The position numbers were made by a program, and so were the translations under genes. A DNA stretch of 64,000 nucleotides from a virus (lineage: Duplodnaviria > Caudoviricetes). The notes under the pieces are model-generated. The model ran no database searches. It was not told the DNA's origin and saw only the letters and a list, made by a program, of their open reading frames with translations. Below are positions 1-64,000 of this stretch, piece by piece; within the stretch, counting starts at the first letter, position 1; the number at the start of each line of letters is the position of its first letter. Where the stretch lies: positions 3,449 to 67,448 of the IMG/VR virus record IMGVR_UViG_3300028788_000011. The stretch is one strand, 5' to 3'.

Positions 1-1149
1 CGCGCCGGCGGCCACGCACGCAGCGCAGTGCTCCAGCGTGACGGGAACCTGCGACGGATCTAGAAATGGCTTGCCCAGCTTGCGATTGAAGAAATTCTTC
101 ATGTCGGTCGCGCTGCCGTACGAGGTGATAATTTCGTCCGGGCTGATCGTCGGCGACAGGAATTGCGGGAAGTGAAGCGATCGGATGCGCTGGCGCCGGT
201 TTATTTTGGATACTTCCAGCTCGAGTGTCTTGTCCTGGTGCGGCGCATCAGCGCGCCATTCCCCGATCTGCGGGTCATCGATCCAATGGCCGTTCTGGCA
301 GACATACCGGTAGCGGTCCTGTCCCGTATCGAACTTGATGCAAGCAGGGAAATAATCGTCCAGCGGCCGCGCGGTACCGCATGTTTGGCAAGACGTATGG
401 AACCGGTGTTGGCTGCCGCGCAGATACCAGTGGTGGATGTCACTCTCTGGCCAATTGGCCGTGCTTCCCATCAACATGAACCGCACTTCAGACGCGCTGA
501 GCCGTTCGTACGTCTTCTCGATCTGGTCCAGTGTCATCTCCTGGACCTCGTCGAAGTTGAGGACGTCCATCGGGATGGACTCCGTCGTGGCGCGACCACT
601 CGTCCAGCTGAAAACATAGAGGGCATCGTTGAGCCGCCGCTTGGTGACATTGCCCTCGCCGGCCTTGCGCCCGCTGCCGTCCGCAGCATCCTGGCGCATC
701 ATGGCATGAACCGAGGGTATACTGCGCACGATCGGCATGAAGCGCTCGGTCGACTTGATGCCAGCAAGATTCATGTCGGGCAGGAACATGCCGACGGTGC
801 AGGGCCCAAACTTGAGCCCGAGGTACAAAGCGGCCAGGATCTCCATCACGGTGAAACCGACCTGGGCGCACTTCATGATGACAAGAATATAACGGTACGC
901 CTCATCGGCGGTGGTGGGGATCTGGTCGTAGACCCATGCCATGGCGGGTCGGTTATCAAGACGAAACGGTTTTCCGTCGACCTTCAGGCCATCGTGCGCG
1001 AGGCCGCCGCACCATTCCCGGAAACCCATGCCATCTGGGATAACGGTGGTGCTGGGTACTTTGTATCCAGTATGAACCTCCAACCTGGATATCAACTCGT
1101 CCAGCGACGCCGCCGGATCGAACCGCTTCACTTTTGCGACGCGCCCCAT
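1..1149 (-). CDS. terL: Terminase large subunit, lambda gpA type (3' end runs off the window; absent from the ORF track)
   Basis: Manual translation from ATG 1149 (TGATG overlap with upstream gene): MGRVAKVKRFDP...VIMKCAQVGFT (gpA-type Walker A), DVLNFDEVQEM (Walker B), Cys/His zinc-finger segment CQTCG...CQNGH, then FFNRKLGKPF; frame open to position 1. Confidence 0.9.
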   Translation of the reverse strand, partial: MGRVAKVKRFDPAASLDELISRLEVHTGYKVPSTTVIPDGMGFREWCGGLAHDGLKVDGKPFRLDNRPAMAWVYDQIPTTADEAYRYILVIMKCAQVGFTVMEILAALYLGLKFGPCTVGMFLPDMNLAGIKSTERFMPIVRSIPSVHAMMRQDAADGSGRKAGEGNVTKRRLNDALYVFSWTSGRATTESIPMDVLNFDEVQEMTLDQIEKTYERLSASEVRFMLMGSTANWPESDIHHWYLRGSQHRFHTSCQTCGTARPLDDYFPACIKFDTGQDRYRYVCQNGHWIDDPQIGEWRADAPHQDKTLELEVSKINRRQRIRSLHFPQFLSPTISPDEIITSYGSATDMKNFFNRKLGKPFLDPSQVPVTLEHCAACVAAGA

Positions 1150-1799
1150 CAGTACAACCTCGCGTCAATGGTGAGCCCGCGCTTGTTGTTGAGCGTGCGG
1201 ATGCGCGAGAGTATCGCCTGCTGGGTATCGGCGTCGACCTTGCCGACCTCTTCTATTATCATCATGTAAAGTTCTTGCATGCGCTCCAGGTTCCAAACCA
1301 TATCCTGCGAGTGCAGCCAGGTTTCAAGCAATTCCAGGCGCCGCCCAAGACTGCGGTCGAACAGCATCGGGTTCTTGATCTTTTCTTCACCGTCCGCCTG
1401 CAACTCGACGGAGTGCTTGCGCAGCATTTTCATGTCGCGCACGAGTTCGTTGAATTGCTCAAGGAATATGAATACTTCGCCAACATTCTCGGAACCGAGA
1501 CCGACCAGCCCGGCTGGCGATGGCGCGACTGGGATATGCTTTTTGAGTTCTCGGGAAGATCGTTCTGGGCTGGCGTTCGACCGAATCCGCTTCTGCATCA
1601 ACTTCAGGTCCATGCCGCCGTCGATGGTGGCGCGCTCCAGATCGTCTTTGACCTCTTTGATCCAGCGCCACATCGACGCTTTTGAAACATTTGGATATTT
1701 GTCGAAAAAATCAGGCCATTCCCGCGGACCATACAGTTTCAGGTGTTCACTGATTGCAATCTTTACCGCCAACTTTTCCGCATTTTTCGGCGCGCTCAT
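1149..1799 (-). CDS. Probable terminase small subunit
   Basis: Translationally coupled immediately upstream of terL; N-terminal HTH-like segment (YPNVSKASMWRWIKEV) followed by helical segments. Confidence 0.65.
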   Translation of the reverse strand: MSAPKNAEKLAVKIAISEHLKLYGPREWPDFFDKYPNVSKASMWRWIKEVKDDLERATIDGGMDLKLMQKRIRSNASPERSSRELKKHIPVAPSPAGLVGLGSENVGEVFIFLEQFNELVRDMKMLRKHSVELQADGEEKIKNPMLFDRSLGRRLELLETWLHSQDMVWNLERMQELYMMIIEEVGKVDADTQQAILSRIRTLNNKRGLTIDARLY

Positions 1800-1806
1800 G
1801 TTGGAT

Positions 1807-1867
1807 ATCCACTCTCATGCACACTATCAAGACTCTCAATGTACTATCACTATCAATGAGAGTGGAT
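1807..1867. repeat. 12-bp perfect inverted repeat ATCCACTCTCAT/ATGAGAGTGGAT with internal CACTATCA repeats
   Basis: Arms at 1807-1818 and 1856-1867, directly upstream of the terS start. Confidence 0.85.
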
Positions 1868-1878
1868 TTTTTGCTGTG

Positions 1879-2265
1879 TCAGGCAGCGTCTGTGCCATCG
1901 TGAACCGGTCCAGGACTGGTGTGGCAATGGCCTTTGCATCCGCCAGTACACCCAGCCTCAAGGACTGGAACCGCAGCAGGTTGAGTCTTTGCCTGTCCAA
2001 CCTGATATGGCATCCACTCGCACTCGCCGGGTTCAGCGGGACGGTCTTGGGCGAGAACGATGTCTGTCAGGCCCATCTGCGCACCGATCTCGTTGCAGAC
2101 CAGAACATTGATTGTGCCATCGTCATTGACATGCAATACCGTGGCGTCGAATGGTTGATCGTGCGCCATAACAGGTTTATTGTCATCGCTTAACTTTGGC
2201 GGAAACGCGGAAAAGCACAATTTTGGCCGATACCATACTTTGCGGCCGACGGTTGGTTCTATCAT
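1879..2265 (-). CDS. Hypothetical phage protein
   Basis: Co-oriented ORF with RBS-like GGAG; PTVGRKVWY...GTINVLV pattern typical of small phage proteins. Confidence 0.7.
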   Translation of the reverse strand: MIEPTVGRKVWYRPKLCFSAFPPKLSDDNKPVMAHDQPFDATVLHVNDDGTINVLVCNEIGAQMGLTDIVLAQDRPAEPGECEWMPYQVGQAKTQPAAVPVLEAGCTGGCKGHCHTSPGPVHDGTDAA

Positions 2266-2304
2266 TATTGCTCCTGTGGTGATGCCGGCAGCCGCCGGCT
2301 CGGG

Positions 2305-2637
2305 TTACAGTTCGACGCGGTTGCTGGCGTCGCGCATGCGTTGTGTGAGACATCCAATGCGGAAGATGAGATCCTGCAGTTGGGCACCAAGCGCCGATTG
2401 AGATGGCGGATTATCAACGCCCAGCGCTTTATCGCTGCTCATATCACGCAAAACCGGCATGATCTTCTGCACCAGTGACCCGGCAGCGTCTTCGAGATCG
2501 CTCAATTCGTTTGAAATTTCCTGAAGACGACTTGGGATTTCGTTCAATGGTGCCAGCCCTGACTCCGATGGCGATGGCGAGTGACGGTCTTCGCGATCCA
2601 ATAACGGTCTCAATACTTTTTGTGGTGCCTTTGCCAT
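2305..2637 (-). CDS. Hypothetical coiled-coil protein
   Basis: GGAG-N6-ATG start at 2637; helical heptad character. Confidence 0.65.
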   Translation of the reverse strand: MAKAPQKVLRPLLDREDRHSPSPSESGLAPLNEIPSRLQEISNELSDLEDAAGSLVQKIMPVLRDMSSDKALGVDNPPSQSALGAQLQDLIFRIGCLTQRMRDASNRVEL

Positions 2638-2676
2638 GTGTATCTCCAATAATTCCGGCGTGCCGCGCCGATGCGG

Positions 2677-2847
2677 TTACCCGAGCGGATACCCGGGTTC
2701 AAATCGTTTTGCCAGCGTCTCGGGTTCGATGACAGCGCCGAGGCGGTGGCGGACATCGGCGCGGGCGCTGGCGATATCTGGAAATTTACCTGCCGCCACA
2801 AGCGCCGCCGCGAGTTCGTTGATCTTGGCTTCAATCGCGGTCACCAT
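2677..2847 (-). CDS. Small hypothetical protein (MVTAIEAKINEL...)
   Basis: AGAGGA upstream of ATG 2847; fills the gap between co-oriented genes. Confidence 0.5.
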   Translation of the reverse strand: MVTAIEAKINELAAALVAAGKFPDIASARADVRHRLGAVIEPETLAKRFEPGYPLG

Positions 2848-3065
2848 TCTGTGTGGTCCTCTTCGAGTAGGCTGTCGTACCGGCGCGCCGCCGCGTCTTT
2901 GTCGATGAGGTCGAACGCCATCAGCGCCGCCGTGATAGGTAGCAACGTGCACCGAGCCATCAACAGAGCGAGAATCAATATCTGCATAAGCACCATACCA
3001 ACCTGCACGATGACGCTGCTGAAGACATGCCAAGCGGCTTGGCGATAGTATGAAATGAAGGTCAT
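2841..3065 (-). CDS. Small membrane protein
   Basis: Long hydrophobic stretch; ATGA overlap with upstream gene. Confidence 0.55.
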   Translation of the reverse strand: MTFISYYRQAAWHVFSSVIVQVGMVLMQILILALLMARCTLLPITAALMAFDLIDKDAAARRYDSLLEEDHTEW

Positions 3066-3586
3066 GACGTGATTATGCCTCGTTTTTGGTTAATTGAATG
3101 AACAAATTCCTGTAAATCTGGACTCCAGGCACCGTAACGTGCGACTTCGCTATGGAACGCCGTGACATCGTGCTCGCGGAGCCCGTAGACGGGGACGCCA
3201 TCGCGGTCGAACTTTGGGTCATCGAACTCGTTGACTTCTTGCTGGATATGACAGAGTTCATGCCAGCACAATGCCTCGCGATCGATCTCGCTGGCGGCAT
3301 TCCACCAGGGTTCGTCAATGACCATCAGGAAGTCGGGGAGCGCGCCGAAGTGCGCTGTCAGCAGTTGCTCGAAGAGATCGCCCAGCTTACCCTGGACTTT
3401 TGGCAGATGCACGGACCCTGCAATTGAGCGGCCCTGATGCCGCTTTTGCTTCCCGCACATCAGGTACTCGATTACGATGTCGTTGTCGACAATGTGTTTG
3501 TGCGTGGGGTCGCGTATTAGCCGCGCGCACACAGCCGCCGGTCCGGTATTTGGATCCGGCGTGCTGTATGGGCCGAAATCATCCAC
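3062..3586 (-). CDS. Putative phage metallopeptidase
   Basis: HELCH (HExxH) motif plus HDVTAF...VARYGAW tail characteristic of the phage metallopeptidase family. Confidence 0.8.
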   Translation of the reverse strand: MDDFGPYSTPDPNTGPAAVCARLIRDPTHKHIVDNDIVIEYLMCGKQKRHQGRSIAGSVHLPKVQGKLGDLFEQLLTAHFGALPDFLMVIDEPWWNAASEIDREALCWHELCHIQQEVNEFDDPKFDRDGVPVYGLREHDVTAFHSEVARYGAWSPDLQEFVHSINQKRGIITS

Positions 3587-3833
3587 GGCTGAACGCCCGC
3601 GCCGGCGGCCAGCCTGCCATACGCTTCAATTCGGCAATGGATATTTCCGTTGCCTCATGCACGCGCAGCAGGATCACTGGACCCATGCCGGCGCGGCCGG
3701 CACGCATATTCGACAGGCTGCAGGGATCGATGTCGATCAGGCGCGCCAGCGCACGATCATTTTTCACGCCTGTGCGCGTCAGGATGGCATCGAAAAAGGC
3801 GGATACGGTGACGGCGTTGGTGGTGGTGGTCAT
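3579..3833 (-). CDS. Small XRE-like HTH protein
   Basis: VKNDRALARLIDIDPCSLSNMRAG...VILLRVHEATEISIAELK; start reassigned to ATG 3833 (GAGG upstream). Confidence 0.8.
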   Translation of the reverse strand: MTTTTNAVTVSAFFDAILTRTGVKNDRALARLIDIDPCSLSNMRAGRAGMGPVILLRVHEATEISIAELKRMAGWPPARAFSRG

Positions 3834-3840
3834 ATTGTCC

Positions 3841-4083
3841 TCAGTGAAGCCATTGTGGTTCGGAATAGGCTGCTGCCAGCCTGGCATGGTATTCATCGGG
3901 GTCATCGTGCGCGCCATCGACACGGCCATTGCGCCAGCCGTGCCAGAACGCACGCGAGAACGTGCTGGCAATCGGTTCCGGCGCGCCGTAGACGCCAGCG
4001 ATGTAGCCTGCCTCGATGTCACCGCATACCAAGTCCTGACGCGCCAGATCGGCTAGGGTATCTATGGGTTTGAATTCGCTCAT
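3841..4083 (-). CDS. Hypothetical protein
   Basis: Co-oriented ORF directly downstream of a late-promoter-like motif. Confidence 0.65.
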   Translation of the reverse strand: MSEFKPIDTLADLARQDLVCGDIEAGYIAGVYGAPEPIASTFSRAFWHGWRNGRVDGAHDDPDEYHARLAAAYSEPQWLH

Positions 4084-4089
4084 GATTAT

Positions 4090-4105
4090 ATTCTGATATC
4101 ACGCC
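4090..4105 (-). promoter_or_regulatory. Late-promoter-like motif GGCGTGAT-AT-CAGAAT, 6 nt before ATG 4083
   Basis: Matches the motif found at seven other intergenic sites; overlaps the MTase stop codon. Confidence 0.6.
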
Positions 4106-5910
4106 ATGATGATGTCAGCAAATAATGTTGATTCGGAGAGAATGCGCTTGCGCGCCATCTCGGCGTAGGCCGGATTAAGTTCGATTCCTATGCAATGGCG
4201 CTGCAGCCGATCGGCAACCAGCCCGGTGGTGCCGGCGCCGAAAAATGGATCGAGTACGGTACACGGTACCACATGCGCGCCAACACATTTACATGCTTGC
4301 GACCAACCAATCGTTTCGACATTGGTATTTCCACGCGGGAAACCATCTCTGTGGTTTGATGCATCCAAAGGCTTTTGATCGCCAGCGCCACGCACGCCTT
4401 TTTCTTCGCTGACATCACTCTGTGGGACAAATGTCGATTCAGTATCTCGTCGCCATGGAGTTCCACAAACAGAGCATGCGCCATGCTGGCTTGATCCGGC
4501 TTTGATGCACGTCTCCGGTAATTCCGGCGGGAAGGTGGCAAAATGCGCATCCTTGAACGAGTGGGTTGCCATCGTCCAGACGCTGCGCTTGTTGCGTTTT
4601 TCTGACGGCACATATTCCTTATATTCTGCTTCGTTGCGGCCTTCGCGGTGAATCGTTCCGTGGGCTCCAGCATCAGTATCCCATCCTCCTGGAACCTTGA
4701 TTTTTATGGAGCGCTGCTTTTCAGCATAGGCCAGTAATCCTGCCTTTGTCCGGTGACTGTCATCACCATTTTCGTAAGCTACTTGGCCTTTCGGCGGGTT
4801 GACATTACCGGGGAGTCTTTGCCGATGTTGCGCAGCCGATTGCCCTGGTAAGACATGCTCAGATACAGGCCCAGTGCGATCAAACACTGCTGCTTGCCCA
4901 GACCATGTTTGCGCCGGTTCCTTAATCGCTTCGGCATCGTAGTAATACTTCGCACTTTTCGTCAGAAAGAAAATGTATTCGTGCGACTTGGTGCAGCGGT
5001 CAGTGACGCTTTCTGGCATGGGATTGGGTTTCGACCAAACGATGTCTTGACGAACCCACCAGCCGGCGTCCTGTAGCGCGATCGCCAGTCGGTGCGGCAT
5101 CATCACAAGGTCTTTCGGTTTCAGGGCCGCACTGGTAGAATGTCCGGATGCCAAGCCCAAAGCATCCTTGCCCACAGTGCCAGACACCGACGCGCGCTCG
5201 GCTATGCAAAAATTGCACGCCACCGTATGAGAGAACTCCGGATCGCAATCAGGCAATGAGCACCCGCACGAAAGGCATTCGTCGGCCCGGCGTTGTATCG
5301 GCAAGCACGAAGCCGGAGGTGGCAAAGAAAATCCTTGATTGGTGGACGCCGGAGCGGCGCGAAGCGGCACGTCTGCGAGCCCAGAAGAACTTGGCTGACC
5401 CAGAATGGCGGCTTCGGTGTGGGCAGCCTGGAGAGACGAATCCAATGTGGGAAAACGGTCGGTCACAGATACCGTATGCCCGCGGCTGGACTCGGACTGC
5501 AAAGGCTCTGGCATGGCAGCGAGCCGAGAACCGGTGTGAAATTTGCCAATGCGAGACGCCTTGCGACACCCATCACAAAGATTTCCGCAAAGACAACCAT
5601 GATCTATCGAATCTGCAGGTACTTTGCCGGAGGTGCCACAAGAGGCTGCACGTTGAGCACCTGACCAGTAAGAATCACCCATGTTGATAAAGCAAGTGCC
5701 GTCCGGCCGCAACACACGACGCACTTCCTCGAACACCGCCACCATCGTGGCGATGAATTCCGCCGGCGTTGCTTCAAGTCCGAGCTGGCCATCGACGCCA
5801 TAATCGCGCAATCCCCAATATGGCGGGCTGCTCACGACGCAATGCACTGAGTTATCGGGCAACTTGCGCAACTGCTCGCGGACATCGCCAACCATGATCG
5901 TAACGGTCAT
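4099..5910 (-). CDS. N4-cytosine/N6-adenine DNA methyltransferase (beta class) with a ~180-aa in-frame insertion
   Basis: SPPY catalytic motif near the N-terminus, NMGDSY, KPKDL, WSKPNPMPES, HFATFP, DPFFGAGTT SAM-binding motif near the C-terminus. Confidence 0.92.
   Translation of the reverse strand: MTVTIMVGDVREQLRKLPDNSVHCVVSSPPYWGLRDYGVDGQLGLEATPAEFIATMVAVFEEVRRVLRPDGTCFINMGDSYWSGAQRAASCGTSGKVPADSIDHGCLCGNLCDGCRKASRIGKFHTGSRLAAMPEPLQSESSRGHTVSVTDRFPTLDSSLQAAHTEAAILGQPSSSGLADVPLRAAPASTNQGFSLPPPASCLPIQRRADECLSCGCSLPDCDPEFSHTVACNFCIAERASVSGTVGKDALGLASGHSTSAALKPKDLVMMPHRLAIALQDAGWWVRQDIVWSKPNPMPESVTDRCTKSHEYIFFLTKSAKYYYDAEAIKEPAQTWSGQAAVFDRTGPVSEHVLPGQSAAQHRQRLPGNVNPPKGQVAYENGDDSHRTKAGLLAYAEKQRSIKIKVPGGWDTDAGAHGTIHREGRNEAEYKEYVPSEKRNKRSVWTMATHSFKDAHFATFPPELPETCIKAGSSQHGACSVCGTPWRRDTESTFVPQSDVSEEKGVRGAGDQKPLDASNHRDGFPRGNTNVETIGWSQACKCVGAHVVPCTVLDPFFGAGTTGLVADRLQRHCIGIELNPAYAEMARKRILSESTLFADIIMA
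5148..5687 (+). CDS. HNH endonuclease nested antisense inside the MTase gene
   Basis: CPQC...CKNC N-terminal zinc knuckle, NUMOD3-like GETNPMWENGRS, and CEIC...DTHHKDFRKDNHDLSNLQVLCRRCHKRLH HNH core. Confidence 0.88.
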   Translation: MPSPKHPCPQCQTPTRARLCKNCTPPYERTPDRNQAMSTRTKGIRRPGVVSASTKPEVAKKILDWWTPERREAARLRAQKNLADPEWRLRCGQPGETNPMWENGRSQIPYARGWTRTAKALAWQRAENRCEICQCETPCDTHHKDFRKDNHDLSNLQVLCRRCHKRLHVEHLTSKNHPC

Positions 5911-6089
5911 CCCCGCACCAACCGTTCCCGCACCTCGACAACGCTCTCATAATTCCCCATGGCGAGCGGCGGGAAAGGCCGCTGCGAGATGGTGACCACG
6001 AGCCCGAGCTTGTTCGCGGCTATCACCAGGTCGCGCGCGCAGGATTCGACCTCGCGCTGGATTTGGTTGTCGGCTACGGCAGTATTCAC
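5907..6089 (-). CDS. Hypothetical protein
   Basis: Coupled overlaps with both neighbours. Confidence 0.6.
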   Translation of the reverse strand: MNTAVADNQIQREVESCARDLVIAANKLGLVVTISQRPFPPLAMGNYESVVEVRERLVRG

Positions 6090-7021
6090 TTTTTACCCCT
6101 GGCAACATCAAACACGCTGAGATAGTCCAGCATCTCAACGACCTGTTCGCGCGACAGCGTTGCGACGGTGCGATCGCCATCGGCGATGTGGAGTTCGCCG
6201 CTACTCCAGATCGCAAACGATGCCGCAGCGATGCGCAGCGGACCGGATGCAGCCGCCTGCTTGTCGCCATGAAGTAGCGACTCAACATGTGCAATATCCT
6301 CAGCTGTCGGCGCCGTGATAATGTACGTGGCATCGCCGAGACTCCACTCGACCTGCATGCGAGTGTCAGTGAGTTCGCGCGCAGTCGTCGTCGGTGCGGG
6401 CAAGTCCTCGGTCGGCCAGTCCAAACCCGTGAATTCCTTGTAGTCTTTTTTGTAATCGTCGTCGGTTGCGGGCACGTGCGGTGCAGGCTCCGGCGCTGCG
6501 TCAACCGCGCGCGTGCTGATAGCGGGATTGAACACCAACGGCTTCAGCGGTGCCGGCGCTGATCCAGCGCCAAGCGACCACTGGCGGCTGTTCTTGTTGA
6601 TCCTGCCGCCTTTGATCGCGCCGGCCAGCCATGTCGACGGGAACTGCCCTGGCTTGAGGCCAAGGACATGCGCGAGTTCGTCGCTGGTGGCGCTGCCGCC
6701 GTTGGCGGTAATGAACGCAATCGCCTTTTGCTCTGCAGTCTGCGGCTGGCCACCGGCGGCGACTTCAGCGCTTGCCAGCGCTTTCTCGAATATCGTCGGC
6801 AGTTCGGCCCCAGGCGCTCGGTAGACAGTGATGGTCTTGCCATCCTGCCGCGTGATTGCACTGCAAATCTGCTTGAGGTCGACGAGATCGACCAGCATCG
6901 TATAGGCGACATCGAGTTCGATGTCGAAATGGTCCGCCATATGATCGCATGTGGCGCCAGGATTGACAGTTACGAACGTCGTTATCTCGGCGCCGAGATC
7001 ACGCGGGAGTGGTGCTTTCAC
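6086..7021 (-). CDS. Protein with two winged-HTH-like domains
   Basis: NPGATCDHMADHF and NGGSATSDELAHVLG segments resemble wHTH recognition helices. Confidence 0.6.
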   Translation of the reverse strand: MKAPLPRDLGAEITTFVTVNPGATCDHMADHFDIELDVAYTMLVDLVDLKQICSAITRQDGKTITVYRAPGAELPTIFEKALASAEVAAGGQPQTAEQKAIAFITANGGSATSDELAHVLGLKPGQFPSTWLAGAIKGGRINKNSRQWSLGAGSAPAPLKPLVFNPAISTRAVDAAPEPAPHVPATDDDYKKDYKEFTGLDWPTEDLPAPTTTARELTDTRMQVEWSLGDATYIITAPTAEDIAHVESLLHGDKQAAASGPLRIAAASFAIWSSGELHIADGDRTVATLSREQVVEMLDYLSVFDVARGKK

Positions 7022-7308
7022 GGATAAATTACCTCGAAGTTAAGATGCACAGCAACGTGGTGCTCCAAGACCGCACCGCGCGACGCCATCCAGCCGTCGA
7101 GCATGCGTATGGTATTGCACTGCAGGAGCGCCGCCAAGTCAGCGCGTAGGCATGTCGCCCAGTCGGCGCCAGGGTCAAGATTGATCTCTGCTGGGTTGAC
7201 AACCTCGTGACCTTCACCGCGTAGACGCGCAGCTTCAGCGTGGAAGGCCGGGAAATTGAGTTGCGGGTGTCCAGTCATGGCCCCGCTGATGTAGATGCGC
7301 TTTTTCAT
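7018..7308 (-). CDS. DUF4406-family protein (nucleoside deoxyribosyltransferase-like fold)
   Basis: IYISGAMTGHPQLNFPAF...VVNPAE...MLDGWMASRGAVLEH. Confidence 0.85.
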   Translation of the reverse strand: MKKRIYISGAMTGHPQLNFPAFHAEAARLRGEGHEVVNPAEINLDPGADWATCLRADLAALLQCNTIRMLDGWMASRGAVLEHHVAVHLNFEVIYP

Positions 7309-7331
7309 GTCATGTATTATAAATGATTAAC

Positions 7332-7640
7332 TCACTTCCGCACAAGGAATTCCGGTTCAACCTGGACCGCAACGATCTCGGCCGGTTGCTCGGGGCATTT
7401 TTTATCGTTGACCACGCAACGGATACCTGCGTCTTTGTGGTTGCGGAGTTTGATGCCACAAGCACATAGTGCATGCACTGTATCGTGCTCGCTGCGCGTC
7501 TCAGTGCCGCAGTTGGTGCAGCGATGGACATGGATTTGCTCGACTGTGTAGCGGTGGATGATGCGGCCCAAACACACGCGGCAAACATGCTGTGTGAGAT
7601 CCCAGCCGAACTGGTCCGGTGAATACTGCTTCTTCGCCAT
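7332..7640 (-). CDS. Cys-rich zinc-finger protein
   Basis: CRVC, CTNC and CACG motifs. Confidence 0.65.
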   Translation of the reverse strand: MAKKQYSPDQFGWDLTQHVCRVCLGRIIHRYTVEQIHVHRCTNCGTETRSEHDTVHALCACGIKLRNHKDAGIRCVVNDKKCPEQPAEIVAVQVEPEFLVRK

Positions 7641-8161
7641 CAGAACAGCCTCATCTGGTTGATCGGGCCCCCGAACTCACCACGGAATGCGAAGCGTACT
7701 TTTTTCTGGCTATCCCGCAGCGCCGCCCACATCAACTCGACGGTATCGACGCAGAGTTGGAAGCGCAAGACCTTCGGTTCATCGCCAGACATGTACCCGA
7801 GCACGCGCGTATCTAGGCGCAACATGCGCAGTGGCCACTTGCCTTTGGCGTTCCGGCCCTTGATCCATTCAAGCTGGCGGTTGTAGCAGCTCACACACAG
7901 ATGCCGGTAGATTAGCCGTGGCGCACCCTCGTGGCAACGCGCGCAAGTGACAGTGCCTTTGATGGGGGACATGTTGGCAGCTGTCTCGCCAGCGTGCAAA
8001 GCGCCGACCGGGCAGGATTTGCACTTGTACATGCGCTCGATGCTGTTGTGATTGGCCTGCCGCCACATGACAGCGCAGCTATCGACCGTCAGGGTAGAGT
8101 GGTATTTGTCGCAGTCAAAGAACTGCTTGCCAGGCATCTCTTCACGCAAGAAATAGAGCAT
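7640..8161 (-). CDS. Multi-zinc-finger protein
   Basis: CKSCPVG, CARC and CVSCYNR motifs; first gene of the leftward unit. Confidence 0.7.
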   Translation of the reverse strand: MLYFLREEMPGKQFFDCDKYHSTLTVDSCAVMWRQANHNSIERMYKCKSCPVGALHAGETAANMSPIKGTVTCARCHEGAPRLIYRHLCVSCYNRQLEWIKGRNAKGKWPLRMLRLDTRVLGYMSGDEPKVLRFQLCVDTVELMWAALRDSQKKVRFAFRGEFGGPINQMRLF

Positions 8162-8238
8162 TTCGTCATCCCTGAATTGATTTTTGTGGATGGTAGCATA
8201 TTCTAATTAATCAAATAAAGATATTTCTTTTAGTTTAT

Positions 8239-8285
8239 CGGATTTGTGCGTAAAACCTCGCCCTTCAGGGCGGGGAGGATGTCAA
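8239..8285 (+). mobile_element. 47-bp IS200/IS605 LE-RE fusion (PATE-like miniature element)
   Basis: TTAT|cggatttgtgcgt-AAAA-cctcgccc-ttca-gggcgggg-aggatg-TCAA; 5' half matches the left end and 3' half the right end of the element at 27264-28563. Confidence 0.8.
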
Positions 8286-8357
8286 AGATGTGTCTGCTTG
8301 GAAACGCACAGACGCCACCATTCCGACATGCTACTCGGTGCAAATACTTATCAAAAC

Positions 8358-8783
8358 GTCACGGTAACAGCGTAACAGCGATTGTTACCCGTTGTTACGA
8401 AATTGTTACGAGCCTAAGTCTTTGATTTCGTTACGTTTTTCACCTCCTTTATATATACAGTTACAAAGTTACATAGATTTATATATATAGATACATATGA
8501 GGTTATGGATATTGTGTATATGACAATTATATATATGTCGTGTGATACGCATATATGTATAGGTCTCCCCGGCGATTGTTACCGTTACTTGTTACCCCTT
8601 TAAAATCAATGACTTACGTCGATGTTACCGTAACAGGGTAACAATTTTTGTAACCGATCGATTTTGATGGGCGCGGCGTAACAATTGGGTAACAGACAAT
8701 TGTTACGTTTTTTACGTTTAAAATCAATTACTTACGTGCTTGGTAACGGTTTTTCTGTGGTAACACTGCGGGGATAGAGTTAC
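8358..8783. repeat. Probable replication origin: about 21 GTAAC/GTTAC pentamers, AT-rich core and three AAATCAANNACTTA boxes
   Basis: Counted by eye; near-perfect direct repeats TTTAAAATCAAT(G/T)ACTTACGT at about 8599 and 8717 plus an inverted copy at about 8416; (TA)n tract at about 8450-8560; non-coding. Confidence 0.7.
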
Positions 8784-8866
8784 TTGCGTGGTAGTGATAT
8801 CATTATCACAAGTTGCTTCGTTGCGACACCGGCTACGGTTCATGTCACTATTACTCAAAAAAGGAC

Positions 8867-8895
8867 TTTACTTAAATTTGATTAAGGTCTATTAT
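8867..8895 (+). promoter_or_regulatory. Sigma70-like promoter TTTACT-N17-TATTAT
   Basis: Correct spacing, upstream of the rightward operon starting at 8922. Confidence 0.65.
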
Positions 8896-8921
8896 TAAAT
8901 CAAGGACTCAGGGAGAGCAAA

Positions 8922-9032
8922 ATGTACATCACCGATCACACCAAATACCGCGAATACATCGCCACCGAGTATTTCCGGCAGCACATTCTCAGTTTCCAGC
9001 AGTGGCTTCGTCGGTGTGCCAATCCGGCATAA
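8922..9032 (+). CDS. 36-aa protein MYITDHTKYREYIATEYFRQHILSFQQWLRRCANPA (not in ORF track)
   Basis: GGGAGAG RBS; first ORF after the promoter. Confidence 0.6.
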   Translation: MYITDHTKYREYIATEYFRQHILSFQQWLRRCANPA

Positions 9033-9067
9033 TCGGCATAATCCAATCAACTACCAGGAGCATCACC

Positions 9068-9457
9068 TTGAAAACATCAGCCATAGCCTGGATATTCGCA
9101 GCCGTCATGACGGTCTGGATCGGGTCGCTTGCTATTTACTTGCACCATCCGCAGCCGAACACGATTGCGTTGGCGCCGCCGATAGAGAGGCATTATGATC
9201 CGCCACGGCGGCCAGAACCTGCGAGATGGTACGCTGCCAACCAACAGCACAGTGACTGCATCGAGATCTCATTCACACCCGGCCAGTACATCGCCCACCA
9301 GCAGGACGAGAACTATACGGTGACGGTTAACGATGTCGGCGCGGCCTTGGATGTGTCCACCAGCGACGGCGGCACCATGCACTTCTTCCACGACCACGAT
9401 AGTTGTTATGCGGCGCGCATTGCCAGTCGCGTAGCGCTTGCCAATCGGTATCGGTGA
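9068..9457 (+). CDS. Membrane-anchored hypothetical protein
   Basis: CAGGAG-N7-TTG start; N-terminal TM helix. Confidence 0.65.
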   Translation: MKTSAIAWIFAAVMTVWIGSLAIYLHHPQPNTIALAPPIERHYDPPRRPEPARWYAANQQHSDCIEISFTPGQYIAHQQDENYTVTVNDVGAALDVSTSDGGTMHFFHDHDSCYAARIASRVALANRYR

Positions 9458-9711
9458 CCGCCATGAAACGAATCCCCACCAGCGCCGAGGTCTTCGCCGT
9501 CATCTGGGCGCGCCATCACCGCGAAGACCTTCGCCTATGCAGTAAGATGGTGGACAAGCCAGAAACTGGGGTGGCCACAGAGCAAACGGAGTGGGCGCTT
9601 GCCGGCGGCGCGTTCCCGCTGCTTGGCGTCAAGGTCAGCTACCAGATGCTTGACGGTGTCGAGTTAGGTATCCACCGCAGCGAGCACTTTCTCTGCGTCC
9701 ACAATTTTTAG
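9454..9711 (+). CDS. Hypothetical protein
   Basis: GTGA overlap with upstream stop. Confidence 0.55.
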   Translation: MTAMKRIPTSAEVFAVIWARHHREDLRLCSKMVDKPETGVATEQTEWALAGGAFPLLGVKVSYQMLDGVELGIHRSEHFLCVHNF

Positions 9712-9719
9712 GGGTTGAC

Positions 9720-10136
9720 ATGGTAGAACGATGCGCAGTCACCGAGGCATTAAACCGGTACCTTGCAGAGCAGGAAAAAGACGACGCCTATTCGGAGGCG
9801 ATATCGGATATCGTGACCGAGTTGACTGCGCCAAAGGGCGAATATTATCCTTTCACTTCCGAGCACATCTGCGAGGCCGTATCCGAGATGTCGAGCGCGC
9901 AGTGGCTCACGCTGGCAGGCGTTCTCCGCGACCACTTGCCTACATCATCTGGACTTCGCGATATCGTTGAAAAATACTGGACCGATGCTGCAGAGGCGGC
10001 AGCATCGGAGATTTTTAAGGCGCGCATCGAGCGCGCGCAAGAGGATGCCGCCGCCGATAAAGCCGACACCAGGGCATGGGAACGCGATCATGGCGACCTA
10101 ATTGAACAGAGTGTGAGACAGCAAAAATCAGCATGA
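9720..10136 (+). CDS. Acidic hypothetical protein
   Basis: AGGGG RBS; ATGA overlap with tnpB. Confidence 0.7.
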   Translation: MVERCAVTEALNRYLAEQEKDDAYSEAISDIVTELTAPKGEYYPFTSEHICEAVSEMSSAQWLTLAGVLRDHLPTSSGLRDIVEKYWTDAAEAAASEIFKARIERAQEDAAADKADTRAWERDHGDLIEQSVRQQKSA

Positions 10137-11185
10137 TTCAGGCACAAGTAAAACTCAGGTTAAGCGCCAATAAAGAAGCGCAGCTTAACGATTGGCTGTG
10201 GTCTTTGACTGCGGTTCATAATTTCGCCGTGCGCAAGATCGAACTTGATGCGAAGGATGGGATTTACTATACCGGCATGGTCTTTCAGAATATCCTTGCC
10301 GACCACGGGAAGAAGATCGACATACCGAGTCACACAGTACAGGGCATGTTGGCGCAGGTTCACACGGCATGGTCAAGATGCTTCAAAAAGATCGGCGGAA
10401 AGCCGAAGCTAAAAGGAATGCGCAACAAACTCAATTCAATCCCGTTCCCTGACCCCATAAAGTCGCAGGAAGGAAACCACATCAAACTGCCCGGTATCGG
10501 GTTGTTGCGCTTCCATAAGCAGGACATACCGAAAGGCAAGATCAAGTGCGGACGCATCATCAAGCGCGCTTCCGGCTGGTATCTGTGCCTGTTCATTGAT
10601 GCGGAGCGCAAACCTATCCAGCGCACGGCGGACGGCATGATCGGGATAGACCCCGGCTTTAAAGATTTAATCACCACTTCTGACGGCGAGAAGGTACCGC
10701 ACCCGAAGGAGTTGCAAGCCTCGCTAGATCGCCTAGGACAGGCACAGCGCGGCATCAATCGCAAGCAGGTAGCGAGATTGCATGAGCGCATCAAGAACCA
10801 GCGCAAAGACAGGAATCACAAGCTATCGCTGCGACTGGTGCAAGAGAATACCTTGATCGTTTTCTCGAAGGACAACATCAAGGGGATAGCAAAGAAGTTT
10901 GGGAAGAGCGTATCCAGCAGTGGGCATGCTCAACTTCGGTCAATGTTGAGTTACAAGAGCATTCAAAGCGGTACTCAATACATCGAAGTCGTTTCCCGTA
11001 ATTCCACTAGGACTTGTTCGTCATGCGGAGCTTTAACCGGGCCGCAAGGATGGGCAGGACTATCAGTAAGACATTGGGAATGTGGATGTGGAGTCCGCCA
11101 CGACAGAGACGTAAATGCTGCCGTAAACACCCTCTTGTCCGGCATGGGATGTGCCGCGAATCAGGAGTTACGCCATGTCGCATAA
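10133..11185 (+). CDS. tnpB: TnpB-family RNA-guided protein, RuvC glutamate apparently absent
   Basis: GIDPG (RuvC-I D), TCSSCG...ECGCG zinc finger, HDRDVNAAVN (RuvC-III D); RuvC-II reads IVFSKDN and the alternative-glutamate position reads VVSRNST. Confidence 0.92.
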   Translation: MIQAQVKLRLSANKEAQLNDWLWSLTAVHNFAVRKIELDAKDGIYYTGMVFQNILADHGKKIDIPSHTVQGMLAQVHTAWSRCFKKIGGKPKLKGMRNKLNSIPFPDPIKSQEGNHIKLPGIGLLRFHKQDIPKGKIKCGRIIKRASGWYLCLFIDAERKPIQRTADGMIGIDPGFKDLITTSDGEKVPHPKELQASLDRLGQAQRGINRKQVARLHERIKNQRKDRNHKLSLRLVQENTLIVFSKDNIKGIAKKFGKSVSSSGHAQLRSMLSYKSIQSGTQYIEVVSRNSTRTCSSCGALTGPQGWAGLSVRHWECGCGVRHDRDVNAAVNTLLSGMGCAANQELRHVA

Positions 11186-11194
11186 CTCCGACCG

Positions 11195-11227
11195 GAATCC
11201 CCCGGATTTATCCGTGGGGATGTTCAA
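11195..11227 (+). mobile_element. IS200/IS605 right end / omegaRNA 3' end
   Basis: GAAT-cccccgg-atttat-ccgtgggg-atgt-TCAA (GAAT guide and TCAA cleavage site as in IS608 RE); predicted RNA guide TAGCCTCTACCGCTGG follows. Confidence 0.8.
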
Positions 11228-11324
11228 TAGCCTCTACCGCTGGGCAGACCGCCACCAGACTCTGGTTCTGATCATCATCGCTGCATTAATTCTATTGGGA
11301 GGATATCTTGAACAAAATCCATGA
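11220..11324 (+). CDS. 34-aa membrane peptide MFNSLYRWADRHQTLVLIIIAALILLGGYLEQNP
   Basis: Single TM helix; ATG lies inside the IS right end. Confidence 0.45.
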   Translation: MFNSLYRWADRHQTLVLIIIAALILLGGYLEQNP

Positions 11325-11487
11325 CCTGAAACATCCTGTACTGGGGCACAAAATCGAGTGGCGCGATAAAGACCATACTGACATCCGCATCAGTATCGAA
11401 TTCGAGCGCGCGCGTTTGCGTGCGGCAGCGCCAGTTGCGGCACCATCTCCGGTTAAAAACGTGCGGTCGATTAAGGCTGCGAAATGA
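11308..11487 (+). CDS. 59-aa hypothetical protein MNKIHDLKHPVLGHKIEWRDKDHTDIR... (not in ORF track)
   Basis: GGAGGA-N4-TTG start; ATGA overlap with the next ORF. Confidence 0.6.
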   Translation: MNKIHDLKHPVLGHKIEWRDKDHTDIRISIEFERARLRAAAPVAAPSPVKNVRSIKAAK

Positions 11488-11655
11488 GTAATTTCCCAGA
11501 TGGCCCTGACCATTCCGAGATTACGGCAATTCTGCCCGTTCCGCTATTGATGCCGCTATCGTGCAGCAGGAGGAGGCTCCTCATGCCTAACCTTCTTCGC
11601 CCTCCTTTTCCTCGCGTCTTCGGCTCTACAATCCAATCCACCAAAGGAATAGATC

Positions 11656-12690
11656 ATGAGTGCAGTCATGAGTGAGTTGAAACCTTGCCCGTTTTGCGGA
11701 GGCGCAGAAGTAGTTCGCGTTGATTTTTACAAGTCGCCGCACAATTACGGAGACTCACTATCAGATTTTGTAATGTGCAATGGATGTGGATCTCATATTT
11801 CAAATATCGACTGTTTGGATTGCGAAGGCGGAAGAGATTGTGCTGAAATTTTGCATCCCGCGTTGCTCCTTATCAAAGGTGACAGCGCCAAAGTGCTGCG
11901 GACGGTTCCCGCCGAAAGCGTGGACTTGATCGTAACATCGCCACCATATGCGGACCAACGTAAAAGCACTTATGGCGGGGTTCATGCCGATCACTATGTA
12001 GAGTGGTTCATGCCAATAGCGGACGAATTGCAGCGCGTTTTGAAGCCAACAGGCTCTTTCATTTTGAATATCAAGGAACGGGTCGTTGATGGCGAACGCC
12101 ACACCTACGTGATGGAACTAATCATTGAAATGCGTAAACGTGGCTGGCTGTGGACGGAAGAATATATTTGGCACAAGCGAAATTGTTACCCTGGGAAATG
12201 GCCTAACCGCTTTCGTGACGCTTGGGAGCGATGCATTCATTTCACAAAGCAAAAGCAGTTCGCTATGTATCAAGACGCTGTAATGGTTCCAATGGGCGAT
12301 TGGAAGAATTCACGGCTCAAGGCATTAAGCGAAACCGACCGCGTGCGCGATGAATCAAAAGTTGGCAGCGGCTTTGGAAAGAAAATTGAAAACTGGATAG
12401 GTCGGGAAATGGCTTACCCGGCGAACGTATTGCACCTGGCGACAGAGTGCGGAAACAAAAAACACAGCGCGGCTTTCCCTGAAAGTTTGCCGGAATGGTT
12501 TATTAAGTTATTTACTAAGCCTGGCGATATGGTGCTTGATCCGTTTTCGGGGTCTGGTACAACGATGCGCGTTTCCCGCAACCTAGAGCGCAGTGCTATT
12601 GGCGTTGAATTGTCCGAGGAATATTGCGCTTTGACGGCAGCGGAATTAGGACTTAAAAAATTGAAGGGCGGCATTTATGACGCCCCTTAA
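11656..12690 (+). CDS. N4/N6 DNA methyltransferase (beta class) with N-terminal Lar-like zinc ribbon
   Basis: ELKPCPFCGG...CNGCG N-terminus; SPPY, HSAAFP and DPFSGSGTT motifs. Confidence 0.9.
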   Translation: MSAVMSELKPCPFCGGAEVVRVDFYKSPHNYGDSLSDFVMCNGCGSHISNIDCLDCEGGRDCAEILHPALLLIKGDSAKVLRTVPAESVDLIVTSPPYADQRKSTYGGVHADHYVEWFMPIADELQRVLKPTGSFILNIKERVVDGERHTYVMELIIEMRKRGWLWTEEYIWHKRNCYPGKWPNRFRDAWERCIHFTKQKQFAMYQDAVMVPMGDWKNSRLKALSETDRVRDESKVGSGFGKKIENWIGREMAYPANVLHLATECGNKKHSAAFPESLPEWFIKLFTKPGDMVLDPFSGSGTTMRVSRNLERSAIGVELSEEYCALTAAELGLKKLKGGIYDAP

Positions 12691-13102
12691 TCTTGATGAT
12701 ATTGTTGCCGACCTCAAAGCCGAGCAACACAATATGTTTGTGGTGAAGAAAATCATTGACGAGCGTAATGAGTACTTTGAAATGCTCCGCAGACTTGAAA
12801 CACTTCTTGCCGAAAAAGAAATAGAGTTTGACGCGCTCAAAGCCGAGCGCGAGAAGGATAAGGATAGGCTGGATTGGCTGTCTGCCATACTGCGATCTGA
12901 TAACGTAGAAGTAGGTATAGCTCTGTACGCAGGGTCAAAGCTAGTGGATACGGTTTGCAAACATTTGGTTTGGGTATCTAGTTTTTCTGGTTGCGGAATT
13001 GATAATGATTACTTCGATTTTGATGACGATTTTGGCGATGGGTTGACATTGCGAGAAGCAATCGATGCCGCAATCGCACAGCAGAAAGGCAATCATGAGT
13101 GA
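12677..13102 (+). CDS. Hypothetical coiled-coil protein
   Basis: DKDRLDWL...LREAIDAAIA pattern common in phage proteins. Confidence 0.7.
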   Translation: MTPLNLDDIVADLKAEQHNMFVVKKIIDERNEYFEMLRRLETLLAEKEIEFDALKAEREKDKDRLDWLSAILRSDNVEVGIALYAGSKLVDTVCKHLVWVSSFSGCGIDNDYFDFDDDFGDGLTLREAIDAAIAQQKGNHE

Positions 13103-13355
13103 ACCGCGTGAATGCCCGATGTGCCGCGGCGAGGAAATTTACTTTTCCGAAGGCGATACGCATCGCTGGATGAATGTTTCCTGCCATTGCGGGATTAAAT
13201 TCGAGGTTGCAAAGACCAATAGCTCGCTGCCTGCCGGGCACTCTGTGAATACTGCTGGGGCTATTGAGCAATGGAATACTCGCGCACCCGGCCCGCAACG
13301 CGGCAATATCGTCGGGCAAGATGCGTCTGGACAGAGCGCGATGGGGAATATTTGA
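13095..13355 (+). CDS. Lar-like (restriction alleviation family) zinc-ribbon protein
   Basis: RECPMCRG...CHCG...AIEQWNTRA; AGAAAGG RBS. Confidence 0.75.
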   Translation: MSEPRECPMCRGEEIYFSEGDTHRWMNVSCHCGIKFEVAKTNSSLPAGHSVNTAGAIEQWNTRAPGPQRGNIVGQDASGQSAMGNI

Positions 13356-13356
13356 A

Positions 13357-13566
13357 ATGATCTGCGAACTAAGACTAGTTTCCGATGGCGCTCGTTTTAA
13401 ATTGCTGCGTACTGGCGAATGGTTTAAGTTGGTTCGTAGAAATTTCGATAGAAACAGGATGCGCATCATCGTTAAAGGCGATAACCGAGCCGAGGGAACG
13501 CTCAATCATCAATGCCTTGTACAAGTCGATGTTAAGCCGAAGATAAAACTGAAAGGATTTAAATGA
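13357..13566 (+). CDS. Small basic hypothetical protein
   Basis: Tightly packed between neighbours. Confidence 0.55.
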   Translation: MICELRLVSDGARFKLLRTGEWFKLVRRNFDRNRMRIIVKGDNRAEGTLNHQCLVQVDVKPKIKLKGFK

Positions 13567-13874
13567 GCGAAGCACTAGAGCGAGTCATCGCAGAGCAGCA
13601 ATCGAAGATTGATAGTCTGCAAAAGGATAATGCTGCTTTGCTGGCGTCCAGCACGAAATCAGCACAAAGCAGGCATGATCGCGATACGGAATTATTTAAA
13701 GACATTGATACCCTGCTGGATTTCAAAGTTCGTCCGTATTGGAAAGACGATCAAGAAGAATCTTTTAAGAAATTTACTTCCCTGCATCACGAACTCCGCA
13801 TGCACTTGCTAGAAAATGGTTGGTGCATTCGATGTGGTGATTGGGGCCATACTTGCGGGTGCAATGATGAATAA
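13563..13874 (+). CDS. Hypothetical protein with C-terminal zinc knuckle
   Basis: AAAGGA RBS; WCIRCG...TCGC. Confidence 0.65.
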   Translation: MSEALERVIAEQQSKIDSLQKDNAALLASSTKSAQSRHDRDTELFKDIDTLLDFKVRPYWKDDQEESFKKFTSLHHELRMHLLENGWCIRCGDWGHTCGCNDE

Positions 13875-13907
13875 ATTCCCTCGCGCTCCAGATAGCGCAA
13901 AAAATGG

Positions 13908-13944
13908 TTTGCATAGGATCCAAAATTTTTGCATCCTATGCAAA
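13908..13944. terminator. Hairpin between convergent operons (probable bidirectional terminator)
   Basis: TTTGCATAGGAT / ATCCTATGCAAA perfect 12-bp arms. Confidence 0.6.
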
Positions 13945-13948
13945 TAAC

Positions 13949-14296
13949 TCAGGCGGACGCCTCAACCGAGTCGGCCACCTGATACCGATCCCGTAACCGC
14001 CAGCATTCGCGCACCAGCAGCAATATCCCCCAGCGCTGAAACACAGTATCATCCGCCGGCCAATGCCGGCACGCAGCCATGTAGCCACGGCACAGGTCTG
14101 GCGTCGGCATGCCGCGCCAGGTCGCAGTCATCCACCGCAGTAATGCAGCAGTCTCAGTGACCCACACCGAGTCAGTATTGAAATGCGCGCGTACGCTCTT
14201 GCGGATGTCGTCGCTATCGCACCCGATGACGCCATAGTGCGCCATCACAAAATTGAAGTCATCCACAAACGACTTCGGAACCACGATATCAGACAT
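13949..14296 (-). CDS. Hypothetical protein
   Basis: TGATG coupling to the primase stop. Confidence 0.6.
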   Translation of the reverse strand: MSDIVVPKSFVDDFNFVMAHYGVIGCDSDDIRKSVRAHFNTDSVWVTETAALLRWMTATWRGMPTPDLCRGYMAACRHWPADDTVFQRWGILLLVRECWRLRDRYQVADSVEASA

Positions 14297-17070
14297 CAGA
14301 ACCTCACCACGGTGTCAGTACCCGCATATTCGACGTCATCGCTGATCAGGTCATCGAGCGGGATCGAGATACAGCGCGCAACCACGCCGGAAAATTTTAC
14401 CGGGCGATCGACGCGCAGACACCCTTTTGTCCGCAAGAGAACGCCCCTCAAATCAGCTTCAAACGGCGTCCCCGCCATCAACTTCTTGAGCTCGCCTGAA
14501 TTATTTGACAGCATCAACCGCATGCCGTCAATGCGCATGCCATAGCGCGCCAGGATAGCGTGCGCGGCATCGTTTGCCATATTCATACCAAGGACTTCAT
14601 AGCCCTTGGCAGTGCGGATGAGTTCGTTCACGGTCACGTCTGCACCTGATACGCGGATGTGCGCCTCCATCAGCGCCGATATCGCGCGTTGGCCTTCATC
14701 GACCTCGTTTGACTCGCGGTGCTCTGACCAGTCGTATTTCTCGATGAGATTTGCGGCGTCCTGGTATGTGGCCAGTTCGGTGCTGATCAGCGACCACGCG
14801 CCGGCGAGCAGTGTCCCGTATTGGTCGCCGTCGCGCTGGCTACCGAATTTAGTCGCCGCGACCTCAGCGAAGACCTTGATGTTTTTCAGCGTTGTCGGCA
14901 GGAGCGTCAACGCTCTCCTAAATAGACGCCCGGGGAGGTCATCATCGGCTTGCACGTCTCTGATACGCGCCGACATCGTTTGCCAGGTAGCAGCGGGGTC
15001 GGGGTCATCGCGGCCCTTTGGCAGCAGCGACAGCACGACCACGCGCTCGATGTCTGCCTGGTACTTGATCCCGACCTGGATTGACGCCATGCAGAACATC
15101 GACCGGATATGAAATGAGAGGGCGTCGCCGCCGGCGGTGCCTTTATACGTCTTTGCCTGCATCTCTGACGATGACTGACGGGCGAGCGCGAGGATGGATT
15201 GGATACGCAGAGCCTCGCGGTCGTTATTCGACTCGGACTCATCGAACAGAACCGGCAGCGCATCGCCCTTGAGTTCCTGGCGGATACCGGCCTCTGTGCT
15301 TGACCCGACACAGAATAAATCGCATCCGTTCATAAACCAATGCACGTATTCGTTCAGCACGCTCGATTTCCCACACCCGGCGGACCCCGACAGCCAGATA
15401 TGCGGACGCCACTTGATGCCTCCGCAAACGGGGGCGAGTGCCAGCCATCCCGCGAGCAAAACCGCCGACCCCGGTCGCGTCCACCGGAAGATGCTGGCGA
15501 GTTCGAGCACGCGCTTGCCGTCGGCGTCAGTCATCGGCGTCGTCGCCATGTCCGGCAACGACTTGTTGAGCTCATAGACGTATTTCGAATCGAGTTCAGT
15601 GATGTCCGTATCCACGCCATCGACAGTGAGGTGTCCGCCGTGGTGGTACACGATCCGGCCCCTGTCTGTCCACGCCCCACGCCCGCGAATACGCGAGATA
15701 TCGTAGATGCCACGCTGATGCGCCAACCGCACCAGCACGTCCATGGCGGACCGCTTGTCGATGCCGCCCTTGGCACCACCGCTGAAATGCGACTCCCACC
15801 ACAGCAGCGGCGCGAGTTCGATCAACCCGCCATCGCTGAAATCACCCTTGGTGTAGATGACGATCTGGCGCTTTTTGTGGTTGAAAATGAAATATCGCTC
15901 ATGGTCATAGCCCAACATCGAAAAAAACATGTTTGCGCGCACTGTCGGCGGGATGCCGTCGTCGTCGACTGGCAGCGGCGCGTTCTCTGGTGCGCCGGCG
16001 ATATCTTCCAGCCCGACTAAGTGTAGATGTGGCGCCGCGTCCGGTTCCTTCACGGCGGGATCAAACGGTGCCGCGAATTCGGCGCGCACGGCGTCGGCGC
16101 CGCGCAGAGCCGCGAGGTCATTGAAATCGGTAGGTTTGAAGTCGGCTGTGCAGTCGGCTTCGACGAACGGCGGGACCGCGAGCAGGCCCTCGACGGCGAT
16201 CGCCGCCGCCCTGGCATCAGTGAGGCCAGGGTTATCGACCGGCGCCGTGGTCCATTGATCGTTGTCGGCGGCGACGATAATGCGATGGCCTGGGAACTTG
16301 GCGCGCAGGATCCGTGCGACGTGGATGAGATTGCCACGGTCAAAGCAGACTACCACGGCATGCCCTGTTGCCTCGTGGATTGTCGCGCAAGTCGCGTAAC
16401 CCTCCCCGAGTACGAACGTCTTGTCGACGGGCTTCCCGATCGTGAAGAATAGCCCCTGCTTGCGGCCGCCGGACAGGAAATCCTTGTCACGGCCAAGGAT
16501 ATTTGATTTGTCAGCGAAAACAGCTTGCACGCTCCAGACCTTCTTGTCGATGTCGCGCAGCGGTATCAGGAGCGCGGTCTCGGAGACGATGGTGACTTCG
16601 CCGGTGTCGGGATTGGTGACCGGCCACGCCCCAATGCGTATGCCATGCGCCTTGACGGCCTTGCGCGCAAGATATGGATGCTCTGCAGCTGGTTTTGACG
16701 CGTCGATAAGTGCTACGGCACGGACACAGGAATTGGCGTGACGCTGGGCCTCTTCTGCGGCTTTGCGCGCCCGCGTCTCTGCCATCTTGGCGGCGAAGGC
16801 GCGGCGTTCTTCTGTCGTCAGCGGCGCCCGGTCTTCCTGCAGGCTCCACTTGAACTTGACCTTTTCACCGAATCGCTTATTGCACCCAAACGAGCCGGCA
16901 GGCGTGGAGTCGATGAAGAGAATTGCCCAAGCGTTTTTGCTTCCCTTGCGGTCATCCTGGACGTGGTACCTGTGAATTTTTCCGTCTGCGATGATGTCGT
17001 CATCAACGAGGATGTCTGCTTCCGCCATCGCGGTCCTGAACTGAGCGATGATGTCTTGTTCAGATGCCAT
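14296..17070 (-). CDS. Primase-helicase (TOPRIM primase fused to a C-terminal P-loop helicase)
   Basis: VLGEGYAT, AADND and TDFNDL TOPRIM motifs; GSAGCGKS Walker A; LFDESE Walker B. Confidence 0.9.
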   Translation of the reverse strand: MASEQDIIAQFRTAMAEADILVDDDIIADGKIHRYHVQDDRKGSKNAWAILFIDSTPAGSFGCNKRFGEKVKFKWSLQEDRAPLTTEERRAFAAKMAETRARKAAEEAQRHANSCVRAVALIDASKPAAEHPYLARKAVKAHGIRIGAWPVTNPDTGEVTIVSETALLIPLRDIDKKVWSVQAVFADKSNILGRDKDFLSGGRKQGLFFTIGKPVDKTFVLGEGYATCATIHEATGHAVVVCFDRGNLIHVARILRAKFPGHRIIVAADNDQWTTAPVDNPGLTDARAAAIAVEGLLAVPPFVEADCTADFKPTDFNDLAALRGADAVRAEFAAPFDPAVKEPDAAPHLHLVGLEDIAGAPENAPLPVDDDGIPPTVRANMFFSMLGYDHERYFIFNHKKRQIVIYTKGDFSDGGLIELAPLLWWESHFSGGAKGGIDKRSAMDVLVRLAHQRGIYDISRIRGRGAWTDRGRIVYHHGGHLTVDGVDTDITELDSKYVYELNKSLPDMATTPMTDADGKRVLELASIFRWTRPGSAVLLAGWLALAPVCGGIKWRPHIWLSGSAGCGKSSVLNEYVHWFMNGCDLFCVGSSTEAGIRQELKGDALPVLFDESESNNDREALRIQSILALARQSSSEMQAKTYKGTAGGDALSFHIRSMFCMASIQVGIKYQADIERVVVLSLLPKGRDDPDPAATWQTMSARIRDVQADDDLPGRLFRRALTLLPTTLKNIKVFAEVAATKFGSQRDGDQYGTLLAGAWSLISTELATYQDAANLIEKYDWSEHRESNEVDEGQRAISALMEAHIRVSGADVTVNELIRTAKGYEVLGMNMANDAAHAILARYGMRIDGMRLMLSNNSGELKKLMAGTPFEADLRGVLLRTKGCLRVDRPVKFSGVVARCISIPLDDLISDDVEYAGTDTVVRF

Positions 17071-17351
17071 GTGTGGCACCATTATTATTTTTTGTCATGC
17101 ACGACCCTCTGCGGTGGCTAGTGGCTGCAAAAAAACAGGGGGGGGACAGGTGTCGGCAGTCGACACTTTTCGATTGCAAGCCTAGTCTCCCCTCGCCATG
17201 TTGTCGGAAACGAATGGCAACATTAACGGATAGAATTTTACTCGCGAATTGTTGTTGGACGTGTATATTTTTGAGTAATTTTTTGCTTGTCTGTGCGCAA
17301 ACGCACACAGTATTGACAAAAAAATTAGGGAATTATATAGATGACTCCCTT

Positions 17352-17831
17352 TCACCGCGCTTTCCACATCTTACCGGGAAGGCCCGAGGTTTCTAGCGCG
17401 GCCACGTTCGTCGCGCCGTATGCGATGAAGATGCTGTCAGCATTATTGCCCTTGACAGGAAGCCCGGTTCCGGGGTCGAGGAAAGCGATGCGCCCCTTGT
17501 GGAATAAAATGCCGTCGAAGGTGTCCAGAACAGCCTCATGGAACCACTTCGCGCCAAGGCGCGGCGGGATTAGGGCAATGCCGTTGCCATGTTGCGCTAG
17601 GCGCGCAATCCACACGCGGGCGACCGCGCCGTATGGCGGATTAATCCAAACTCTCCCCGCCCATTCCTGCGATAAGCCGTCGTCCGCAAGCGTGAACCCT
17701 CGTGTCGCCAGTCGCATCGGCGCGTCACAGTTCGCGCAGGGGTCCAAGTCAAAGGTGCCGAGCGCCGAGACCAGCGCCAAAGGCGTCTGCCAATCGTCGC
17801 GGGTGGCTTCTGTCCGTGTCGTGAAACTCAT
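17352..17831 (-). CDS. Phage N6-adenine DNA methyltransferase (Dam-like, lambdoid/T1 type)
   Basis: DDWQTP, FDLDPCA, DGLSQEW, WINPPYG, KGRIAF. Confidence 0.88.
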   Translation of the reverse strand: MSFTTRTEATRDDWQTPLALVSALGTFDLDPCANCDAPMRLATRGFTLADDGLSQEWAGRVWINPPYGAVARVWIARLAQHGNGIALIPPRLGAKWFHEAVLDTFDGILFHKGRIAFLDPGTGLPVKGNNADSIFIAYGATNVAALETSGLPGKMWKAR

Positions 17832-17877
17832 TCGCTCAATCCTTCTTTGAGGTAGTCATCTATATAATTCCCAAAAA

Positions 17878-18309
17878 TTAATTGATTGGTGGAAACCAGT
17901 CGCTGATTATTTTTATTGCGTCATCGGGTGAGGATGCGAAGCCAGCGATGCCGCCGGCCGCGCGGACGTTGTCAATGAATGTGATTTGCTCGGGTCGGCG
18001 CCGTCCGCCGCCAGTGCGCTTGACTTCGACTGCGGTGAAGACTGCGATGCGCGCGCCGACCATCTCGGGTGTGATTGTGATGGAGTGCCATCCGATGAGA
18101 TCACTGGAGCCTGCCAACGGCGTGTTGTCGGGCTTGCTGAACCCGAGCGCGATCGGGCGCCCGAACGGGACAATGGCCGCGCCGTCGCTGCGCTTAGTGA
18201 CCTTGCCGCCGCCGCTCGCCCACGCCATGCCGGTGTTGAGGCGGAACAGCGTGGTCGTGCGGGCGACGGCGAGCCAGATCGTGCGGAGGATTGGGGTTTC
18301 GCGTGTCAT
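17878..18309 (-). CDS. VRR-NUC domain nuclease
   Basis: GSSDLIG...AVEVK...RPEQ...FIDNVRAAGGIAG. Confidence 0.88.
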   Translation of the reverse strand: MTRETPILRTIWLAVARTTTLFRLNTGMAWASGGGKVTKRSDGAAIVPFGRPIALGFSKPDNTPLAGSSDLIGWHSITITPEMVGARIAVFTAVEVKRTGGGRRRPEQITFIDNVRAAGGIAGFASSPDDAIKIISDWFPPIN

Positions 18310-19412
18310 TCACATAACCCATAGGAGGAAGAGCATTTATTTGGTTCATGCAATTCTGTCAAAAGTGAAAACTGCTTGCCGCCGCGCGTTGTTTTCGACC
18401 ACTTGACAATCGAATAGATGTTGTGGTCTGCGGCATAGGCTTTCTCGTCATTGACTACTTCGCCACGACTTGGGGCCGGGAAGAAGGTTGCGGCTTGGCG
18501 CTTGCTGCAAGCCGCAACCTTTTGTTCCCATTCATTGACCTTCTCGATGTGATCGGGAAATCGCAGTGCAATTTCCTTAATCTCGCCCTTGCTGGCATTG
18601 ATGCACGGCATGCACCCGACGCGGCCCATGCCGCACTTGTACAAGGGGTTCGGATCGATCCCCTTGGAATCCGCGTAAGTGAAGGTGTCTTCGGCAGTCC
18701 ATTCGACAATCGGCCGAAACACGTACATGTGATCGTCAAGGCGCTCGAATTTCTTGGCATTTGCCCGATTCAACGACTCGTCGCGGCGCACGCCTTGCCA
18801 ACTCACGACCGTATGACCCTGCGCGATCAAGTCCAACTGGTAGGAAACCGCCATGTCGCGCTTCAAGTGTTCAGTGCAGAACTGCGCCTTGCGGCTTGGG
18901 AAGCGTCCTTTCCACATGCACAGATCGAGAAATGGAATACCGGTCGGGTGTAGCGCTGCCAGCGCCCTTCTCTTCGCCTTGTTGGACCAGCGCACACGCC
19001 GGCCCCCGCCAACTTTGACCATCTTTTGCACCGGCACAAGGACATCGACACCATCGTGCTTCGCCTTCTTGGTGACGATATTTCCGCGTCCATCGCGTTT
19101 TGGAACCGGCGTCGTTCCGTCCGCCTCGAAAACCGGCTTGGTGTCATATTCGCGCCGGGTGCGCTTGTCGCGCGCGATGAAAAAGCGCTTTGCCGCAATC
19201 TCCGCGTCGAAATTGGCTTTCAGGACGACGATCCTCACCCCAGTTGCTTTCTCCAGATAGAGGCGGTGCTGAAACACAAGTTCATGCTCGTTGCCGGTAT
19301 CGCATAGGATGCCGCGCACCCTTGATGCGCCAAAGCGCTCGACGGCCAGCAGCAGGGTTGCAACGCTATCCTTGCCAGTTGAACATGAGACGACGTGGAT
19401 GATACCCATCAT
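18306..19412 (-). CDS. PAPS-reductase-family (PP-loop) protein
   Basis: SCSTGKDS PP-loop, DTGNEH, QFCTEHLK, QGVRRDES, NPLY...RVGCMPC. Confidence 0.88.
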   Translation of the reverse strand: MMGIIHVVSCSTGKDSVATLLLAVERFGASRVRGILCDTGNEHELVFQHRLYLEKATGVRIVVLKANFDAEIAAKRFFIARDKRTRREYDTKPVFEADGTTPVPKRDGRGNIVTKKAKHDGVDVLVPVQKMVKVGGGRRVRWSNKAKRRALAALHPTGIPFLDLCMWKGRFPSRKAQFCTEHLKRDMAVSYQLDLIAQGHTVVSWQGVRRDESLNRANAKKFERLDDHMYVFRPIVEWTAEDTFTYADSKGIDPNPLYKCGMGRVGCMPCINASKGEIKEIALRFPDHIEKVNEWEQKVAACSKRQAATFFPAPSRGEVVNDEKAYAADHNIYSIVKWSKTTRGGKQFSLLTELHEPNKCSSSYGLCE

Positions 19413-19954
19413 GCTGCACTCATTGACTCAAGTCGAACCAGCGCATCCCACATCCGCAAACTCGCCAACCGCGCGAGGTCGATCGCAGATTCTGCACTAA
19501 TTTTTTCAGCGTCTTTGTTTGGCTTCGACTTGCGCTCGACGGTACACCACTCGCGATCACAGTCTTTGTGCAAAAGAATGACTCCGCATGCTGGCGACGG
19601 CAAATCGGCAACCATTTCTGGCTTCCAGATGCTGGCAGGCATCGCAAAATAGTGCTTCCAGACCTTGCGCGGGAACTCGCGCTTGCGGCGGAGTTCATGG
19701 CTTGCATCTGAACGCCAAGGCCCATCAACTCCATAATCCCACGAGTGATACCATTTGTCCTTGAACTGATCGCGCCTGAAATCGGCGCGGCTGACTTTGA
19801 TCTCGATGTCGATGATTCGCAGGTTCTCGGTAACGAGTAGAAGATCGCATTCGCTTCCTGCCCAGTATGTCTCGGGAACGATCAGCAAGCCCTTGCGCTG
19901 GAATGTGTGCTGGACCAGGTAGCGCATGATCCACGCCGAGTTCATGGCCGCCAT
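19409..19954 (-). CDS. MmcB-like PD-(D/E)xK nuclease-fold protein
   Basis: ECDLL...DIEIKVSRADF...HYFAMP; start reassigned to ATG 19954 just after the ssb stop. Confidence 0.7.
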   Translation of the reverse strand: MAAMNSAWIMRYLVQHTFQRKGLLIVPETYWAGSECDLLLVTENLRIIDIEIKVSRADFRRDQFKDKWYHSWDYGVDGPWRSDASHELRRKREFPRKVWKHYFAMPASIWKPEMVADLPSPACGVILLHKDCDREWCTVERKSKPNKDAEKISAESAIDLARLASLRMWDALVRLESMSAA

Positions 19955-19955
19955 A

Positions 19956-20363
19956 TCAAAACGGCGCATCCGACTTAGCTGCTGGTGCCTGTGCTGGCGC
20001 AGCGGTATGCGCTGTTTGCGTTGCATCAGCAGGCTTCCCGCCAAGCATCTGCATGTTGTCCGCCATGATCTCGGTAATCGAATACTCGATTTCGTTTTTG
20101 ATGTACTTGCGCGTCTCAAGCCGTCCCTCGACGTATATCTGTCCACCTTTCTTCAGGTATTGCCCAGCAATTTCAGCAAGTTTCCCTTTGAAGATGATGC
20201 GATGCCATTCTGTCTTGGACTTCTTCTCACCAGACCCCTTATCCTTCCACGACTCAGTTGTCGCCACGCTGGCAACTGTAATGGAATCGCCATTCGGCAT
20301 TGTCTTCATATCGGGATCGCGACCGAGTGTACCGATTACCTGCATTTTATTGAGTGATGCCAT
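19956..20363 (-). CDS. ssb: Single-stranded DNA-binding protein
   Basis: LNKMQVIGTLGRDP, TEWHRI, YLKKGGQIYVEGRL, C-terminal DAPF. Confidence 0.95.
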   Translation of the reverse strand: MASLNKMQVIGTLGRDPDMKTMPNGDSITVASVATTESWKDKGSGEKKSKTEWHRIIFKGKLAEIAGQYLKKGGQIYVEGRLETRKYIKNEIEYSITEIMADNMQMLGGKPADATQTAHTAAPAQAPAAKSDAPF

Positions 20364-22864
20364 TATGCCCTCTGTTTGCGTGAATTAAAAGTGTGCCAAG
20401 CCCAACCCGATGAATATCCTTTTTGCGCAGCGTATGCCTGAAGCTGCTCAAGTGTCCGCGCCTGTGCGATCTCGCGCCTGCGCGAGATCTGCGCCAGCTT
20501 GACCATGTCGTCGGTGATCTGCCCAAGCGTGCCGTCGACCACTTCTGCCTCTTTGCGGCCAGCGACAGGCATCTCGTGGCCGCATGCGGGACAGCATGGT
20601 TCTGGTTCGAAGACGTAGTAGCAGTTAGGGCACTGCGACAACTTGATTTCGTTGGTTGCTTGTTTCTTTTTTCCCTTCTTGCGGCCTTCGAGTGTCCATT
20701 CGCGGTCGGTGCAGGGAAGTCCGTGCTTTGGCACGAATTTTCCTTCTAGGATAGTGCCGACATTGCCAACGTGATCCAGCGCGAACGCTGGGCTATCAGT
20801 TCCATCTGGTCGCATAATGCGCCCGATCATCTGCAGAAACATCGTCAGCGTTCCTACGTGCCTGAGCATGATGCAGCATTTGAGTGCTGGCACGTCAAAT
20901 CCCTCCGACACAAGGTCGACCACACAAATACCCTGTATCACTCCAGATGTGATCTCACGCACAACCTGATCGCGTTCAGCCTCCTTCATGCGCGGCGCGC
21001 CGACAAGCAACTTGAATTTGTATCCGGCCTGGCAGAACTGTTCAACGACGTGTTCAGCGTGATCTATGCGTGCGCAGAACACGACAGCGCGAACTCCAGG
21101 GCAGATCGCAGTATAGTGCTCAACAGCGTCACCTGTAATGACACGCTTATCCACTAATGCCGCAACCTCGTCGACATTGAGTTCACCGTCTTTGTTCGGT
21201 TTTAGCTTGGAGAAGTCGGGAATGACCTTGCCGGCGTACACAACGGGATTGATCAGCATTCCCCGCTCGATCAGCAACGACACCGGTGGACCAGTCACCA
21301 ATGATTTGAAGATACCGCCATGATCGACGCCCATACCAATACCGTCACCGCGCGCCGGCGTGGCGGTCACGCCCAGCGTGTTTTTTGCCGCCAACAGCGC
21401 AAAGACCTTCCCCCACTTATTGTTTTTTGTGACATGGTGGGCTTCATCGAACACGACCAGGTCGAATTTGAATTTACCTGGCGTTTTCTTGAGCCGGATC
21501 AGCAACGTATCTACGCTCGCGACCTGAATCTTATGGTGCGGATTCGGCGTGAAGTGCGGACTGATCATGCCGTGCTGAATGCCGAGGTTGTGCAGCGCGC
21601 GGCTGGCCTGCATCAGCAATTCGTTGCGGTGAACAATGATGATTGTTGAGTTGCCCTTGGCGGATGCGTTGGCGGCGATGTAGCTGAACGTGTAGGTGTT
21701 GTGCGTGACCGTGAAATCGCCGAGCATGAAAAGGTGATCACCATCGATCTCGAAGCCGTAGTAGTCGCCTTCACCGATTGGTTCAACATTGATGCCAGTG
21801 ACAAGAACACTTTTCTTTTGCTGGCGTGGCGATGCAATACGGCGTGCTACTCTACACGGAATTATATCGACATCGCCATTGATATTTAAACGATAATAAG
21901 TACCAGAAAATCCAGTGCTTTTTATGCCTTTTTCACATTGCATAACATAGGATGATAAACCAAGCGATCGCGCCAAATATGCAACATCATCGGCAAGACG
22001 TCGCTCTTTGAAAATCAAATCATAGGTACCATTCGAAAGATATCCATCGGTATCAACGATGCCAGCCAATATTTCAAGTCTTACTTCGCGAGAATTACAT
22101 TTGTAATCGTCTGGAACATGTTTGTTTCCACGCAAATGATAAAAATCAAGCGCATTAGCCATTCTGTTTGGATGATTACCACGGCCACGGCCATCTTCTG
22201 GATAAGAAACTATTCGATAAGTTGGACAAGATTTTGTAAACTCAGTTTCCACACGCATTTTGTGTGAAATTGCATATTCGCAAATTGCGTCAACAACTTC
22301 AAAATCAGCAGTGCTGATATGTGGAAATTTATTTGTCCCATCTCCAAGCCAAAGGCCGAGCATATATGGTGGTAAATGCTCATGAACATCACGTGGTTGA
22401 AATTCAATTCCGGTACGCCATCCTTTGGCGACATGCTTGAATGTTTTTGAAGATTTTAGATAATCAAGAACTGAGATGTTGCAAACTTCATCGCCGCCAT
22501 ACATCAACCCATCACCAGCAGTTACCGGGCTTCCACCACTGATTTTTAGACTTAGAATATGGCTTTCATTGACGATGTATGGATCACCTTTTACTGGTGT
22601 CACACGGTAAAGATTCTCGCGGCCACGCGCAAGCGATTGAACGGTACGCGCCTTGCTATCTGGACCAATGAGTAGGTCGCCAACAACAATATTCTCGACT
22701 GGTTTGACCGTTCCATCGTATAGCAAAACAGGCGTCCCACGCCCCAAGCACTTCCCTGCCCCGGTCGGCATCTGAAACAATACCGGTTGCAACTTCGACT
22801 TGAACGCGGCACGAATATCTGTCACTGCCACATCCTGATAATCCCGCAACACAATTGCTGCCAT
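20363..22864 (-). CDS. SF2 DEAH-box helicase containing an intein
   Basis: LRDYQ, PTGAGK|T, DEAHH, TATP, QMIGRIMR, C-terminal CPNC...CPAC. Confidence 0.92.
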   Translation of the reverse strand: MAAIVLRDYQDVAVTDIRAAFKSKLQPVLFQMPTGAGKCLGRGTPVLLYDGTVKPVENIVVGDLLIGPDSKARTVQSLARGRENLYRVTPVKGDPYIVNESHILSLKISGGSPVTAGDGLMYGGDEVCNISVLDYLKSSKTFKHVAKGWRTGIEFQPRDVHEHLPPYMLGLWLGDGTNKFPHISTADFEVVDAICEYAISHKMRVETEFTKSCPTYRIVSYPEDGRGRGNHPNRMANALDFYHLRGNKHVPDDYKCNSREVRLEILAGIVDTDGYLSNGTYDLIFKERRLADDVAYLARSLGLSSYVMQCEKGIKSTGFSGTYYRLNINGDVDIIPCRVARRIASPRQQKKSVLVTGINVEPIGEGDYYGFEIDGDHLFMLGDFTVTHNTYTFSYIAANASAKGNSTIIIVHRNELLMQASRALHNLGIQHGMISPHFTPNPHHKIQVASVDTLLIRLKKTPGKFKFDLVVFDEAHHVTKNNKWGKVFALLAAKNTLGVTATPARGDGIGMGVDHGGIFKSLVTGPPVSLLIERGMLINPVVYAGKVIPDFSKLKPNKDGELNVDEVAALVDKRVITGDAVEHYTAICPGVRAVVFCARIDHAEHVVEQFCQAGYKFKLLVGAPRMKEAERDQVVREITSGVIQGICVVDLVSEGFDVPALKCCIMLRHVGTLTMFLQMIGRIMRPDGTDSPAFALDHVGNVGTILEGKFVPKHGLPCTDREWTLEGRKKGKKKQATNEIKLSQCPNCYYVFEPEPCCPACGHEMPVAGRKEAEVVDGTLGQITDDMVKLAQISRRREIAQARTLEQLQAYAAQKGYSSGWAWHTFNSRKQRA
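21698..22750 (-). mobile_element. 351-aa intein with LAGLIDADG homing endonuclease
   Basis: Starts CLGRGT, ends VTHN followed by Thr; LGLWLGDG and LAGIVDTDG blocks; markedly more AT-rich than its flanks. Confidence 0.93.
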
Positions 22865-22915
22865 AATATCTCCCTGCGCGGCACAAAATTCTATTCCGCA
22901 CAAAACAATTTCAGT

Positions 22916-23179
22916 TTATTTTTTCGAAGCCGCCACCCGAGCCCGCACGGCATTGTCCTCGGCATCCTGCTTCCGCTTGGCGTCGATCATATCCTGCATC
23001 TCATCAAGGAGTCTGATCGTTTTCGGCGGTGTCTTGCGCCAGCGATCCGGCGTGGCGCGGCTAATGCCAGTCTGGCGACAGATCGATGTCAACGTCACGC
23101 CGACAGTCACGCCGTCAGCGATAATTGCATCTAGCGCTTCAGTAAAAACCATCGAAAACTTCTTTTTTGGTTGCTCCAC
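22916..23179 (-). CDS. Cro-like HTH regulator
   Basis: LTSICRQTGISRATPDRWRK HTH; first gene of the leftward unit at a divergent promoter region. Confidence 0.7.
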   Translation of the reverse strand: MEQPKKKFSMVFTEALDAIIADGVTVGVTLTSICRQTGISRATPDRWRKTPPKTIRLLDEMQDMIDAKRKQDAEDNAVRARVAASKK

Positions 23180-23246
23180 ACAAACTCCTTATTTTGTTGA
23201 AGTGTACTATATTTCATCGTGAATAGCAAAATTTGATTAAGAATAC

Positions 23247-23275
23247 TTGCGAATTACTCAAATTTGATATACAGT
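23247..23275 (+). promoter_or_regulatory. Sigma70-like promoter TTGCGA-N17-TACAGT
   Basis: Correct spacing, upstream of the recombination operon; flanked by AAATTTGAT boxes. Confidence 0.65.
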
Positions 23276-23305
23276 GAAGTCACTTTAACGTCACGCGGAT
23301 GGAAT

Positions 23306-24151
23306 ATGCAAATTGAAAATGTGGTCAAGACAGTGCCGTTGCATGGGCTTGTCCAGATGACTAACGATGAATACCACGGCGCTCCCGGTGTCTCCAAGAC
23401 GCACCTGGACTGCATCGCCACGCAATCGGAGTTGCACTACTGGGCGAAGTATCTGGACCCGGATCGCGATATCAAACCGTCCACGCCGGCGCAACTGTTC
23501 GGGCAGGCGTGCCACATCGCCATCTTGGAGCCTGACAGCGTGGCGTCCAACGTGGTCTGCGGTCTTGAAATCGCACGCCGTAGCAACGCCGACAAGGAAG
23601 AATGGGCGGCATTCGAGGCCGAACACGCAGACAAGATCATCGTACCCAGCGAGCAGTATTCCGATATGCTGCGGTTGCGCGATGCCGTCTACCGGCATCC
23701 GATGGCATCGGCGTTGTTGCGCGATGGCGTTGTCGAGCAATCGTTTTTTGTCAATGACAGCGAAACCGGGGAACTGATCAAGTGCCGGACCGACTTCATG
23801 CAGAATGGTGGGGGCATGATCGTGGATCTGAAGAGTACCGATGACGCATCGCCGGTTGGATTCGGCAAGTCGGCGGCAAACTATAGGTACGATATCCAGG
23901 TAAGCTGGTACTTTGACGTGTTCGATCAACTCTATGGCGAGCACCCAGAGTCGTGGGTATTCCTGGCGTTTGAAAAAGAATGGCCTTACGCGATCGGCAT
24001 CTATTACGCCACGCCAGAACAGATCGCGCGCGCTTATGCCGCCGCACGCAGGGATTTCCTGCGCATTGTCGCCGCCAAGCGCGCCAACCACTTTCCCGAC
24101 TACGGGTTTGAGATTCAACAACTGGAGTTGCCGGGATGGATGCGTCGGTAA
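23306..24151 (+). CDS. RecE-like exonuclease (PD-(D/E)xK, DUF3799/ExoVIII-like)
   Basis: EYHGAPGVSKTHLD, GQACHIAILEP, KCRTD, VDLKST, YRYDIQVSWY. Confidence 0.88.
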   Translation: MQIENVVKTVPLHGLVQMTNDEYHGAPGVSKTHLDCIATQSELHYWAKYLDPDRDIKPSTPAQLFGQACHIAILEPDSVASNVVCGLEIARRSNADKEEWAAFEAEHADKIIVPSEQYSDMLRLRDAVYRHPMASALLRDGVVEQSFFVNDSETGELIKCRTDFMQNGGGMIVDLKSTDDASPVGFGKSAANYRYDIQVSWYFDVFDQLYGEHPESWVFLAFEKEWPYAIGIYYATPEQIARAYAAARRDFLRIVAAKRANHFPDYGFEIQQLELPGWMRR

Positions 24152-24177
24152 CTTTCACTCACACAGAGAAAATTCAA

Positions 24178-24798
24178 ATGGAAAATGTGACATTGGAAAC
24201 AAACAGAAACGAGACAAATAAATTCACAGTCGAAGAACGTGATGAATGTTTCATTATATTCGGCACGGTTTCTTTGCGGGCAATGCCAAATGTCCTAAAA
24301 CTTGCGGGCGACGATGCGATTTTGTCGCCGGATATTGCTCGCATGCTCGGTGCCAACTTCGCATTCGGGACGAAAACATGTGTTGACGCATTGTTGGCTA
24401 AAATAAAGCCGCTTGCTGATGCTGGCATGATCGCTAAATATTCATCCACGCTTTCCGACGCAGCATGTCGATGGCTTGCTAGTGGCGAGCGTGGCGCTAG
24501 CAGCGATACAATGTTCACGCATCTGACTGGAGTCGACGCCGGCGGTGGTGATCACTTCCCATGGGACCCTGCTGATTTTCGGCGTTGCCTGCTTTTGCTG
24601 GAACAAGTCCCAGAATTAAGAGACCAGTTGCCAAAAATGGCGACGGTTTCCACTGAATGGGCTGGGTTGGTTCGTGACTGGTCCAAAATTTCTGCTGCGT
24701 TCCTGATCGAGTGCAAGAACATCCTCAATCCGAAACCTGGGTCGCAAGCACCGAATACCTACAACCTGATAAAAATAGCCATTGGACAGAAAAAATGA
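24178..24798 (+). CDS. Hypothetical phage protein
   Basis: C-terminal PWDPADFRRCLLLLEQVPE motif common in phage proteins. Confidence 0.7.
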   Translation: MENVTLETNRNETNKFTVEERDECFIIFGTVSLRAMPNVLKLAGDDAILSPDIARMLGANFAFGTKTCVDALLAKIKPLADAGMIAKYSSTLSDAACRWLASGERGASSDTMFTHLTGVDAGGGDHFPWDPADFRRCLLLLEQVPELRDQLPKMATVSTEWAGLVRDWSKISAAFLIECKNILNPKPGSQAPNTYNLIKIAIGQKK

Positions 24799-26123
24799 AA
24801 ATCAACCACATCAAAATCAGCAACATCCTCGGCATCGAAGAACTCGAATTCGATGCCGGTGCGTTCACCGTCATCGAGGGCACGAACGGTTGCGGAAAGA
24901 CCAGTGTTCTCGAAGCCATCAAGGCCGCACTACGCCCAGGCCACGACGCCACGCTGCTGCGTAACGGTGCCGCCGCTGGCGAGATCGTGTTTGTGCTGGA
25001 GGATGGCAGCAGCATCCAGCGCCGCGTCAGTGGCGCAACCACCAGTACGGACGTGCGTGGGGCAGATGGCAAGAAGGTTGCGCGACCTGCCGAAGCAATT
25101 GCACGCTTGGCCGACATGTTGTCGGTAAACCCGGTCGAATTCCTGACCGCACGCAAGCAAGACCGCGTGAAAGTTCTACTGGAGGCGATGCCGCTCGAAC
25201 TCGATGTGGATAAATTATCCAAGTTGGCTGGCGTTCCGGTTAAGGCTGCACCAGGTCTACATGCGCTCCACGTTATCGACACCGTGCGCCAGCGCGTCTA
25301 CGAAGACCGGACGAGCACAAACCGCGCCGTCAAGGAAAAGGAAGGCACGATCAACCAGATCCAGTTAGCGATGCCTGATAGTGTTGGCGGCGTCATGGGC
25401 GATGACGAAGACGGGCTTGAAACAGCTATCGCCGTCGAGCGCGATAAGCTCGCTACGACAATGCGCAAGATCGACGCAAAGATGACAGGAATACGCGAAG
25501 CCGCTGCGAAGCGCATCGCCGAAATCGACGAAAAACTTCAGGATGATATCGAAGCATTGCGCGCCACCGCGACTATGGAAAAAGACGCTATCAAACTCGA
25601 TACAGGTACCAACGCCGCCAAAGCCGAGACAGCGCGCACAAATGCTGCAACATCTTGCAATGCCGCGCAGGAACCGCTCAAGATAGCATTATCCAACATC
25701 AAGCAAAATCGTATGGCGGCCGCAAAGCGCGAGCAGGCGCTAGATACCATCGCGGCAATGCAAACGGAATTGACCGACCTGCAAGCAGACGCCGACAAGC
25801 AGACCGCCGCGTTGGCAGCCATAGATGCCTACAAAACGGAATTGTTGGAAAACTTGCCAATTCCTGATATCGAAGTCCGCGAAGGCGAAATCTACAAAGA
25901 CGGCGTCCCGCTGGACCGGCTAAATACCGCCGCCCAGGTCGGCATCGCCGTCGAAGTCGCCAAGTTGCGAGCGGGGACGCTTGGGGCTGTATGCGTCGAC
26001 CGCATTGAAAGCCTAGATGCCGCCACGTTCGCCGAGTTCAAGCGCGCCATGGCGAAGACCAGTTTGCAATTGTTCGTATCGCGCGTGACCGATGGCGAAT
26101 TTTCCGTGACGAGCGAAGATTAA
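24795..26123 (+). CDS. SMC/Rad50-like coiled-coil ABC ATPase
   Basis: GTNGCGKTS Walker A, long coiled coil, LNTAAQ signature-like motif, VCVDRIESLD Walker B/D-loop. Confidence 0.85.
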   Translation: MKINHIKISNILGIEELEFDAGAFTVIEGTNGCGKTSVLEAIKAALRPGHDATLLRNGAAAGEIVFVLEDGSSIQRRVSGATTSTDVRGADGKKVARPAEAIARLADMLSVNPVEFLTARKQDRVKVLLEAMPLELDVDKLSKLAGVPVKAAPGLHALHVIDTVRQRVYEDRTSTNRAVKEKEGTINQIQLAMPDSVGGVMGDDEDGLETAIAVERDKLATTMRKIDAKMTGIREAAAKRIAEIDEKLQDDIEALRATATMEKDAIKLDTGTNAAKAETARTNAATSCNAAQEPLKIALSNIKQNRMAAAKREQALDTIAAMQTELTDLQADADKQTAALAAIDAYKTELLENLPIPDIEVREGEIYKDGVPLDRLNTAAQVGIAVEVAKLRAGTLGAVCVDRIESLDAATFAEFKRAMAKTSLQLFVSRVTDGEFSVTSED

Positions 26124-26178
26124 TCAATTATAATCAATTTCACACCCGCACCGAGCGGGATTTATTTTGGAGATCCAC

Positions 26179-27222
26179 ATGGCAAACGAAGTCGTAACAA
26201 CCGATCAGAATAGAGACAGTCCGTTCAACCGCAACATGGTGCCGACCAGCATCAACGCCGGTGCAGTTGCAATCGAATCCGAACGCGCCATCGCAGAAGC
26301 GCAGGGGCAGATGACGCTGGCCAAGCGATTTCCGCGCAGCGTCGTGGCAGCCATCGAAGAATTCAAGGAATCGTGCCGGTCACCGGACTTTGCCGCCGTG
26401 GCATTCTATGCCGTATCAAACCGCGGTAGCGGTCCCTCGATTCGTTTTGCCGAGGAAGCAGCACGCTGCTACGGAAATATGCAGTATGGGCATCGTGAAC
26501 TGAGCCGTAGTGCTGGCAAAAGCGAAGTCGAGGTGTTCGCATGGGACATGGAAAAGAACAATCACAGTCGGCGCCAGATCGCTATCATGCATATCCTGGA
26601 CACAAAGGAAGGCCCGCGCGCGATCACGAGCCAAAACGATATCGACAACCGGATCGGGAACGTTGCTGCGCGCATCATGCGCGGACGCATCCTGGCGCTG
26701 ATGCCAAAACATCTTGTCGCGATCGGTATCGCCGAATGCAAGCGCACACTTGCCGGCGACAACGAGAAGCCGCTCAGTGACCGGCTGTTGGCAATGTCGA
26801 ATGCGTTCAAGAAGCAGGGCGTCTCTGCGGCGATGCTGGCAAAATTCCTTGGGCATCAAGTCGACGATACCACAGCCGATGAACTGGTTGACCTGACAGG
26901 AATTTACAACGCGATCAAGGATGGTGCCAAGGCATCGACCTATTTCAACAACGAGGAAGACGGCGAAAAGAAAGATAGTCCGGCCAAGACTGCCATTGCG
27001 GCTGCGATTGCCAAAACCGCTGGCACCCCTACTGGGCAACCGGAATCTGCTGGCGATGCAGTGTCGACAACTGCCTCTGCACCAACACCTAAAAAGGCTG
27101 CTGTCGTGAAGAAGACCGCGCCAGCGCCGACCCCAGAACCGGAACCTGACCAACAACCAGAACCGCCTCCAGCAGACGACCAAGGCGATGCCCAGGGCGG
27201 CGACAGCGACGAAGTATTCTGA
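26179..27222 (+). CDS. Putative recombination / single-strand-annealing protein with acidic Pro-rich tail
   Basis: AKRFPRS...GPSIRFAEEAARCYGN family motif; sits with RecE-like and SMC-like genes. Confidence 0.65.
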   Translation: MANEVVTTDQNRDSPFNRNMVPTSINAGAVAIESERAIAEAQGQMTLAKRFPRSVVAAIEEFKESCRSPDFAAVAFYAVSNRGSGPSIRFAEEAARCYGNMQYGHRELSRSAGKSEVEVFAWDMEKNNHSRRQIAIMHILDTKEGPRAITSQNDIDNRIGNVAARIMRGRILALMPKHLVAIGIAECKRTLAGDNEKPLSDRLLAMSNAFKKQGVSAAMLAKFLGHQVDDTTADELVDLTGIYNAIKDGAKASTYFNNEEDGEKKDSPAKTAIAAAIAKTAGTPTGQPESAGDAVSTTASAPTPKKAAVVKKTAPAPTPEPEPDQQPEPPPADDQGDAQGGDSDEVF

Positions 27223-27280
27223 TCAACCCAGCAGGCTGGGCGACCAGCCGATAAGGAATCCATTTGACGTCCTCGCCGCC

Positions 27281-28333
27281 CTAAAGGACGGGGATTCCTA
27301 CAGCTAGCGTCGCACGTCCGCGACGGAGAATGTTTAACGCAGCATTGGTGTCACGATCATGTACGCAACCACAGTCACTGCATTGCCACTCTCTTATTCC
27401 AAGGTCTGCGATACCTTTCGGCCTCGAATCGGGCAAACAGCCGCAATCCGAACAGATTTGGGATGTAAAACGTTCGTTCACTTCCTCGAACCACGCGCCA
27501 TGCTTAACAGCCTTGTACGCAAGTTTGCTACGGAAGGAAGACCAACCGGCATCCAAAACGGACTTCGCCATGCTGGTTTTGGCGAGTCCTGCGGCGTTCA
27601 CGTTGCCAACCGCGATATAGTCAAACTCTTGAACGATGCGCGTCGAGAGTTTGTGGTGAAAATCGTTGCGACGGTTCGAAATCTTTGCGTGAATGGCACT
27701 CACGCGACGTTTCTTCCCGGCGCGCTGGGCAACGGCAAGCGCTTGCTCCGTGCCTCGGTAGATATGCTGCGCCTCGATCTTTTCGCCAGTGGACAGCGTG
27801 GCAAAGTCTTTCAGGCCAAGGTCGATGCCGACGCCACGGCCAGGACTGCGAGCGTCGGCAGGAGCAACGGCAACGTCGATCACGATGTTCAGGAACCAGT
27901 TGCCGCGAGAGTCTTTGGAGAAGTTCGTTCCGTCCTTGATTTTCCCCTCAGGGAGCGGGCGACTGTCGAATACGCGAAAGGTATTGCCAGCGAACCGGAA
28001 GGCGCTGCCTTCGCGCTTCAATTCGCGGCCCTTGAGCGGAACCCACCCGAGGTTCTTCTTGCCCCGATAGCGCAAGTACGGGCGCTTCTTCTGCGCGCGC
28101 GACTTGGCGTACTGCTCGCACACGGCGTTCACCGTGCCGGAGTGAAGACCAAGTTCTTTGCTGCTGCCTTGCGTGAGCTTGTTCAAGTCGAACCCGGTAT
28201 GCCAGCGGCGGTGAAATCGCAGCGCATCCTTCTGCCTGTCGTTGCAGAAATTCCAGACGAAGTTGCACGCCCTGGCCTGCTTGTTCAGCAATCCGTTCAG
28301 CGACTTCACCCGGTATCTATAGACGAGGATCAT
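27281..28333 (-). CDS. tnpB: TnpB RNA-guided endonuclease, rearranged-RuvC type
   Basis: GIDLG, IAVGNV (Gly at the canonical Glu position), VNERFTS (alternative Glu), CSDCG...CSDCG, HDRDTNAA. Confidence 0.93.
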   Translation of the reverse strand: MILVYRYRVKSLNGLLNKQARACNFVWNFCNDRQKDALRFHRRWHTGFDLNKLTQGSSKELGLHSGTVNAVCEQYAKSRAQKKRPYLRYRGKKNLGWVPLKGRELKREGSAFRFAGNTFRVFDSRPLPEGKIKDGTNFSKDSRGNWFLNIVIDVAVAPADARSPGRGVGIDLGLKDFATLSTGEKIEAQHIYRGTEQALAVAQRAGKKRRVSAIHAKISNRRNDFHHKLSTRIVQEFDYIAVGNVNAAGLAKTSMAKSVLDAGWSSFRSKLAYKAVKHGAWFEEVNERFTSQICSDCGCLPDSRPKGIADLGIREWQCSDCGCVHDRDTNAALNILRRGRATLAVGIPVL

Positions 28334-28461
28334 TTTTGGGTTTTCAAGAACTCAGCAATAGCGCGACGGATCAGCTCGGAGACAGGTACGTCGAGCTTAT
28401 TGGACAACGCTCGCAGTTCAGCAAGCATTGGCTCTGGTAAGAATGTGTTTGTACGCTTCAT
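28330..28461 (-). CDS. 43-aa ribbon-helix-helix (CopG/Arc-type) protein (not in ORF track)
   Basis: MKRTNTFLPEPMLAELRALSNKLDVPVSELIRRAIAEFLKTQK; ATGA-coupled to tnpB. Confidence 0.85.
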   Translation of the reverse strand: MKRTNTFLPEPMLAELRALSNKLDVPVSELIRRAIAEFLKTQK

Positions 28462-28563
28462 ATGCACACGTTACCAGTATTTCAACCGAAAGGCAACGAC
28501 TGCTTCGCAGTCGGCTCCTTTCACTCCTCGGCCTGAAGGCCGAGGTTTCTCGGAGCAAATCTG

Positions 28564-28794
28564 ATGAGTCGCGACCTCTGCATCATTGCTTGCACGTTTT
28601 GCCGTGACGCCGACTTCCAATACTGGGCGCATACGCAGTGCGGTGCCTGCCAGACCGCCGAAGAGGCAAAGCAGTTCATTCTGGATACGTGCGAGATCGA
28701 TTCGCGAGTGAAATTGGACACCAACACAGCCGCCGCCCAGCGCTTCCACAAACTCATCCGCGAGCCATTTATGGCTTGGAAGGAACTGCTATGA
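28564..28794 (+). CDS. Hypothetical protein
   Basis: FC-DADFQ...AKQFILDTCEIDSR-KLD pattern; ATGA overlap with the next gene. Confidence 0.7.
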   Translation: MSRDLCIIACTFCRDADFQYWAHTQCGACQTAEEAKQFILDTCEIDSRVKLDTNTAAAQRFHKLIREPFMAWKELL

Positions 28795-29075
28795 CTATGA
28801 CCGTAAAAGAAGCCACTGGAAAGTGGTGCCCGATGGTGCGCGGTGCGCGCCATGAAACCTATTCCACTGGTGGAGATAGTAAGCCAGTTCATACTATCGT
28901 CGGTGGCTGCAACACAGACATGCTCGGTGGAACTCGCATTCCTGCAAGCTGCCGCTGCATTGCGGATAAGTGCGCTATGTGGCGCTGGATTGCCTATCCT
29001 GGTAAAAATATCAGTGGGACGCATATTGACGTACCATCAGCCTACGGTTACTGCGGACTGGCGGGCAAGCCATGA
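28791..29075 (+). CDS. Cys-rich hypothetical protein
   Basis: KWCPMVR...CIADKCAMWRW...GYCGLAGKP; AAGGA RBS. Confidence 0.7.
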   Translation: MTMTVKEATGKWCPMVRGARHETYSTGGDSKPVHTIVGGCNTDMLGGTRIPASCRCIADKCAMWRWIAYPGKNISGTHIDVPSAYGYCGLAGKP

Positions 29076-29263
29076 GAACCATCAGCATCGGTACCATGAT
29101 CAAGTCCATCGGGGGCATGGTCGGAACCAACGACCTATCAGCATGGGAGAACGAGTTCGTCCAGAATATCGTCGAGGTCAGCCAGAATGGCAAGGTTACA
29201 ACCAACCTGACCGACAAGCAGGTTGATCGCGTCGAAGATATTTATCGAAAGCACTTTGCCTGA
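29072..29263 (+). CDS. Small hypothetical protein
   Basis: LSAWENEFVQNI...LTDKQ...IYRKHF; coupled on both sides. Confidence 0.7.
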   Translation: MRTISIGTMIKSIGGMVGTNDLSAWENEFVQNIVEVSQNGKVTTNLTDKQVDRVEDIYRKHFA

Positions 29264-30351
29264 TGCACTGGTCGACACAACAGAGCTCCGCGCTGCAATC
29301 GGTGCGCCATTGGCTTAGAGATAAACGCGGCAAGCAGGTATTCCGGCTGTTCGGGTACGCTGGCGTCGGCAAGACAACGCTCGCGCGCGAGATCGCTGGC
29401 AGTGTCGACGGACTCGTCGTTTTCGCGACATTTACAGGTAAAGCCGCGCTCGTGCTCAAGTCCAAAGGCTGCGCCGGCGCCCGCACCATCCACAGCCTGA
29501 TCTACAAGGTAGTCGACCCCGACGCCCAGGAGATTGAGTACGAGCGCAATCCAGACAGCGAGGCCACGCTGGCCAAGTTGATTATCATCGACGAAGTGTC
29601 GATGGTCAATGAAGAACTTGGCCGAGACCTCGAATCATTCGGCGTGAAAATCCTTGTCCTTGGCGACCCCATGCAGTTACCGCCGGTAGAAGGCGATGGC
29701 TATTTCACGCGCGACAAGCCGGACGTGTTGTTGACCGAGATCCATCGCCAAGCCGCCGACAACCCAATCATCCAGATCGCCACCGATGTCAGAAACGGAA
29801 AACCACTCGCATACGGGCGCTATGGCGAGAGCAAGATCATCCACCGCAGTGACCTCGATCAAGCCGACGTTCTTGGGGCCGACCAGGTGCTGGTGGGCAT
29901 GAACAAGACCCGCAAGGTATTCAATACCCGCATCCGCACGCTGAAAGGCTTCACGTCGCCGCTGCCAGAGCATGGTGATCGCCTGATATGCCTGAAAAAT
30001 AATCGTGATCGCGGGCTCCTGAACGGTAGTATGTGGACATGCGATGTCGTCGAGCACAAGAATGGCCGCGTGGGGCTGGATGTGACGTCGCTGGATGGAC
30101 TCGCAGACCCAGGGCGCTTGAGCGTGCTCAACGAGTTCTTTCTCGGTACCGAGGACAAGCTCGATTGGCGTCAGAAACGGACATCGGATGAGTTCACATA
30201 CGGAAGAGTTATTACCGTTCATAAAAGTCAAGGTTCACAATGGGACACGCTTATGCTGTTCGACGAGAGCGGCATGTTCCGCGAGAATCGTATCAACCAT
30301 CTCTACACCGCAATCACCCGCGCCGCCGAGCGCATAACCATTGTTATTTGA
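29263..30351 (+). CDS. Dda/RecD2-like SF1 helicase
   Basis: GYAGVGKTT, IIDEVSMV, LGDPMQLPPV, HKSQGSQW, YTAITRA. Confidence 0.92.
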   Translation: MHWSTQQSSALQSVRHWLRDKRGKQVFRLFGYAGVGKTTLAREIAGSVDGLVVFATFTGKAALVLKSKGCAGARTIHSLIYKVVDPDAQEIEYERNPDSEATLAKLIIIDEVSMVNEELGRDLESFGVKILVLGDPMQLPPVEGDGYFTRDKPDVLLTEIHRQAADNPIIQIATDVRNGKPLAYGRYGESKIIHRSDLDQADVLGADQVLVGMNKTRKVFNTRIRTLKGFTSPLPEHGDRLICLKNNRDRGLLNGSMWTCDVVEHKNGRVGLDVTSLDGLADPGRLSVLNEFFLGTEDKLDWRQKRTSDEFTYGRVITVHKSQGSQWDTLMLFDESGMFRENRINHLYTAITRAAERITIVI

Positions 30352-30358
30352 GGAACTT

Positions 30359-30505
30359 ATGGTCTACGTCGACGATATGCGCGCCAAATACGGTCGCATG
30401 GTGATGTGCCACTTGATCGCGGATACCGACGCGGAATTGCATGCGATGGCAAAAGCGATCGGCGTCGCACGTCGTTGGCATCAGGCACCGCCTGCACCGA
30501 GTTGA
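30359..30505 (+). pseudogene. DUF4031-family gene, apparently truncated or internally deleted
   Basis: MVYVDDMRAKYGRMVMCHLIADTDAELHAMAKAIGVARRWHQ then an early stop; a C-terminus-like peptide (HLLGTPDNAEEWAR) follows in another frame. Confidence 0.55.
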
Positions 30506-30568
30506 ACATCTACTTGGAACACCAGACAACGCCGAAGAATGGGCGCGAACTTACAGGGAGAAAAAAAC

Positions 30569-30793
30569 ATGTCGATCGAAGACGTAGCACAGGATGTCGA
30601 ACTCGCGCAATGGGAGCGTGTCAACCAGTTCCGAAATACGATGCCCACATGGAAACCAACCGACAGTGAATATGGGCCGTCAACATGCCAGGCTGAAGAG
30701 TGTGGAGACCAGATGCCGGAATTCCGGCGTGCGCTCGGACGCCACCTTTGCACCTCATGCCAACAATTATTGGAAGACAGGAAACGACATTGA
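30569..30793 (+). CDS. TraR/DksA C4 zinc-finger protein
   Basis: N-terminal EDVAQDVE, CQAEECG...RRALG...LCTSCQ; GGGAG RBS. Confidence 0.85.
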   Translation: MSIEDVAQDVELAQWERVNQFRNTMPTWKPTDSEYGPSTCQAEECGDQMPEFRRALGRHLCTSCQQLLEDRKRH

Positions 30794-30944
30794 CGTGCTT
30801 GGAAGAAATCACAGACCTTGACGCGTTTTTGCGCGCCAAGTCAGAACGGCTATTTCACCAGTTTCAACACCGGGCGGCGTCGGGGCGACTTGGACAATTC
30901 GGCCAGGATGAACCACGGCCAATACCATATCAAGACGAATGCCA

Positions 30945-31601
30945 TCACATCCCCGCCACGGCGCCGCGAACCGTTTCACCCATGTGATATTCGATCATCG
31001 AAAGTCTTTTCAGTCCCTTTGGTGACCCGAAAATAAGCTTCAGGCCGGCGAGAGGACGCCATTGTTGCCATGGGTTCGGTTCTGGCACCTTCGTAACAGG
31101 ATCTCCAAACCATTTTGCCCATGCCGCCACGCAGCGCGTCGTGAATGTATTCGGTATGTTTTTTGCAAACCAGTCGACCCCCTGTTGAAAGCAAAAGTTT
31201 GGGCTCTCGAATAGGTACATCTGGACGACTTCATATCCGCGCATAACCAATGCGGCCGCGATGAGTGCACCGATCGGGCATCCGCGCGAATGGCATGCGA
31301 TTTTGATCTTGTCGCCAAGCCGAAGCATTGGTACGATCTTGTACACGAACGCCGGCACGTTTTGATAGAAACCAGAATGGACGGCACCAACACCATTCAA
31401 ATCTGTCGTGAGGATGTCGATGTCGTTGATCCAGCCATCGATGTTTTCAGTACCGGCTGGAACGATCCAGAACGCGTCTGGAACGCGCTTGGTAGCAACA
31501 GTATCCTCGTTGATGACGATAACGTTGTCGAATACGCCTTCGGTGACTGGTGCGTAGACATCATGGGTCGCCATCTGAGCGGCGAACACGATCTCGCTCA
31601 T
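30945..31601 (-). CDS. Class 3 lipase-like alpha/beta hydrolase
   Basis: VPAGTEN, VHSGFY, CHSRG nucleophile elbow, GDPVTKVP, C-terminal His; start reassigned to ATG 31601. Confidence 0.8.
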   Translation of the reverse strand: MSEIVFAAQMATHDVYAPVTEGVFDNVIVINEDTVATKRVPDAFWIVPAGTENIDGWINDIDILTTDLNGVGAVHSGFYQNVPAFVYKIVPMLRLGDKIKIACHSRGCPIGALIAAALVMRGYEVVQMYLFESPNFCFQQGVDWFAKNIPNTFTTRCVAAWAKWFGDPVTKVPEPNPWQQWRPLAGLKLIFGSPKGLKRLSMIEYHMGETVRGAVAGM

Positions 31602-31915
31602 TACGGCACCGTCACGCCGACACAGGCCGCATTCACGGCGTTCTGCTCGATGCGGCCGACGCGAAGCTTCTCGATCGCGCACAGCGGTCCGCCAGAGCAT
31701 GGCGTTGCCGTCAAGATAACGCAGGCTTCGCCATAAGCAGCAGCACACTTGGCGCCAGCTGGGTCGAGCGTTCCAGCGATCTTTGTGGCTTCTGCGGTAT
31801 CGGCCTTACAACCATCACCAATTACCTTGTCGATGGTCGTGTTCGCAGCGTTGATCGTTTGGCATCCAGCCAGCGCGATGGCAAGTAATGATGCAATGAG
31901 AAGTGTTTTTTTCAT
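31601..31915 (-). CDS. Cys-rich lipoprotein
   Basis: Lipobox LAGC after a hydrophobic signal peptide. Confidence 0.8.
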   Translation of the reverse strand: MKKTLLIASLLAIALAGCQTINAANTTIDKVIGDGCKADTAEATKIAGTLDPAGAKCAAAYGEACVILTATPCSGGPLCAIEKLRVGRIEQNAVNAACVGVTVP

Positions 31916-32031
31916 GGTGAATTCCTATTTGTGAACTGGATCAATACATTGCACCGGAAGCGTATTGCAATACTGCCGCGTTTTATTGTCATCAATGCGT
32001 TGGCACGCGGTCAAGGCCAACATGATAAAAA

Positions 32032-32454
32032 TTATTTGTCGCACCGCCAGATATTGAAATGCGGCTTCTCATTGCCGTTGTTGAACAGATGTCCATTGAT
32101 ATCTACGTTAGGGTGCTTTCCGTATTCCTCCTGCAGATCTGGCTGCAAGTCATTGATGGTTCCCGCGAACCAGTTCGACATAGGGCCGTTCAGGCCATCT
32201 GTCCAGGACCTGATCTCTTTCAAGGCTCGCGCTGTTGCGGAGTCCGCGTTAGGTGCAGTGAAACGACCGCCGTAGATAACTTTATCGCTTGACAGCACCA
32301 CGGCACACCACGTTAATAGCGGCTTTGGTGCCACATACGGATGGCTTCTGTATGCTTCGGCGAAGTTGTCAACCATCACCTCGGTCTCAAGCGGTGAGGC
32401 ATGAACAGACATCACCAAGGACATGACCATGATCATCAAAAATGTCCTCTTCAT
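32032..32454 (-). CDS. Secreted hypothetical protein
   Basis: MKRTFLMIMVMSLVMSVHA signal peptide; GGAGG RBS. Confidence 0.7.
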   Translation of the reverse strand: MKRTFLMIMVMSLVMSVHASPLETEVMVDNFAEAYRSHPYVAPKPLLTWCAVVLSSDKVIYGGRFTAPNADSATARALKEIRSWTDGLNGPMSNWFAGTINDLQPDLQEEYGKHPNVDINGHLFNNGNEKPHFNIWRCDK

Positions 32455-32627
32455 GGCGCAGTCCTCCCAGAATTGATATCGTCCATAACCTGCGCTTCGG
32501 TCTGGTTTTCCATCGACAGTGCGAAATCGAATTGATTCATGAACCATTCGTTCGGCGGCTGTCCATATTTAGCCTGATATGCCGCGACGATCCGCGTCAT
32601 CGCTTGTTTGACTTCTTCATCCGTCAA
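32451..32627 (-). CDS. 58-aa hypothetical protein MTDEEVKQAMTRIVAAYQAKYG... (not in ORF track)
   Basis: AGGGAAGG-N7-TTG; overlaps both neighbours by 4 nt. Confidence 0.55.
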   Translation of the reverse strand: MTDEEVKQAMTRIVAAYQAKYGQPPNEWFMNQFDFALSMENQTEAQVMDDINSGRTAP

Positions 32628-32890
32628 GATGCATCCTTCCCTGCCAAAGCAGATTGCACTTCAGAATGTGTCTGTTGAATAATGACATCGGCCTTCGCCT
32701 TTGCATCTGGTGCAAGCACACCAACTGCTACGTAGACAATGCCAGAATAAAACATGCACTCTTCTGGCGTGAGAGTAATCCCATAGCGAGATCCAATATA
32801 TACCAGGATCGTCCCGAGACATTTCCATGTCCCTGTTTCGCGGCCGCGCGCCGCCAGATAAGCGATCAAGATTTCAAGTTTTGTCTTCAT
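32624..32890 (-). CDS. Probable holin
   Basis: 88 aa, two hydrophobic segments, charged C-terminus, in the lysis cluster. Confidence 0.6.
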   Translation of the reverse strand: MKTKLEILIAYLAARGRETGTWKCLGTILVYIGSRYGITLTPEECMFYSGIVYVAVGVLAPDAKAKADVIIQQTHSEVQSALAGKDAS

Positions 32891-33648
32891 GGCGCACCAC
32901 TAACGAGTCCAGCCAGGTCGGCGACCAGTTGGTTGGCATTGAATCCAGATGGCGCCACACCAGTTGCACGAATCCAGTCCAAGAACACTTCCGCATGCGC
33001 TTCATCGCAATACTTCGCGAAGAATGCCGGTGTGACGGCTTGGATACGCCCCCATGTGATGACATGAAAGAAATCGCTGTCGTATGCAACCAACGGCACA
33101 TCGTGACCGCCATCGAGAGAATTGTCGGCAGCGGGATCGATATCCCAAGGGCGCCCGTTATCGAACTGCGCCATTGCAGATACTGGCATATTGAAGCCAA
33201 GCCGTACTGACCCGAACAAATGCGCGGCCCATTTGATGTGGTCGATGTTGCTGGGATCGATCATGCCAGTTGCATTGCTTTTGTGCCCGAGAAATCCTGT
33301 CGATTCGAGGTATTGGCACATGGCTGTTTCATCACAGCCCTGGTCGGTCGACGGATCGGTGGGATTGTAGCCGCCAACGGTTTCATACAATGCAAGGACA
33401 TCGGCATCGGTAGGGATAACGATGCCAGACGAATTGGCGGTGCGCAGCATCAATGCATGCGCTGTGTCAGCGCAGACACAATCCCCAATGGAATCGTTCA
33501 AATACATGCCCCATGGAACCGTAACCGCCGACACATAATCGTTACCAACTGCAGGCGCGTGACCGAGTGCAGTCAAATGCCGATGCATCACGATAGCAGA
33601 ACGCATTGTCTTGAGTGTATGGCGCGCTGGCCGACGTCCGTATTTCAT
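32887..33648 (-). CDS. Papain-like (C1-type) cysteine peptidase homologue
   Basis: LNDSIGDCVCA (catalytic Cys), GGHDVPLVAYD (His), VITWG. Confidence 0.65.
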   Translation of the reverse strand: MKYGRRPARHTLKTMRSAIVMHRHLTALGHAPAVGNDYVSAVTVPWGMYLNDSIGDCVCADTAHALMLRTANSSGIVIPTDADVLALYETVGGYNPTDPSTDQGCDETAMCQYLESTGFLGHKSNATGMIDPSNIDHIKWAAHLFGSVRLGFNMPVSAMAQFDNGRPWDIDPAADNSLDGGHDVPLVAYDSDFFHVITWGRIQAVTPAFFAKYCDEAHAEVFLDWIRATGVAPSGFNANQLVADLAGLVSGAP

Positions 33649-34142
33649 GTCGATCCCTCAGATAGAGTGCCGCCGGCGGCGACATATGCGGCCTGCAACA
33701 TCGTCAACGAATTGGCGTGCTGCCCATAATTGTTTCCAGGAAGGCTTGCCCAGATATTGCTGCACAACTGCACTGCAACAGCGAAATTGCCGGCGATAAT
33801 GTGTGGGAGCGCACCGCGCTCTTTGATCTGGCGAACCGCAATGGCATCCTGGCTAATCGGCGAGAAATCTGGCAGATTAAGCGATGCAATGTATGCTATG
33901 GCGTATCTGTGCAGTAGTTGATAGCGGCCGGCTGCCGTGCTGTCGCACGCTTGATTGAACACATTCGGATGGTGCGAGTAGTCGGTGAATAGAAGCGGAT
34001 GCGATGGCGTCGATCCAACGAGCACGTTGTATCCGTCATCAGATTCTGACAGTAATGCCGGACCAATTTCAGATGCAGCCAGCATGTCCAAAAATGCCGC
34101 TACATTCTGTCCGCCGAGTTGATCTTTTGTGGAACGAGTCAT
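33645..34142 (-). CDS. Endolysin, lambda R-type lytic transglycosylase
   Basis: AASE, GYNVLVG, STAAGRYQLL, DFSPISQD, IWASLPG..YGQ. Confidence 0.92.
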   Translation of the reverse strand: MTRSTKDQLGGQNVAAFLDMLAASEIGPALLSESDDGYNVLVGSTPSHPLLFTDYSHHPNVFNQACDSTAAGRYQLLHRYAIAYIASLNLPDFSPISQDAIAVRQIKERGALPHIIAGNFAVAVQLCSNIWASLPGNNYGQHANSLTMLQAAYVAAGGTLSEGST

Positions 34143-34603
34143 AATATTTGCTTCACCCAATCAAGAATATCTTTCCAGTTCAACTTGTCGCCATGCCATA
34201 GCGTGACGCCGATCGCGTATAGGATAAGAATTGGCACGAGAACCTTCGACAATGCGCTCAATGCGTTGGTGCATACCGCGACTGTGCTCGCAACGAATCG
34301 ACCAAATTTTGTGATCTTTGTACCGAACTCAGAAATCCTTACCAGATCGGCGGTTCCGTCGGCCGTCTTGGTGGCCAATTCAACTGCCCTATTTGTCAAA
34401 ACCGTATTTTCTTCAAGCTTTACGCTCATCGTACCGACGGTCTCGGTAAGTTTATTCAGACTTTCATGAATAGCCGCGAATTGCTTTCGCCCTTCTTCAA
34501 GGCTCTCCATTACATAATCTCTCCGAGAAGATTCATTCATCCGGCGATCTATCGGGTGCAGTGAATCCCTTAATTCGCTTTCTGGCATGGCTTGTGTCCC
34601 CAT
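34139..34603 (-). CDS. Coiled-coil membrane protein upstream of the endolysin (holin/antiholin-like)
   Basis: Heptad region followed by a C-terminal TM helix; ATGA-coupled to the endolysin. Confidence 0.6.
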   Translation of the reverse strand: MGTQAMPESELRDSLHPIDRRMNESSRRDYVMESLEEGRKQFAAIHESLNKLTETVGTMSVKLEENTVLTNRAVELATKTADGTADLVRISEFGTKITKFGRFVASTVAVCTNALSALSKVLVPILILYAIGVTLWHGDKLNWKDILDWVKQIL

Positions 34604-34615
34604 CTCATTGCACCT

Positions 34616-34631
34616 ATTTTAATGTCACGAA
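34616..34631 (-). promoter_or_regulatory. Late-promoter-like motif TTCGTGAC-AT-TAAAAT upstream of the lysis genes
   Basis: Motif match in the intergenic gap. Confidence 0.65.
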
Positions 34632-34643
34632 TTTACTCAAATT

Positions 34644-35333
34644 TCAATAACTGAATTGGACCCCGATTGATGCAGCATAACCAAGCGCACCGGAATAAAT
34701 TGGGCGATAGTAGGTTTGTCCACTGGAACCGTTTGGATCTGGTTGCGTGTTGGTCGATTTAGTCGGGATGATTTTTAGAATTGCCGACCAGTTTTTTGCG
34801 AAAGTATAACCGACAGCAGCACCAAATCCTGGCGTGTTCTTCACTGCGTGATCGATATGGCTAACAAGCGGACCGACCTGATATGTCGGCGGCGGTCCAT
34901 ACCAATTAAAATTCGTATTTTCATAGTTTGGCCGAGTCACATACAATCCACCTTCAGCGAACCAGCTTCCCCATGTCTTGCGTGCCATCAGATAGCCGAA
35001 TGGCATAGTTCCTTGGCCTTGCATGTGACTGATTGGTCCACAACCTACTGAGCAATCGTCGACGTTATGAATCATCGCATCTGACGTGCAGCGGCCGGCA
35101 TTGCCGACACCTAAACCAATTTGCCAACCATCGTAAAACTGATCGGTATAAATCCCAATGGCACCTGACACAGCGCGACAACGAATCGTGTTCGGCATGT
35201 CGCGCTGATACCAATTTCCGACAGGTGCCGGCTGATATTGCGTCAGATCTAAATCAAGTTTCAACTCGACCGCATTGGCATTTAGCCAAATAGACGAGGC
35301 CATTACGACCAATGCGGCGAGTATTTTTTTCAT
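34644..35333 (-). CDS. Outer-membrane beta-barrel protein (Ail/Lom/PagC-like)
   Basis: Signal peptide ending ANA, alternating amphipathic strands, C-terminal IGVQFSY aromatic beta-signal. Confidence 0.7.
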   Translation of the reverse strand: MKKILAALVVMASSIWLNANAVELKLDLDLTQYQPAPVGNWYQRDMPNTIRCRAVSGAIGIYTDQFYDGWQIGLGVGNAGRCTSDAMIHNVDDCSVGCGPISHMQGQGTMPFGYLMARKTWGSWFAEGGLYVTRPNYENTNFNWYGPPPTYQVGPLVSHIDHAVKNTPGFGAAVGYTFAKNWSAILKIIPTKSTNTQPDPNGSSGQTYYRPIYSGALGYAASIGVQFSY

Positions 35334-35380
35334 TTGCGGCTTTCAGGTTTAAAGAGTTTTGAATTCAACCATGTCAAGAA

Positions 35381-36514
35381 TTATTTTATCCTTTCAACGG
35401 TAACTAAACCGCTGCCCGCCGTGCCAGATGTTGCACTCGTGGATGACGAGGCAGCACCACCAGTACCACCACCAATAGATGAATTGCCCGTGATACAGGA
35501 GGTTCCTGTACATCCACCAGTACCGCCCAAAATTCCGGTATTCCCGCTAGCGAAACCGGCGGTGCTGCCGCCACTTCCCCCGCCGGTCCCAGGGGATACG
35601 GATGGCTCGTTTCCTTGTGAACCCCCGCCCGTGATAGCCCGCCACGGTTCGAACAGAGAATCAAACCCGAAGGATATCGCGTTTGTCGCAGAGCCAGAAG
35701 CAGCCCCCGTGCGGTAAGCTCCGTCCGTGCTTGCCGCTGACGCAAAGTGGAGTCCATTGACGCCGGCACTTCCGCCAGGACAAGCACTCCCAACGCTGAC
35801 GCCGCCGACTCCGCCAGAACCGCCGCCTCCGCCACATCCGCCAGAACCGCTGGAACCGCCCGCGCCGCCGACTCCGCCTCCGCCGCCCGCGCCGTTTTGA
35901 GTAGTGCCGGCACCGCCCGCGCCGCTAGTTCCGTTTGGCCATCCGCCCGCGCCGCCTCCGCCCGAGATAATCCCGGATGCAGACCATGTGACATTGCCGC
36001 CCGCGCCGCCTGTTTGATTGTTGGAGCCACCTGACCCGACCCCGCCGGCACCTCCCGTAACGCTTATTGTTTTGCTACAAGTCCCCCCGCTGCCGCCAGT
36101 CGCTTGAATGGTAGTGAACCCTGACGCGGTGACGCTAGTAGTTCCCCCGGCATTTCCGTTCGCGCAAGTTGATCCTGTCGATTCAGCAATTCCAGCGCCA
36201 CCAGCGCCCACCGTGATTGTCAGAACCGTGCCGGAAATAAACGACTGATCAACCTCCGCGAATCCACCACCACCACCTCCAGACGAAGCACAAGGCGAAT
36301 TTAAGCACGCCGCGCCGGAACCGCCACCACCTTCGACAGATACTCGATAGGTTCCCGTTACGGGAATTGTATAAGTTGTTGATGTGGGAAAAAATATTGC
36401 CGGTTGTAGTGCAGACCCGCCGCCAGCGAATTGACTGAAATCGCTCGCGAAAGAGGTCGCATAAAAGCACAATAAAACTGCTGAAAGGATTGCCCGATTG
36501 ATGAAATTTCGCAT
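35381..36514 (-). CDS. Glycine-rich fibre-associated protein with Sec signal peptide
   Basis: Start reassigned to ATG 36514 (TAATG coupling): MRNFINRAILSAVLLCFYATSFA|SDFSQFAGGG; paralogue of 38101-39231. Confidence 0.8.
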   Translation of the reverse strand: MRNFINRAILSAVLLCFYATSFASDFSQFAGGGSALQPAIFFPTSTTYTIPVTGTYRVSVEGGGGSGAACLNSPCASSGGGGGGFAEVDQSFISGTVLTITVGAGGAGIAESTGSTCANGNAGGTTSVTASGFTTIQATGGSGGTCSKTISVTGGAGGVGSGGSNNQTGGAGGNVTWSASGIISGGGGAGGWPNGTSGAGGAGTTQNGAGGGGGVGGAGGSSGSGGCGGGGGSGGVGGVSVGSACPGGSAGVNGLHFASAASTDGAYRTGAASGSATNAISFGFDSLFEPWRAITGGGSQGNEPSVSPGTGGGSGGSTAGFASGNTGILGGTGGCTGTSCITGNSSIGGGTGGAASSSTSATSGTAGSGLVTVERIK

Positions 36515-38091
36515 TATTTTATTCTCCAGCCAGGTGTTGTCGTGTAATACATCAAGCAAAATGATGCATAATTTGTTGTCACTGTCATGTCTGCGGCGGA
36601 CCCCATAATATTTGAACCGTTGCGAGAAATGGTCAATGTGTTCGTGCTGAATGTTCCTGCTGCGTCTGAAACACATACTTGATTGTACTGACTTGGCGTG
36701 GGTGGCAATGTGATTGCGAACGCACCGCCACTGGTATCTGCAAAGATATTATCGCTATTAGCGGCGGTGTAAGTTGTCGTTTTTGTGATGTAATTATTTG
36801 CCCCACCTCCCGATCCATTTGCCGCCGCCGTCAAACGACCTTTTGCGTCTACCGTAATATTCGCTGATGTATAACTTCCTGGGGTGACGGCGGTATTCGC
36901 AAGCGTTGTCGCGGTAGACCCTGCACTTGTCGTTATATCTCCGGTAAATGCAGGTTCTTGAGAGGCTGCTAGAGACCCTGAAATATCGGAGAATGCAGGT
37001 TGTGATTTATGCGGAACGCCGCTGGTGCTGATTGAGTCAATCCAATTGCTTGCTGAACTCGTAATGCTTTCAATTCCTCCGAGTGTCGTTGCCGTTGGTG
37101 CGGGGATGATCGATGCTGCAATCAGCCCACTTCCATTAGTTTCAACAACGGTGTTGTTTCCAGTTGTGCCAACCGGAAGGCCTGCCGCCAATATATTTCC
37201 TGTTGCGCCATTCCATTGCGGGAGATATCCATTTGTAGACGACCCTGGCCCGGTAAACGTGCTGCCGCAGCTATTGGAAAGAACGCCCCCGGAAAGCGTC
37301 AGGCAACTCCCGACTGCAACCGCCGCCCCACTCCCAGGCGTAGCCGACCCACCCCAAAGCTGCGAAGCGGTAGGCGGCGTGCCGGAAAACAAAACCGCCG
37401 TCCTCGAATTCCCCGCTCCACGCCATTCTGCGTTCGCCAGATCGTAAATCAGCCAGATATCGCGCCCTGGCTGAATCACAAGCGTCGAACTTCCGTCGAT
37501 CGTTGTCCCGCTGCCAGCGGTCACGGTGTCGGTTGCGCTTGCATCCACGTTAGCGATATTGATCTGCGTCCCATTCGCCAATCCGGTTGCGCCCGCTGCC
37601 GGCAGCGTGTCGGTCATCGCCGTGCCGCCATTGCTGCGCCGTGTCTTTTTGAACAGGTCGGCGGTGCCGAAGGCGTAGTTGCTCTGCGTGACAGTCGATG
37701 GCGGCAATAGCGCTTCGATCTTGCCGGTACCGGGATTGCCGACCGATGCCCCGAGAGGAAAGCCAGCAATTGGGAATAAAGGCAAATGCGTCGACGCATT
37801 GATTCCGAGTAAATTTACCCAACTCGTGCCGTCGTATTCATCCAATGAATATGGAGTTCCGGCAGTGTTTAGCCAGAGATTACCGATTGATGGAGAGGCC
37901 GGTGCTGTCGCAGAATTGAATTGCCCAAAAATATTATTGATGTCGCTATAAGCAGCAGCAAAATTTGAGCGTATCGGGCCGGATGACAGATTTTCTTTGA
38001 AAGCTGGTTCAGAAGGGTTAACGCTTGACCCAACGGCTCCTGCAGTGATCGATGCGATCAGCAGAAAAATTGAAATAATGATTTTTTTCAA
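36514..38091 (-). CDS. Tail-fibre-like protein with Sec signal peptide
   Basis: MKKIIISIFLLIASITAGA|; fibre motifs TAVTPGSYTSANITVDAKGRLTAA and ADTSGGAFAITLP...GWRIK. Confidence 0.8.
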   Translation of the reverse strand: MKKIIISIFLLIASITAGAVGSSVNPSEPAFKENLSSGPIRSNFAAAYSDINNIFGQFNSATAPASPSIGNLWLNTAGTPYSLDEYDGTSWVNLLGINASTHLPLFPIAGFPLGASVGNPGTGKIEALLPPSTVTQSNYAFGTADLFKKTRRSNGGTAMTDTLPAAGATGLANGTQINIANVDASATDTVTAGSGTTIDGSSTLVIQPGRDIWLIYDLANAEWRGAGNSRTAVLFSGTPPTASQLWGGSATPGSGAAVAVGSCLTLSGGVLSNSCGSTFTGPGSSTNGYLPQWNGATGNILAAGLPVGTTGNNTVVETNGSGLIAASIIPAPTATTLGGIESITSSASNWIDSISTSGVPHKSQPAFSDISGSLAASQEPAFTGDITTSAGSTATTLANTAVTPGSYTSANITVDAKGRLTAAANGSGGGANNYITKTTTYTAANSDNIFADTSGGAFAITLPPTPSQYNQVCVSDAAGTFSTNTLTISRNGSNIMGSAADMTVTTNYASFCLMYYTTTPGWRIK

Positions 38092-38100
38092 GATGCCCCC

Positions 38101-39231
38101 TTACCCGATTCGTTCGATCGTAACAATGCCGTTGCCGCCGGCTCCGCTCTTGACGCCGTTTCCAGCCATGCCGCCGCCGCCAGCACCAAAGCCGCCCAGA
38201 CCTCCAACGCCACCGCCTCCCGAAATCCCACCGCCTCCCGAACCACCGCCGCCGCCGCCACATGTCCCGCCGCAAGCGCCAAAGTAACCAGTCCCACTGC
38301 CGCCCCCACCAGCACCAAGCCCTCCATTCGTTCCGAGGTTCGCTCCGCCGCTGCCGCCGCCGCCAGTGAATGAGCGCCACGGATCGAACAACGATTCAAA
38401 ACCCACACTAGCTATTGTTAAATTTTGAGCACTGAGCGTAACGGTACGGCTAATACCATCCGCGCCAACGGTGCTTGTGCTCGCACCGAATGACCCCAAA
38501 CGTGGGACGCCACCAAGACCAACAGCATTTGTAGCGTTCACCGACGCCCCTCCCGTACCCGCGCCGCCCGTTGCAGAACTCGCGCTAGTTGCGGTCGCCA
38601 TACCGCCAGCGAAACCGCCCACGCCGCCGCCGCCGCCGCTGGCTGAATATGTCGACGTTCCCGTGATTGATGTCAGCGCCGCGCCGCCCGCGCCACCCGT
38701 GCCCAAAGGCGTAGCCGCCGCGCCGCCGCCTGCCGCAGCTTGGGCTACGCCGGTACTTGTCGATGTGGCTTGAGCAGCCCCGCCATTGCCCCCGCTTTGG
38801 TTGTTCGAGCCGCCCGATGCAGTGCCTGCGCTGCCACCGTATACCTGAGTGCCAGAGACAATACTGGCGCCGCCACCGCCGCCGCCGGTTGCCGTTAACG
38901 ACAGCCCGGTTGCAGTCACCGTCGTGGATGTTCCGGCGTTGCCAATTACCGCAGTACCATTTGTCGCCGTAACCCCGGCGCCACCCACTCCAGGTGAAAT
39001 AGTGATAGCCGTACCAGATGGTAGGAAGACATCGATTTCAGAGAAGCCGCCGCCGCCACCACCCGCAGCGGCTTGCGCTGTCCCAGTGCTGGTATATGCC
39101 ATGCCACCAGCGCCGCCAGCGCCAAGCGCAGATATCCGATAAATACCAGCGATCACGATCGTGTATACGGTTGAAAACGGGAAGAAAATAGCAGGTTGCT
39201 GTGGACTCTGGCTGCCGAGTAAAATACTCAT
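38101..39231 (-). CDS. Glycine-rich tail-fibre-associated protein (no signal peptide)
   Basis: QPAIFFPFSTVYTI...GGGGG repeats...GIVTIERIG. Confidence 0.8.
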   Translation of the reverse strand: MSILLGSQSPQQPAIFFPFSTVYTIVIAGIYRISALGAGGAGGMAYTSTGTAQAAAGGGGGGFSEIDVFLPSGTAITISPGVGGAGVTATNGTAVIGNAGTSTTVTATGLSLTATGGGGGGASIVSGTQVYGGSAGTASGGSNNQSGGNGGAAQATSTSTGVAQAAAGGGAAATPLGTGGAGGAALTSITGTSTYSASGGGGGVGGFAGGMATATSASSATGGAGTGGASVNATNAVGLGGVPRLGSFGASTSTVGADGISRTVTLSAQNLTIASVGFESLFDPWRSFTGGGGSGGANLGTNGGLGAGGGGSGTGYFGACGGTCGGGGGGSGGGGISGGGGVGGLGGFGAGGGGMAGNGVKSGAGGNGIVTIERIG

Positions 39232-39233
39232 CG

Positions 39234-40598
39234 TTATTGCTCCATGGTGATGTTTACCAACTGGAAATCACCAGTATTTGTATCGGCGCCGTTGGCGGCG
39301 AGTCTGGTCAAAACGAAGTTTACCAAATCCTGTGATGCCAATGTCGATGCCGGTATCTCCATCACAGCAGCCAAATAATTTGACAAATTCCCTGCCGTCG
39401 CTGGAGCCGCGACAGATTCAACGGCATTGGTATATGCGACAGTCCCTAGCGGTCCATTTGCGAAGATCTGATACCCGAGTTGCAGGTAGAAATTTCCGGC
39501 ACCAACATCCCCAGTAAAATGCAGCCGCATTTTCAACGGCTTGGCGGGATTTAGCGTAGACAGGACTGGCATCGACCAAGACACAGCCATCGCATAGGCT
39601 TTGATAAACTGCGAAACAGAGGTATCACCGACCTGGCTTTTAAATGCAGGCGTGGTGCCATACCCCGACAAGATCGGGACAACGTACCGAAACGGTGTCG
39701 CGGCATCAGCATAGGCGCACGTCGCCAAGGCAGTCGTACCAGTCATTGGCGGCTGCGTAACCGCGTCTGCCAGCGCATAACGCACGTTCGAGCCATCGCA
39801 AAATACTGTGTCGGCAGCTCCCTGCGCAACGGGTACGCCGGTACCACCAAGCGCAATGGCAGTGACGGTCCACGGTCCGGTTGTGGCATTGACTACGACC
39901 CAGCGGCCAGGGGCGGCAGGGAATGTCAGTGTGACATTTGCCGTCAGCGCTCCCGTTACTTCGATGATCTTGTTGTTTGCCGTCAGAGCAGAAACATTGA
40001 CTACACCTCCAGTCGTGGCCGCTGTTGCCAGCCACGGCGATTGCGGATCGGCCCAACTGAAATCACCGGCAGCAGATGAATTTTTCTGTAGCATCTGATA
40101 CTGGGCCCCGCCGGGGAGAATGTACCCAGGTGTGATTGTCGAGATAACCCATGCCCGTGTGGCGCCGACAAGGCTGGGGTCGATCGTCACCGTCACCAGC
40201 GCCGTATTGGAAATTATCATCCCGAGATTGATGACGAGATCCAATGTAGTGCCGCTGGCGGCCACAGCCTTGATGGTATCAGGGTAATTTGCTATAGCGA
40301 ATAGGACCCCGCCAGATGTGAATACCCCCACCTCACGTACGGTGAAGCCGCCAACGGTCGGCGGGACACTCAACTGTGCCCACATCAAATTCGGATTTAA
40401 TGGGTCGACCGACAGCCCATTTATAGTAGTCGAGTAGACCTGATTAACCAGCGTCGTGCGCGTCGGATCCGGGGAAGCAATAGGACTGCCGCCGCCATCG
40501 CCGACGGACATGGTAGAGAGGACGATAGGCGTACCAGACATCAGCGCGGCTGCGTAGAGCGCCTCTCCGGCAACTGTCAAAACGGCAGAATAGGTCAT
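39234..40598 (-). CDS. Baseplate-attached tail fibre
   Basis: P2 gpH-like N-terminus (LTVAGEALYAAA...VGDGGG...VREVGVF...IANYP). Confidence 0.85.
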   Translation of the reverse strand: MTYSAVLTVAGEALYAAALMSGTPIVLSTMSVGDGGGSPIASPDPTRTTLVNQVYSTTINGLSVDPLNPNLMWAQLSVPPTVGGFTVREVGVFTSGGVLFAIANYPDTIKAVAASGTTLDLVINLGMIISNTALVTVTIDPSLVGATRAWVISTITPGYILPGGAQYQMLQKNSSAAGDFSWADPQSPWLATAATTGGVVNVSALTANNKIIEVTGALTANVTLTFPAAPGRWVVVNATTGPWTVTAIALGGTGVPVAQGAADTVFCDGSNVRYALADAVTQPPMTGTTALATCAYADAATPFRYVVPILSGYGTTPAFKSQVGDTSVSQFIKAYAMAVSWSMPVLSTLNPAKPLKMRLHFTGDVGAGNFYLQLGYQIFANGPLGTVAYTNAVESVAAPATAGNLSNYLAAVMEIPASTLASQDLVNFVLTRLAANGADTNTGDFQLVNITMEQ

Positions 40599-40625
40599 TG
40601 TCGCGGGTTCTTTTTTGTTAAAGAA

Positions 40626-40641
40626 ATTATGGTGTCACGGC
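40626..40641 (-). promoter_or_regulatory. Late-promoter-like motif GCCGTGAC-AC-CATAAT upstream of the tail fibre
   Basis: Motif match; overlaps the upstream stop codon. Confidence 0.6.
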
Positions 40642-41606
40642 GGCGGATAAACGTATGTTGTGCAGCCTGAAATGACGGCGGCTCCAATATATGTCGTTCC
40701 TTCGATCGGGCTGATAACCGACAGCACGCGCAAAAATGTGCCGGCATCGCGCATTTTATTCACGATTGCTTGCACGGAAGTTTCGATTTCCCCAAGTGTC
40801 ATCACACTCAACAGCGCCAAACTCGCTGAAAAATTCACATCGAAAAGACCGTAGCTGTTGTTGGTCAGCGTCGGGTAATCGGGGACGGTCACGGCACCAC
40901 CGCCGTTGATGGCGCGCAACGCTTCAGCGATAGCGATATTATTCCCAAGCGGCCTGATAACCATCGCGATAATGCGCGGCCCGTATTGCGGGTCGAGTTC
41001 GCCTTGATTTCTGGGGATACCGTAAAAATTTCCGAGAAAATCAAGCCATGACCCATTGGCATTGACCGTATTCATTTGCGCCGGCATGGCGATGATTTGT
41101 GTCCGAGCGGTCTCAAGTTCTTCTGCGCATGCGTCCATGTACGCCCACCAAAAATTGGTGTACCCGTAAAGGAAGCCGCCATTTTGTTGCGTCGACGACC
41201 CGCTGCCATTGATGAGCACTAATGCGCTCAAGGCAGCCATGCCAGACGAGTTTGTGTAGCTAACCGAATACCCTGCCTGAGTCGCGATGAATTCGGCGAG
41301 CCCGGTAATAGTGTACTTGCTTAGATCGATCGCCAATGTCGTGCCGCTGCCACCGATAGGTGTAATCGTCAAAATAGATGTCGTGCTGGGAATATAGGCA
41401 TTATTTATTCCATCCCAATTGGTTGACCCATCATCCCAAGTGGTTGACCCATCATCCCAGGTCCAGATAGCTGTATAGACGGGAGCATCTTTTATAGACC
41501 ATGTGAAACTGGTTCCGGCATATGAAATAGCAAGCGCGAGGAACGGCAACGGGTCTTTTTTAAAGACTCGATTGAGATAGCCAATGAGTTTTTTTGTGAT
41601 TTGCAT
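40635..41606 (-). CDS. Baseplate wedge protein (gpI-like C-terminal half)
   Basis: ANGSWLDFLGNFYGIPR motif; follows baseplate J; contains a WDDGST repeat. Confidence 0.7.
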   Translation of the reverse strand: MQITKKLIGYLNRVFKKDPLPFLALAISYAGTSFTWSIKDAPVYTAIWTWDDGSTTWDDGSTNWDGINNAYIPSTTSILTITPIGGSGTTLAIDLSKYTITGLAEFIATQAGYSVSYTNSSGMAALSALVLINGSGSSTQQNGGFLYGYTNFWWAYMDACAEELETARTQIIAMPAQMNTVNANGSWLDFLGNFYGIPRNQGELDPQYGPRIIAMVIRPLGNNIAIAEALRAINGGGAVTVPDYPTLTNNSYGLFDVNFSASLALLSVMTLGEIETSVQAIVNKMRDAGTFLRVLSVISPIEGTTYIGAAVISGCTTYVYPPP

Positions 41607-41607
41607 A

Positions 41608-42753
41608 TCAGGTCAACGTGATCGTGCCAGGCATCAGTTTTTGCGACACCGTGGCCGTTACGTCGGCTGCCGGTAAGCTCCCGACATAGTTGTAGACGCC
41701 GGGGATGTTCATCACGAGCGCGACGATCTCTGCTTCAATCGCGGATTGACCTATGGCAAGCGCTATCAGATAGGACGTGATTGCGGCAGCGGCCAACGTC
41801 TCCAACCCGGGAACGGTGACGCCGTTTATCACCTGATCTGTCAGTGAATAGCCAGCCGCTGCCGTAATGACCCCAGTCACGGGCACGGCTACCTCGGTCG
41901 CGATAACAGTGTTCACATTGACGCCAGCGGCCTTGTACCCAGGAACGGCTACGCCGGAAGAATTATAATAGCCGAGGATCACGTTATTGACGCTCGTTTG
42001 CAATGCCACGGAAGTGCTGCCGATGCCATTGTGGATATAGCAATTCACAACACTCACAGGCTGTGTGTCATCGGTGAGCCAGGGTTCGACGACGCTGGAC
42101 AAGCGCACTTGCTCGATGATATTGCCGTTGGCATCTTGCACGTTCGCAAGCGTCATCGCATAGTACAGCGCCGCCACGGTCCCGCGCGGCAGCGAGTTTA
42201 CGAATGCGGCGAACCGGATTTGCTGGGCCGCCGGCGTCTCGGTATCGAGCCCATTCACGAACGGAGACAAATTGGTGGCGCTGGAAAATCCTACCGGCGC
42301 AGGCGTCATCGTGAATGCTACATCGGCAACCAAATTCGTGGATGAACCAGTGGTAGTAGCTGTCACGGGAACGCTGACCGTGGTAGTGCTTGGCGGTATG
42401 GTTACGCTGGCAGTCGACGACCATGTGATAGCTGTCGCCGTCGCCGAGAACACCGTCCCAGCCGAGATGATGATTGGGTTCGTCGACGCTGCCACGGTAA
42501 CTGTCATGGTGCCGCTGGACCCGATGGCTGACAGTGGCGGGAAATTGAATGATTGGAAAACGCTTACCGGAATCGCTTGCGTGAGTCCGTTGAACATCTG
42601 CTGGTAAAGCTGGTCGATCTCAATCGCTGGCGCTTCCACTAGCGTGCGGCCAGCGGCACCAATGTTGAAGTCGGTCAAATTTGTTTGCGTCGCTTTCATG
42701 CGGTTTACCATCGACGCAACAATAGAAACAAAATTTTTGAGTTGGAATGCCAC
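41608..42753 (-). CDS. Baseplate J-like protein
   Basis: TDFNIGAAGRTLVEA, GLDTET...IRFAAFVNSLPRGT. Confidence 0.85.
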   Translation of the reverse strand: MAFQLKNFVSIVASMVNRMKATQTNLTDFNIGAAGRTLVEAPAIEIDQLYQQMFNGLTQAIPVSVFQSFNFPPLSAIGSSGTMTVTVAASTNPIIISAGTVFSATATAITWSSTASVTIPPSTTTVSVPVTATTTGSSTNLVADVAFTMTPAPVGFSSATNLSPFVNGLDTETPAAQQIRFAAFVNSLPRGTVAALYYAMTLANVQDANGNIIEQVRLSSVVEPWLTDDTQPVSVVNCYIHNGIGSTSVALQTSVNNVILGYYNSSGVAVPGYKAAGVNVNTVIATEVAVPVTGVITAAAGYSLTDQVINGVTVPGLETLAAAAITSYLIALAIGQSAIEAEIVALVMNIPGVYNYVGSLPAADVTATVSQKLMPGTITLT

Positions 42754-42762
42754 TATCGATCC

Positions 42763-43377
42763 CTAATAAGTTATCCCGGTTTTTGACGTAGTGCCCTGCA
42801 CAGTCGGTGCAATTACAGTAACGGAAATTGCATCGCCGACTAGCGTCCCAACTGAACTGGTGATACTGGATATTCTGGGGTCGGCCGATACGGTATCGCT
42901 CGCATATTGCGCGGCCAACAGCACAGCCGCATGGTTATTCATCGTCCCAAGAAGTTTCCTTATTTCCGTGCCGTAAGTCTGGTGAAAAAGCAATTCACCT
43001 TGATCGGTGTCGAGCGCATTTGTGAGCGCCTGTTTAAGATTTTGGACGCCACTTACTGTCCCAATATCCCCGTTCACGAATATCGGCAACCCGTTCTGCA
43101 GCAATATGTCCGTTCCAAAAACAGCATTGGGGTCATTCGTATCTGCCCCGGGCGTGCTCCCCGGCACGGTGATGTAGCCGCCATTTAGGAATACGCCGGT
43201 TCCGGCCTTTGCCGGGTCGTCAGTCAGGTAGGGATAGACCATGCCATTGAGCGCGATGATGGTCGACCACTGGCTGGCGTCACCGAGCTCGCGCGCGGCC
43301 ACGGACAGTAACGTGTCGCCGTACTGCGTCAGGACAAAACGGTATCCGACAAGTGGCCGATCAAAAGGCGTGCTCAT
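42763..43377 (-). CDS. LysM + gp25-like baseplate wedge protein
   Basis: GDTLLSVAARELGDASQWSTIIALN (LysM-like); NLKQAL...GELLFHQTYG...ADPRI (gp25). Confidence 0.8.
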   Translation of the reverse strand: MSTPFDRPLVGYRFVLTQYGDTLLSVAARELGDASQWSTIIALNGMVYPYLTDDPAKAGTGVFLNGGYITVPGSTPGADTNDPNAVFGTDILLQNGLPIFVNGDIGTVSGVQNLKQALTNALDTDQGELLFHQTYGTEIRKLLGTMNNHAAVLLAAQYASDTVSADPRISSITSSVGTLVGDAISVTVIAPTVQGTTSKTGITY

Positions 43378-44603
43378 TTGAGTGTTATCCCGGATGCGAT
43401 GGCGCCTGCTGCAGTACCAAGCGCCGACATGGACATTGGCGCCAATACCGGATCTGAATTATTGATGAGCGCAAGCGATTGCTGCGCGGCCGGCGTAATC
43501 GTCACAGTCGGCGGCAAGACAGTCGGCACCACGATGACCGGTGCCGCCGCAGTGGTCGATGCCGGTGCCGGCGCATTTTGCGGGGCCCCAACTACCGCAT
43601 AAAATGGGTTCGTGTCAGCGTATGGACTTGGTGGAGAGCCTCCACTGGTACTACTGCAATTTGATGCGCCGTACAAAGGCGTGTAGTCTGGATACGTCTG
43701 CACCGTGTTGACGGCGTTATTGAGCAAGCACAAGATATTTGAAAAATCGGAAGCAGTCGCCATGGCCGCAGCAGACTGTGATGTCGACCCCGACATGCTG
43801 GCAATCGTTGAAAACATGGTCGCGCCGGCCTGCGCGCACGCTATCGCTGGCCCGAGTAGGCTCTGCGGTATCGACTGCGCATTTTGTATCAAATTGGTAA
43901 CGCTCTGAAAAATGGTCGTTGCCGTATTGATGTAAGCAGTTACCTGCCCTATTGCACTCTTGACGAAATTAACAACATTATTGGCTGCCGCAATGAGGTT
44001 TTTGATTGACGCCAGCAAGCCCGCGAGACCGCCAGCAGAGGACGGTGCCGGTGGCGGCACAACCTTCCAGGCTATGGAAATCATCGAAATGTTGTACTGC
44101 ATCAGCAGAGGCCGCGACTTTGAGCGGCGAAGTGTGAAAGTCATCGGGATCACGGAGTCGAGGTTCTGGTTGAGCGTATCGACAAAAACCAACATGACGC
44201 CGGCGGGGTCTTTCCCTGCCTTTAGCGCCTTGTTGCGCCGCGCATGCCAGTCCGTGAATACCTGATTTTTTAAATTTGAAAACTGGACCCTGCCATCGCC
44301 AGACTTATTACCACGCCAGCCAGTGGTACCGCTGATATTGATTGTCGAGAGGCCGACACCAAAATCATCGCCCCAGGCACCGCCAAGCGTCTGCTGCACG
44401 GTTATGCGCGACACATCAGTGCGGGTCAAGTCCTCGGGACGGATAATCAGATCAAGAGATTTGCTGCCGCCATTTGCTTTGTCGAGTAGAACGAATGTTA
44501 CCGCCAACGCCTTTTGACTCGATGGCGGCGATGGCGCGCCTACTAACGAGTTAAGCGAACTCGCAGCACCATTGATAGCCGACGTGATGGACGATATGGA
44601 CAT
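43374..44603 (-). CDS. Probable baseplate hub / tail-tube initiator
   Basis: IRPEDLTRTDVSRITVQQTLGGAWGDDFG; position in the tail operon. Confidence 0.6.
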   Translation of the reverse strand: MSISSITSAINGAASSLNSLVGAPSPPSSQKALAVTFVLLDKANGGSKSLDLIIRPEDLTRTDVSRITVQQTLGGAWGDDFGVGLSTINISGTTGWRGNKSGDGRVQFSNLKNQVFTDWHARRNKALKAGKDPAGVMLVFVDTLNQNLDSVIPMTFTLRRSKSRPLLMQYNISMISIAWKVVPPPAPSSAGGLAGLLASIKNLIAAANNVVNFVKSAIGQVTAYINTATTIFQSVTNLIQNAQSIPQSLLGPAIACAQAGATMFSTIASMSGSTSQSAAAMATASDFSNILCLLNNAVNTVQTYPDYTPLYGASNCSSTSGGSPPSPYADTNPFYAVVGAPQNAPAPASTTAAAPVIVVPTVLPPTVTITPAAQQSLALINNSDPVLAPMSMSALGTAAGAIASGITLK

Positions 44604-44609
44604 GGCTTG

Positions 44610-44625
44610 ATTATGTGGTCACGAA
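44610..44625 (-). promoter_or_regulatory. Late-promoter-like motif TTCGTGAC-CA-CATAAT, 6 nt before ATG 44603
   Basis: Motif fills most of the 25-bp gap; no Shine-Dalgarno. Confidence 0.7.
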
Positions 44626-44628
44626 CGC

Positions 44629-44904
44629 TCACACCGTGGAGCAATTCGGAGCGAAACCACTATTTAGAACCGCGCCGCAGCCAGCGACTGATCCGTTGAT
44701 GGCTAGGGCCAAGCCGCCGACAGTCGCTTTCGTGGCGCCGCCAGATACGATCACCGTCGTGCCATGCCCTGGTATTGGGCATACATGCAGGTCACCGACC
44801 CGACAGACCGCGCCGGCAGGCGTCGAGAATTTTGACCCTGTAGCCGTAGTCATTGATCCGCCATGACTTGACGTCGTACCGATGACAGCAATATTTGGCG
44901 TCAA
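44629..44904 (-). CDS. PAAR-like spike tip protein
   Basis: SSHGG, VGDLHVCPIPGHG, GSVAGCGA. Confidence 0.85.
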   Translation of the reverse strand: MTPNIAVIGTTSSHGGSMTTATGSKFSTPAGAVCRVGDLHVCPIPGHGTTVIVSGGATKATVGGLALAINGSVAGCGAVLNSGFAPNCSTV

Positions 44905-45656
44905 GGGACCACCAGATCGGCGGTAGTGGTCGTGCCGGACGTGTTTTGATTGCCGGTAGCGATTAGTGTCGGCGTGTTCATCGTAATCTGTGGTGCCGTG
45001 AATTCCATGTTGCCGGTCGAGGTAATCGATGCCGTGCCGCCTACGGTCGCGGAGAGGTTGCCGGTCGTGGTTACCGTCGTATTGCCACTATTCACCAGCG
45101 CAGCGTTCCCGCTGGGGTCGATATCTAGCGTTGCCACCACGGTCCCGGCATTGGCCACCGTCACATGCCAATGCACGGCCCCTCCAGTATTTTGCTTGAT
45201 CGCCCACGTCAAATCAAAATCCTGGCCGGTGAGATCCTCGTGAACTGGCGACGCCGCGAGGCGCACAAACGAGCCACTCGGGTGATATTCCTCGATATCG
45301 CCGGCGGCGTTGATGGTTTTGTAGACATCGCTGGCATGGCGGAAGACATGGAAATTTTTGCGGTCGAAACTGGTCTGGTTGATTTGCGGCGGCAAGAACC
45401 CCATGCAGACAGGCACCCCCTCTATCCATTCGATGACAGCCTGCATGTATCGTGTCGCGGGGCCGATCGGGTTCCAGCGCGCAGGGTCACCGAGAACATA
45501 GCCGATATCAGGGAGGTCGACGTGTCCAGTGCTGTCAGAACCAGTCGGAGACATCACCTGGACATTGGATAGCCTGGCGCCGTTGCTGTTCATTAGCACG
45601 TCGATGGAGTTGCCGCTTGGGTAGGTAGCGACGACGATGCCGAATCCCTTGCTCAT
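44901..45656 (-). CDS. Baseplate central spike (gpV-like)
   Basis: N-terminal OB-like region, RHASDV...HPSGS, C-terminal beta-helix repeats. Confidence 0.75.
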   Translation of the reverse strand: MSKGFGIVVATYPSGNSIDVLMNSNGARLSNVQVMSPTGSDSTGHVDLPDIGYVLGDPARWNPIGPATRYMQAVIEWIEGVPVCMGFLPPQINQTSFDRKNFHVFRHASDVYKTINAAGDIEEYHPSGSFVRLAASPVHEDLTGQDFDLTWAIKQNTGGAVHWHVTVANAGTVVATLDIDPSGNAALVNSGNTTVTTTGNLSATVGGTASITSTGNMEFTAPQITMNTPTLIATGNQNTSGTTTTADLVVP

Positions 45657-47182
45657 GATAAATCGACCATTTCAGAGAGATACGGCGAATCAGTATCCGC
45701 TTTCGTGCGCACGCGATCCATGAAGTTGGTTCCGCGCTCGAACTGAACCGACGTGAAGAAGTTCCCGAACGGCGCGTAGTCGTGCTCGACAGAAACCACG
45801 TAATAGAGCGACGTGTAGTCGCCATGCTCGTAGGACAGGTACGTTCCGGCGCGGATGGACTCATTCCCCTTTAGCCGCATCGACCCCCGCTCAAAAATCA
45901 CGTTGTCGCGGTTTTGACGAACCATGTCGGTGCGGCGCGCCTTCATCCAGCCCGTAAAGCTGGTCTGATTGGTATCGCGCACCGCGCCGGCGGCGACACC
46001 GTTCCCGTTGATGGTCTCGTCCTGGCCGCCCTGCTGGGTCTGCTCCCACATCTTTTTAGTGCCGTATAGCTGCGGGTCGACGTTCTGATAGGCGGTCACG
46101 TATGGACCCATGGCCGGGTCATTTGTTTGGTCAAGAACCGCCATTGATCTCATGGTCGGCTCATAGCAGAGGTTGAACCGTGGCGAGTCGACCCAGAAAT
46201 AATTCGCGACATCAGAATCAGATCGTTCCGCTGAGATACTGACGACATCGGCGCGCGTGATCTGGACCTGGTTCGCGGCTAATCCCGGGAATTTCCCTGC
46301 GGGGAATGTGAATATCGGCAGTCCGGCGGCGTCCATAAATGGATTTGGCCGGTACACCGCATACGGTGCGTCCTCGCGGTCCTCGATAAAAAACTCGTTC
46401 CATGTCCCGATGTCACCAAACGACTTGATCAATTCCCATATCGTTCCCTGGCCGAAGCCGCCGGCGCCGAACGGAGACACGGTGCCGGCGATGGCAGAGC
46501 TAAAATCGAGGCTGATTGGGATTAATGGTCCAGGCGATCCCACCCCACTCGAATATTCTCGCAGAGCCGCCACATACGGGTTCACCACGTTATTGAATAC
46601 GTCCTGCATGAATTTCACCGCATTTTGCACGGTAGCGCCAATCCCATACTGCGCAAAAAATGGGAATTCCGTCATGTAGTTGTTGCTCTCCGGCGTGCCA
46701 GGCATGTAGAAAAGCTGGATCATCTGCAGGATTTTCCCGTAGTCCTGGCCGGATACGACGATATTGCGATGCGGGTGGCCGTCGGCGCCCATTGTCTCGG
46801 AATACGCGATCCGCGATATGAAGCCGCGCATGATCATGGGAATGCGCGAGCACGCGCCATTTTCCGACTGCTTGTAGGCATTGCCGGTCATGCGGATTTC
46901 GATGTAGTCCATCGGTTCTATAACGGAATACAGCGAGTCGCCAGTGTTTGTCGTGCCATCGTAAAACAATTGCTCGGTGAGTGTGATCGAGAACGCGCCA
47001 GCGGGTTCGCGCACGGACTTGTTCACGCGCACGCTGTTCCCGTCGCCAATGTATTTGGTGAGGTTGATCTGTCGCGTCTGGGCGTCGCGCTGCGATGTCG
47101 GTATCGACCCGTTCAAGGTCGTGCGGACGATGTTTTTTACCAGGATCACATCTATCCCTGGTATGCGGGATTCGAATTTCAT
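45653..47182 (-). CDS. Baseplate hub protein (gpD/gp27-like)
   Basis: Position between tape measure and spike; LKGNESIRAG...YVVSVEH...TSVQFERG. Confidence 0.7.
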   Translation of the reverse strand: MKFESRIPGIDVILVKNIVRTTLNGSIPTSQRDAQTRQINLTKYIGDGNSVRVNKSVREPAGAFSITLTEQLFYDGTTNTGDSLYSVIEPMDYIEIRMTGNAYKQSENGACSRIPMIMRGFISRIAYSETMGADGHPHRNIVVSGQDYGKILQMIQLFYMPGTPESNNYMTEFPFFAQYGIGATVQNAVKFMQDVFNNVVNPYVAALREYSSGVGSPGPLIPISLDFSSAIAGTVSPFGAGGFGQGTIWELIKSFGDIGTWNEFFIEDREDAPYAVYRPNPFMDAAGLPIFTFPAGKFPGLAANQVQITRADVVSISAERSDSDVANYFWVDSPRFNLCYEPTMRSMAVLDQTNDPAMGPYVTAYQNVDPQLYGTKKMWEQTQQGGQDETINGNGVAAGAVRDTNQTSFTGWMKARRTDMVRQNRDNVIFERGSMRLKGNESIRAGTYLSYEHGDYTSLYYVVSVEHDYAPFGNFFTSVQFERGTNFMDRVRTKADTDSPYLSEMVDLS

Positions 47183-49950
47183 TGCGATGCCAATGCGATT
47201 GTTTGATTGCCGCTACCTCGGGCGATTGGCACCGATGTCTCGATAGTGTGCTGAGATGTTCCGCCCTGCGCATTGCGCCCAGTGGTGTCGACCTTTAGAT
47301 GGATAGTAAGGCTATCGTGCGCGGATGCCAGAGAAGATGCTAGACGTCCACGCTTTGATGCTTCGCCGGCGGCATCTGCTGGACGCTCATATTCTCGTGA
47401 AATCAGCGATCCGGCATCGTTGGCATCTGAAAGATGCGACAATTTATCACCTACTTTTTTGTATTTCCCATTTCGCAATTCATCATTCACGAAAGCAAGT
47501 TGCTCATCGTGAGTGGACGATTTCATGTCATGCCCAGAAAATTTGGCAAAATCTGCTTGCCGGTCTGGATGCCATTGGGCGATTCCGCGCGCGAGTCCAT
47601 TATCTCCGACAGCCTTTTCATTGCTGCCGCTTTCAACTTGAAGATTGGCGGCGATCGCGGCGGCCTGTTCAGCAGACCATCCCATCGCCATCAACTTGTC
47701 GATGTCAGATTGCGCCTTTGTGCCGCCAGTCTGCGCATACGTGTTGGCGATATCGGAACTTTGCTGGTCGATATCGCCAGATTGTCCTTTTATAGGCAAA
47801 CCAGCCTCCTTCCACTGGCGATCCGCTTCTGCGCGAAGTTCTGCCTTGTCAGTATGTAGATTTGGCTTTATATCAATTTTTGCAAGTTGGATGTGCGATT
47901 TAACCCGGTCCTTAATATCAACATTAGGCAATCGGTCCTTGGCAGCCTCCATGCCACGTTCGGCACCAAGTTCCATCTCAGATTTTTTCTCTGGCCCTGC
48001 GATGACGCTGGCAATGCGGAGAGTGGCGTCGCGAATGGAATTAATCGGACCGATCAACTTGTCGCCAAGCGCAGTCTCGGCAGTTTCAATCGCCTTGATG
48101 CCAGCAAGCATATCTTTCGCCTCAGTCATTTCCTGGTCTTTGCCAGCCATAACCTTCAACAATGCATCGCGGAAATCCTCGGTATTTCCTTTCTGTGCGG
48201 CATCAAGGTGCGTTTTTTCATTTTCTGATAGCGCATCCTTGCCGGTGCGGCCACCGATCTGGCTGTAAATCTTGTCCAGATCAGCATGACTGTCGGCGCC
48301 GCCGATGGCAGCCATGGTCTTGATCCCACCTTCGTTCAAATCCTTCAGCGAGACACCGGCCCGCTTCAATGAATTTTGAAGACCGCCAGCCTGTTTCTCA
48401 TCAAGATTCATCATGGCAGCAGCTTGCTGCGGAGAATTCAACCCGAGATCGCGCTGCACGGCATTCAGGCGCAGCCAATTCCCGGTATCGCCCTTATCGA
48501 ATGCCGACTCGTACCCTGCCTTCATCGACCCCCACGAAGTCACGTTGCCGTTCTTCCCGCCCCATTGCCGCGAGACATCGCCGCCATGGCGACGGAAATA
48601 TTCAGAGAGGTCAGAATTTTTATCCCCGAACACGCTATTCGGTGTCGCGAACATGCCGCCAGCGGCAAGCGCTTCGGCGGCCATTGGATTCATTTGACCG
48701 TATGTTTTATTGTACGACCCGATCTGGAAATTTCGACCAGCTTCGCCGGCAGCACCCATATGCGAAATAGCATTATTTGCCTGTCCGAGCATCGACGATA
48801 CGTTATCAGTAGTCATGCCGGTGCGCCCGCTACCAAGCATATTCCCGAACGCTGCGCTGTAGGCGTCGGTATTGGCGATGCCAAGGCTATTGCGCGACAC
48901 CGACGACGCCATCGTCTGCAGGAACTGCATCACGTCCGGCGCCATCGCGCGGCCACCACCCTTTTCAACTGCTTCCGCGATCTGGAGCGCCAACTCGCGA
49001 TTGTTTTGCTTCGGATTCATGTTCTGCATGCCGCCGAAGAACCCCGCCGACGCGCCAGGGTCAATGCCGTAGGCGCGCCCAAACTGCGTGGCATCGCGCA
49101 CGGCACCGCCGAGACCTTCAGGCGTCTTTTCAGCGTTGTGGCTTGCCTGATTGTATTGTTCAGCGAGTGCCGCGAATTCTTTCGAGTTGACGCCAAGACC
49201 AGCGCTGGCGATGTCGGTCATGGTCTTGAGACCGGCGAAGCTGACGCCGAGGTCGCCCATCTGGCGCTTGAGCGTGTCGAGATTGGTGCCGCGCTCCTTT
49301 GCCATGTCGTAGCCTTCAGAAACGGCTTGACCGGCTTTGAATAGTCCGAATGCGGCTGCAGCAATTCCACCTCCCTTTAGAAGCCCACCGAGGCCGCCCA
49401 TCATGCCGCCGCCCTCTGCGGAACCGGCAGCGGCTCCGCGCGTTGCGCCCTGAATTACTTGGCCGAATCCACCGCCTACGCCGCCGCCGAAAGAGTTTGC
49501 AGCCGTTGCCGCGAAATTGGTGCCGCCGCCGCCCCTGCCGCCACCGCGCCCAGGTCGTGGTGATGGCGGGGCCGGCTGGCTAGGAGCAGGAGGCCCCATA
49601 TCCCAAGCCGTCCCGCGCGCGGCATACGAGAAAGCGCTGTCGCGCATGCGCTGCGCAGCAGCCGGATTGACGCCAAGCTTTTGAAAGTCGACCTCATTGA
49701 TGGACTTGCCGGCTTGGCCGGTAGCCTTGAGGGCGTCGCGCAGCGCCTTCGACCGCGCAACGGCGATCTCGAATTGCTTGTTCAGCAGTGCGATATCGCG
49801 CGCAGCGGTACCGACATCAGCCGGCTTGAATTTGACCTTGCCGGAAGATGCAACCGCCTTGGCCAAATCATTGACCGACGCAGTAATTTCCTCGATCGCC
49901 TTGGCGACATTCTTGCCGTCGGCGTTTACGCCAATTTTTACGTCAGCCAT
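47179..49950 (-). CDS. Tape measure protein with C-terminal phage-tail lysozyme domain
   Basis: Long Ala/Gly-rich helical protein; GWSAEQAAAIAANLQVES...GIAQW...SREYERP. Confidence 0.85.
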   Translation of the reverse strand: MADVKIGVNADGKNVAKAIEEITASVNDLAKAVASSGKVKFKPADVGTAARDIALLNKQFEIAVARSKALRDALKATGQAGKSINEVDFQKLGVNPAAAQRMRDSAFSYAARGTAWDMGPPAPSQPAPPSPRPGRGGGRGGGGTNFAATAANSFGGGVGGGFGQVIQGATRGAAAGSAEGGGMMGGLGGLLKGGGIAAAAFGLFKAGQAVSEGYDMAKERGTNLDTLKRQMGDLGVSFAGLKTMTDIASAGLGVNSKEFAALAEQYNQASHNAEKTPEGLGGAVRDATQFGRAYGIDPGASAGFFGGMQNMNPKQNNRELALQIAEAVEKGGGRAMAPDVMQFLQTMASSVSRNSLGIANTDAYSAAFGNMLGSGRTGMTTDNVSSMLGQANNAISHMGAAGEAGRNFQIGSYNKTYGQMNPMAAEALAAGGMFATPNSVFGDKNSDLSEYFRRHGGDVSRQWGGKNGNVTSWGSMKAGYESAFDKGDTGNWLRLNAVQRDLGLNSPQQAAAMMNLDEKQAGGLQNSLKRAGVSLKDLNEGGIKTMAAIGGADSHADLDKIYSQIGGRTGKDALSENEKTHLDAAQKGNTEDFRDALLKVMAGKDQEMTEAKDMLAGIKAIETAETALGDKLIGPINSIRDATLRIASVIAGPEKKSEMELGAERGMEAAKDRLPNVDIKDRVKSHIQLAKIDIKPNLHTDKAELRAEADRQWKEAGLPIKGQSGDIDQQSSDIANTYAQTGGTKAQSDIDKLMAMGWSAEQAAAIAANLQVESGSNEKAVGDNGLARGIAQWHPDRQADFAKFSGHDMKSSTHDEQLAFVNDELRNGKYKKVGDKLSHLSDANDAGSLISREYERPADAAGEASKRGRLASSLASAHDSLTIHLKVDTTGRNAQGGTSQHTIETSVPIARGSGNQTIALASQ

Positions 49951-50240
49951 CGATATCTTCCCAATCGTCAGGCGGCGCCGCGCGATCGCGCTCAGCCGCT
50001 TCCTGCTCTATCCTTGCCAGCTCATCCTCGACACTGAACTGCTCGTCAAGGAATTCTTCTTGGACCTTGCCAGCCTGATACTGGTATGCCCACCACTCGG
50101 TCTCGATCTGTTCGTCCGTGGCGGCAAGATACCGGGGGTCAGTCGGCGCGAGATTGTACTGCTTCCGAAACCAGAGCCGGTAAGTTTGCGCCAGCTTCCG
50201 CCCCTCCACCCGCGCCGATGACCCGCGCTTTTGGTCGAAA
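49943..50240 (-). CDS. Tail assembly chaperone, downstream frame (likely frameshift product)
   Basis: WFRKQYNLAPTDPRYLAATDEQIETEWWA; no convincing own start; +1 frame relative to 50139-50549. Confidence 0.6.
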
Positions 50241-50549
50241 AGAGAGCTCCTTTTCTCGGAGTGCCCTCCATATTGCGACCAACTTGGAATCGACTTCATC
50301 ATCCACAAGTGGATCAAGTTGATCGATGTCGAAATTCTCAGGGCCGGAAACTAGTAGCGCTCTGACCGTCACATAGGATAGCGCGCCGAGGTCGCACATG
50401 TTGCCGTCGTCATCATAGTAGCCGCTGGTGATTTGGTGGTATTGTCCACGGATCTTGAACGTGTCTTCGATGGTGCGCCTGGCGAAATTGAAGCGACCGA
50501 GCCGATCTACTTCAACGAAAAAATCTGTTGCATGTGCTTGACGTGGCAT
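50139..50549 (-). CDS. Tail assembly chaperone
   Basis: Between tail tube and tape measure genes. Confidence 0.7.
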   Translation of the reverse strand: MPRQAHATDFFVEVDRLGRFNFARRTIEDTFKIRGQYHQITSGYYDDDGNMCDLGALSYVTVRALLVSGPENFDIDQLDPLVDDEVDSKLVAIWRALREKELSFRPKARVIGAGGGAEAGANLPALVSEAVQSRAD

Positions 50550-50581
50550 GATGGTGTATGTGATTGTGGGTGGGAGTTTTC

Positions 50582-50597
50582 ATTCTCCTATCACGAC
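50582..50597 (-). promoter_or_regulatory. Late-promoter-like motif GTCGTGAT-AG-GAGAAT
   Basis: Motif match directly after the tube-gene terminator. Confidence 0.55.
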
Positions 50598-50598
50598 G

Positions 50599-50629
50599 AA
50601 AGGGGCGGCACCAGACGATGCCGCCCCTT
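50599..50629 (-). terminator. Rho-independent terminator after the tail tube gene
   Basis: AAGGGGCGGCA/TGCCGCCCCTT hairpin followed by a short T run. Confidence 0.65.
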
Positions 50630-50652
50630 CATGCCACGGCCAAGAAGTATTC

Positions 50653-51084
50653 TCAACAGCCGGTTCCCTGCGTATCGAGCGCGTTGAACTGGCCGGCCTG
50701 CATGACGATTGCGTGCTTGCTGACTTCGATATCGCCGGAAGCGTACGAACACCCGACGTACTTGCGCAGCAATGCCCCAGTATTGTCGGAAACAACGATG
50801 TCGAATACGAGCCCAAGCAGCATGGCGTCGCCATTTTCTGCCGCCACGCCGGCCGAGATCATTTCACCGACGTTGAGCACCATCGCCTGGATGCTGATAT
50901 TGTGCCGCGCCATCGTTGGAACCCACTCTTGGACGTGGATGTCGCCGATACCTGATGCCGGTTCCGGTGAATAGTCGTCGTTCATGCGCACCGACTGCAA
51001 GAGCCCGATCTGAATGCCACCGAACATGACCGCGCATTTATTGCCAGTGCGCGTCTTGAGATTTACTTGTTGTTGGATTGCCAC
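50653..51084 (-). CDS. Tail tube protein
   Basis: 143 aa directly after the sheath; IGLLQSVRMNDDYSPEPASGIGD. Confidence 0.85.
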   Translation of the reverse strand: MAIQQQVNLKTRTGNKCAVMFGGIQIGLLQSVRMNDDYSPEPASGIGDIHVQEWVPTMARHNISIQAMVLNVGEMISAGVAAENGDAMLLGLVFDIVVSDNTGALLRKYVGCSYASGDIEVSKHAIVMQAGQFNALDTQGTGC

Positions 51085-51100
51085 GTTTCACTCCCTGGGG

Positions 51101-52831
51101 TTAAGATGCCGTCGCGGTACCGCTATACGGCACCGCGTAGACCGTCACAGCGACATAGTTTGCCGGCAATACCGGGCTGCATTGGAATTGAACGGATAGG
51201 ACATCGCCAGCGGCCGATGCCGTAATCCCGGTATAGGCAGGGCTAGCCGCATCGCCAGTGATAACTCCTGGTCCCTGTGGCTCTTGAACGGCAAGGGCCC
51301 GCAATTGTGATTCCGTGATATCGACTGCACGACGCAACAACTGCGGCGTCATTTTCTGACCGCGCAGTGGGTCCAATGCGTTGCGGACGTTCTGACATAC
51401 GAAATCCAGCGCCCAGCCGACGGACTGTTCGACCTTATCGTATTTCGAATCGACCAACCACGTCGAGATCGACTGCACGACATAGTATCCTTTTGACGTC
51501 GACTCGATGCAGAAGACGCCGCCTTGGATAAGGGGGTCGGTCTCGGTTGGGTTGGTCAACCGTCGCTCGACGCCGCTAAACGTCAGCGCCTTATTGGTCA
51601 ATGGCGTTCCTGGCGAGACGCCGGAGAAGGCCGCAGCGGCCACGGCGGCAGCCATGTACGGGGAATACAGTTGCAGACCCGTTACTTGGTTCGTCCAGTC
51701 GTAATCGTAGTACCCGATGTGTACAATCGATGTTCGGTTGCTGTTCAGGCTAAGCGCTTCGGTGAGCGCTTGGGCATCGGTCGTGCCAAGCGCCATTCCG
51801 CAGATCGCACGCCGTTCTTTCCGCCCGACAGTCGACATGTACTGCACATGCGCGTCGGCCATCGCGATGATGGACCCGGTCGCCGACAACGGCGCAATCC
51901 AGTTCACATCCTGCGTCTGCAAGGTCGTGAAGGCGTTGCTCCACTGGGTATTGGTGACGGTGCCATCTGTGCCACCAGTGAGGTAGGTCGTTGCCAATGG
52001 CGCTGGCGGCAACAGCGCGTTAGATGGCCGCGCCGCAACCACGAGACCGCCAGATTGTGGGCTGTTCAGGTAATTGATGGCTGCCTGCAGCACTGCGGTG
52101 ACGGTGAATGCTGTCGTCTTGATGGATTGTGCGGTGACGCCATCCAAGCCGTTCAGCGACGGCATACTCCCGGAAACGCCCAACACAGCCGCCGCGAATC
52201 CTGGGAAAGTGTTGATGTTGTCGACCAACTGCTGGACGGTAGGAAATGAGGCCAAACTGATGGCAGCGATCGGTGTCCCCGCCGGCGCAGAGAGGGTCAT
52301 CGTGGTATCGGTAACAGTCACCGTAGCAGTCGCCTGCGCGCCGGTATAGACGACGGTCATCGGCGCCGCATAGATATTGTCCTGCGCGTATACATCACTA
52401 CCGAGAGCGGTAGTGATGTATACGCCATTGGTAGAGCCAGCGGCCACATCGACATTGATTTGGTTCGTGTACTGGCCGTAATCGGACGCAAGCAGGGTAA
52501 TGGCAGGATTCGCCGAAGAATCCAGCAACGTCAAGCCAGCCTGCACAGCCGGGTTGACGCGAATCGCGACGACGGTAGTCGGGCCGCCAACTTCATTGCT
52601 GGGATTGAACGCTTTTGTGACAGCCTGCGCGAGTTCGCCAGTGCGCAGGGTTGCCAGCGCGGTCGCGGGGTCGCCGAATACCAGCGGGGTGTTGGGCGTG
52701 CCGCCGGTACTTTGCCCGATGACAGCGAGAACATTCCCGACGCTGAGATTTTGATTGAGCATTGCATCGTCATTGACCGCCGACACGGTAGTTGGCGTGA
52801 TGTACAAATGCCCGTTGAAGAAATATGGCAT
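51101..52831 (-). CDS. Contractile tail sheath protein
   Basis: VLAVIGQSTGGTPNTP, GEPL-like GTPLTNK, TETDPLIQGGV. Confidence 0.9.
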   Translation of the reverse strand: MPYFFNGHLYITPTTVSAVNDDAMLNQNLSVGNVLAVIGQSTGGTPNTPLVFGDPATALATLRTGELAQAVTKAFNPSNEVGGPTTVVAIRVNPAVQAGLTLLDSSANPAITLLASDYGQYTNQINVDVAAGSTNGVYITTALGSDVYAQDNIYAAPMTVVYTGAQATATVTVTDTTMTLSAPAGTPIAAISLASFPTVQQLVDNINTFPGFAAAVLGVSGSMPSLNGLDGVTAQSIKTTAFTVTAVLQAAINYLNSPQSGGLVVAARPSNALLPPAPLATTYLTGGTDGTVTNTQWSNAFTTLQTQDVNWIAPLSATGSIIAMADAHVQYMSTVGRKERRAICGMALGTTDAQALTEALSLNSNRTSIVHIGYYDYDWTNQVTGLQLYSPYMAAAVAAAAFSGVSPGTPLTNKALTFSGVERRLTNPTETDPLIQGGVFCIESTSKGYYVVQSISTWLVDSKYDKVEQSVGWALDFVCQNVRNALDPLRGQKMTPQLLRRAVDITESQLRALAVQEPQGPGVITGDAASPAYTGITASAAGDVLSVQFQCSPVLPANYVAVTVYAVPYSGTATAS

Positions 52832-52840
52832 GATCGTCCT

Positions 52841-53143
52841 TTATACCGGTTGGTTCATGAATGCTTCATACCGAGCATCGTAGGCAGACCGCGTGGCCTT
52901 ATGGTTGCCAGCGCGCTTTTCAGACTTTGCGAAGGCATTGAGCGCTTCGACGGCGCGACCGCATGTCTTCGACCGCGCAATCGCATAACGCTCAAGCGTG
53001 ATCTCGTTTTCCGGTGCCGGTTCGGTAACCGACGACACGGCAGCAGGCACCGACACCGCTGCAGCCGCAGGGGCCACGGCTGCAGCCGCAGGGGCTGCAG
53101 CAGGAACCACAGGCTTGATCGGTTGTTGGATATCTTCAGGCAT
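52841..53143 (-). CDS. Small Ala/Pro-rich protein preceding the sheath
   Basis: AGGAAG RBS; ITLERY...YEAFMNQPV. Confidence 0.65.
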   Translation of the reverse strand: MPEDIQQPIKPVVPAAAPAAAAVAPAAAAVSVPAAVSSVTEPAPENEITLERYAIARSKTCGRAVEALNAFAKSEKRAGNHKATRSAYDARYEAFMNQPV

Positions 53144-53153
53144 TTTTTTCTTC

Positions 53154-53996
53154 CTATAGGAAAACAGGGGTTGCGTTAACGATAGGATCCGCAACATAGA
53201 CAGGCTGCGTATCGGCCACGCCGGATGGGGCTTCGCATGTGAATGTGCAAACGGACTCATACACGGCAGCCGGATATTCTGGTGGCAGCGCATCGACATC
53301 TTGTTGGCTGAACTCAGGCAGGATGATCCCGTAATTGTCGAATACTTCCAGGTTGCCGATGACTATCTTGCGCAGAGCACGCCGCAGCGCGATCCGCTCA
53401 TCCGGGTTCTTGCTCCAGCCGATGATAGTCAGCGACACATGCGCCATCCATCCAGACGACTCTTTCCAGACGTTGTTGACCGCATCGAATTCGTCAGTGA
53501 ACGGCATTTCGCCGATAGCGCGGTCGCCGCTGCCATCGACAGCGACATGCACCGTCACCACTGGAAAATTCGTTTCATCGAATATCGGCGGCGCATTCAG
53601 AACCTGTATCTGCCCGCTGGCCGGCGACAACGTGCCGATGATGATCTCGTTTTCAAGGCCATATTGGAGCCGGTCGCGCACGATTGTGAGGACATCAACC
53701 GACTGGTCGGTGTAGGTGTAATTCGGCGTCCCTGACACTATGGCAGTGGCATTCCAAGCCGTCCCATCCCAGTAAAATTCGCAATAATAGTACAGGGTCC
53801 CGTTGACGAGGCCGCAGGTATCCATCAGATACGTTTCGTCGTCCCCTTCATAAATCGAGACGGAATTGACGTCGTTGTATGATGGGAAAATACCAGTGGT
53901 ATTACGCAAAATCACCCAAGCAAGCGCAGTCGGCTCTTGCTCAAGATAAATCTTGAGCGCGTTCCCGACGGCAGAAGGCAGTATTTGCGTGATCAT
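53154..53996 (-). CDS. Tail completion / terminator-like protein
   Basis: FN3-like N-terminus; FPVVTVH...IIGWSKNPDERIALR. Confidence 0.65.
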   Translation of the reverse strand: MITQILPSAVGNALKIYLEQEPTALAWVILRNTTGIFPSYNDVNSVSIYEGDDETYLMDTCGLVNGTLYYYCEFYWDGTAWNATAIVSGTPNYTYTDQSVDVLTIVRDRLQYGLENEIIIGTLSPASGQIQVLNAPPIFDETNFPVVTVHVAVDGSGDRAIGEMPFTDEFDAVNNVWKESSGWMAHVSLTIIGWSKNPDERIALRRALRKIVIGNLEVFDNYGIILPEFSQQDVDALPPEYPAAVYESVCTFTCEAPSGVADTQPVYVADPIVNATPVFL

Positions 53997-54003
53997 GCAG
54001 ATT

Positions 54004-54035
54004 ATTGTGCAGTCACGACGACGGGATGCAATAAT
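54004..54035. promoter_or_regulatory. Back-to-back pair of late-promoter-like motifs
   Basis: Minus GTCGTGAC-TG-CACAAT (54019-54004), 7 nt before ATG 53996; plus GACGGGAT-GC-AATAAT (54020-54035), 6 nt before ATG 54042. Confidence 0.7.
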
Positions 54036-54041
54036 TAGGGC

Positions 54042-54782
54042 ATGGCCGACTACACCATCACCATCGATCTACCAAACGCTGACGATATTCGCAGGGTCGT
54101 GAATGGCGCCGTCTTCCCGCGCGTCAAGCAGGCCATACGCAACATCGCTGAAATCACCAGGGAAGATTGGATAAACGCAATCAAAAAGGCACGGCTATGG
54201 AGCGGTGAAAAAACCCCCTACATGGCGTCCATCACGGTAGCGTATCCTACCGACCTGTCGGCCGTGATCAGTTCCAACTACAAATACGCGGAAGAGATCG
54301 AGACCGGGCGGCCGCCGCGCGACCTCAAGCGCATGCTCCAGACATCGAAGAAAATACGGTTCGCCAAGACCGGCCCCCATGCCGGACAGCGGTATCTGAT
54401 CATCCCCCTCAGGCACAATGTCAGCGGCATGTCGGCAGATACCTATCAAGCCGCGTCGAGCATGGCGCCGTCTGTGGTGACTGGCAAGGCGTTGCAGAAC
54501 AATGGCGGTACCGGCGCTCGCGTGCGCATGCGCCAGCGCGCTACCTACAACTGGGGCGACCGCATGAACGCGCCAGGCACAAATCAGCACGGAATGGTCC
54601 GGTTCGACACCTCGAGCAAGAAGTCGAAGTCCAGTACATATCTCACATTTCGCGTTATGGGAGAATGGTCTGCAGGCTGGATCATCCCGGCGCAACCAGG
54701 CCAGTACATCGCCAAGAAGGTCGCCGAGGCCATGCAACCGGCGGCAGATGAGGTAATCAAATTGGCGTTCGCCGAACCCTAA
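54042..54782 (+). CDS. Neck/tail-completion-like protein (HK97 gp10-like), inverted relative to the operon
   Basis: YKYAEEIETGRPPRDLK...RYLIIP...YLTFRVM...GWIIPAQPG; fills the gap between minus-strand genes. Confidence 0.65.
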   Translation: MADYTITIDLPNADDIRRVVNGAVFPRVKQAIRNIAEITREDWINAIKKARLWSGEKTPYMASITVAYPTDLSAVISSNYKYAEEIETGRPPRDLKRMLQTSKKIRFAKTGPHAGQRYLIIPLRHNVSGMSADTYQAASSMAPSVVTGKALQNNGGTGARVRMRQRATYNWGDRMNAPGTNQHGMVRFDTSSKKSKSSTYLTFRVMGEWSAGWIIPAQPGQYIAKKVAEAMQPAADEVIKLAFAEP

Positions 54783-55414
54783 CGCCGGAACAAATCAAAG
54801 TCGCGGAGCACAACGCGCTTAGGCAACGGCGCGCCGCTGTGCTCGTTACGGTTCGACGGAAAGTCGCCGAAGCAAAAATAGTCCAAGAACTTCGACCCAG
54901 AGACGGTGTACTTGGTATTCGCCGGCGGCGCGCCGCCAGCCCATGTCAGCGTGCCATCGGAATTGACGACAGGGATACCGCCCTCAACTACTGCAGTGCC
55001 ATCGGTCGTCAACCAAAATACGCGATCAATCGAGTTGACCGTCATCACCAGCGCTTCCACCTGCGCGCCATGCGTCAAGACAACGCTGAATTGATTGGTT
55101 GCGTTCAATGCCGTCACGCGGTCATACTGCCCCATTGTGTACATCGGCGAGTCCGATCCGATCGAGACCACGACGTCGCCGCTCTCATAGAGACCGAACT
55201 GTGCCCATGCCCGCTGCGTGGACATGCCAGTCATGCCGGCGACTCCATTCACGCCGGCAAGCCATTGACGACCCTTCCCGAAACAAATAGGGCATGATGG
55301 TTTCGGTGCGCCACTGTGCGGGTCCGTGCATGGGCAGGCGTAGGATTTGCGCCAGGTGTACTGCTGCCCGATTCCGGCCAGGAAGGAATTAAATTTTGAT
55401 GGGCTTAGCTGCAT
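54779..55414 (-). CDS. Head closure protein with zinc finger
   Basis: Start reassigned to ATG 55414 (TGATG coupling); CPCTDP...SCPICFGKG. Confidence 0.7.
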   Translation of the reverse strand: MQLSPSKFNSFLAGIGQQYTWRKSYACPCTDPHSGAPKPSCPICFGKGRQWLAGVNGVAGMTGMSTQRAWAQFGLYESGDVVVSIGSDSPMYTMGQYDRVTALNATNQFSVVLTHGAQVEALVMTVNSIDRVFWLTTDGTAVVEGGIPVVNSDGTLTWAGGAPPANTKYTVSGSKFLDYFCFGDFPSNRNEHSGAPLPKRVVLRDFDLFRR

Positions 55415-56517
55415 CACATCACAATCCCACGAACACCATGGATAGCAGTCTTGAGACCGCCATTCTGCCCCTTGGGGCCGTCGATGAGGACATCGATCAT
55501 GTCGCGATACTTTTCCATGTCGACCGACAGCGACTGGCTGAGCCCGTCGGCGCTGATGCTGTCGCTGGACGGGAAGAACATGTCGCCGATGACGCGCACG
55601 ACCGCCATTTTCTTGATGAGGTCGATTATATCTGGCCACTTCTGCCAGACATCGGTAAGGCCGGCAACATAGGTTATATTGAGGATATGCGGTATCACAC
55701 GCCCGGCGCCGATGAGTTGAATCATGAAGCCGCCCAGCATCGCCATCGAGATGTTCGAAGTCGGTACGATGCGGAGTTGCCCGTATTTCAAATCCCATTT
55801 GAACCAATCCAGCGGCAACACGTAGTTGAAATCATTCTCACTCGGGTAATTGTACATGACCGAGGTCAAGCTGATTAGCGGGCGCTGCCTGAGTTGGATG
55901 AAACTCCAGTTGTCTCCCTGAAACATGGCGGGGTCGTAGTCATAGGCGGGGTCGATATCCCACGGCATACCGTTCAGAGCCGTTATCTGATCGCTTGTGG
56001 GCGGCGTCGGGAAAAATGCCGTCGGCACGAACCTGACCCGCAGGCGGCGACTGGCATCTGATTCAGCCGCGAGTACCCTCTCCCAGATGTAGTCATCGGT
56101 TACGGTGAGGTTCGGCATGATCGTCAACGCCAACAGATAAAGTTGGTCAGAACGGATATCCGAGACGATGAAATCTTTCACGAACAGATCCGAGCGCGTC
56201 GGCGCAGAGTTCGCCACCTCGATATCAAGGCGGAAACGATATGGCTTCCCGTCCACGACGATGACCAACATCGCCACCGGCGGCGCGGTCGTATTGGTCT
56301 GAAGCGCGGTCAATGCGACCGCAACCAGACCCGCAGCCCAATTTGAGCCGGCATCGCCAGACAAGCACGTAATCGCTGGCGTGAATAACGCAGCGCCGGT
56401 GACGACATCGAATAATTGCGCCGTGACGGTCGCCCCGGATGCGATCGGCGTCGGGACGCCATTGGTCAACAACGTAACCGGTACCGTCACTGCTTGATCG
56501 ACAATAATCGTAGTCAT
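55414..56517 (-). CDS. Head-tail adaptor / neck protein
   Basis: TDDYIWERVLAAE, QLRQRP, YVAG, SISADGLSQS. Confidence 0.7.
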   Translation of the reverse strand: MTTIIVDQAVTVPVTLLTNGVPTPIASGATVTAQLFDVVTGAALFTPAITCLSGDAGSNWAAGLVAVALTALQTNTTAPPVAMLVIVVDGKPYRFRLDIEVANSAPTRSDLFVKDFIVSDIRSDQLYLLALTIMPNLTVTDDYIWERVLAAESDASRRLRVRFVPTAFFPTPPTSDQITALNGMPWDIDPAYDYDPAMFQGDNWSFIQLRQRPLISLTSVMYNYPSENDFNYVLPLDWFKWDLKYGQLRIVPTSNISMAMLGGFMIQLIGAGRVIPHILNITYVAGLTDVWQKWPDIIDLIKKMAVVRVIGDMFFPSSDSISADGLSQSLSVDMEKYRDMIDVLIDGPKGQNGGLKTAIHGVRGIVM

Positions 56518-56530
56518 GTGAACCCATTAA

Positions 56531-56565
56531 AAATCCGCTGAGCGGTATTCCCGGACAGCGGATTT
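56531..56565 (-). terminator. Rho-independent terminator
   Basis: AAATCCGCTG/CAGCGGATTT arms followed by a T run on the minus strand. Confidence 0.65.
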
Positions 56566-56586
56566 GTCAGCCGGGGTAGTCCTGGC

Positions 56587-57180
56587 TTAATAGATTGGGC
56601 GGTTTTCCTGCGTTAGCAATGGCACCAACTGACTGTTACCGAGAGCATCAAAATACAGCGTGGTCACGCTGGCAGCATCGAGATTGGTCGTGCCGGCAGT
56701 GAAGTTGCCGCCAGTCGCATTCGATACCACGATGAAGCCGATCAATGCCGAGTAGACTGGTTGCTGAGCACCTACTGGGGCCGGCGCGGTGGCTGCCGCC
56801 AACGAGACCAAATTGGCAATTGCACCGGCAACGGTGGATGCTGGCGTGGCCATTGCCGATGCGCTTAGCGTTCCCGACTGGTTCACATAAAACGCCCAGG
56901 CCGCGCTGTCGGCAGTCGGCAACGTGCCGGCAATGGCTGGCATGCTTGTTGCCGCAGCCACATAAACGATAGCGCCGTTGACCTGAGCCACAAAACCTGA
57001 TGCAGCTGCTGCAAGCGGCGACGCGCCCCCGCTTTTAATCGCCAACCCGGCCTTGGTAATCATGCCCGTATTTTCGAGATTGATCAGATCGCCGATGCAA
57101 TCGCCTACCTTGGCAACGGACATCGCCGGAGACGAATTGTTGACTTGTTCCTGGTTGGAACCCTGCGGGGCTTTGCTCAT
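56587..57180 (-). CDS. Probable head decoration / structural protein
   Basis: Ala-rich ORF two genes downstream of the capsid gene. Confidence 0.6.
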   Translation of the reverse strand: MSKAPQGSNQEQVNNSSPAMSVAKVGDCIGDLINLENTGMITKAGLAIKSGGASPLAAAASGFVAQVNGAIVYVAAATSMPAIAGTLPTADSAAWAFYVNQSGTLSASAMATPASTVAGAIANLVSLAAATAPAPVGAQQPVYSALIGFIVVSNATGGNFTAGTTNLDAASVTTLYFDALGNSQLVPLLTQENRPIY

Positions 57181-57213
57181 TTCATTCTCTCTAAAAAAAT
57201 GGCCGGCGGCCGG

Positions 57214-57543
57214 TTATTCCTTGGCGCTGCCCGCACTCTGCAGAGTCAGCGTGTTTTGCTTTTCAGCGAATTCGTTTGCGTCAACTACCTTCTTGATCTC
57301 AGCGGTGAGGCGTTGCACTTTCCAGCGCGAGTCAACCTTAATGCCAAGCGCAATCGCCTGTTCTGTCAGCGCCAGGATCTCGCTGTCCTGGCTGTCAGCC
57401 AATTCAAAACCGGCGATAGACGTAAAATGCATTGCCTTTTCGTCCGATATTTCCGCCGAGATGAGATGCTCACCGTGGCGTTCAAATACGATGCCGTCTA
57501 TTAACTCGGACGCATATTCCAACTTACAAATTACTCGTGGCAT
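57214..57543 (-). CDS. Small head-region protein with HeH/Rho-N-like tail
   Basis: AIALGIKVDSRWKVQRLTAEI. Confidence 0.65.
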   Translation of the reverse strand: MPRVICKLEYASELIDGIVFERHGEHLISAEISDEKAMHFTSIAGFELADSQDSEILALTEQAIALGIKVDSRWKVQRLTAEIKKVVDANEFAEKQNTLTLQSAGSAKE

Positions 57544-57605
57544 GATCTATTACTCCGACGATTGATAATCCCCCGGCCGGAGCCAGGGGCCGCAGACAGC
57601 CGCGA

Positions 57606-59120
57606 TTACTCGTTCGTGAATGGCCGCCACGTTGCCTTAGAAGGCAAGATGTTTTTGATGTAGCCGTGGTGTTTCGGCTTGGTCATACGCAGATAACCAA
57701 ACAGGAACTGAAACCACGAGATAACGGGTACGCCGCCAACACCGAAAGGCAAAGGAATCTTTGTCATCGGTTGGAATTGGCGCCAGCCGATCGCATCGGC
57801 GGCTTGGCCCATGTTCAACAGCGGAACCTGGAAAGTGCCGGGGATATCGGCATTCCGGTCGGTATAGGTAGTGGTAGCGCCGCCGACTGGAATGACCTTG
57901 AACAGCCGCAGTGTCGACGATGTGTTCGGGCCGTTCTGGTACGAACGATACAAGGCGTATCCGCTTTCGGTTCCTGCGGTCGAACGCGTAATCGTCAACA
58001 CGGCATTGTAGCCGGCGGCGACGGAAGTTTGCGCGCTCTTTACGCAGGCGCTGTAACCCTTGCCAGTGGCATCGATTGCAGCGACAGCCCAATAGTATAA
58101 GCCGGCACGCGAGGCGTTGAACGAACTCGACGGATCCGAATTGGTTGCAATGGTCAGGCTGGCCGGCAGGATACCGGCATTGGCAGTTGCCGCCGCAGTG
58201 TAATTCGTGTCGGTTGCGCCGTCCCAGGGCACGGTCATCGGATTCAATGTATCGTGCAGGAACGTGTCCATATGGGTTTTCAATGCGCCGTGAGTCAGGC
58301 GAATTGCTTCCACATGGCCGCCAAGCATCGGCGTATTCGATCCGGCAGGCATCCAGCGATATGCTGGGTCGAGATCGGTGTTCAAATCGGTCTGCACAGA
58401 CATCGGCAAGAAGGCATCGGTCGACTTACCCCAGCTACCATACCCCTGCACATTCGCGTTGATGGTCGAGAACGGCAGTACGCTATTCAGCTTTGCGCCC
58501 TGCAAGTCATAGACGTTGCCGCTGGACATATTGCCGGCTGCGATCTGCGCATCGATCTGCGTGAAGATACCGTCGAATTGAACCGGCGATGCCGAGGCGT
58601 TGCCGTGGAAAAGCATGTATTCGGCATCGGTCAGCAATTGCAGCGCGCCGTTGCGTTCTTCGACCGCAGTCGCCTCGATGATGTTCTTGCCGATGTTCAG
58701 GACGTACCCGACTTGACGCAGGGACATCAGGAACTTGACCAAGCCGACTTCACGAGCGTAAGCGCCTTGGGCCGATGCGACAACGCCCATTTGAGAATTC
58801 GCCGAACCCGCCAACACGCCACCGACACCGGTCTGACGAACGTATTCGTCGACGATATTCGTCGCGTTGGTCGACTGCAGCATGTTGAACAGCGTGAAGT
58901 TCTCATTCTCCTGGATCACGGTTTTCATGGCCGTATCGAGAGATTGAACGCCAAGCGAGCCGCCGCCGGTCAGGGTCGCGACGTCGGTTTGGTAGTTGCT
59001 GGCTTGGAGGGCTTTTTGCAAGTCCTCGAAGTTGGAAAGGGCCCCGCCTTGCGAGCCGCCCAGAACAGGGTTAGCACCGCCTGGTACCACCCCCGCATAT
59101 TGATTGAAAATTCCTGCCAT
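57606..59120 (-). CDS. Major capsid protein (SPO1/Twort-like lineage)
   Basis: LQKALQASNYQTDVATLTGGGSLGVQSLD, VDEY, EAVEERNG, FDGI; GAGGA RBS. Confidence 0.85.
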   Translation of the reverse strand: MAGIFNQYAGVVPGGANPVLGGSQGGALSNFEDLQKALQASNYQTDVATLTGGGSLGVQSLDTAMKTVIQENENFTLFNMLQSTNATNIVDEYVRQTGVGGVLAGSANSQMGVVASAQGAYAREVGLVKFLMSLRQVGYVLNIGKNIIEATAVEERNGALQLLTDAEYMLFHGNASASPVQFDGIFTQIDAQIAAGNMSSGNVYDLQGAKLNSVLPFSTINANVQGYGSWGKSTDAFLPMSVQTDLNTDLDPAYRWMPAGSNTPMLGGHVEAIRLTHGALKTHMDTFLHDTLNPMTVPWDGATDTNYTAAATANAGILPASLTIATNSDPSSSFNASRAGLYYWAVAAIDATGKGYSACVKSAQTSVAAGYNAVLTITRSTAGTESGYALYRSYQNGPNTSSTLRLFKVIPVGGATTTYTDRNADIPGTFQVPLLNMGQAADAIGWRQFQPMTKIPLPFGVGGVPVISWFQFLFGYLRMTKPKHHGYIKNILPSKATWRPFTNE

Positions 59121-59158
59121 TTTGATTCCTCTTTAAGTTGACGGGTTGGTGGGGTGGG

Positions 59159-59836
59159 TTATGCCAGAACCTTTGCGACCAGAGACTGATCGATTTCGCG
59201 CGCTTGGTTGTTGCGCAGTGCGACATCGATAAATGTCAGGTCTTTGCCGGTGATCTTGCCAGCGTCGAAGGCAGCAGTGGCTTTCACCATGAAGGTCGAG
59301 CCATCGATTTGTCCAGCATTTTCGGACTTCGCTAAAGTCGCCGACGCATTGTCGTGAATGTTCAGCAGCGTCTTGCGGCCATTACCCTGGTTGCCGATTT
59401 TTTGCACATCGCCCTGCAGCGACTTGATGATTTCGGCTTGCCGCGTGATGACCTCGCCTTGTTTCTTGACGATGCCAATGGTCGCGGACAGCGCTTTCGC
59501 GATCACGTCTTCCGTGTCGTCGATGCGCCCGATCAGCGCCTTGACCAGCGCAGTACCGTCTTCAGCCTGGACTTCCTGGCCGTTGATAGTGACAGTCAGC
59601 GACTTCACGAGCGGGTTACCATCCTCGTCGAGTTCTTCGCCTTCGCCTTCTTTTTTCTTGCCTTCGACTTTTTCGCCACCGGTGTTGCCACCGTCTTTCT
59701 TGCCACCCGCTTCACCAGTGCCACCGGCTGCGGCAGCAATGACTTTATCGCCCCCGTCTGCCGGCAGTGCCTTGGCTATGATGTCAAGTTCGCCCAACAG
59801 CGCCTCGAAGGCACCAACTTGTTTTCCATCGCTCAT
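59159..59836 (-). CDS. Capsid scaffold-like protein
   Basis: Between protease and capsid; acidic and coiled-coil with LVKS/IAKA motifs. Confidence 0.65.
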   Translation of the reverse strand: MSDGKQVGAFEALLGELDIIAKALPADGGDKVIAAAAGGTGEAGGKKDGGNTGGEKVEGKKKEGEGEELDEDGNPLVKSLTVTINGQEVQAEDGTALVKALIGRIDDTEDVIAKALSATIGIVKKQGEVITRQAEIIKSLQGDVQKIGNQGNGRKTLLNIHDNASATLAKSENAGQIDGSTFMVKATAAFDAGKITGKDLTFIDVALRNNQAREIDQSLVAKVLA

Positions 59837-60738
59837 GTCGCACTCCGTTTTTTGTTTAAACCAGTTTTCAAATCGCGGTAAAACCGCTCCACATACTCAG
59901 CCGCGTCGCTGAGCGCGAGGCCAAATCTTTTGTTGCAATATTCGATAAGTGCCTTCGGGTTCGGTTTCGCGGCACCGCTCTTGATGGCGCCGGCGATGAT
60001 GTCGCGGAACTCGAAATAATTTTTCGGTGCGCCATCGAGAGACTGCATGCCGAGCGCGCCGCCGCCAGAGAGATTCGCCATGTCGGTGCTGTAGCTGGCT
60101 TCGAGAGCCTTGACAAAATCCAGACCGGCCACGCCCCAACTTTTGGCAAGCACACCGAACGGGACCGTCGCAACGGTCGGGACGGCTTGATTGACGGGTG
60201 TTTTACTAAACCCAATATTACTCCAGCGCACTTTTTTTACGTACGCTTTGCGGCTTTTTGTGTCTGGGTCGATCTCGACTGCGGTTTCCATAACATGTCC
60301 GCCGACGGATGGGTACCAGCGCGCTGGCGGGCTAATATCGACCAAGCTTGACCAGAATTCGTTGGCTTTTTCGCTGGCAGGACCACTACCAGTAGCGATG
60401 AGACCCTTCACGAAGGTAGCACCGCCGGAAAATTTGACATCTACTGGTCGCCCGATTTCGAAGAGTTCACAACCAGGTATTCCTGGTGTGCCAAGTTTCG
60501 GATTGGGTTTTCCGATCAGTGTATAGTGGTCGATATCGAGATTCCCATACTGCAGGAACCAATCGGCGCTATCGCGCAACGCTTTTTGAAGAACTACTTC
60601 ATTTTGCTGGTCCTCGACCTCGTTGGATGCTTCGATATAGATGAATCGATTGTTTCCCTCCATGCGCGGAGTCGCCTTGAGCATCGAGCCGATGCACAGA
60701 TATTCGGGGCAATTCGCCAATAGTTGGGTGTCGTCCAT
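59833..60738 (-). CDS. Prohead protease-like protein
   Basis: IYIEASNEVEDQQNE, GNLDIDH, FVKG, PSVGG, IGFSKTPVN; ATG 60738 follows a late-promoter motif. Confidence 0.75.
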   Translation of the reverse strand: MDDTQLLANCPEYLCIGSMLKATPRMEGNNRFIYIEASNEVEDQQNEVVLQKALRDSADWFLQYGNLDIDHYTLIGKPNPKLGTPGIPGCELFEIGRPVDVKFSGGATFVKGLIATGSGPASEKANEFWSSLVDISPPARWYPSVGGHVMETAVEIDPDTKSRKAYVKKVRWSNIGFSKTPVNQAVPTVATVPFGVLAKSWGVAGLDFVKALEASYSTDMANLSGGGALGMQSLDGAPKNYFEFRDIIAGAIKSGAAKPNPKALIEYCNKRFGLALSDAAEYVERFYRDLKTGLNKKRSAT

Positions 60739-60745
60739 GCCATCG

Positions 60746-60761
60746 AGTATCAAGTCACGAC
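60746..60761 (-). promoter_or_regulatory. Late-promoter-like motif GTCGTGAC-TT-GATACT, 7 nt before ATG 60738
   Basis: Motif match right after a terminator. Confidence 0.7.
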
Positions 60762-60773
60762 GGCAACATGCGC

Positions 60774-60798
60774 AAAAAAAAAGCCGCCCGAAGGCGGC
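60774..60798 (-). terminator. Rho-independent terminator
   Basis: GCCGCC-TTCG-GGCGGC followed by T9. Confidence 0.85.
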
Positions 60799-60827
60799 GA
60801 AGGTCGGCGCTGCGAGTAATCGGTTGG

Positions 60828-61076
60828 CTAAGTCTGCAGCACGGCGCGCGCTTTCGCGATGACTTGGTTAAGTTGTCCGCGCTCGCGAATTAGGTCCATG
60901 TAGGCGTCGCCATCGGTAGTGATCGCGCCCGGGCGCGTGCGATCGATATCGGCTTGCACATCGGCCAGCCGTTTGACAGCAACTTCCAGGATGCGGCGTT
61001 CAGCCGCCGCAGTCTGATGCGCCATGGCGGCGAGTTCGCCTAAATGGCGGGTTGTTGTGTCGATGTTGGTTTGCAT
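60828..61076 (-). CDS. 82-aa helical protein with its own promoter and terminator
   Basis: ATG 61076 lies 6 nt after TTGCAA-N16-TATACT. Confidence 0.6.
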   Translation of the reverse strand: MQTNIDTTTRHLGELAAMAHQTAAAERRILEVAVKRLADVQADIDRTRPGAITTDGDAYMDLIRERGQLNQVIAKARAVLQT

Positions 61077-61082
61077 GTCAGT

Positions 61083-61110
61083 AGTATAATCAAATAAGAG
61101 TATTTTGCAA
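61083..61110 (-). promoter_or_regulatory. Sigma70-like promoter TTGCAA-N16-TATACT
   Basis: Near-consensus hexamers; TTTGATTA box in the spacer. Confidence 0.6.
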
Positions 61111-64000
61111 GTCCTGTTTCTCGACATTGCGTTGATTGACGTATGCCGCCACGCCAGTATCGTCAAGCCCGTCCATCGAAGAAGTCATCAAATCACGTAA
61201 CCCATACTTTTTGACCAACCTGTCGCGTGCGACGCGCTCGGCCGGATGGTCATTGATCAAGTCCGTCAACTCGACATCGTTGAGTTGACCGGTTCTGAAG
61301 ATACGGCCGTTGCGCTGGGCATGAACCATAGCAGTATTCGGCACATCCATTTGCACCATCCACTGCCCACGCTGGATGTTCATCCCCGTCGCCCCGGCAT
61401 CGCTGGCAACCATGATGTCAGCCGACGCGTCCCCGGTCTCAGGATTGAACGCCAATCGCTTTTTCTCTTTCTCCACCGCCGAGTCGGCGCCGGTAAGCGA
61501 CACCACGCGATGTCCTTCTTTCTCCAGCCGCGCCGTGATTGCCTTGACGGCATCGATCGAGTGCGCGAATACCACGCCAGGCTTGCCCTTGCGGTCGCCG
61601 GCCATCTTCGAGATGTGGTCGACCTTGGAGTTATCGGCGTGCGTGTTGAAAATTCGCTGCTGTGCCGACTGCTTGAGGATGCCGATGTTTGCCTGCAGGT
61701 CTTTGGCGATCGCCTCGTGTTGGTCTTCCGGCACGCCGGCGAACGACTGCGGCGAGATCGCGCGGATCGCAGCGACATCGACGCGCCCAGCCATGCGCGC
61801 CAAGCGGGCGTCACTGAAATGCTTGTCCATTTCGGCCATCGCGAGTTTTTGTCCACCTGACATTGGCACGGTCTCGGTTTTCCGGTCGGCGCCGACATCA
61901 GGGTCAATTTTTGACGGGTAGACATATCGCGCCATCTCGCGCTTGAGTGCGTCCTTGCTGGCGAGCGTATCGGCACCGTACCGGCGCATGAAGGCGGCGC
62001 GGTCGCTGTAGCGGTCTGGGTCCATCTTGCTCATGAGGTCGAAGACTTCGCTGGCATCATTTTTCACAGGATCCCCGCTCGCGTGTAGCAGATACGGCGT
62101 GTTATCGCCAAGCGCATCGGCGACATTGGCGAGTTCGCTGTTTGACTTCCCGGCCCGGTTGAGAGTATTCTGCGACTCGTCGACGGTGAGATAATCAAAA
62201 TCGATACCTTCCTTGTCCATTACTGACTTCATCCAAACTTTTCGCCCAGTCCGCGTCATCGCGTTCAGCCGCGCCGCCATCTCGCCGTCGGAGACGCCGG
62301 CATGGGCAGCGCCGAGGTGCGCCATGTCATCGCGGAACGACTGGTGCGTCATCACACAAAAGTCATGTCGCGGATTCTTGTAGGCGGCGATGCGTTCGGC
62401 CCGGTTTGCACCAGGCTGGCAGTGGAGATTGTATTTCCCTGGTTCGAGATACCGCAGCGCCTCGCCATTGAATTGCCCTTGCACGATCGAAGGCACAAGC
62501 GCCAGCCCGCGCTTGGCTTTTCCTTGTTCCTTGAGATTGGTGAACGAAGACAACTGCAACAGCGACTTGCCGGACCCTGTGCCGAAGGCAGCCACCACCC
62601 GCTTATTGGCATCAACCAGCTTGACAAGCCGCTGCCTGGCCGCGTTCTTGCCACCACTCATCGACGGCGCCCAAATCTTGGTCGGCTGCCCAGGCTTGAA
62701 ATTCTGCCCGACCTTATCCATCATGGCCGCGACTTGGCGCTCTGCCGCGTGCCCAAGAGAATGCCGCTCATCGGCGGCGACAGCGACCTCTTTAGCCTCA
62801 TCTGGCGGACTGTCGTCGGCAAAGAACCCCATCTGTGACTGCTCGAATGCGTGTTGTTGCTCGCGCGCGGCATCGATTTTGTCGCTCACAGACCCAGCCG
62901 CGTACTTGCCGCCGCTGCGCTCGCGCAAGCTGTCAGTCAGCGCCCGCTCTTGCGCCATGCGCGCCTCACGCGCTACGGGGTCGACCGCATCCAAGTGGTT
63001 GAGGTTGTTGCGGATAACCGAGCGCCCGAGCCGGATCGGCTTATCGGGGTTGAGTTTGTTATAGGTTTCCGCGAACGCCTTACCGACTTTCGATCGAATC
63101 AGGTCCTGGACCGCTGCGTAGGCGTTCTCGTTGCCGTGCATGGCATCGACATATTTCGACCAGTTCAGGCTCGACGACTTGATCTTGCCCGCCATCTCGT
63201 CACGGCGCGCGCGCCAGTCACTGTGCTCGGGGTTGTCGGTCTCTTCACCGAACATGTCGGTCACCGTGCGCTCCGGTTCGGCTGCACCGTGTTTTTCGAA
63301 GTCTGCGCGCAACTCAGCGGCATCAGCATCCTCATGCGCGACATTGGCGTGAAAGAATTCGCGGATAGCACGCTGATCCTGGTCGGTGAGTTCGCCGATC
63401 GGCTTATAGGCAGCAGTTCCCTCTGGCGTAGCGGCCAGAGCCCGGTGCAGCGCGTCGACGGACTTTTGATCGACATCGAATTTCTGCCGGTTCAGCGTCG
63501 ACCGCGTGTTCCCGTACCGCTTCGATACGAACGCGTCTGCGTATTCGTCAAATTTCGGTGCCAGCGTCTCCGCGCGCAGCCGGCCGTCGCCAAGCGGCGC
63601 CACGGCGTCGAGCGCGGCCCGATACCCGGCGTTGTCGCCAGACTTCTGGAAGAACGCCTGAGACTGGATATCGGCGATGATGTCGGCAGCGGGGTCGCCG
63701 TCGGCGGCACGACCACCGATATAGTCTCGAAGCGATTGCTGCAGGTCCGCGCCCGGGGTAAAAGGTTCTGCCAGCGACGGCGATGCCCCTGGTTTGACAT
63801 CCATTACCAGATCTGGACGATTGGCCACGCCCAGGGGCAGCCAGCCGTCCTCATCCTCGTCGCCACGGATAATTGCGATGTTGCGCCGGACCTGCGCGAC
63901 ATCAGCGGCATTGACCGGTTTGGACAGGCGATCAAGACCAGCGCCGTTGATAGTCAGGAACTTGTCGCCAGCGACCTCATCCAGCGTGTAGTCGCCGCGT
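61090..64000 (-). CDS. Large SNF2-like helicase-domain protein (5' part outside the window)
   Basis: Frame open from 63828 to the edge; FGTGSGKS, LTVDESQ, ASGDP, ASDAGATGMNIQ, QRNGRIFRTGQ. Confidence 0.85.
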   Translation of the reverse strand, partial: RGDYTLDEVAGDKFLTINGAGLDRLSKPVNAADVAQVRRNIAIIRGDEDEDGWLPLGVANRPDLVMDVKPGASPSLAEPFTPGADLQQSLRDYIGGRAADGDPAADIIADIQSQAFFQKSGDNAGYRAALDAVAPLGDGRLRAETLAPKFDEYADAFVSKRYGNTRSTLNRQKFDVDQKSVDALHRALAATPEGTAAYKPIGELTDQDQRAIREFFHANVAHEDADAAELRADFEKHGAAEPERTVTDMFGEETDNPEHSDWRARRDEMAGKIKSSSLNWSKYVDAMHGNENAYAAVQDLIRSKVGKAFAETYNKLNPDKPIRLGRSVIRNNLNHLDAVDPVAREARMAQERALTDSLRERSGGKYAAGSVSDKIDAAREQQHAFEQSQMGFFADDSPPDEAKEVAVAADERHSLGHAAERQVAAMMDKVGQNFKPGQPTKIWAPSMSGGKNAARQRLVKLVDANKRVVAAFGTGSGKSLLQLSSFTNLKEQGKAKRGLALVPSIVQGQFNGEALRYLEPGKYNLHCQPGANRAERIAAYKNPRHDFCVMTHQSFRDDMAHLGAAHAGVSDGEMAARLNAMTRTGRKVWMKSVMDKEGIDFDYLTVDESQNTLNRAGKSNSELANVADALGDNTPYLLHASGDPVKNDASEVFDLMSKMDPDRYSDRAAFMRRYGADTLASKDALKREMARYVYPSKIDPDVGADRKTETVPMSGGQKLAMAEMDKHFSDARLARMAGRVDVAAIRAISPQSFAGVPEDQHEAIAKDLQANIGILKQSAQQRIFNTHADNSKVDHISKMAGDRKGKPGVVFAHSIDAVKAITARLEKEGHRVVSLTGADSAVEKEKKRLAFNPETGDASADIMVASDAGATGMNIQRGQWMVQMDVPNTAMVHAQRNGRIFRTGQLNDVELTDLINDHPAERVARDRLVKKYGLRDLMTSSMDGLDDTGVAAYVNQRNVEKQDLQNTLI

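Follow-up and report, generated by a model that had tools for sequence, protein, structure and literature searches.

A conserved GTCGTGAY signal abutting a minimal -10 box precedes packaging, lysis and virion genes in a myovirus clade and probably marks a phage-specific promoter class

The window analyzed here, 64,000 nt of IMGVR_UViG_3300028788_000011 from a phage found in peat (all coordinates are window positions), carries a recurrent 16-base signal ahead of its packaging, lysis and particle genes, consisting of the block GTCGTGAY, 2 bases and a minimal -10 box. All 8 copies listed in the original prediction were recovered at the same coordinates and on the same strands (Table 1). Copy 7, which stands back to back with copy 6, is degenerate, its upstream block GACGGGAT having 2 mismatches to GTCGTGAY. 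Exact matches to CGTGAYNNNANNAT number 6 against 1.29 expected, and 6 or more were reached in none of 100 shuffles. The looser pattern CGTGAY-N3-A-N3-T occurs 9 times; although intergenic DNA represents just 6.6% of the sequence, it contains 7 of these occurrences (binomial P = 1.8e-7), a bias as opposed to equal frequency in coding DNA. All 7 intergenic occurrences have a gene start on the same strand 7 to 33 nt downstream. A consensus scan of the late region returned 8 sigma-70 promoters against 10.6 expected, i.e., no enrichment. Two copies include the TGA stop of an upstream gene, as previously noted (4099-4101 and 40635-40637). As for the 2 terminators said to precede copies, the one before copy 8 is canonical, whereas the strong hairpin before copy 5 (-28 kcal/mol, z -4.3) has no more than UUUC behind it. 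The weak copy reported at 23282-23297 is present, in a divergent intergenic region, but not conserved in Bordetella phage PHB04, and its status is uncertain. Comparison of assembled RNA contigs from 4 peat and permafrost runs with positions 41001-61000 yielded short stretches in late genes, those for the capsid and sheath included, which indicate neither ends nor strand or timing; the peat metatranscriptome contigs show solely that capsid and sheath sequences are present in RNA libraries.

Table 1. Putative promoter copies, associated signals and candidate factor genes in the window.
Feature	Position	Strand	Sequence or form	Hexamer to ATG	Context
Copy 1	4090..4105	-	GGCGTGAT-AT-CAGAAT	6 nt (ATG 4083)	Heads the small-ORF, TerS-like, TerL string; overlaps the TGA stop of a methyltransferase gene
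Copy 2	34616..34631	-	TTCGTGAC-AT-TAAAAT		Ahead of the lysis cassette (holin-like, 34139-34603; endolysin, 33645-34160)
Copy 3	40626..40641	-	GCCGTGAC-AC-CATAAT	27 nt, no Shine-Dalgarno	Ahead of tail-fibre gene 39234-40598; overlaps an upstream TGA stop
Copy 4	44610..44625	-	TTCGTGAC-CA-CATAAT	6 nt (ATG 44603)	Virion/baseplate gene 43374-44603 downstream; same layout at PHB04 orthologue gp005
Copy 5	50582..50597	-	GTCGTGAT-AG-GAGAAT	32 nt	Ahead of tail chaperone and tape-measure genes; strong hairpin immediately upstream
Hairpin before copy 5	50599..50630	-	14-bp stem, then UUUC		Terminator-like, short U tract
Copy 6	54004..54019	-	GTCGTGAC-TG-CACAAT	7 nt (ATG 53996)	Ahead of gene 53154-53996 and the sheath operon
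Copy 7, degenerate	54020..54035	+	GACGGGAT-GC-AATAAT	6 nt (ATG 54042)	
Copy 8	60746..60761	-	GTCGTGAC-TT-GATACT	7 nt (ATG 60738)	Ahead of protease, scaffold-position and major capsid genes; 21 nt behind the intrinsic terminator
Intrinsic terminator upstream of copy 8	60783..60798	-	GCCGCC-TTCG-GGCGGC, then T9		
Possible degenerate copy	1838..1853	-	TAGTGAT-AG-TACATT	38 nt	TerS-position gene 1149-1799; PHB04 orthologue gp056 has a perfect copy
Weak copy	23282..23297	-	CGCGTGAC-GT-TAAAGT		Divergent region ahead of the replication operon
P0001, candidate factor	7640..8161	-	173 aa		First gene behind an 840-bp control region; clade core gene
P0002, candidate factor	7332..7640	-	102 aa, cysteine-rich, N-terminal zinc ribbon		Adjoins P0001; clade core gene

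Five copies (1, 4, 6, 7 and 8) are followed by an in-frame ATG 6 to 7 nt behind the hexamer, and none of the 5 ATGs has a Shine-Dalgarno (SD)-like 4-mer, compared with 35 of the 77 genes overall, in line with what had been predicted. In the corresponding genes, the start codon coincides with the predicted +1, and there is no in-frame start upstream. Comparison of 5 phages showed that homology starts at the Met 6 to 7 nt from the hexamer, with in-frame stops just upstream of this Met in 14 of 20 gene-phage cases. The transcription start is expected 7 nt behind the hexamer; the predicted +1 is the A of the start codon in 5 of the 8 copies, and those mRNAs would thus be leaderless. A further possible leaderless case, that of the ATG at 34608 downstream of copy 2, is rejected, as this ATG lies out of frame and opens just 12 codons. 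The gene in question begins at either 34603 or 34588, which gives copy 2 a short leader of 5 or 20 nt. In E. coli phage ECML-606-1, most motif copies have leaders with an SD, indicating that the promoter does not by itself entail a leaderless layout.

The same signal was found at the same gene positions in PHB04, Aeromonas phage ST4, Pseudomonas phages Jeremy and Touem01, and ECML-606-1, as well as in about 110 uncultured or prophage loci. In the 5 named phages, the motif lies at the orthologous portal, protease, baseplate and divergent-pair genes, the divergent pair being orthologous to that of copies 6 and 7. The search in related phages proposed with the original prediction thus finds the motif conserved at orthologous genes across at least 5 host genera, and it persists in phages of 41-46% GC encoding P0001 homologues that are 33-34% identical. 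The clade comprises myoviruses of roughly 86-95 kb and prophages, widespread and barely studied, with hosts including Bordetella, Pseudomonas, Aeromonas, E. coli, Yersinia, Burkholderiales and Alphaproteobacteria. Megablast of 20 kb identified no near relative in the phage collection, a full-text literature search for motif words found no paper describing the motif, and a paper on the clade contains no promoter analysis.

Across 66 IMG/VR loci and the cultured relatives, CGTGAY-N3-A-N3-T accounts for 194 of 1549 CGTGAY occurrences against approximately 62 expected; A-11 and T-7 are present at these sites by construction, the pattern having demanded A-N3-T, and the independent support is this excess. 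Among the 194 sites, the bases just upstream of CGTGAY are G (72%) and T (73%), and 51 have an ATG 6 nt behind the hexamer and 15 have one at 7 nt. The hexamers follow the consensus nAnn(A/C)T, without T preference at the first base. Over 152 clade sites, no position between -40 and -11, counted from the hexamer, exceeds 0.13 bit of information content. A -35 hexamer at 16-18 bp from the -10 box is thus missing, which fits the predicted arrangement of an element abutting -10 in place of a -35 box. An extended -10 TG at -15/-14 is likewise absent from the clade sites, whose -15 position is taken by the Y of GTGAY, with -14/-13 varying. In the 95 copies without a nearby ATG, the sixth base behind the hexamer is C in 42% and the seventh is A in 46% and G in just 8%, that is, C-A occupies the expected start site even at leadered copies.

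The sense-oriented intergenic placement, the conservation, the C-A and the fixed starts collectively support the original reading of a phage-specific promoter with an element abutting -10. We consider it likely that the motif represents a promoter class of the packaging, lysis and virion operons, used by the host polymerase together with a phage factor. The anatomy, deduced from about 150-190 clade sites, would be G(-22)TCGTGAY(-15), 2 free bases, an nAnn(A/C)T -10 box, 5 bases and C(-1)A(+1). In this model, melting of the -10 box probably falls to host RNA polymerase, acting via a sigma-70-type region 2, and a phage-encoded sequence-specific factor at -22 to -15 probably substitutes for -35 recognition and supplies the timing. 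The sequence itself shows the motif, its placement, its conservation and the fixed start codons, whereas we infer that the motif acts as a promoter, where transcription starts, that it occurs late and that a factor exists.

That the motif is instead an RNA-level or other DNA signal within long operons, such as a translation enhancer replacing the SD, a processing site or an operator, appears very improbable. A third of the copies keep a fixed distance to the ATG, 2 copies overlap stop codons, and GUGAU is complementary to part of the 16S rRNA 3' tail, all of which would suit such a signal, but the block ends 14-15 nt ahead of the ATG, too distant for 16S pairing, and GTGAT as an extended SD is rejected on account of this distance. 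Furthermore, about half to two thirds of the clade copies lie further from any ATG and still display C-A at +7, copy 8 directly follows an intrinsic terminator and copy 5 a terminator-like hairpin, back-to-back divergent pairs suit promoters, and the A-N3-T spacing is a -10 signature.

If the motif is a promoter, the host sigma-70 holoenzyme alone might read it, with GTCGTGAY serving as an unusual spacer or extended -10 and any phage protein acting on the polymerase alone rather than binding DNA, for instance through a block of -35 recognition; the same logic operates in Thermus phage P23-45. We regard this as unlikely. The motif does span hosts from 3 proteobacterial classes with a conserved sigma-70, keeps A-11/T-7 (which the search required) and has C-A at the canonical start distance, but it lacks TG at -15/-14, a T preference at -12 and a -35 box, so that established sigma-70 rules predict very weak promoters, and the nearly invariant 8-bp block resembles the site of a dedicated sequence-specific protein.

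As to the factor that would bind the block under the preferred reading of host polymerase plus a phage protein, the original prediction recognized no sigma factor gene in the window, and profile scans agree: among the proteins scanned (small ORFs in part), there was no match to a sigma factor or RNA polymerase in Pfam, PHROGs or NCBIfam, nor to a gp55-like protein in the Pfam and PHROGs scans. Neither a sigma factor nor a polymerase is annotated in the complete relatives, and the model of P0001 matches no sigma domain. These results weigh against a promoter read by a phage polymerase, or by a phage sigma too divergent for the profiles to recognize, with P0001 perhaps a minimal sigma. The motif is a single compact element near the start, like the T4 gp55 or phiEco32 gp36 promoters, many ORFs are unannotated, and the contig is short of its relatives by roughly 25 kb, a part that would hold the portal and cargo genes, all of which would favor this explanation; we nevertheless judge it quite improbable.

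Among the 3 candidate activators put forward originally, 7640-8161 (P0001) proved to be conserved in the clade, whereas 6086-7021 is without counterpart in PHB04 or ECML-606-1 and 30539-30793 has a counterpart in PHB04 only; the latter 2 were rejected for their lack of conservation in the clade. Of the core genes shared with PHB04, ECML-606-1 and Mecenats66, all but P0001 and P0002 have a virion or replication/recombination assignment or neighborhood. The homologues of P0001 and P0002 in ECML-606-1 are the genes at 79153-79698 and 78812-79153, respectively. P0001 contains 7 invariant Cys and an eighth that at least 90% of the sequences share, which likely form 2 Zn sites. It is encoded in the phage collection by exactly the 10 records of the motif clade and falls in the Atlas into unnamed viral clusters only. 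No curated Pfam or NCBIfam family includes it (one sub-threshold NCBIfam row, E 0.003), and it has no Foldseek match among solved structures (best E 1.3; VIA-align Z at most 2.6). The generic zinc-ribbon matches of P0002 (Elf1, Rpb9 and TFIIS; E at least 0.24) are weak and were not counted as evidence. Structure and profile comparison detected no recognized DNA-binding or RNA-polymerase-binding fold in either protein. Longer members of the P0001 family have sub-threshold winged-helix matches (MarR_2, HTH_11 and HTH_62; E 3e-4 to 1e-3), a hint only. P0001, P0002 and the motif are co-inherited within a single clade, and their co-occurrence is therefore not independent evidence; moreover, since the contig is partial, the factor may be encoded elsewhere. 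Our tentative guess is that one or both of these adjacent zinc proteins, which are candidates only, constitute the factor. A bolder and rather doubtful proposal is that P0001 and/or P0002 might be new promoter-specificity factors retargeting host RNA polymerase to -35-less GTCGTGAY promoters. Phages and prophages of Alpha-, Beta- and Gammaproteobacteria would then have a late regulon that is for the most part leaderless, and the phage might at the same time shift host translation towards leaderless mRNAs.

The signal would delimit the late transcription units of the clade and offers an easy rule by which operons and true start codons can be annotated. It also suggests a new means of redirecting host RNA polymerase, and leaderless-mRNA regulons are rare in Proteobacteria. 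Cultured clade members growing on E. coli (ECML-606-1) and P. putida (Jeremy and Dolphis) make the promoter and leaderless translation directly testable.

Compact elements around -10 without a -35 box are familiar from the T4 late (gp55, gp33 and gp45) and phiEco32 gp36 promoters, where the host core enzyme reads them with phage-encoded specificity proteins. In both, the element is the -10 box itself (TATAAATA and TAATGTATA, respectively), whereas the present signal has an 8-bp block of its own ahead of a minimal -10, the scans detected neither a gp55-like nor a sigma-like protein, and the hexamer consensus nAnn(A/C)T differs from TATAAATA. Closer in layout are the late promoters of coliphage P1, which depend on Lpa (gp10) and host SspA and, as here, lack a -35 box, have a conserved box just upstream of -10 and stand in many copies ahead of packaging, lysis and virion operons; in P1, the activator gene lies just upstream of the terminase operon. 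The P1 late box in the annotated record is AAGTGACTT-N4-TAnnAT, and a GTGAC/GTTAC core is common to both systems. However, only 2 bp separate the GTGAC core from the hexamer here, as against 6 bp in P1, the flanks differ, no 9-bp box AAGTGACTT lies 4 bp upstream of the hexamer here, and none of the 6 P1 late promoters inspected has an ATG right behind the hexamer. The SSB gene alone is common to P1 and this phage (about 71 of the 95 kb of P1 compared). Lpa is described as a sequence-specific DNA-binding activator requiring SspA (PMC1891329). Searches with it by phmmer and tblastn in this genome and relatives (tblastn targets also PHB04, ECML-606-1, and partial ST4 and Jeremy) gave best E values of 0.69 and 2.1, i.e., unlike P1, neither this phage nor PHB04 or ECML-606-1 has a recognizable homologue (tblastn E > 2, phmmer E > 0.6). 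Thermus phage Lalka27a is a distant relative (capsid protein 32% identity), in the records of which no P0001 homologue was found. Its promoter consensus is TAGGGT plus C at -25, as opposed to GTCGTGAY-N2-nAnnnT here, and its host belongs to a genus in which leaderless mRNAs are common. Lalka27a encodes no phage sigma or polymerase, and its late promoters, which form a dense set, lack a -35 box and share a distinctive consensus in the -10 region; most of its transcripts are leaderless, and its authors proposed an unknown phage factor (bioRxiv 10.64898/2026.04.20.719267).

The window, with a G+C content of about 55%, spans bases 3449–67448 of a single 67,448-bp contig from peat metagenomes and encodes the genes of a contractile-tailed phage. 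Comparison of the capsid protein placed Bordetella phage vB_BbrM_PHB04 (69% identity) among the nearest cultured relatives, together with Aeromonas ST4, Pseudomonas Jeremy and Dolphis, Enterobacter phiT5282EW, Escherichia coli ECML-606-1 and Yersinia fHe-Yen8-01; Touem01, Mecenats66 and the Thermus Lalka phages are more distant. The genomes of the relatives measure 86–95 kb, compared with 67.4 kb for the contig, which terminates within a large helicase gene, and no portal gene was met among its scanned proteins (nor were Dar-like cargo genes). Thus, the contig is probably partial, and further motif copies are to be expected in the missing portion of the genome. Residues 52–344 of a replicative SF2 helicase encoded in the window hold Hint and LAGLIDADG homing-endonuclease domains and look like an intein, and a TnpB-type gene (OrfB_IS605 and Cas12f1-like TNB domains) is located within the early rightward operon.

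The window contains six copies of CGTGAYNNNANNAT, where 1.29 would be expected. The looser pattern CGTGAY-N3-A-N3-T has nine copies, 7 of them in the intergenic DNA that constitutes 6.6% of the window (P = 1.8e-7), and all seven face the start of a same-strand gene at a distance of 7–33 nt. Copy 7 is a two-mismatch variant placed back to back with copy 6. Five genes have their ATG 6–7 nt past the hexamer and lack a Shine-Dalgarno-like 4-mer, which is present in 35 of the 77 window genes by rough gene calls. The ATG at 34608 opens an ORF of only 12 codons and is not the start of a gene. Copy 8 lies behind a canonical terminator, and copy 5 behind a strong, terminator-like hairpin whose U tract is short.

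Features of the window and of related phages
Feature	Location	Strand
Large terminase	left edge of window	
P0002 gene	7332-7640	-
P0001 gene	7640-8161	-
TTGTTAC cluster	8380-8710	
AT-rich stretch	8440-8560	
TnpB-type gene	10133-11185	+
SF2 helicase with insert	20363-22903	-
Major capsid protein, prohead protease, sheath, tape measure, baseplate, tail fibres, endolysin	about 33.6-61 kb	-
Late genes matched by RNA contigs	41001-61000	
Motif copy 5	50582-50597	-
Motif copy 6	54004-54019	-
Motif copy 7	54020-54035	+
Motif copy 8	60746-60761	-
Promoter copy, hairpin and T run, PHB04	L002:40374-40386	
Same, ECML-606-1	7544-7556	
Same, Jeremy	L004:30003-30015	
Same, Mecenats66	64881-64893	

The motif is conserved among relatives. 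In PHB04, it takes the form tCGTGAC-N2-nAnnnT, in most cases with six bases separating it from an ATG, and precedes gp005, gp010, gp014, gp015, gp022 (protease), gp025, gp026, gp027, gp031, gp035 (portal), gp056, gp064 and others; orthologous genes in ST4, Jeremy and Touem01 carry it at matching sites. ECML-606-1 also has the motif, with Shine-Dalgarno-containing leaders at most copies, and in Mecenats66 it has drifted to (A/C)GTGAT. Across 66 IMG/VR loci retrieved via the P0001 family (see below) and the cultured relatives, a non-redundant count gave 194 CGTGAY-N3-A-N3-T sites where about 62 were expected, with ATG exactly 6 nt past the hexamer in 51 and 7 nt in 15. The unconstrained positions just upstream favour G and T, and aGGTCGTGACAnTAnnAT is retained in phages of 41–46% G+C. 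In several relatives, a hairpin lies directly behind a promoter copy and a T run leads from it to the ATG (of the holin gene in PHB04 and Mecenats66), an arrangement without a case in the window; the hairpin might act as a terminator close to the promoter or as a stem-loop that stabilises the 5' end.

The clade sites show no conservation between −40 and −11 relative to the hexamer, and hence lack both a −35 box and a UP element. The hexamer bases kept are A-11 and T-7 (A-N3-T being itself part of the search pattern), the two bases flipped out by sigma-70-type factors. Among 95 copies without a nearby ATG, base 6 after the hexamer is C in 42% and base 7 is A in 46% but G in only 8%, matching what would be the usual pyrimidine–purine start dinucleotide at the usual distance. 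Divergent pairs are seen among the copies, and the late region shows no excess of consensus sigma-70 promoters. In four gene families compared across five phages, protein homology starts at the Met 6–7 nt from the hexamer, and most of the five phages have in-frame stops only a few codons before it, fixing the start codons. Judging from its anatomy, its placement, the terminator and the terminator-like hairpin upstream of two copies, the divergent pairs and the fixed start codons, we read the motif as a promoter; if transcription starts where this anatomy predicts, the mRNAs of the motif-adjacent ATG genes would begin with AUG. In metatranscriptome assemblies of peat and permafrost from four studies, parts of the capsid, sheath and adjacent late genes recur at 95–100% identity, which indicates only that peat RNA libraries contain late-gene sequence.

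Pfam, PHROGs and NCBIfam scans of about 80 proteins gave no match to a sigma factor, an RNA polymerase or another named transcription factor; the annotations of the complete relatives list none of these either. The 8-bp block does not supply the TG of an extended −10 promoter and is not known to match any host alternative-sigma consensus. Its near invariance across hosts from three classes of Proteobacteria speaks for a reader that is phage-borne and sequence-specific. The peat phage, PHB04, ECML-606-1 and Mecenats66 have 25 genes in common: 15 virion genes, 1 terminase, 7 in the replication/recombination module (primase, nuclease-like protein, SSB, helicase, exonuclease, ATPase and an adjacent protein of unknown function) and those for the cysteine-rich proteins P0001 and P0002, which adjoin and are the first genes past a large non-coding control region in all 4 phages. 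P0001 has seven invariant cysteines, with an eighth retained in at least 90% of sequences, and its confident predicted model (pLDDT 89.5) did not significantly match any solved structure; P0002 carries a zinc ribbon at its N terminus. The P0001 family comprises 932 clusters at 50% identity, with members in prophage-like loci of Burkholderiales, Alphaproteobacteria and Gammaproteobacteria, and the motif, usually as TCGTGAY, accompanies 39 of 48 such loci. Because the argument is one of elimination plus co-inheritance, we propose only tentatively that P0001 and/or P0002 might be the reader, an assignment we rate somewhat short of probable.

P0001 homologues are found in assemblies of Caballeronia, Paraburkholderia, Cupriavidus, Bordetella, Microvirga, Methylobacterium, Methylococcaceae and others, the closest (54–56% identity) in Caballeronia and Paraburkholderia, suggesting that the host is probably a member of the Burkholderiaceae. 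Upstream of P0001, an 840-bp non-coding region holds 8 of the 11 window copies of TTGTTAC (3.7 expected window-wide), clustered among many additional GTTAC/GTAAC units and accompanied by an AT-rich stretch; the region probably serves as an iteron-containing origin or control element.

No paper describing the GTCGTGAY motif was found in our literature search. The Thermus Lalka27a phages, distant relatives by capsid, produce leaderless late transcripts from TAGGGT promoters, for which the authors propose a phage factor (bioRxiv 10.64898/2026.04.20.719267); they differ from the peat phage in consensus, and no P0001 homologue was found in them. The late promoters in the annotated record of coliphage P1, AAGTGACTT-N4-TAnnAT, similarly lack a −35 box and have a box with a GTGAC core beside the −10 element, but the distance from this core to the hexamer is longer by four base pairs; a GTTAC variant of the P1 late box resembles the TTGTTAC unit of the peat phage. 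No homologue of Lpa, the activator of P1 late promoters, was found in the peat phage, and the SSB gene is the sole gene in common within the compared parts of P1. Thus, as far as sequence comparison indicates, the peat phage system appears to work like that of P1 without being a member of it.

What the first reader, a model, noticed from the sequence alone, without database searches (positions are those of the whole stretch)
4099..5910. Complete HNH endonuclease gene nested antisense inside an unbroken DNA methyltransferase ORF
Seen: the beta-class MTase has about 180 extra codons between NMGDSY and KPKDL, where homologues have a much shorter variable loop. On the MTase strand the insert reads as Ser/Cys-rich nonsense. 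On the opposite strand (5148-5687) it is a textbook zinc knuckle + NUMOD3-like + HNH nuclease, whose stop codon comes from the antisense of the conserved INMGD codons. The overlap is not the codon-aligned antisense frame that is often open in GC-rich genes: position 1 pairs with position 1, so common NTC-A/NCT-A/NTT-A junctions would create MTase stops, yet none occur. No intein C...HN ends or intron core were seen. Inference: either a homing endonuclease that avoids killing its host gene by hiding as a translated antisense loop, or an inseparable methylase-nuclease (R-M or addiction-like) pair.
Basis: partly seen in the sequence, partly recalled or inferred. Interest (0 to 1): 0.87.

Follow-up and report, generated by a model that had tools for sequence, protein, structure and literature searches.

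The report
Backwards HNH gene inside phage methylase
A small selfish DNA-cutting (HNH) gene with its own promoter lies backwards inside a phage DNA-methylase gene, and selection keeps the methylase frame free of stop codons across it in about 80 related loci, so the same 540 bases seem to encode one protein on each strand without an intron or intein.

Summary
The 603-aa beta-class (PF01555) methyltransferase ORF (4099-5910, minus strand) carries a 181-codon insert between NMGDSY and LKPKD. Insert-free relatives have 0-56 codons there. The opposite strand (5148-5687) encodes a zinc-ribbon + HNH nuclease.

It is not a one-off. In 80 of 84 related loci the methylase frame has no stop across the HNH gene, while the other two antisense frames carry about 7.5 and 3.5. 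Stop-making codon junctions: 481 expected, 9 observed.

The HNH frame is under purifying selection and folds (pLDDT 87). The methylase frame of the same DNA is predicted disordered (pLDDT 31-48). It nevertheless keeps a Cys motif through HNH wobble positions (93-97% C against about 47% at control sites).

Insert-bearing methylases are scattered among insert-free ones, HNH and host similarities disagree, and one pair has an identical insert in diverged hosts. These point to a homing-type mobile element.

New here: about 72% of loci, this window included, have TGGTAnAAT, exactly 6 nt, then ATG, which suggests the element's own promoter and a leaderless mRNA.

The closest published case is the same-strand "ShiLan" hidden HNH (PMC11855218). 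This is an opposite-strand variant, and this scan has already noted such variants on other DNA.

The parts
4099..5910 (-). Unbroken 603-aa beta-class DNA methyltransferase ORF (SPPY motif IV at residues 28-31, DPFFGAG motif I at 554-560). Its ATG overlaps the stop of the upstream ORF 5907-6089 (ATGA).
   Evidence: catalytic motifs invariant or nearly so in alignment A4
5668..5910 (-). Methylase N-terminal core (residues 1-81, ending in NMGDSY)
   Evidence: AF2 pLDDT 90-98
5125..5667 (.). The insert: 543 bp (181 codons) that replaces the whole native loop of 0-56 codons. It comprises the promoter plus nearly all of the HNH ORF.
   Evidence: DNA alignment with two insert-free alleles; loop lengths
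4099..5124 (-). Methylase C-terminal core (residues 263-603, starting at LKPKD)
5148..5687 (+). HNH endonuclease ORF, 179 aa: N-terminal CxxC...CxxC zinc ribbon (C8, C11, C20, C23), helical NUMOD3-like middle, and an HNH core with CxxC...CxxC (C130, C133, C160, C163; H142, H143, N155, H164, H168)
5133..5141 (+). Extended -10 promoter element TGGTAGAAT, followed by exactly 6 nt and then the ATG at 5148. The predicted transcription start is the A of the start codon (leaderless mRNA).
   Evidence: 48 of 67 dereplicated loci match TGGTATAAT at 7 of 9 or better at this exact spacing, against 0.6% of all ATGs
5685..5687 (+). HNH stop codon TGA, supplied by the antisense of the host codons I75-N76. 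The last 7 or so HNH residues are encoded opposite the conserved NMGDSYW.
   Evidence: a recurrent class of loci has the same 22-nt overlap
5566..5595 (-). Methylase-frame Cys motif C106-x-C108-x3-C112-x2-C115. C112 and C115 are fixed by the wobble bases of HNH codons H143 and D140.
   Evidence: local pLDDT about 71
5266..5277 (-). Second methylase-frame Cys pair C212-x2-C215 (wobble of HNH codons G43 and R40)

Best explanation
This is a compact mobile homing-endonuclease cassette of about 545 bp: an extended -10 promoter, a leaderless ATG and a zinc-ribbon/NUMOD-like/HNH nuclease ORF. It sits in antisense orientation in the surface loop between the NMGDSY strand and the LKPKD helix of a solitary phage beta-class N4/N6 DNA methyltransferase. 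It has neither intron nor intein. The host gene survives because ribosomes translate straight through the antisense of the nuclease gene as a mostly disordered loop of about 180 residues. Selection on phage fitness therefore removes every codon junction (NTT, NCT or NTC followed by A) that would place a stop in the methylase frame. The nuclease is made from the opposite strand from its own promoter. It probably cuts insert-free methylase alleles in co-infecting or resident phages and is copied in by recombinational repair, with short co-conversion tracts. Shown here: the architecture, stop-avoidance selection, purifying selection on the HNH frame, patchy and horizontally discordant distribution, the conserved promoter motif, and the disorder-versus-fold contrast. 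Inferred, not shown: transcription start, translation of both products, cleavage specificity, homing, and activity of the insert-bearing methylase.
For: Architecture recurs. 84 loci carry an HNH homologue at 38-80% identity. In 70 of them one continuous antisense ORF holds the methylase N part, the HNH antisense and the methylase C part in frame; most of the rest are cut by contig ends. Relatives at 29-32% identity (L009, L011) are nested in the same way.

Stop avoidance. There are 0 stops in the methylase frame in 80 of 84 loci, against means of 7.5 and 3.5 in the other two antisense frames. Synonymous shuffles expect 4.2 stops, with mean P(0) = 0.028 per locus. Stop-making junctions: 481 expected, 9 observed.

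Which frame is the protein. Pairwise differences at HNH codon positions 1/2/3 are 0.34/0.33/0.59. The same DNA gives 56% amino-acid identity in the HNH frame and 30% in the methylase frame. dN/dS is 0.34 for the methylase core and 1.28 for the insert read in the methylase frame. AF2 gives pLDDT 86.8 for the HNH and 31-48 for the methylase-frame insert, with the methylase core at 90-98.

Mobility. Insert-bearing methylases are scattered on the tree (13 parsimony changes). The window's methylase sits alone among about 90 insert-free ones. Its core is 80% identical to insert-free P0119 but only 51-54% identical to the hosts of its closest HNH (73%); Spearman correlation is 0.24. L090 and L092 have a 100% identical insert, identity that decays in the flanks, and cores at dS 0.5.

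Natural controls. The loci with stops in the frame have a truncated methylase (L063) or one whose two halves lie in different frames (L127-129).

No intron or intein. Rfam finds nothing. The junction residues are not intein-like: W82 follows NMGDSY and L263 follows the insert.

Promoter.

Published analogue. A same-strand case in a PF01555 phage methylase (PMC11855218; Mantra gp64 checked).
Against: There are no expression, proteomic, cleavage or methylome data. No RNA run holds this DNA. No empty allele was seen in the four peat runs laid. The window's promoter has no recognisable -35 and was not flagged by the generic promoter scan. A minority of relatives have a Shine-Dalgarno-led start instead (L003, L111, L131), so a leaderless start is not universal. 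The conserved methylase-frame Cys motif shows the loop is not merely tolerated junk, which a purely parasitic model does not predict. The mosaic pair L090/L092 could also result from ordinary phage recombination. The tests across loci are not phylogenetically corrected.
Confidence: 0.78

Rival explanations
1. Domesticated dual-coding module. The insert has become a functional part of the methylase, for example a zinc-binding knuckle or clasp built from the conserved Cys residues. The nuclease serves the phage, for example by excluding competing phages, rather than only itself. Both strands would then be under positive functional selection.
For: HNH wobble bases that decide Cys versus Tyr in the methylase frame are 93-97% C at G43, D140 and H143, against a mean of about 47% at 21 control sites (Fisher p 8e-33). 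This gives a conserved C-x-C-x3-C-x2-C plus C-x2-C pattern. Local pLDDT is about 71 at residues 110-120 in an otherwise disordered loop. There is a deep clade of 33 insert-bearing methylases whose cores stay under purifying selection.
Against: Most of the loop evolves freely in the methylase frame (30% identity, dN/dS about 1.3). Distribution is patchy, with many insert-free close relatives. The Cys test is not corrected for shared ancestry. Zinc binding is untested.
Confidence: 0.12
2. Inseparable restriction-modification or addiction pair. The HNH cuts the sequence that the host methylase protects, so that loss of the methylase is lethal and the pair is inherited as one unit.
For: HNH nucleases do serve as Type II restriction enzymes (general knowledge). 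Nesting makes the two genes inseparable. The methylase frame is kept open, as an antidote would need to be.
Against: 112 of the 174 sampled methylases lack the insert and work alone. HNH and methylase similarities are nearly uncoupled (Spearman 0.24), and the same HNH lineage sits in methylases only about 50% identical with very different variable regions. The architecture (zinc ribbon, NUMOD3-like region, HNH; PF07460 in relatives P0171, P0177, P0184) is that of homing endonucleases. In L063 and L127-129 the nuclease persists with a broken methylase.
Confidence: 0.06
3. The insert is removed before or during translation (an unrecognised intron, an intein-like element, or ribosomal bypassing), and the open frame is incidental.
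For: Phage genes do host introns, inteins and bypass elements (general knowledge). Rfam covers only described intron families.
Against: If the insert were removed, there would be no selection against stops in the host frame, yet 481 expected stop junctions are reduced to 9. There is no Rfam hit. There is no Cys/Ser/Thr at the junctions and no intein fold. A structured intron RNA would be on the strand antisense to the HNH.
Confidence: 0.03

Closest known systems
ShiLan domain / 'hidden HNH' insertion in actinobacteriophage DNA methylases (Gosselin et al. 2023, PMC9957025; Arsenault, Gosselin & Gogarten 2025, PMC11855218)
   Same: An HNH homing-type nuclease gene lies inside an insertion of about 200 codons in a phage PF01555 methylase. 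The methylase frame has no stops across it. No intron or intein is detectable. Distribution is disjunct, and the host-frame peptide is predicted to be a poorly ordered loop. I confirmed in Mantra gp64 that the host is PF01555 and that the HNH ORF is on the same strand in another frame.
   Different: Here the nuclease is on the opposite strand (codon position 1 opposite position 1), so the two genes need separate, convergent transcripts. The element brings its own extended -10 promoter and an apparently leaderless ATG. The paper does not use the words antisense, opposite, reverse, complement or promoter and could only speculate on how its HNH is translated. The HNH family differs (zinc ribbon/NUMOD-like here, HNH_3-like there). 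So do the insertion site (NMGDSY/LKPKD loop), the methylase subfamily (SPPY here, DPPY there) and the hosts (uncultured phages from peat, groundwater and soil). HNH tblastn finds no match in 50,697 deposited phage genomes.
Free-standing or gene-splitting homing endonucleases of phages (for example mobE in the Aeh1 nrdA 'genes in pieces'; recalled from memory, not checked here)
   Same: A homing endonuclease without intron or intein invades a conserved phage gene whose function is retained. The L127-129 relatives look like this, with the methylase in two frames.
   Different: In the window the host gene is not split; it is read through.
Lambda cI mRNA from PRM, the textbook leaderless mRNA (from memory)
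   Same: A -10 hexamer followed by about 6 nt and then the ATG, so the transcript starts at the A of the start codon, with no Shine-Dalgarno sequence.
   Different: This is only a resemblance in layout. No transcription start has been mapped here.

Membership tests
HNH (beta-beta-alpha-Me) endonuclease superfamily | HNH motif residues (catalytic His, Asn, distal His) with flanking CxxC pairs | tested here: met
   H142, H143, N155, C130, C133, C160 and C163 are invariant and H164 and H168 nearly invariant in 66 sequences
HNH (beta-beta-alpha-Me) endonuclease superfamily | Significant profile match | tested here: met
   PHROG 333 at E 3.5e-9 plus ten other HNH PHROGs. The family profile matches the HNH domain of a group II intron maturase (6me0) at E 3e-6. 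The single-sequence Pfam PF01844 match is below its cut-off (16.7 against 21.4 bits).
HNH (beta-beta-alpha-Me) endonuclease superfamily | Fold | tested here: inconclusive
   The AF2 model is confident (pLDDT 86.8; two short strands at 140-143 and 156-159, then a helix at 161-176). The Foldseek top hits are all HNH nucleases (Cap5, GVE2 HNH, McrA, IscB), but E is only 0.08-0.3.
Homing endonuclease gene (functional class) | Sporadic presence at one conserved site of a conserved host gene, with horizontal spread | tested here: met
   Same loop in all loci. 13 gains or losses on the methylase tree. HNH and host similarities discordant. Identical insert in diverged hosts.
Homing endonuclease gene (functional class) | Cleaves the insert-free allele and is copied in by repair | not testable with these tools
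   Needs enzyme assays or co-infection crosses
ShiLan-type hidden HNH insertion | Stop-free insertion in a phage DNA methylase that hides an HNH ORF, with no intron or intein | tested here: met
ShiLan-type hidden HNH insertion | HNH ORF on the same strand in an alternative frame, homologous to the ShiLan HNH and at its site | tested here: not met
   Opposite strand here. The Mantra gp64 HNH ORF is same-strand, of another HNH type and at another site.
Beta-class N4/N6 DNA methyltransferase (PF01555) | Motif IV (S/D)PPY near the N terminus, motif I FxGxG near the C terminus, and a Pfam match above cut-off | tested here: met
   147 bits against a cut-off of 26.7. SPPY at 28-31 and DPFFGAG at 554-560. 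PDB relatives are TTHA0409, CcrM and N4C methyltransferases. Target base and sequence were not tested.
Group I/II intron or intein | Ribozyme core, or Hint-domain splicing blocks with a nucleophile at the junctions | tested here: not met
   No Rfam match at E up to 1. The junction residues are W82 and L263. The insert is predicted disordered.
Type II restriction-modification pair | Nuclease and methylase co-inherited with matched specificity | tested here: not met
   Similarities are uncoupled and most methylase relatives lack the nuclease. Specificity itself is not testable here.
Leaderless mRNA | Transcript 5' end at the start codon, with no Shine-Dalgarno sequence | tested here: inconclusive
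   Sequence only: TGGTAGAAT, 6 nt, then ATG, with no Shine-Dalgarno sequence. The same spacing occurs in 48 of 67 loci. No RNA data.

The most novel reading that the evidence does not exclude
A 540-bp stretch is true two-strand coding with selection on both products. The nuclease frame is under ordinary purifying selection. The methylase frame is selected to be stop-free and also to keep a Cys knuckle or clasp written into the nuclease's wobble bases, which may bind zinc and hold the ends of the loop together. The element carries a promoter that yields a leaderless mRNA convergent with the host transcript. If so, opposite-strand read-through would be a general third way, beside introns and inteins, for homing endonucleases to live inside genes. 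These loci would also be a natural test bed for how far antisense dual coding can be pushed.
Probability: 0.45. Interest if true: 0.8.

Novelty: new variant of a known kind. Interest (0 to 1): 0.66.

Why it matters
Homing endonucleases are thought to need an intron, an intein or an intergenic site to avoid killing their host gene. The 2025 ShiLan report showed a same-strand exception but could not say how the hidden nuclease is expressed.

This opposite-strand family gives a clearer picture.
- It shows a self-contained cassette with a recognisable promoter.
- It shows a quantifiable selection signature, with about 480 expected stop-making junctions purged to 9.
- It has natural controls in which the frame decays once the methylase is dead.
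- It shows evidence that synonymous sites of one gene carry amino-acid information for the gene on the other strand.

There is also a practical consequence. Gene callers report only the long ORF, so these nucleases are largely invisible in annotation. Only 71 called homologues were found in 5.8 billion proteins, although one metagenome DNA scan confirmed 240 encoding stretches.

Tried and rejected
- Rfam search of 3500-6500 at E up to 1 found nothing.
- tblastn of the HNH against 50,697 deposited phage genomes found no match.
- Sequencing runs: 24 peat-metagenome DNA runs hold the stretch, but no RNA holder is listed, so nothing can be said on expression.
- I laid the contigs of four runs with a partial word share, hoping for an insert-free allele. 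The low share was only fragmentation. One contig spans the whole insert with both junctions, identical to the window, and there are no joints.
- The generic sigma-70 scan did not flag the window's HNH promoter, because it has no -35 match. The case for a promoter rests on conservation across loci.
- Foldseek E-values for the HNH model were weak.
- The scan's own index had no look-alike of this HNH by sequence.
- Searches of the open-access paper library for an opposite-strand case found none. Subscription journals are not covered.
- Rejected: intein (no nucleophile at the junctions, no Hint fold). Rejected: chance open antisense frame.
- I did not run complex prediction, because no binding claim is made.

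Full report
**What is there.** The window is an uncultured viral contig (IMG/VR record, 67,448 bp, CheckV 73% complete). It is present in many peat-metagenome runs.
- On the minus strand, ORF 4099-5910 (603 aa) is a beta-class PF01555 DNA methyltransferase. It is matched in separate stretches: residues about 1-80, and 270 onward.
- It lies in a minus-strand operon. Its ATG overlaps the stop of the upstream ORF, and neighbours include an HTH protein and a nucleoside 2-deoxyribosyltransferase-like protein.
- On the plus strand, 5148-5687 encodes a 179-aa protein with an N-terminal CxxC...CxxC ribbon, a helical middle and an HNH core.
- DNA alignment with two insert-free alleles places the insert at about 5125-5667. 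There it replaces the whole native loop.
- The HNH stop codon is the antisense of host codons I75-N76.

**It is a family, not an accident.** The HNH protein has 71 called homologues.
- A DNA-level scan of metagenomes confirmed 240 encoding stretches, of which 80 were fetched. A few more came from genomes and viral contigs.
- 84 loci have HNH identity of 38-80%. In 80 of them the methylase frame has no stop across the HNH match. The other two antisense frames average 7.5 and 3.5 stops.
- In 70 loci one ORF carries the methylase N part, the HNH antisense and the methylase C part in frame. Most of the remaining loci are cut by contig ends.
- Shuffling synonymous codons within each HNH gene expects 4.2 stops and leaves the frame open in 2.8% of trials on average (1.1% for the window). 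This test is conservative, because it keeps the already purged codon set.
- Across 69 dereplicated genes, stop-making junctions (NTT, NCT or NTC followed by A) number 9, against 481 expected from independence.
- The loci with stops in that frame are informative. L063 has a truncated methylase, and L127-129 have the two methylase halves in different frames.

**Which strand is the real protein.** The evidence says both are translated, but only one encodes a folded domain.
- HNH codon positions 1, 2 and 3 differ between pairs by 0.34, 0.33 and 0.59.
- The same DNA is 56% identical as HNH and 30% identical as methylase-frame peptide.
- Among insert-bearing pairs, dN/dS is 0.34 for the methylase core and 1.28 for the insert read in the methylase frame.
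- AF2 gives the HNH pLDDT 86.8. The methylase core scores 90-98, while residues 82-259 score 31-48.
- The catalytic motifs of the methylase stay invariant or nearly so in 45 insert-bearing sequences.

**The loop is not pure junk.** Some HNH wobble bases are synonymous for the nuclease but decide Cys versus Tyr in the methylase frame.
- At G43, D140 and H143, C is used in 93-97% of sequences. At 21 comparable control sites the range is 30-71%, mean about 47%.
- The result is a conserved methylase-frame pattern: C106-x-C108-x3-C112-x2-C115 plus C212-x2-C215 in the window. It coincides with the only part of the loop with raised pLDDT.
My wobble test supports selection on these Cys residues, but not zinc binding itself. 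The test is not phylogenetically corrected.

**Mobility.**
- The loop length is bimodal: 0-56 residues against 154-258.
- On a methylase tree built with the loop masked, insert-bearing genes are scattered (13 parsimony changes). The window's gene sits alone within about 90 insert-free relatives.
- The window's core is 80% identical to insert-free P0119, but only 51-54% identical to the hosts of its nearest HNH (73%). Overall, HNH and host identities correlate weakly (Spearman 0.24).
- L090 and L092 share a 100% identical insert. Flank identity falls to 93-98%, then to 77-90%. The genes beyond are unrelated, and the methylase cores differ at dS 0.5. This is the pattern expected of recent homing with co-conversion, though ordinary phage mosaicism could also produce it.

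**Expression signal (new here).**
- Directly upstream of the HNH start, 48 of 67 evaluable dereplicated loci match TGGTATAAT at 7 of 9 or better, then have exactly 6 nt, then the in-frame ATG. Only 0.6% of all ATGs in these loci do so.
- The window has TGGTAGAAT at 5133-5141 and its ATG at 5148.
- Many loci also have TTGAC(a/t) 17 nt upstream. The window does not, which is why the generic scan missed it.
- This is the layout of an extended -10 promoter whose transcript begins at the A of the start codon. That is a leaderless mRNA, as in lambda cI from PRM (from memory).
- A few relatives instead have a Shine-Dalgarno-led start (L003, L111, L131).
- This is inference from sequence only. No RNA data exist for this phage.

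**Comparison with what is known.** Earlier notes of this scan on other genomes pointed to the ShiLan domain. I read the paper (PMC11855218).
- It describes a same-strand, out-of-frame HNH in a stop-free insertion of mycobacteriophage methylases. It found no intron or intein, and its authors speculate about leaderless translation.
- The words antisense, opposite, reverse, complement and promoter do not occur in it.
- I checked Mantra gp64. It is PF01555 with DPPY, and carries a LAGLIDADG insertion and a same-strand 229-aa HNH ORF in another frame.
- The present element shares the principle but differs in strand, nuclease family, site, methylase subfamily and host range, and in having a recognisable promoter.
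- I found no published opposite-strand case in the open-access library.
- The wider NUMOD-like/HNH family is large: 6,530 representative clusters at E up to 1e-10. The close subfamily is small: 30 clusters at E up to 1e-30.

**Verdict.** This is a new, opposite-strand variant of a recently described kind, and this scan has seen such variants before on other DNA. It is backed here by strong comparative statistics, but by no experiment.

Noticed in passing
window 8200-9000: An AT-rich stretch (GC 35-43% against about 57% around it) with no ORF of 70 aa or more. It lies between the minus-strand operon and plus-strand genes that start at 9002. It may be a divergent control region or an origin.
   Followed up: partly
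L127:1244-2064, L128, L129; also L003:1173-1742: In these more distant relatives (HNH 32-45% identical) the usual methylase frame has stops, while the codon-aligned antisense frame is open. In L127-129 the methylase N and C parts lie in different frames. L003 has a Shine-Dalgarno-led HNH start. These may be a split-gene solution or decaying copies.
   Followed up: partly
L110 (methylase N part, about 2700-2726): The methylase of L110 has two in-frame stop codons right after motif IV (SPPY**WG), yet the antisense-HNH insert further on is still stop-free. An earlier scan note (e1-3808987) describes a recurring tiny stop-containing insert at this spot.
   Followed up: no
P0075, P0028, P0036, P0090 (alignment A1): Other methylase homologues carry further large insertions at other sites. 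P0075 has about 190 residues before AHFATF. P0028 and P0036 have an insertion after LRDYG. P0090 has an unrelated insert in the same loop. These could hide other nested elements.
   Followed up: no
L138:1118-2415 (Mycobacterium phage Mantra gp62-gp63): An annotated free-standing HNH endonuclease gene sits directly upstream of, and overlapping, an insert-free homologue of the window's methylase (42% identity). The ShiLan-type methylase gp64 lies next to it.
   Followed up: no
L109:362-1042: Here the HNH homologue lies upstream of the methylase start rather than in its loop. Its antisense frame is still open for 227 codons, with non-methylase flanks. It may be a different host gene or a remnant.
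   Followed up: no
window 6066-6092 (+): A terminator-like hairpin with a T-run lies on the plus strand about 380 nt downstream of the HNH stop. It could end the HNH transcript. It is only a pattern match.
   Followed up: no

Follow-up and report, generated by a model that had tools for sequence, protein, structure and literature searches.

Signal peptides on a tail-region fibre and its glycine-rich partner in an uncultured peat phage: a possible exported accessory fibre

The DNA analyzed here (the window) is a stretch of 64,000 nucleotides from an uncultured 67-kb peat phage. Its fibre region comprises five genes, all on the minus strand and at the coordinates given in an earlier note on this DNA: a conventional tail fibre (fibre 1, 39234..40598), a glycine-rich protein (Gly-rich 1, 38101..39231), a second fibre of 525 aa (fibre 2, 36514..38091), a second glycine-rich protein of 377 aa (Gly-rich 2, 35381..36514) and a predicted outer-membrane beta-barrel of 229 aa (34644..35333). 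The gap between Gly-rich 1 and fibre 2 is 9 nt and that between fibre 2 and Gly-rich 2 is minus 1 nt, the ATG of Gly-rich 2 overlapping the fibre 2 stop codon by one base, which suggests translation of fibre 2 and Gly-rich 2 together with the tail genes, late in the infection. A scan of positions 33000-45500 for promoters and terminators gave no more sites than shuffled sequences did, and a separate transcription unit is therefore not supported by it. No integrase was found among ten non-structural ORFs of the window phage, and a search of NCBIfam gave no match for any protein of the set.

Three consecutive late genes (38091-36514, 36514-35381 and 35333-34644) open with Sec-type signal peptides, in agreement with what the earlier note had claimed for the second fibre pair and for the barrel gene. 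The calls are heuristic, made from hydrophobicity and the -3/-1 rule, and fibre 2, Gly-rich 2 and the barrel all show a positive n-region, a hydrophobic core of 10-15 residues and small residues at -3 and -1. Fibre 2 starts at a TTG codon 4 nt downstream of a GGGGG Shine-Dalgarno-like run, and its signal (aa 1-19, 38035..38091, minus strand) consists of a K-K n-region, a 12-residue hydrophobic core (Kyte-Doolittle 3.39 over 10 aa) and a predicted signal peptidase I site after A-G-A. The signal of Gly-rich 2 (aa 1-23, 36446-36514, minus strand) has an R/R n-region, a hydrophobic core and an S-F-A site, and it sits ahead of the 'M-S-x-L-S-Q-F' with which members of this family usually start, which bears out the idea of a signal prepended to a normal N-terminus. 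A simple signal-peptide filter was passed by four of the 30 late-region proteins, namely these three and a lysis-region lipoprotein; a fifth signal, behind an internal start, was found by reading the ORF at 32032-32547. None of the 20 upstream virion proteins of the window carries a signal peptide. The first pair is free of signals, as had been claimed: fibre 1 has no hydrophobic N-terminus, and Gly-rich 1 lacks the 23-residue extension, its alignment to the PF21722-type family beginning at residue 1.

Directly after its signal, fibre 2 has a conserved N-module (aa 20 to ~105, 37777..38034, minus strand), which is found at 39-57% identity in the tblastn loci L011-L020, L023, L025 and L028-L030. 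In alignment A2, columns 1-22 are poorly conserved and the following 80 strongly so. A signal with n-h-c shape and an A-x-A or A-x-G site is present in 18 of 19 distinct N-module proteins, and in these the cleavage site falls 1-2 residues before the conserved mature start; signal sequences diverge among relatives with the n-h-c layout kept. All full-length relatives of fibre 2 (52-68% identity) carry signals, as do all glycine-rich partners and all seven barrel relatives. Such recurrence with divergent sequence suggests more than chance, and at the level of sequence the n-h-c layout and the A-x-A motif ahead of a conserved mature start support the secretion that the earlier note had proposed.

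It could be argued that there is no export, and that the hydrophobic N-termini are membrane tethers, trimerization or docking helices, or mis-called starts. The start codon of fibre 2 is TTG; nevertheless, no alternative start codon occurs before ~residue 160, and the relatives start at ATG with the same N-terminal layout. In one structural alignment (range 1-377), the N-terminal helix of Gly-rich 2 ran alongside the model of cyanophage Pam3 gp24, whose N-terminal helices dock that fibre. The segment is, however, uniformly hydrophobic and not amphipathic, with K/R before it and A-x-A after it, and it is variable next to a conserved module, which is the opposite of what is expected of a docking helix. 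Of the Gly-rich family members, 98% also do without the segment. We consider this explanation very improbable.

The earlier note had described the region as a duplicated pair, which holds for the glycine-rich proteins (52% identity over 142 aa, E 3e-17) but not for the fibres, between which BLASTP detects no similarity (best E 1.4). At its N-terminus fibre 1 carries a PF12571 tail-collar domain, which is a baseplate-attachment domain (E 1.5e-41), and the protein belongs to PHROG tail-fibre families (E down to 1.6e-50). Fibre 2 has no Pfam match, the PF12571 domain included; its N-module is followed by a mosaic shaft, with two close Cys pairs in the protein (263/275 and 473/512), and by a C-terminal domain (aa 450-525, 36517..36744, minus strand) assigned to PHROG 31104, 972 and 23412. 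In a search of the PDB with profile A2, the last 75 residues matched residues 100-174 of 'Tailspike protein' in 7RFV, 7RFO and 7REJ (E 2e-6), and by this profile comparison fibre 2 ends in a docking domain of the CBA120/T4 gp10 type. We take CBA120 adaptor (XD) and T4 gp10-type domains to serve for the attachment of further fibres or spikes. In CBA120 they are located near the N-terminus of cytoplasmic tailspikes, whereas here the domain forms the C-terminal end of a predicted exported protein. Among 50,697 records of cultured phages, fibre 2 was matched by its C-terminal domain alone (pelagiphage, cyanophage and Nitratiruptor phage tail fibres), the N-module giving only a short generic fibre motif; neither Gly-rich 2 nor the barrel had a match in this set.

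Gly-rich 2 matches PF21722 (Gly_rich_2) with 25.0 bits (cut-off 24.3, E 2.3e-5), and its AF2 model (pLDDT 91, pTM 0.87) shows a TNF-like plus polyglycine fold. The model resembles Pam3 gp24 (7YPX_A; Z 18.5, Foldseek 30% identity over 150 aa; E 7e-7 in the Foldseek search), the tail tip of mycobacteriophage Bxb1 (9D93_Qa; Z 15.0, rmsd 3.2 Å over 203 aa, 30% identity) and the ALK glycine-rich domain (Z 8). In Pam3 gp24, which has the same fold as Gly-rich 1 and 2, its TNF-like domain and its glycine-rich one recognize the host receptor (PMC9608196). From this likeness of models, Gly-rich 2 is the probable receptor-binding tip of fibre 2; the same fold rules out a role as a chaperone. Pam3 gp24 is a cytoplasmic protein without signal peptide that is found in virions and has an N-terminal helical baseplate-docking domain, whereas Gly-rich 2 has a signal in place of that domain and follows a separate shaft protein. 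The only helices before the beta domain of the Gly-rich 2 model are the signal helix (2-23) and one of four residues, the gp24-type docking bundle is absent, and family members begin with a short segment. The Bxb1 tail-tip chains Qa/Qb (PDB 9D93) belong to a protein that is reportedly a virion component of a siphophage with a mycolate-walled host, and we know of no export signal in it. Salmonella phage S16 gp38 has been described as an analogue of Pam3 gp24 (PMC9608196), so that its link to Gly-rich 2 is via gp24 only; the S16/T2 gp38 adhesin structure 6F45 is not among the matches listed for Gly-rich 2.

A word-indexed search with Gly-rich 2 missed known relatives, swamped by glycine words, and an exhaustive profile search was used in its place, which gave a family of 5853 representatives. 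Only two of the 157 top members carry a signal, and in a family that is normally signal-free the signal appears to be an add-on. The domain also occurs fused at the C-terminus of 700-1030-aa proteins. The signal status of fibre and glycine-rich protein agrees in every pair seen (both with signals at about nine loci, both without in two pairs, none mixed), and all Gly-rich genes seen with a signal, those of an independent lineage (L033) included, lie next to signal-bearing fibre genes. The mature Cys count is even in 11 of 12 signal-bearing fibres, with the Cys in close pairs.

Gene order and sequence identities indicate that fibre 2 and its tip move as a cassette between phages with different baseplates. 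The cassette lies between Baseplate_J and a gpI-like gene in L010-13, L015, L028, L029 and the P0004 contig, after the tape-measure region in L001, L016 and L030, and after a conventional fibre in the window and in L018-20. By these alignments the N-module is common to signal-bearing fibres of phages with different tail architectures, being kept at 45-55% identity where the baseplate proteins share only 22-31% identity or belong to another type. Wherever enough of the tail module is visible, the carrier has a conventional fibre gene as well.

The main alternative to an accessory function is that fibre 2 and Gly-rich 2 are true virion fibres, exported for oxidative folding and attached to finished particles when holin and endolysin merge the compartments, by which the phage would gain a second, disulfide-stabilized receptor-binding set. 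In T4, the long fibres can be the last parts added to particles that are otherwise complete. The paired Cys are consistent with such an assembly, as is the tip, whose fold is shared with the virion proteins Pam3 gp24 and Bxb1 tail tip, and every carrier has the genes within its tail or baseplate operon, often tightly coupled between two baseplate genes. A conserved N-module with mosaic distal parts fits as well, but a docking site common to baseplates so divergent is hard to see, fibre 2 does not have the PF12571 attachment domain of fibre 1, and the position of the cassette in the operon varies. No tailed phage with such assembly is known, and none came up in a search of the literature. We regard virion fibres of this kind as possible though rather unlikely; that these phages build some of their host-recognition apparatus outside the cytoplasm, through Sec export, periplasmic disulfides and joining of virions at lysis, we likewise consider unlikely.

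Our tentative preference, held at somewhat less than an even chance, is that fibre 2 and Gly-rich 2 form an exported two-part accessory fibre outside the cytoplasmic virion assembly line. Both proteins would cross the inner membrane by way of Sec and be cut by signal peptidase I directly ahead of their conserved mature N-termini; both would then fold in the periplasm, where the close Cys pairs of fibre 2 could form disulfides. Fibre 2 would contribute the shaft and the gp10/CBA120-type docking domain, and Gly-rich 2 the TNF-like polyglycine receptor-binding tip. Fibre and tip would probably bind host surface structures, either on the envelope of the producing cell or free after lysis, and this binding would mask receptors, prevent re-adsorption or exclude superinfection.

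In favor of this accessory fibre are the conservation of the signals in form and not in sequence, the matching compartments of fibre and glycine-rich protein, the paired Cys, the tip fold, the docking domain, the add-on nature of the signal in the Gly-rich family and the lack of signals on upstream virion proteins of the window. The autonomy of the cassette points the same way, since its movement, N-module included, between unrelated baseplates and into varied operon places suggests an accessory module outside virion assembly. Against it, translational coupling in tail operons and a classic receptor-binding-protein architecture give the genes the look of virion parts, and the combination of conserved N-terminus and mosaic C-terminus is a hallmark of virion fibres too. 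There is no evident route across the outer membrane, most loci have no barrel, and a free receptor-masking fibre has no obvious need for export. The sole signal-free N-module protein (L021), at the position of a podovirus-like fibre, also counts against it, and so do the Cys counts of the Gly-rich proteins, which do not separate signal-bearing from cytoplasmic members. The idea that the exported proteins stand in for a spanin, which is missing here, was considered and rejected, because the fibres have the mosaic build of receptor-binding proteins and in other phages lie in baseplate and not lysis modules.

The accepted view is that the virions of tailed phages are assembled in the cytoplasm, and export signals are not expected on their receptor-binding proteins. 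No description of signal-bearing tail fibres was found in the literature; signal peptides on Porphyromonas phage genes are mentioned by Matrishin et al. 2023, with no fibres named. The nearest published system, and a precedent for an exported fibre by analogy, appears to be the mosaic adhesive trimer (MAT) fibres on the cell surface of Bdellovibrio bacteriovorus (Caulton et al. 2024, PMC10769870), which, like fibre 2, have a conserved N-terminal domain immediately after the signal peptide, and then a mosaic shaft resembling phage fibres and variable tips. MAT genes are chromosomal genes of a predatory bacterium, whereas those of fibre 2 and Gly-rich 2 lie in phage tail operons, and here, unlike in MAT, the tip is a separate glycine-rich protein. 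The N-module (~85 aa) and the MAT N-domain (~130 aa, known here by description) are likened by layout. The solved MAT structures, which cover C-terminal parts only, were not matched by profile A2 in the PDB search, and no S74 domain was found in the Pfam search.

The barrel, which the earlier note had correctly placed next to the signal-bearing pair, has eight strands modelled by AF2 at pLDDT 85-95. Its structural matches include NspA (Z 14.8), OmpW (14.2), OmpA (13.8) and PagL (12.2), with Foldseek matches to OmpA/Ail/OmpX (E 1e-6 to 1e-4) and ESM Atlas neighbours OMP_b-brl, Opacity and Ail_Lom. The score for PagL (2ERV), an outer-membrane lipid A deacylase with a His/Ser/Glu catalytic site, is no better than those of non-enzymatic barrels, and the His, Ser and Asp that are conserved in the window barrel fall in loops whose modelled pLDDT is under 50. 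The protein ends in an aromatic residue and its predicted extracellular loops are long and Cys-containing. Invariant columns concentrate in these loops, which are more conserved than the strands, suggesting a conserved partner or activity. Lambda Lom and Ail/OmpX/NspA are likewise signal-bearing eight-stranded barrels, and the place of the window barrel among the late tail-fibre genes matches that of lambda lom, between J and stf. The loops set it apart from Lom and Ail, as does sequence membership, with no match to PF06316 (Ail/Lom) and 20.7 bits for PF13505, below the 28.7 cut-off. The Sf6 virion with OmpA (PDB 3NB3) was rejected as a precedent, as later work reportedly attributed these proteins to co-purifying vesicles.

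The barrel might be a dedicated outer-membrane anchor or display device, which would make the whole a surface fibre system acting as adhesin, decoy or exclusion device. Its family is very small (seven clusters), is known only from phage fibre regions, always at the distal end of the fibre genes, and has the conserved loops described above; a perfect TTGACA lies in the 47-nt gap ahead of the barrel gene. Barrels stand directly beside signal-bearing fibre-like genes in the window, in L026/27 and in L025, where the barrel lies between two of them, one with the fibre 2 N-module. A survey of co-occurrence, however, spoke against display via the barrel: no relative of the window barrel was found in at least 12 other signal-fibre loci, with L024/L025 as the exception (BLASTP 1e-4), and in L032 the barrel relative follows fibres without signals. 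Fibres adjoining barrels differ in their N-termini, with no common docking part seen, and lambda lom is such a barrel among fibre genes for unrelated reasons. In addition, model and best matches are eight-stranded and not of the 12- or 16-stranded type V translocator kind, and eight strands cannot translocate a fibre. A display device thus seems distinctly improbable, whereas a looser link survives, with signal-bearing fibres adjoining the barrel in three of five contexts. The barrel is a Lom-like outer-membrane protein that may cooperate with the fibres without being required. The loci L018 and L020 encode putative small OMP-like proteins unrelated to the window barrel.

The window phage provides an internal control, in that a cytoplasmic fibre with its Gly-rich tip lies beside a predicted exported fibre with a paralogous tip, the prepended signal being the only systematic difference between the two tips. 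Should the exported set join the virion, there would be a periplasmic branch of phage assembly, a route absent from the textbook picture. If it stays off the virion, free or envelope-bound receptor-binding modules would represent a late accessory function of a new class, e.g. for receptor masking, anti-readsorption or cell capture. Either outcome bears on the prediction of host range from phage genomes and on phage-fibre engineering. The question is directly testable, since one carrier (L029) is a prophage in Paraburkholderia sp. EB58, a strain available in culture. Among 301 Burkholderiaceae genomes sampled, the N-module occurs in one, which is the genome already known as a carrier.

The window is part of one 67,448-base viral contig, and at least 18 contigs from peat or bog metagenomes are near-identical copies. 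The late region occupies bases 30,900 to 60,800 on the minus strand of the window. Its genes run from a tube initiator, a sheath initiator, a baseplate J-like protein and a gpI-like protein to fibre 1 (40598-39234), which carries a PF12571 attachment domain, and continue with a glycine-rich protein (Gly-rich 1, 39231-38101), fibre 2 (38091-36514), a second glycine-rich protein (Gly-rich 2, 36514-35381), a 229-aa protein (35333-34644), a membrane protein and an endolysin. Because the gaps among the five genes from fibre 1 to the 229-aa protein are short (2, 9, minus 1 and 47 nt, in order) and a consensus scan around them gave promoters and terminators in numbers not above those in shuffles, they appear to be part of the late operon. 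Within the 47-nt gap (35334-35380) a perfect TTGACA (35377-35372) is followed some 18 nt further on by a weak TTTAAA; this could be a moron-type promoter and is absent from the list produced by the scan. Gly-rich 1 ends at a TAA that shares its reading frame with the fibre-2 start TTG, and three sense codons lie between the two (38089-38103); read-through would give a Gly-rich 1/fibre 2 fusion, probably a coincidence.

The earlier note took the two fibre and Gly-rich pairs for a duplication, which is half right: the Gly-rich proteins share 52% identity over 142 aa (E 3e-17) and are paralogues, but no relation was found between the fibres (best E 1.4). Fibre 2 has no Pfam match, and its last 75 residues match CBA120 tailspike adaptor domains (E 2e-6) as well as tail fibres of many phages. 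The structure model of Gly-rich 2 (pLDDT 91, pTM 0.87) matches the cyanophage Pam3 fibre gp24 (Z 18.5), the Bxb1 tail tip (Z 15.0, rmsd 3.2 Å over 203 residues, 30% identity) and, more remotely, the ALK/LTK glycine-rich domain. Given these matches and the occurrence of the domain as a C-terminal fusion on proteins of 700 to 1030 residues, the Gly-rich proteins are predicted to be binding tips; a role as chaperones was rejected on the Pam3 gp24/Bxb1 tip fold and the same fusions. Read most simply, the two proteins would make up a fibre in two parts, with shaft and docking domain provided by fibre 2 and a separate putative tip by Gly-rich 2.

Sec-type signals, which the earlier note had claimed for fibre 2 and Gly-rich 2, are indeed seen at both N-termini and at that of the 229-aa protein, with basic residues, a hydrophobic core of about 12 residues and an A-x-A site. 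The TTG at 38091 is the sole start option for fibre 2, with a GGGGG run 4 nt before it and the next in-frame start some 160 codons on. Only fibre 2, Gly-rich 2, the 229-aa protein and a lysis-region lipoprotein passed a simple signal filter among 30 late-region proteins, and all 20 upstream virion proteins of the window failed it; a fifth late-region signal belongs to a secreted protein behind an internal start in the lysis-region ORF 32032-32547. Every relative that matches fibre 2 over its full length (52-68% identity) starts with a signal. It is kept in 18 of 19 distinct proteins with the N-module, a conserved part of about 85 aa directly after the fibre-2 signal, drawn from metagenome contigs, IMG/VR contigs and three bacterial genomes; A-x-A or A-x-G ends 1-2 residues before the conserved start, and the exception, at locus L021, is without a signal. 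In the alignment of fibre-2 relatives, columns 1-22 are barely conserved and the next 80 strongly, and the signals appear to be conserved in form, not in sequence. Mature cysteines are even in number in 11 of 12 signal-bearing fibres and grouped in close pairs (263/275 and 473/512 in fibre 2), as expected of proteins that would fold in the periplasm; the Gly-rich proteins show no cysteine contrast of this kind. Members of the Gly-rich family (5853 representatives at E ≤ 0.001) usually start with a short 'M-S-x-L-S-Q-F'-type segment, and only 2 of the 157 top members have a signal. Gly-rich 2 and its orthologues have 23 residues added ahead of this segment, which confirms the earlier remark that a signal is prepended to what resembles a normal N-terminus. 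The lysis region encodes a Cys-containing lipoprotein with a lipobox (31601-31915), and no spanin pair was recognised there.

In the window and at loci L001, L010, L011, L012, L013, L015 and L028 of other contigs and genomes, the Gly-rich protein that comes after a signal-bearing fibre bears a signal too. In an independent lineage (L033), P0170, a Gly-rich protein with a signal, is encoded amid three more signal-bearing fibre-like genes. The signal is missing from both partners in fibre 1 and Gly-rich 1 and at L021, and mixed pairs were not found among the loci examined; predicted signal status agrees between fibre and Gly-rich partner in the pairs seen (compartment matching). We judge the signals to be real because their form is conserved without their sequence, because they are an add-on in Gly-rich 2, and because of compartment matching and the paired cysteines. 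As far as sequence can tell, export of fibre 2 and Gly-rich 2 is very probable, and a reading of these N-termini as signal-like segments that do not direct export is less likely. In the IMG/VR contig of L011 the signal-bearing Gly-rich gene (9416-10719) lies in two overlapping frames, an apparent frameshift.

The cassette of signal-bearing fibre and Gly-rich tip is located between Baseplate_J and the gpI-like gene at L010-13, L015, L028, L029 and on the contig of protein P0004, after the tape-measure region of Pam3/E217-like tails at L001, L016 and L030, and after a conventional fibre in the window and at L018-20. Since all carriers with enough of the tail module visible have a conventional fibre gene as well, the signal-bearing set looks like an extra. 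Across carrier phages the N-module keeps 45-55% identity, against 22-31% for the baseplate J proteins. A Burkholderiaceae MAG and a prophage of Paraburkholderia sp. EB58 are among the carriers. The N-module is rare, with one occurrence in 301 sampled Burkholderiaceae genomes, and was not found in 50,697 cultured phage records.

We propose that fibre 2 and Gly-rich 2 would be exported, their signals cleaved and the two-part fibre folded in the periplasm, and that the cassette may act as a virion-independent accessory module binding host surface structures, either on the producing cell or after release by lysis. The main rival, that signal-bearing fibres join virions once compartments merge at lysis, is supported by the operon position of the fibre genes and their virion-type folds. 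We favour the virion-independent role because the whole cassette, including the N-module, moves between unrelated tail architectures, and because fibre and tip would be produced outside the compartment of assembly.

The gene after Gly-rich 2 was previously described as a signal-bearing beta-barrel, and the model of the 229-aa protein bears this out: it is an 8-stranded barrel (strands at pLDDT 85-95) with best structural matches to NspA (Z 14.8), OmpW, OmpA, OprF and PagL. Foldseek matches are OmpA, Ail and OmpX, its ESM Atlas neighbours belong to the OMP_b-brl, Opacity and Ail/Lom families, and the C-terminal residue is aromatic, as in outer-membrane barrels. In the alignment of the barrel family (7 clusters) nearly all invariant residues, including two Cys, four His and several Asp and Ser, lie in the long extracellular loops (modelled at pLDDT < 50) and not in the strands, an unusual pattern that suggests a conserved partner or an enzymatic site. 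The barrel is found at the distal end of the fibre genes in all contexts seen, as is lom in lambda, and adjoins signal-bearing fibres in three of five: the window, L024/L025 (between two such fibres, one with the fibre-2 N-module) and L026/L027 (between signal-bearing fibre-like genes), the others being L031 (fibre-like gene before, lysis genes after) and L032 (after fibres without signals). Display of the fibres via the barrel, as suggested earlier, does not hold as a general mechanism because no relatives of the window's barrel were found at other signal-fibre loci except L024/L025; eight strands are too few, and a fibre cannot pass through such a barrel. Barrel-anchored display is a less likely reading. 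At L031 (749-1471) one in-frame stop splits the barrel relative after its signal-bearing first 54 codons; the gene could be a pseudogene or recoded, or the stop a sequencing error. Two proteins with signals, 234 and 263 aa long (L018:14407-15111 and L020:14033-14824) and encoded about 3.5 kb downstream of signal-bearing fibres, have N-termini resembling alphaproteobacterial small outer-membrane proteins and no Pfam match at 0.01; they may belong to phage or host flank.

The closest published architecture to the signal-bearing fibre is that of the Bdellovibrio MAT fibres, mosaic trimers at the cell surface that combine a signal with a conserved N-domain (PMC10769870). The literature searched gave no account of tailed-phage fibres with signals. 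The window adds cytoplasmic and apparently exported paralogues side by side, a partner predicted to be a Pam3 gp24-type binding tip, compartment matching between the two, a recurring small barrel near fibre genes and a cultured carrier strain in which experiments are possible.

At L023 a signal-bearing protein of 387 aa (6780-7943), in which the Phage Tail Collar family PF07484 is matched at E 1e-21, directly precedes a signal-bearing fibre of 1044 aa. By eye, the signal-bearing fibre-like proteins P0013 (L002:10001-11659) and L025:4978-8001 seem to contain tailspike/depolymerase-type beta-helix parts, so that exported phage depolymerases may also exist. Elsewhere in the window (20363-22903), a helicase gene of 846 aa contains an intein: Hint and LAGLIDADG homing-endonuclease domains separate its helicase motifs.
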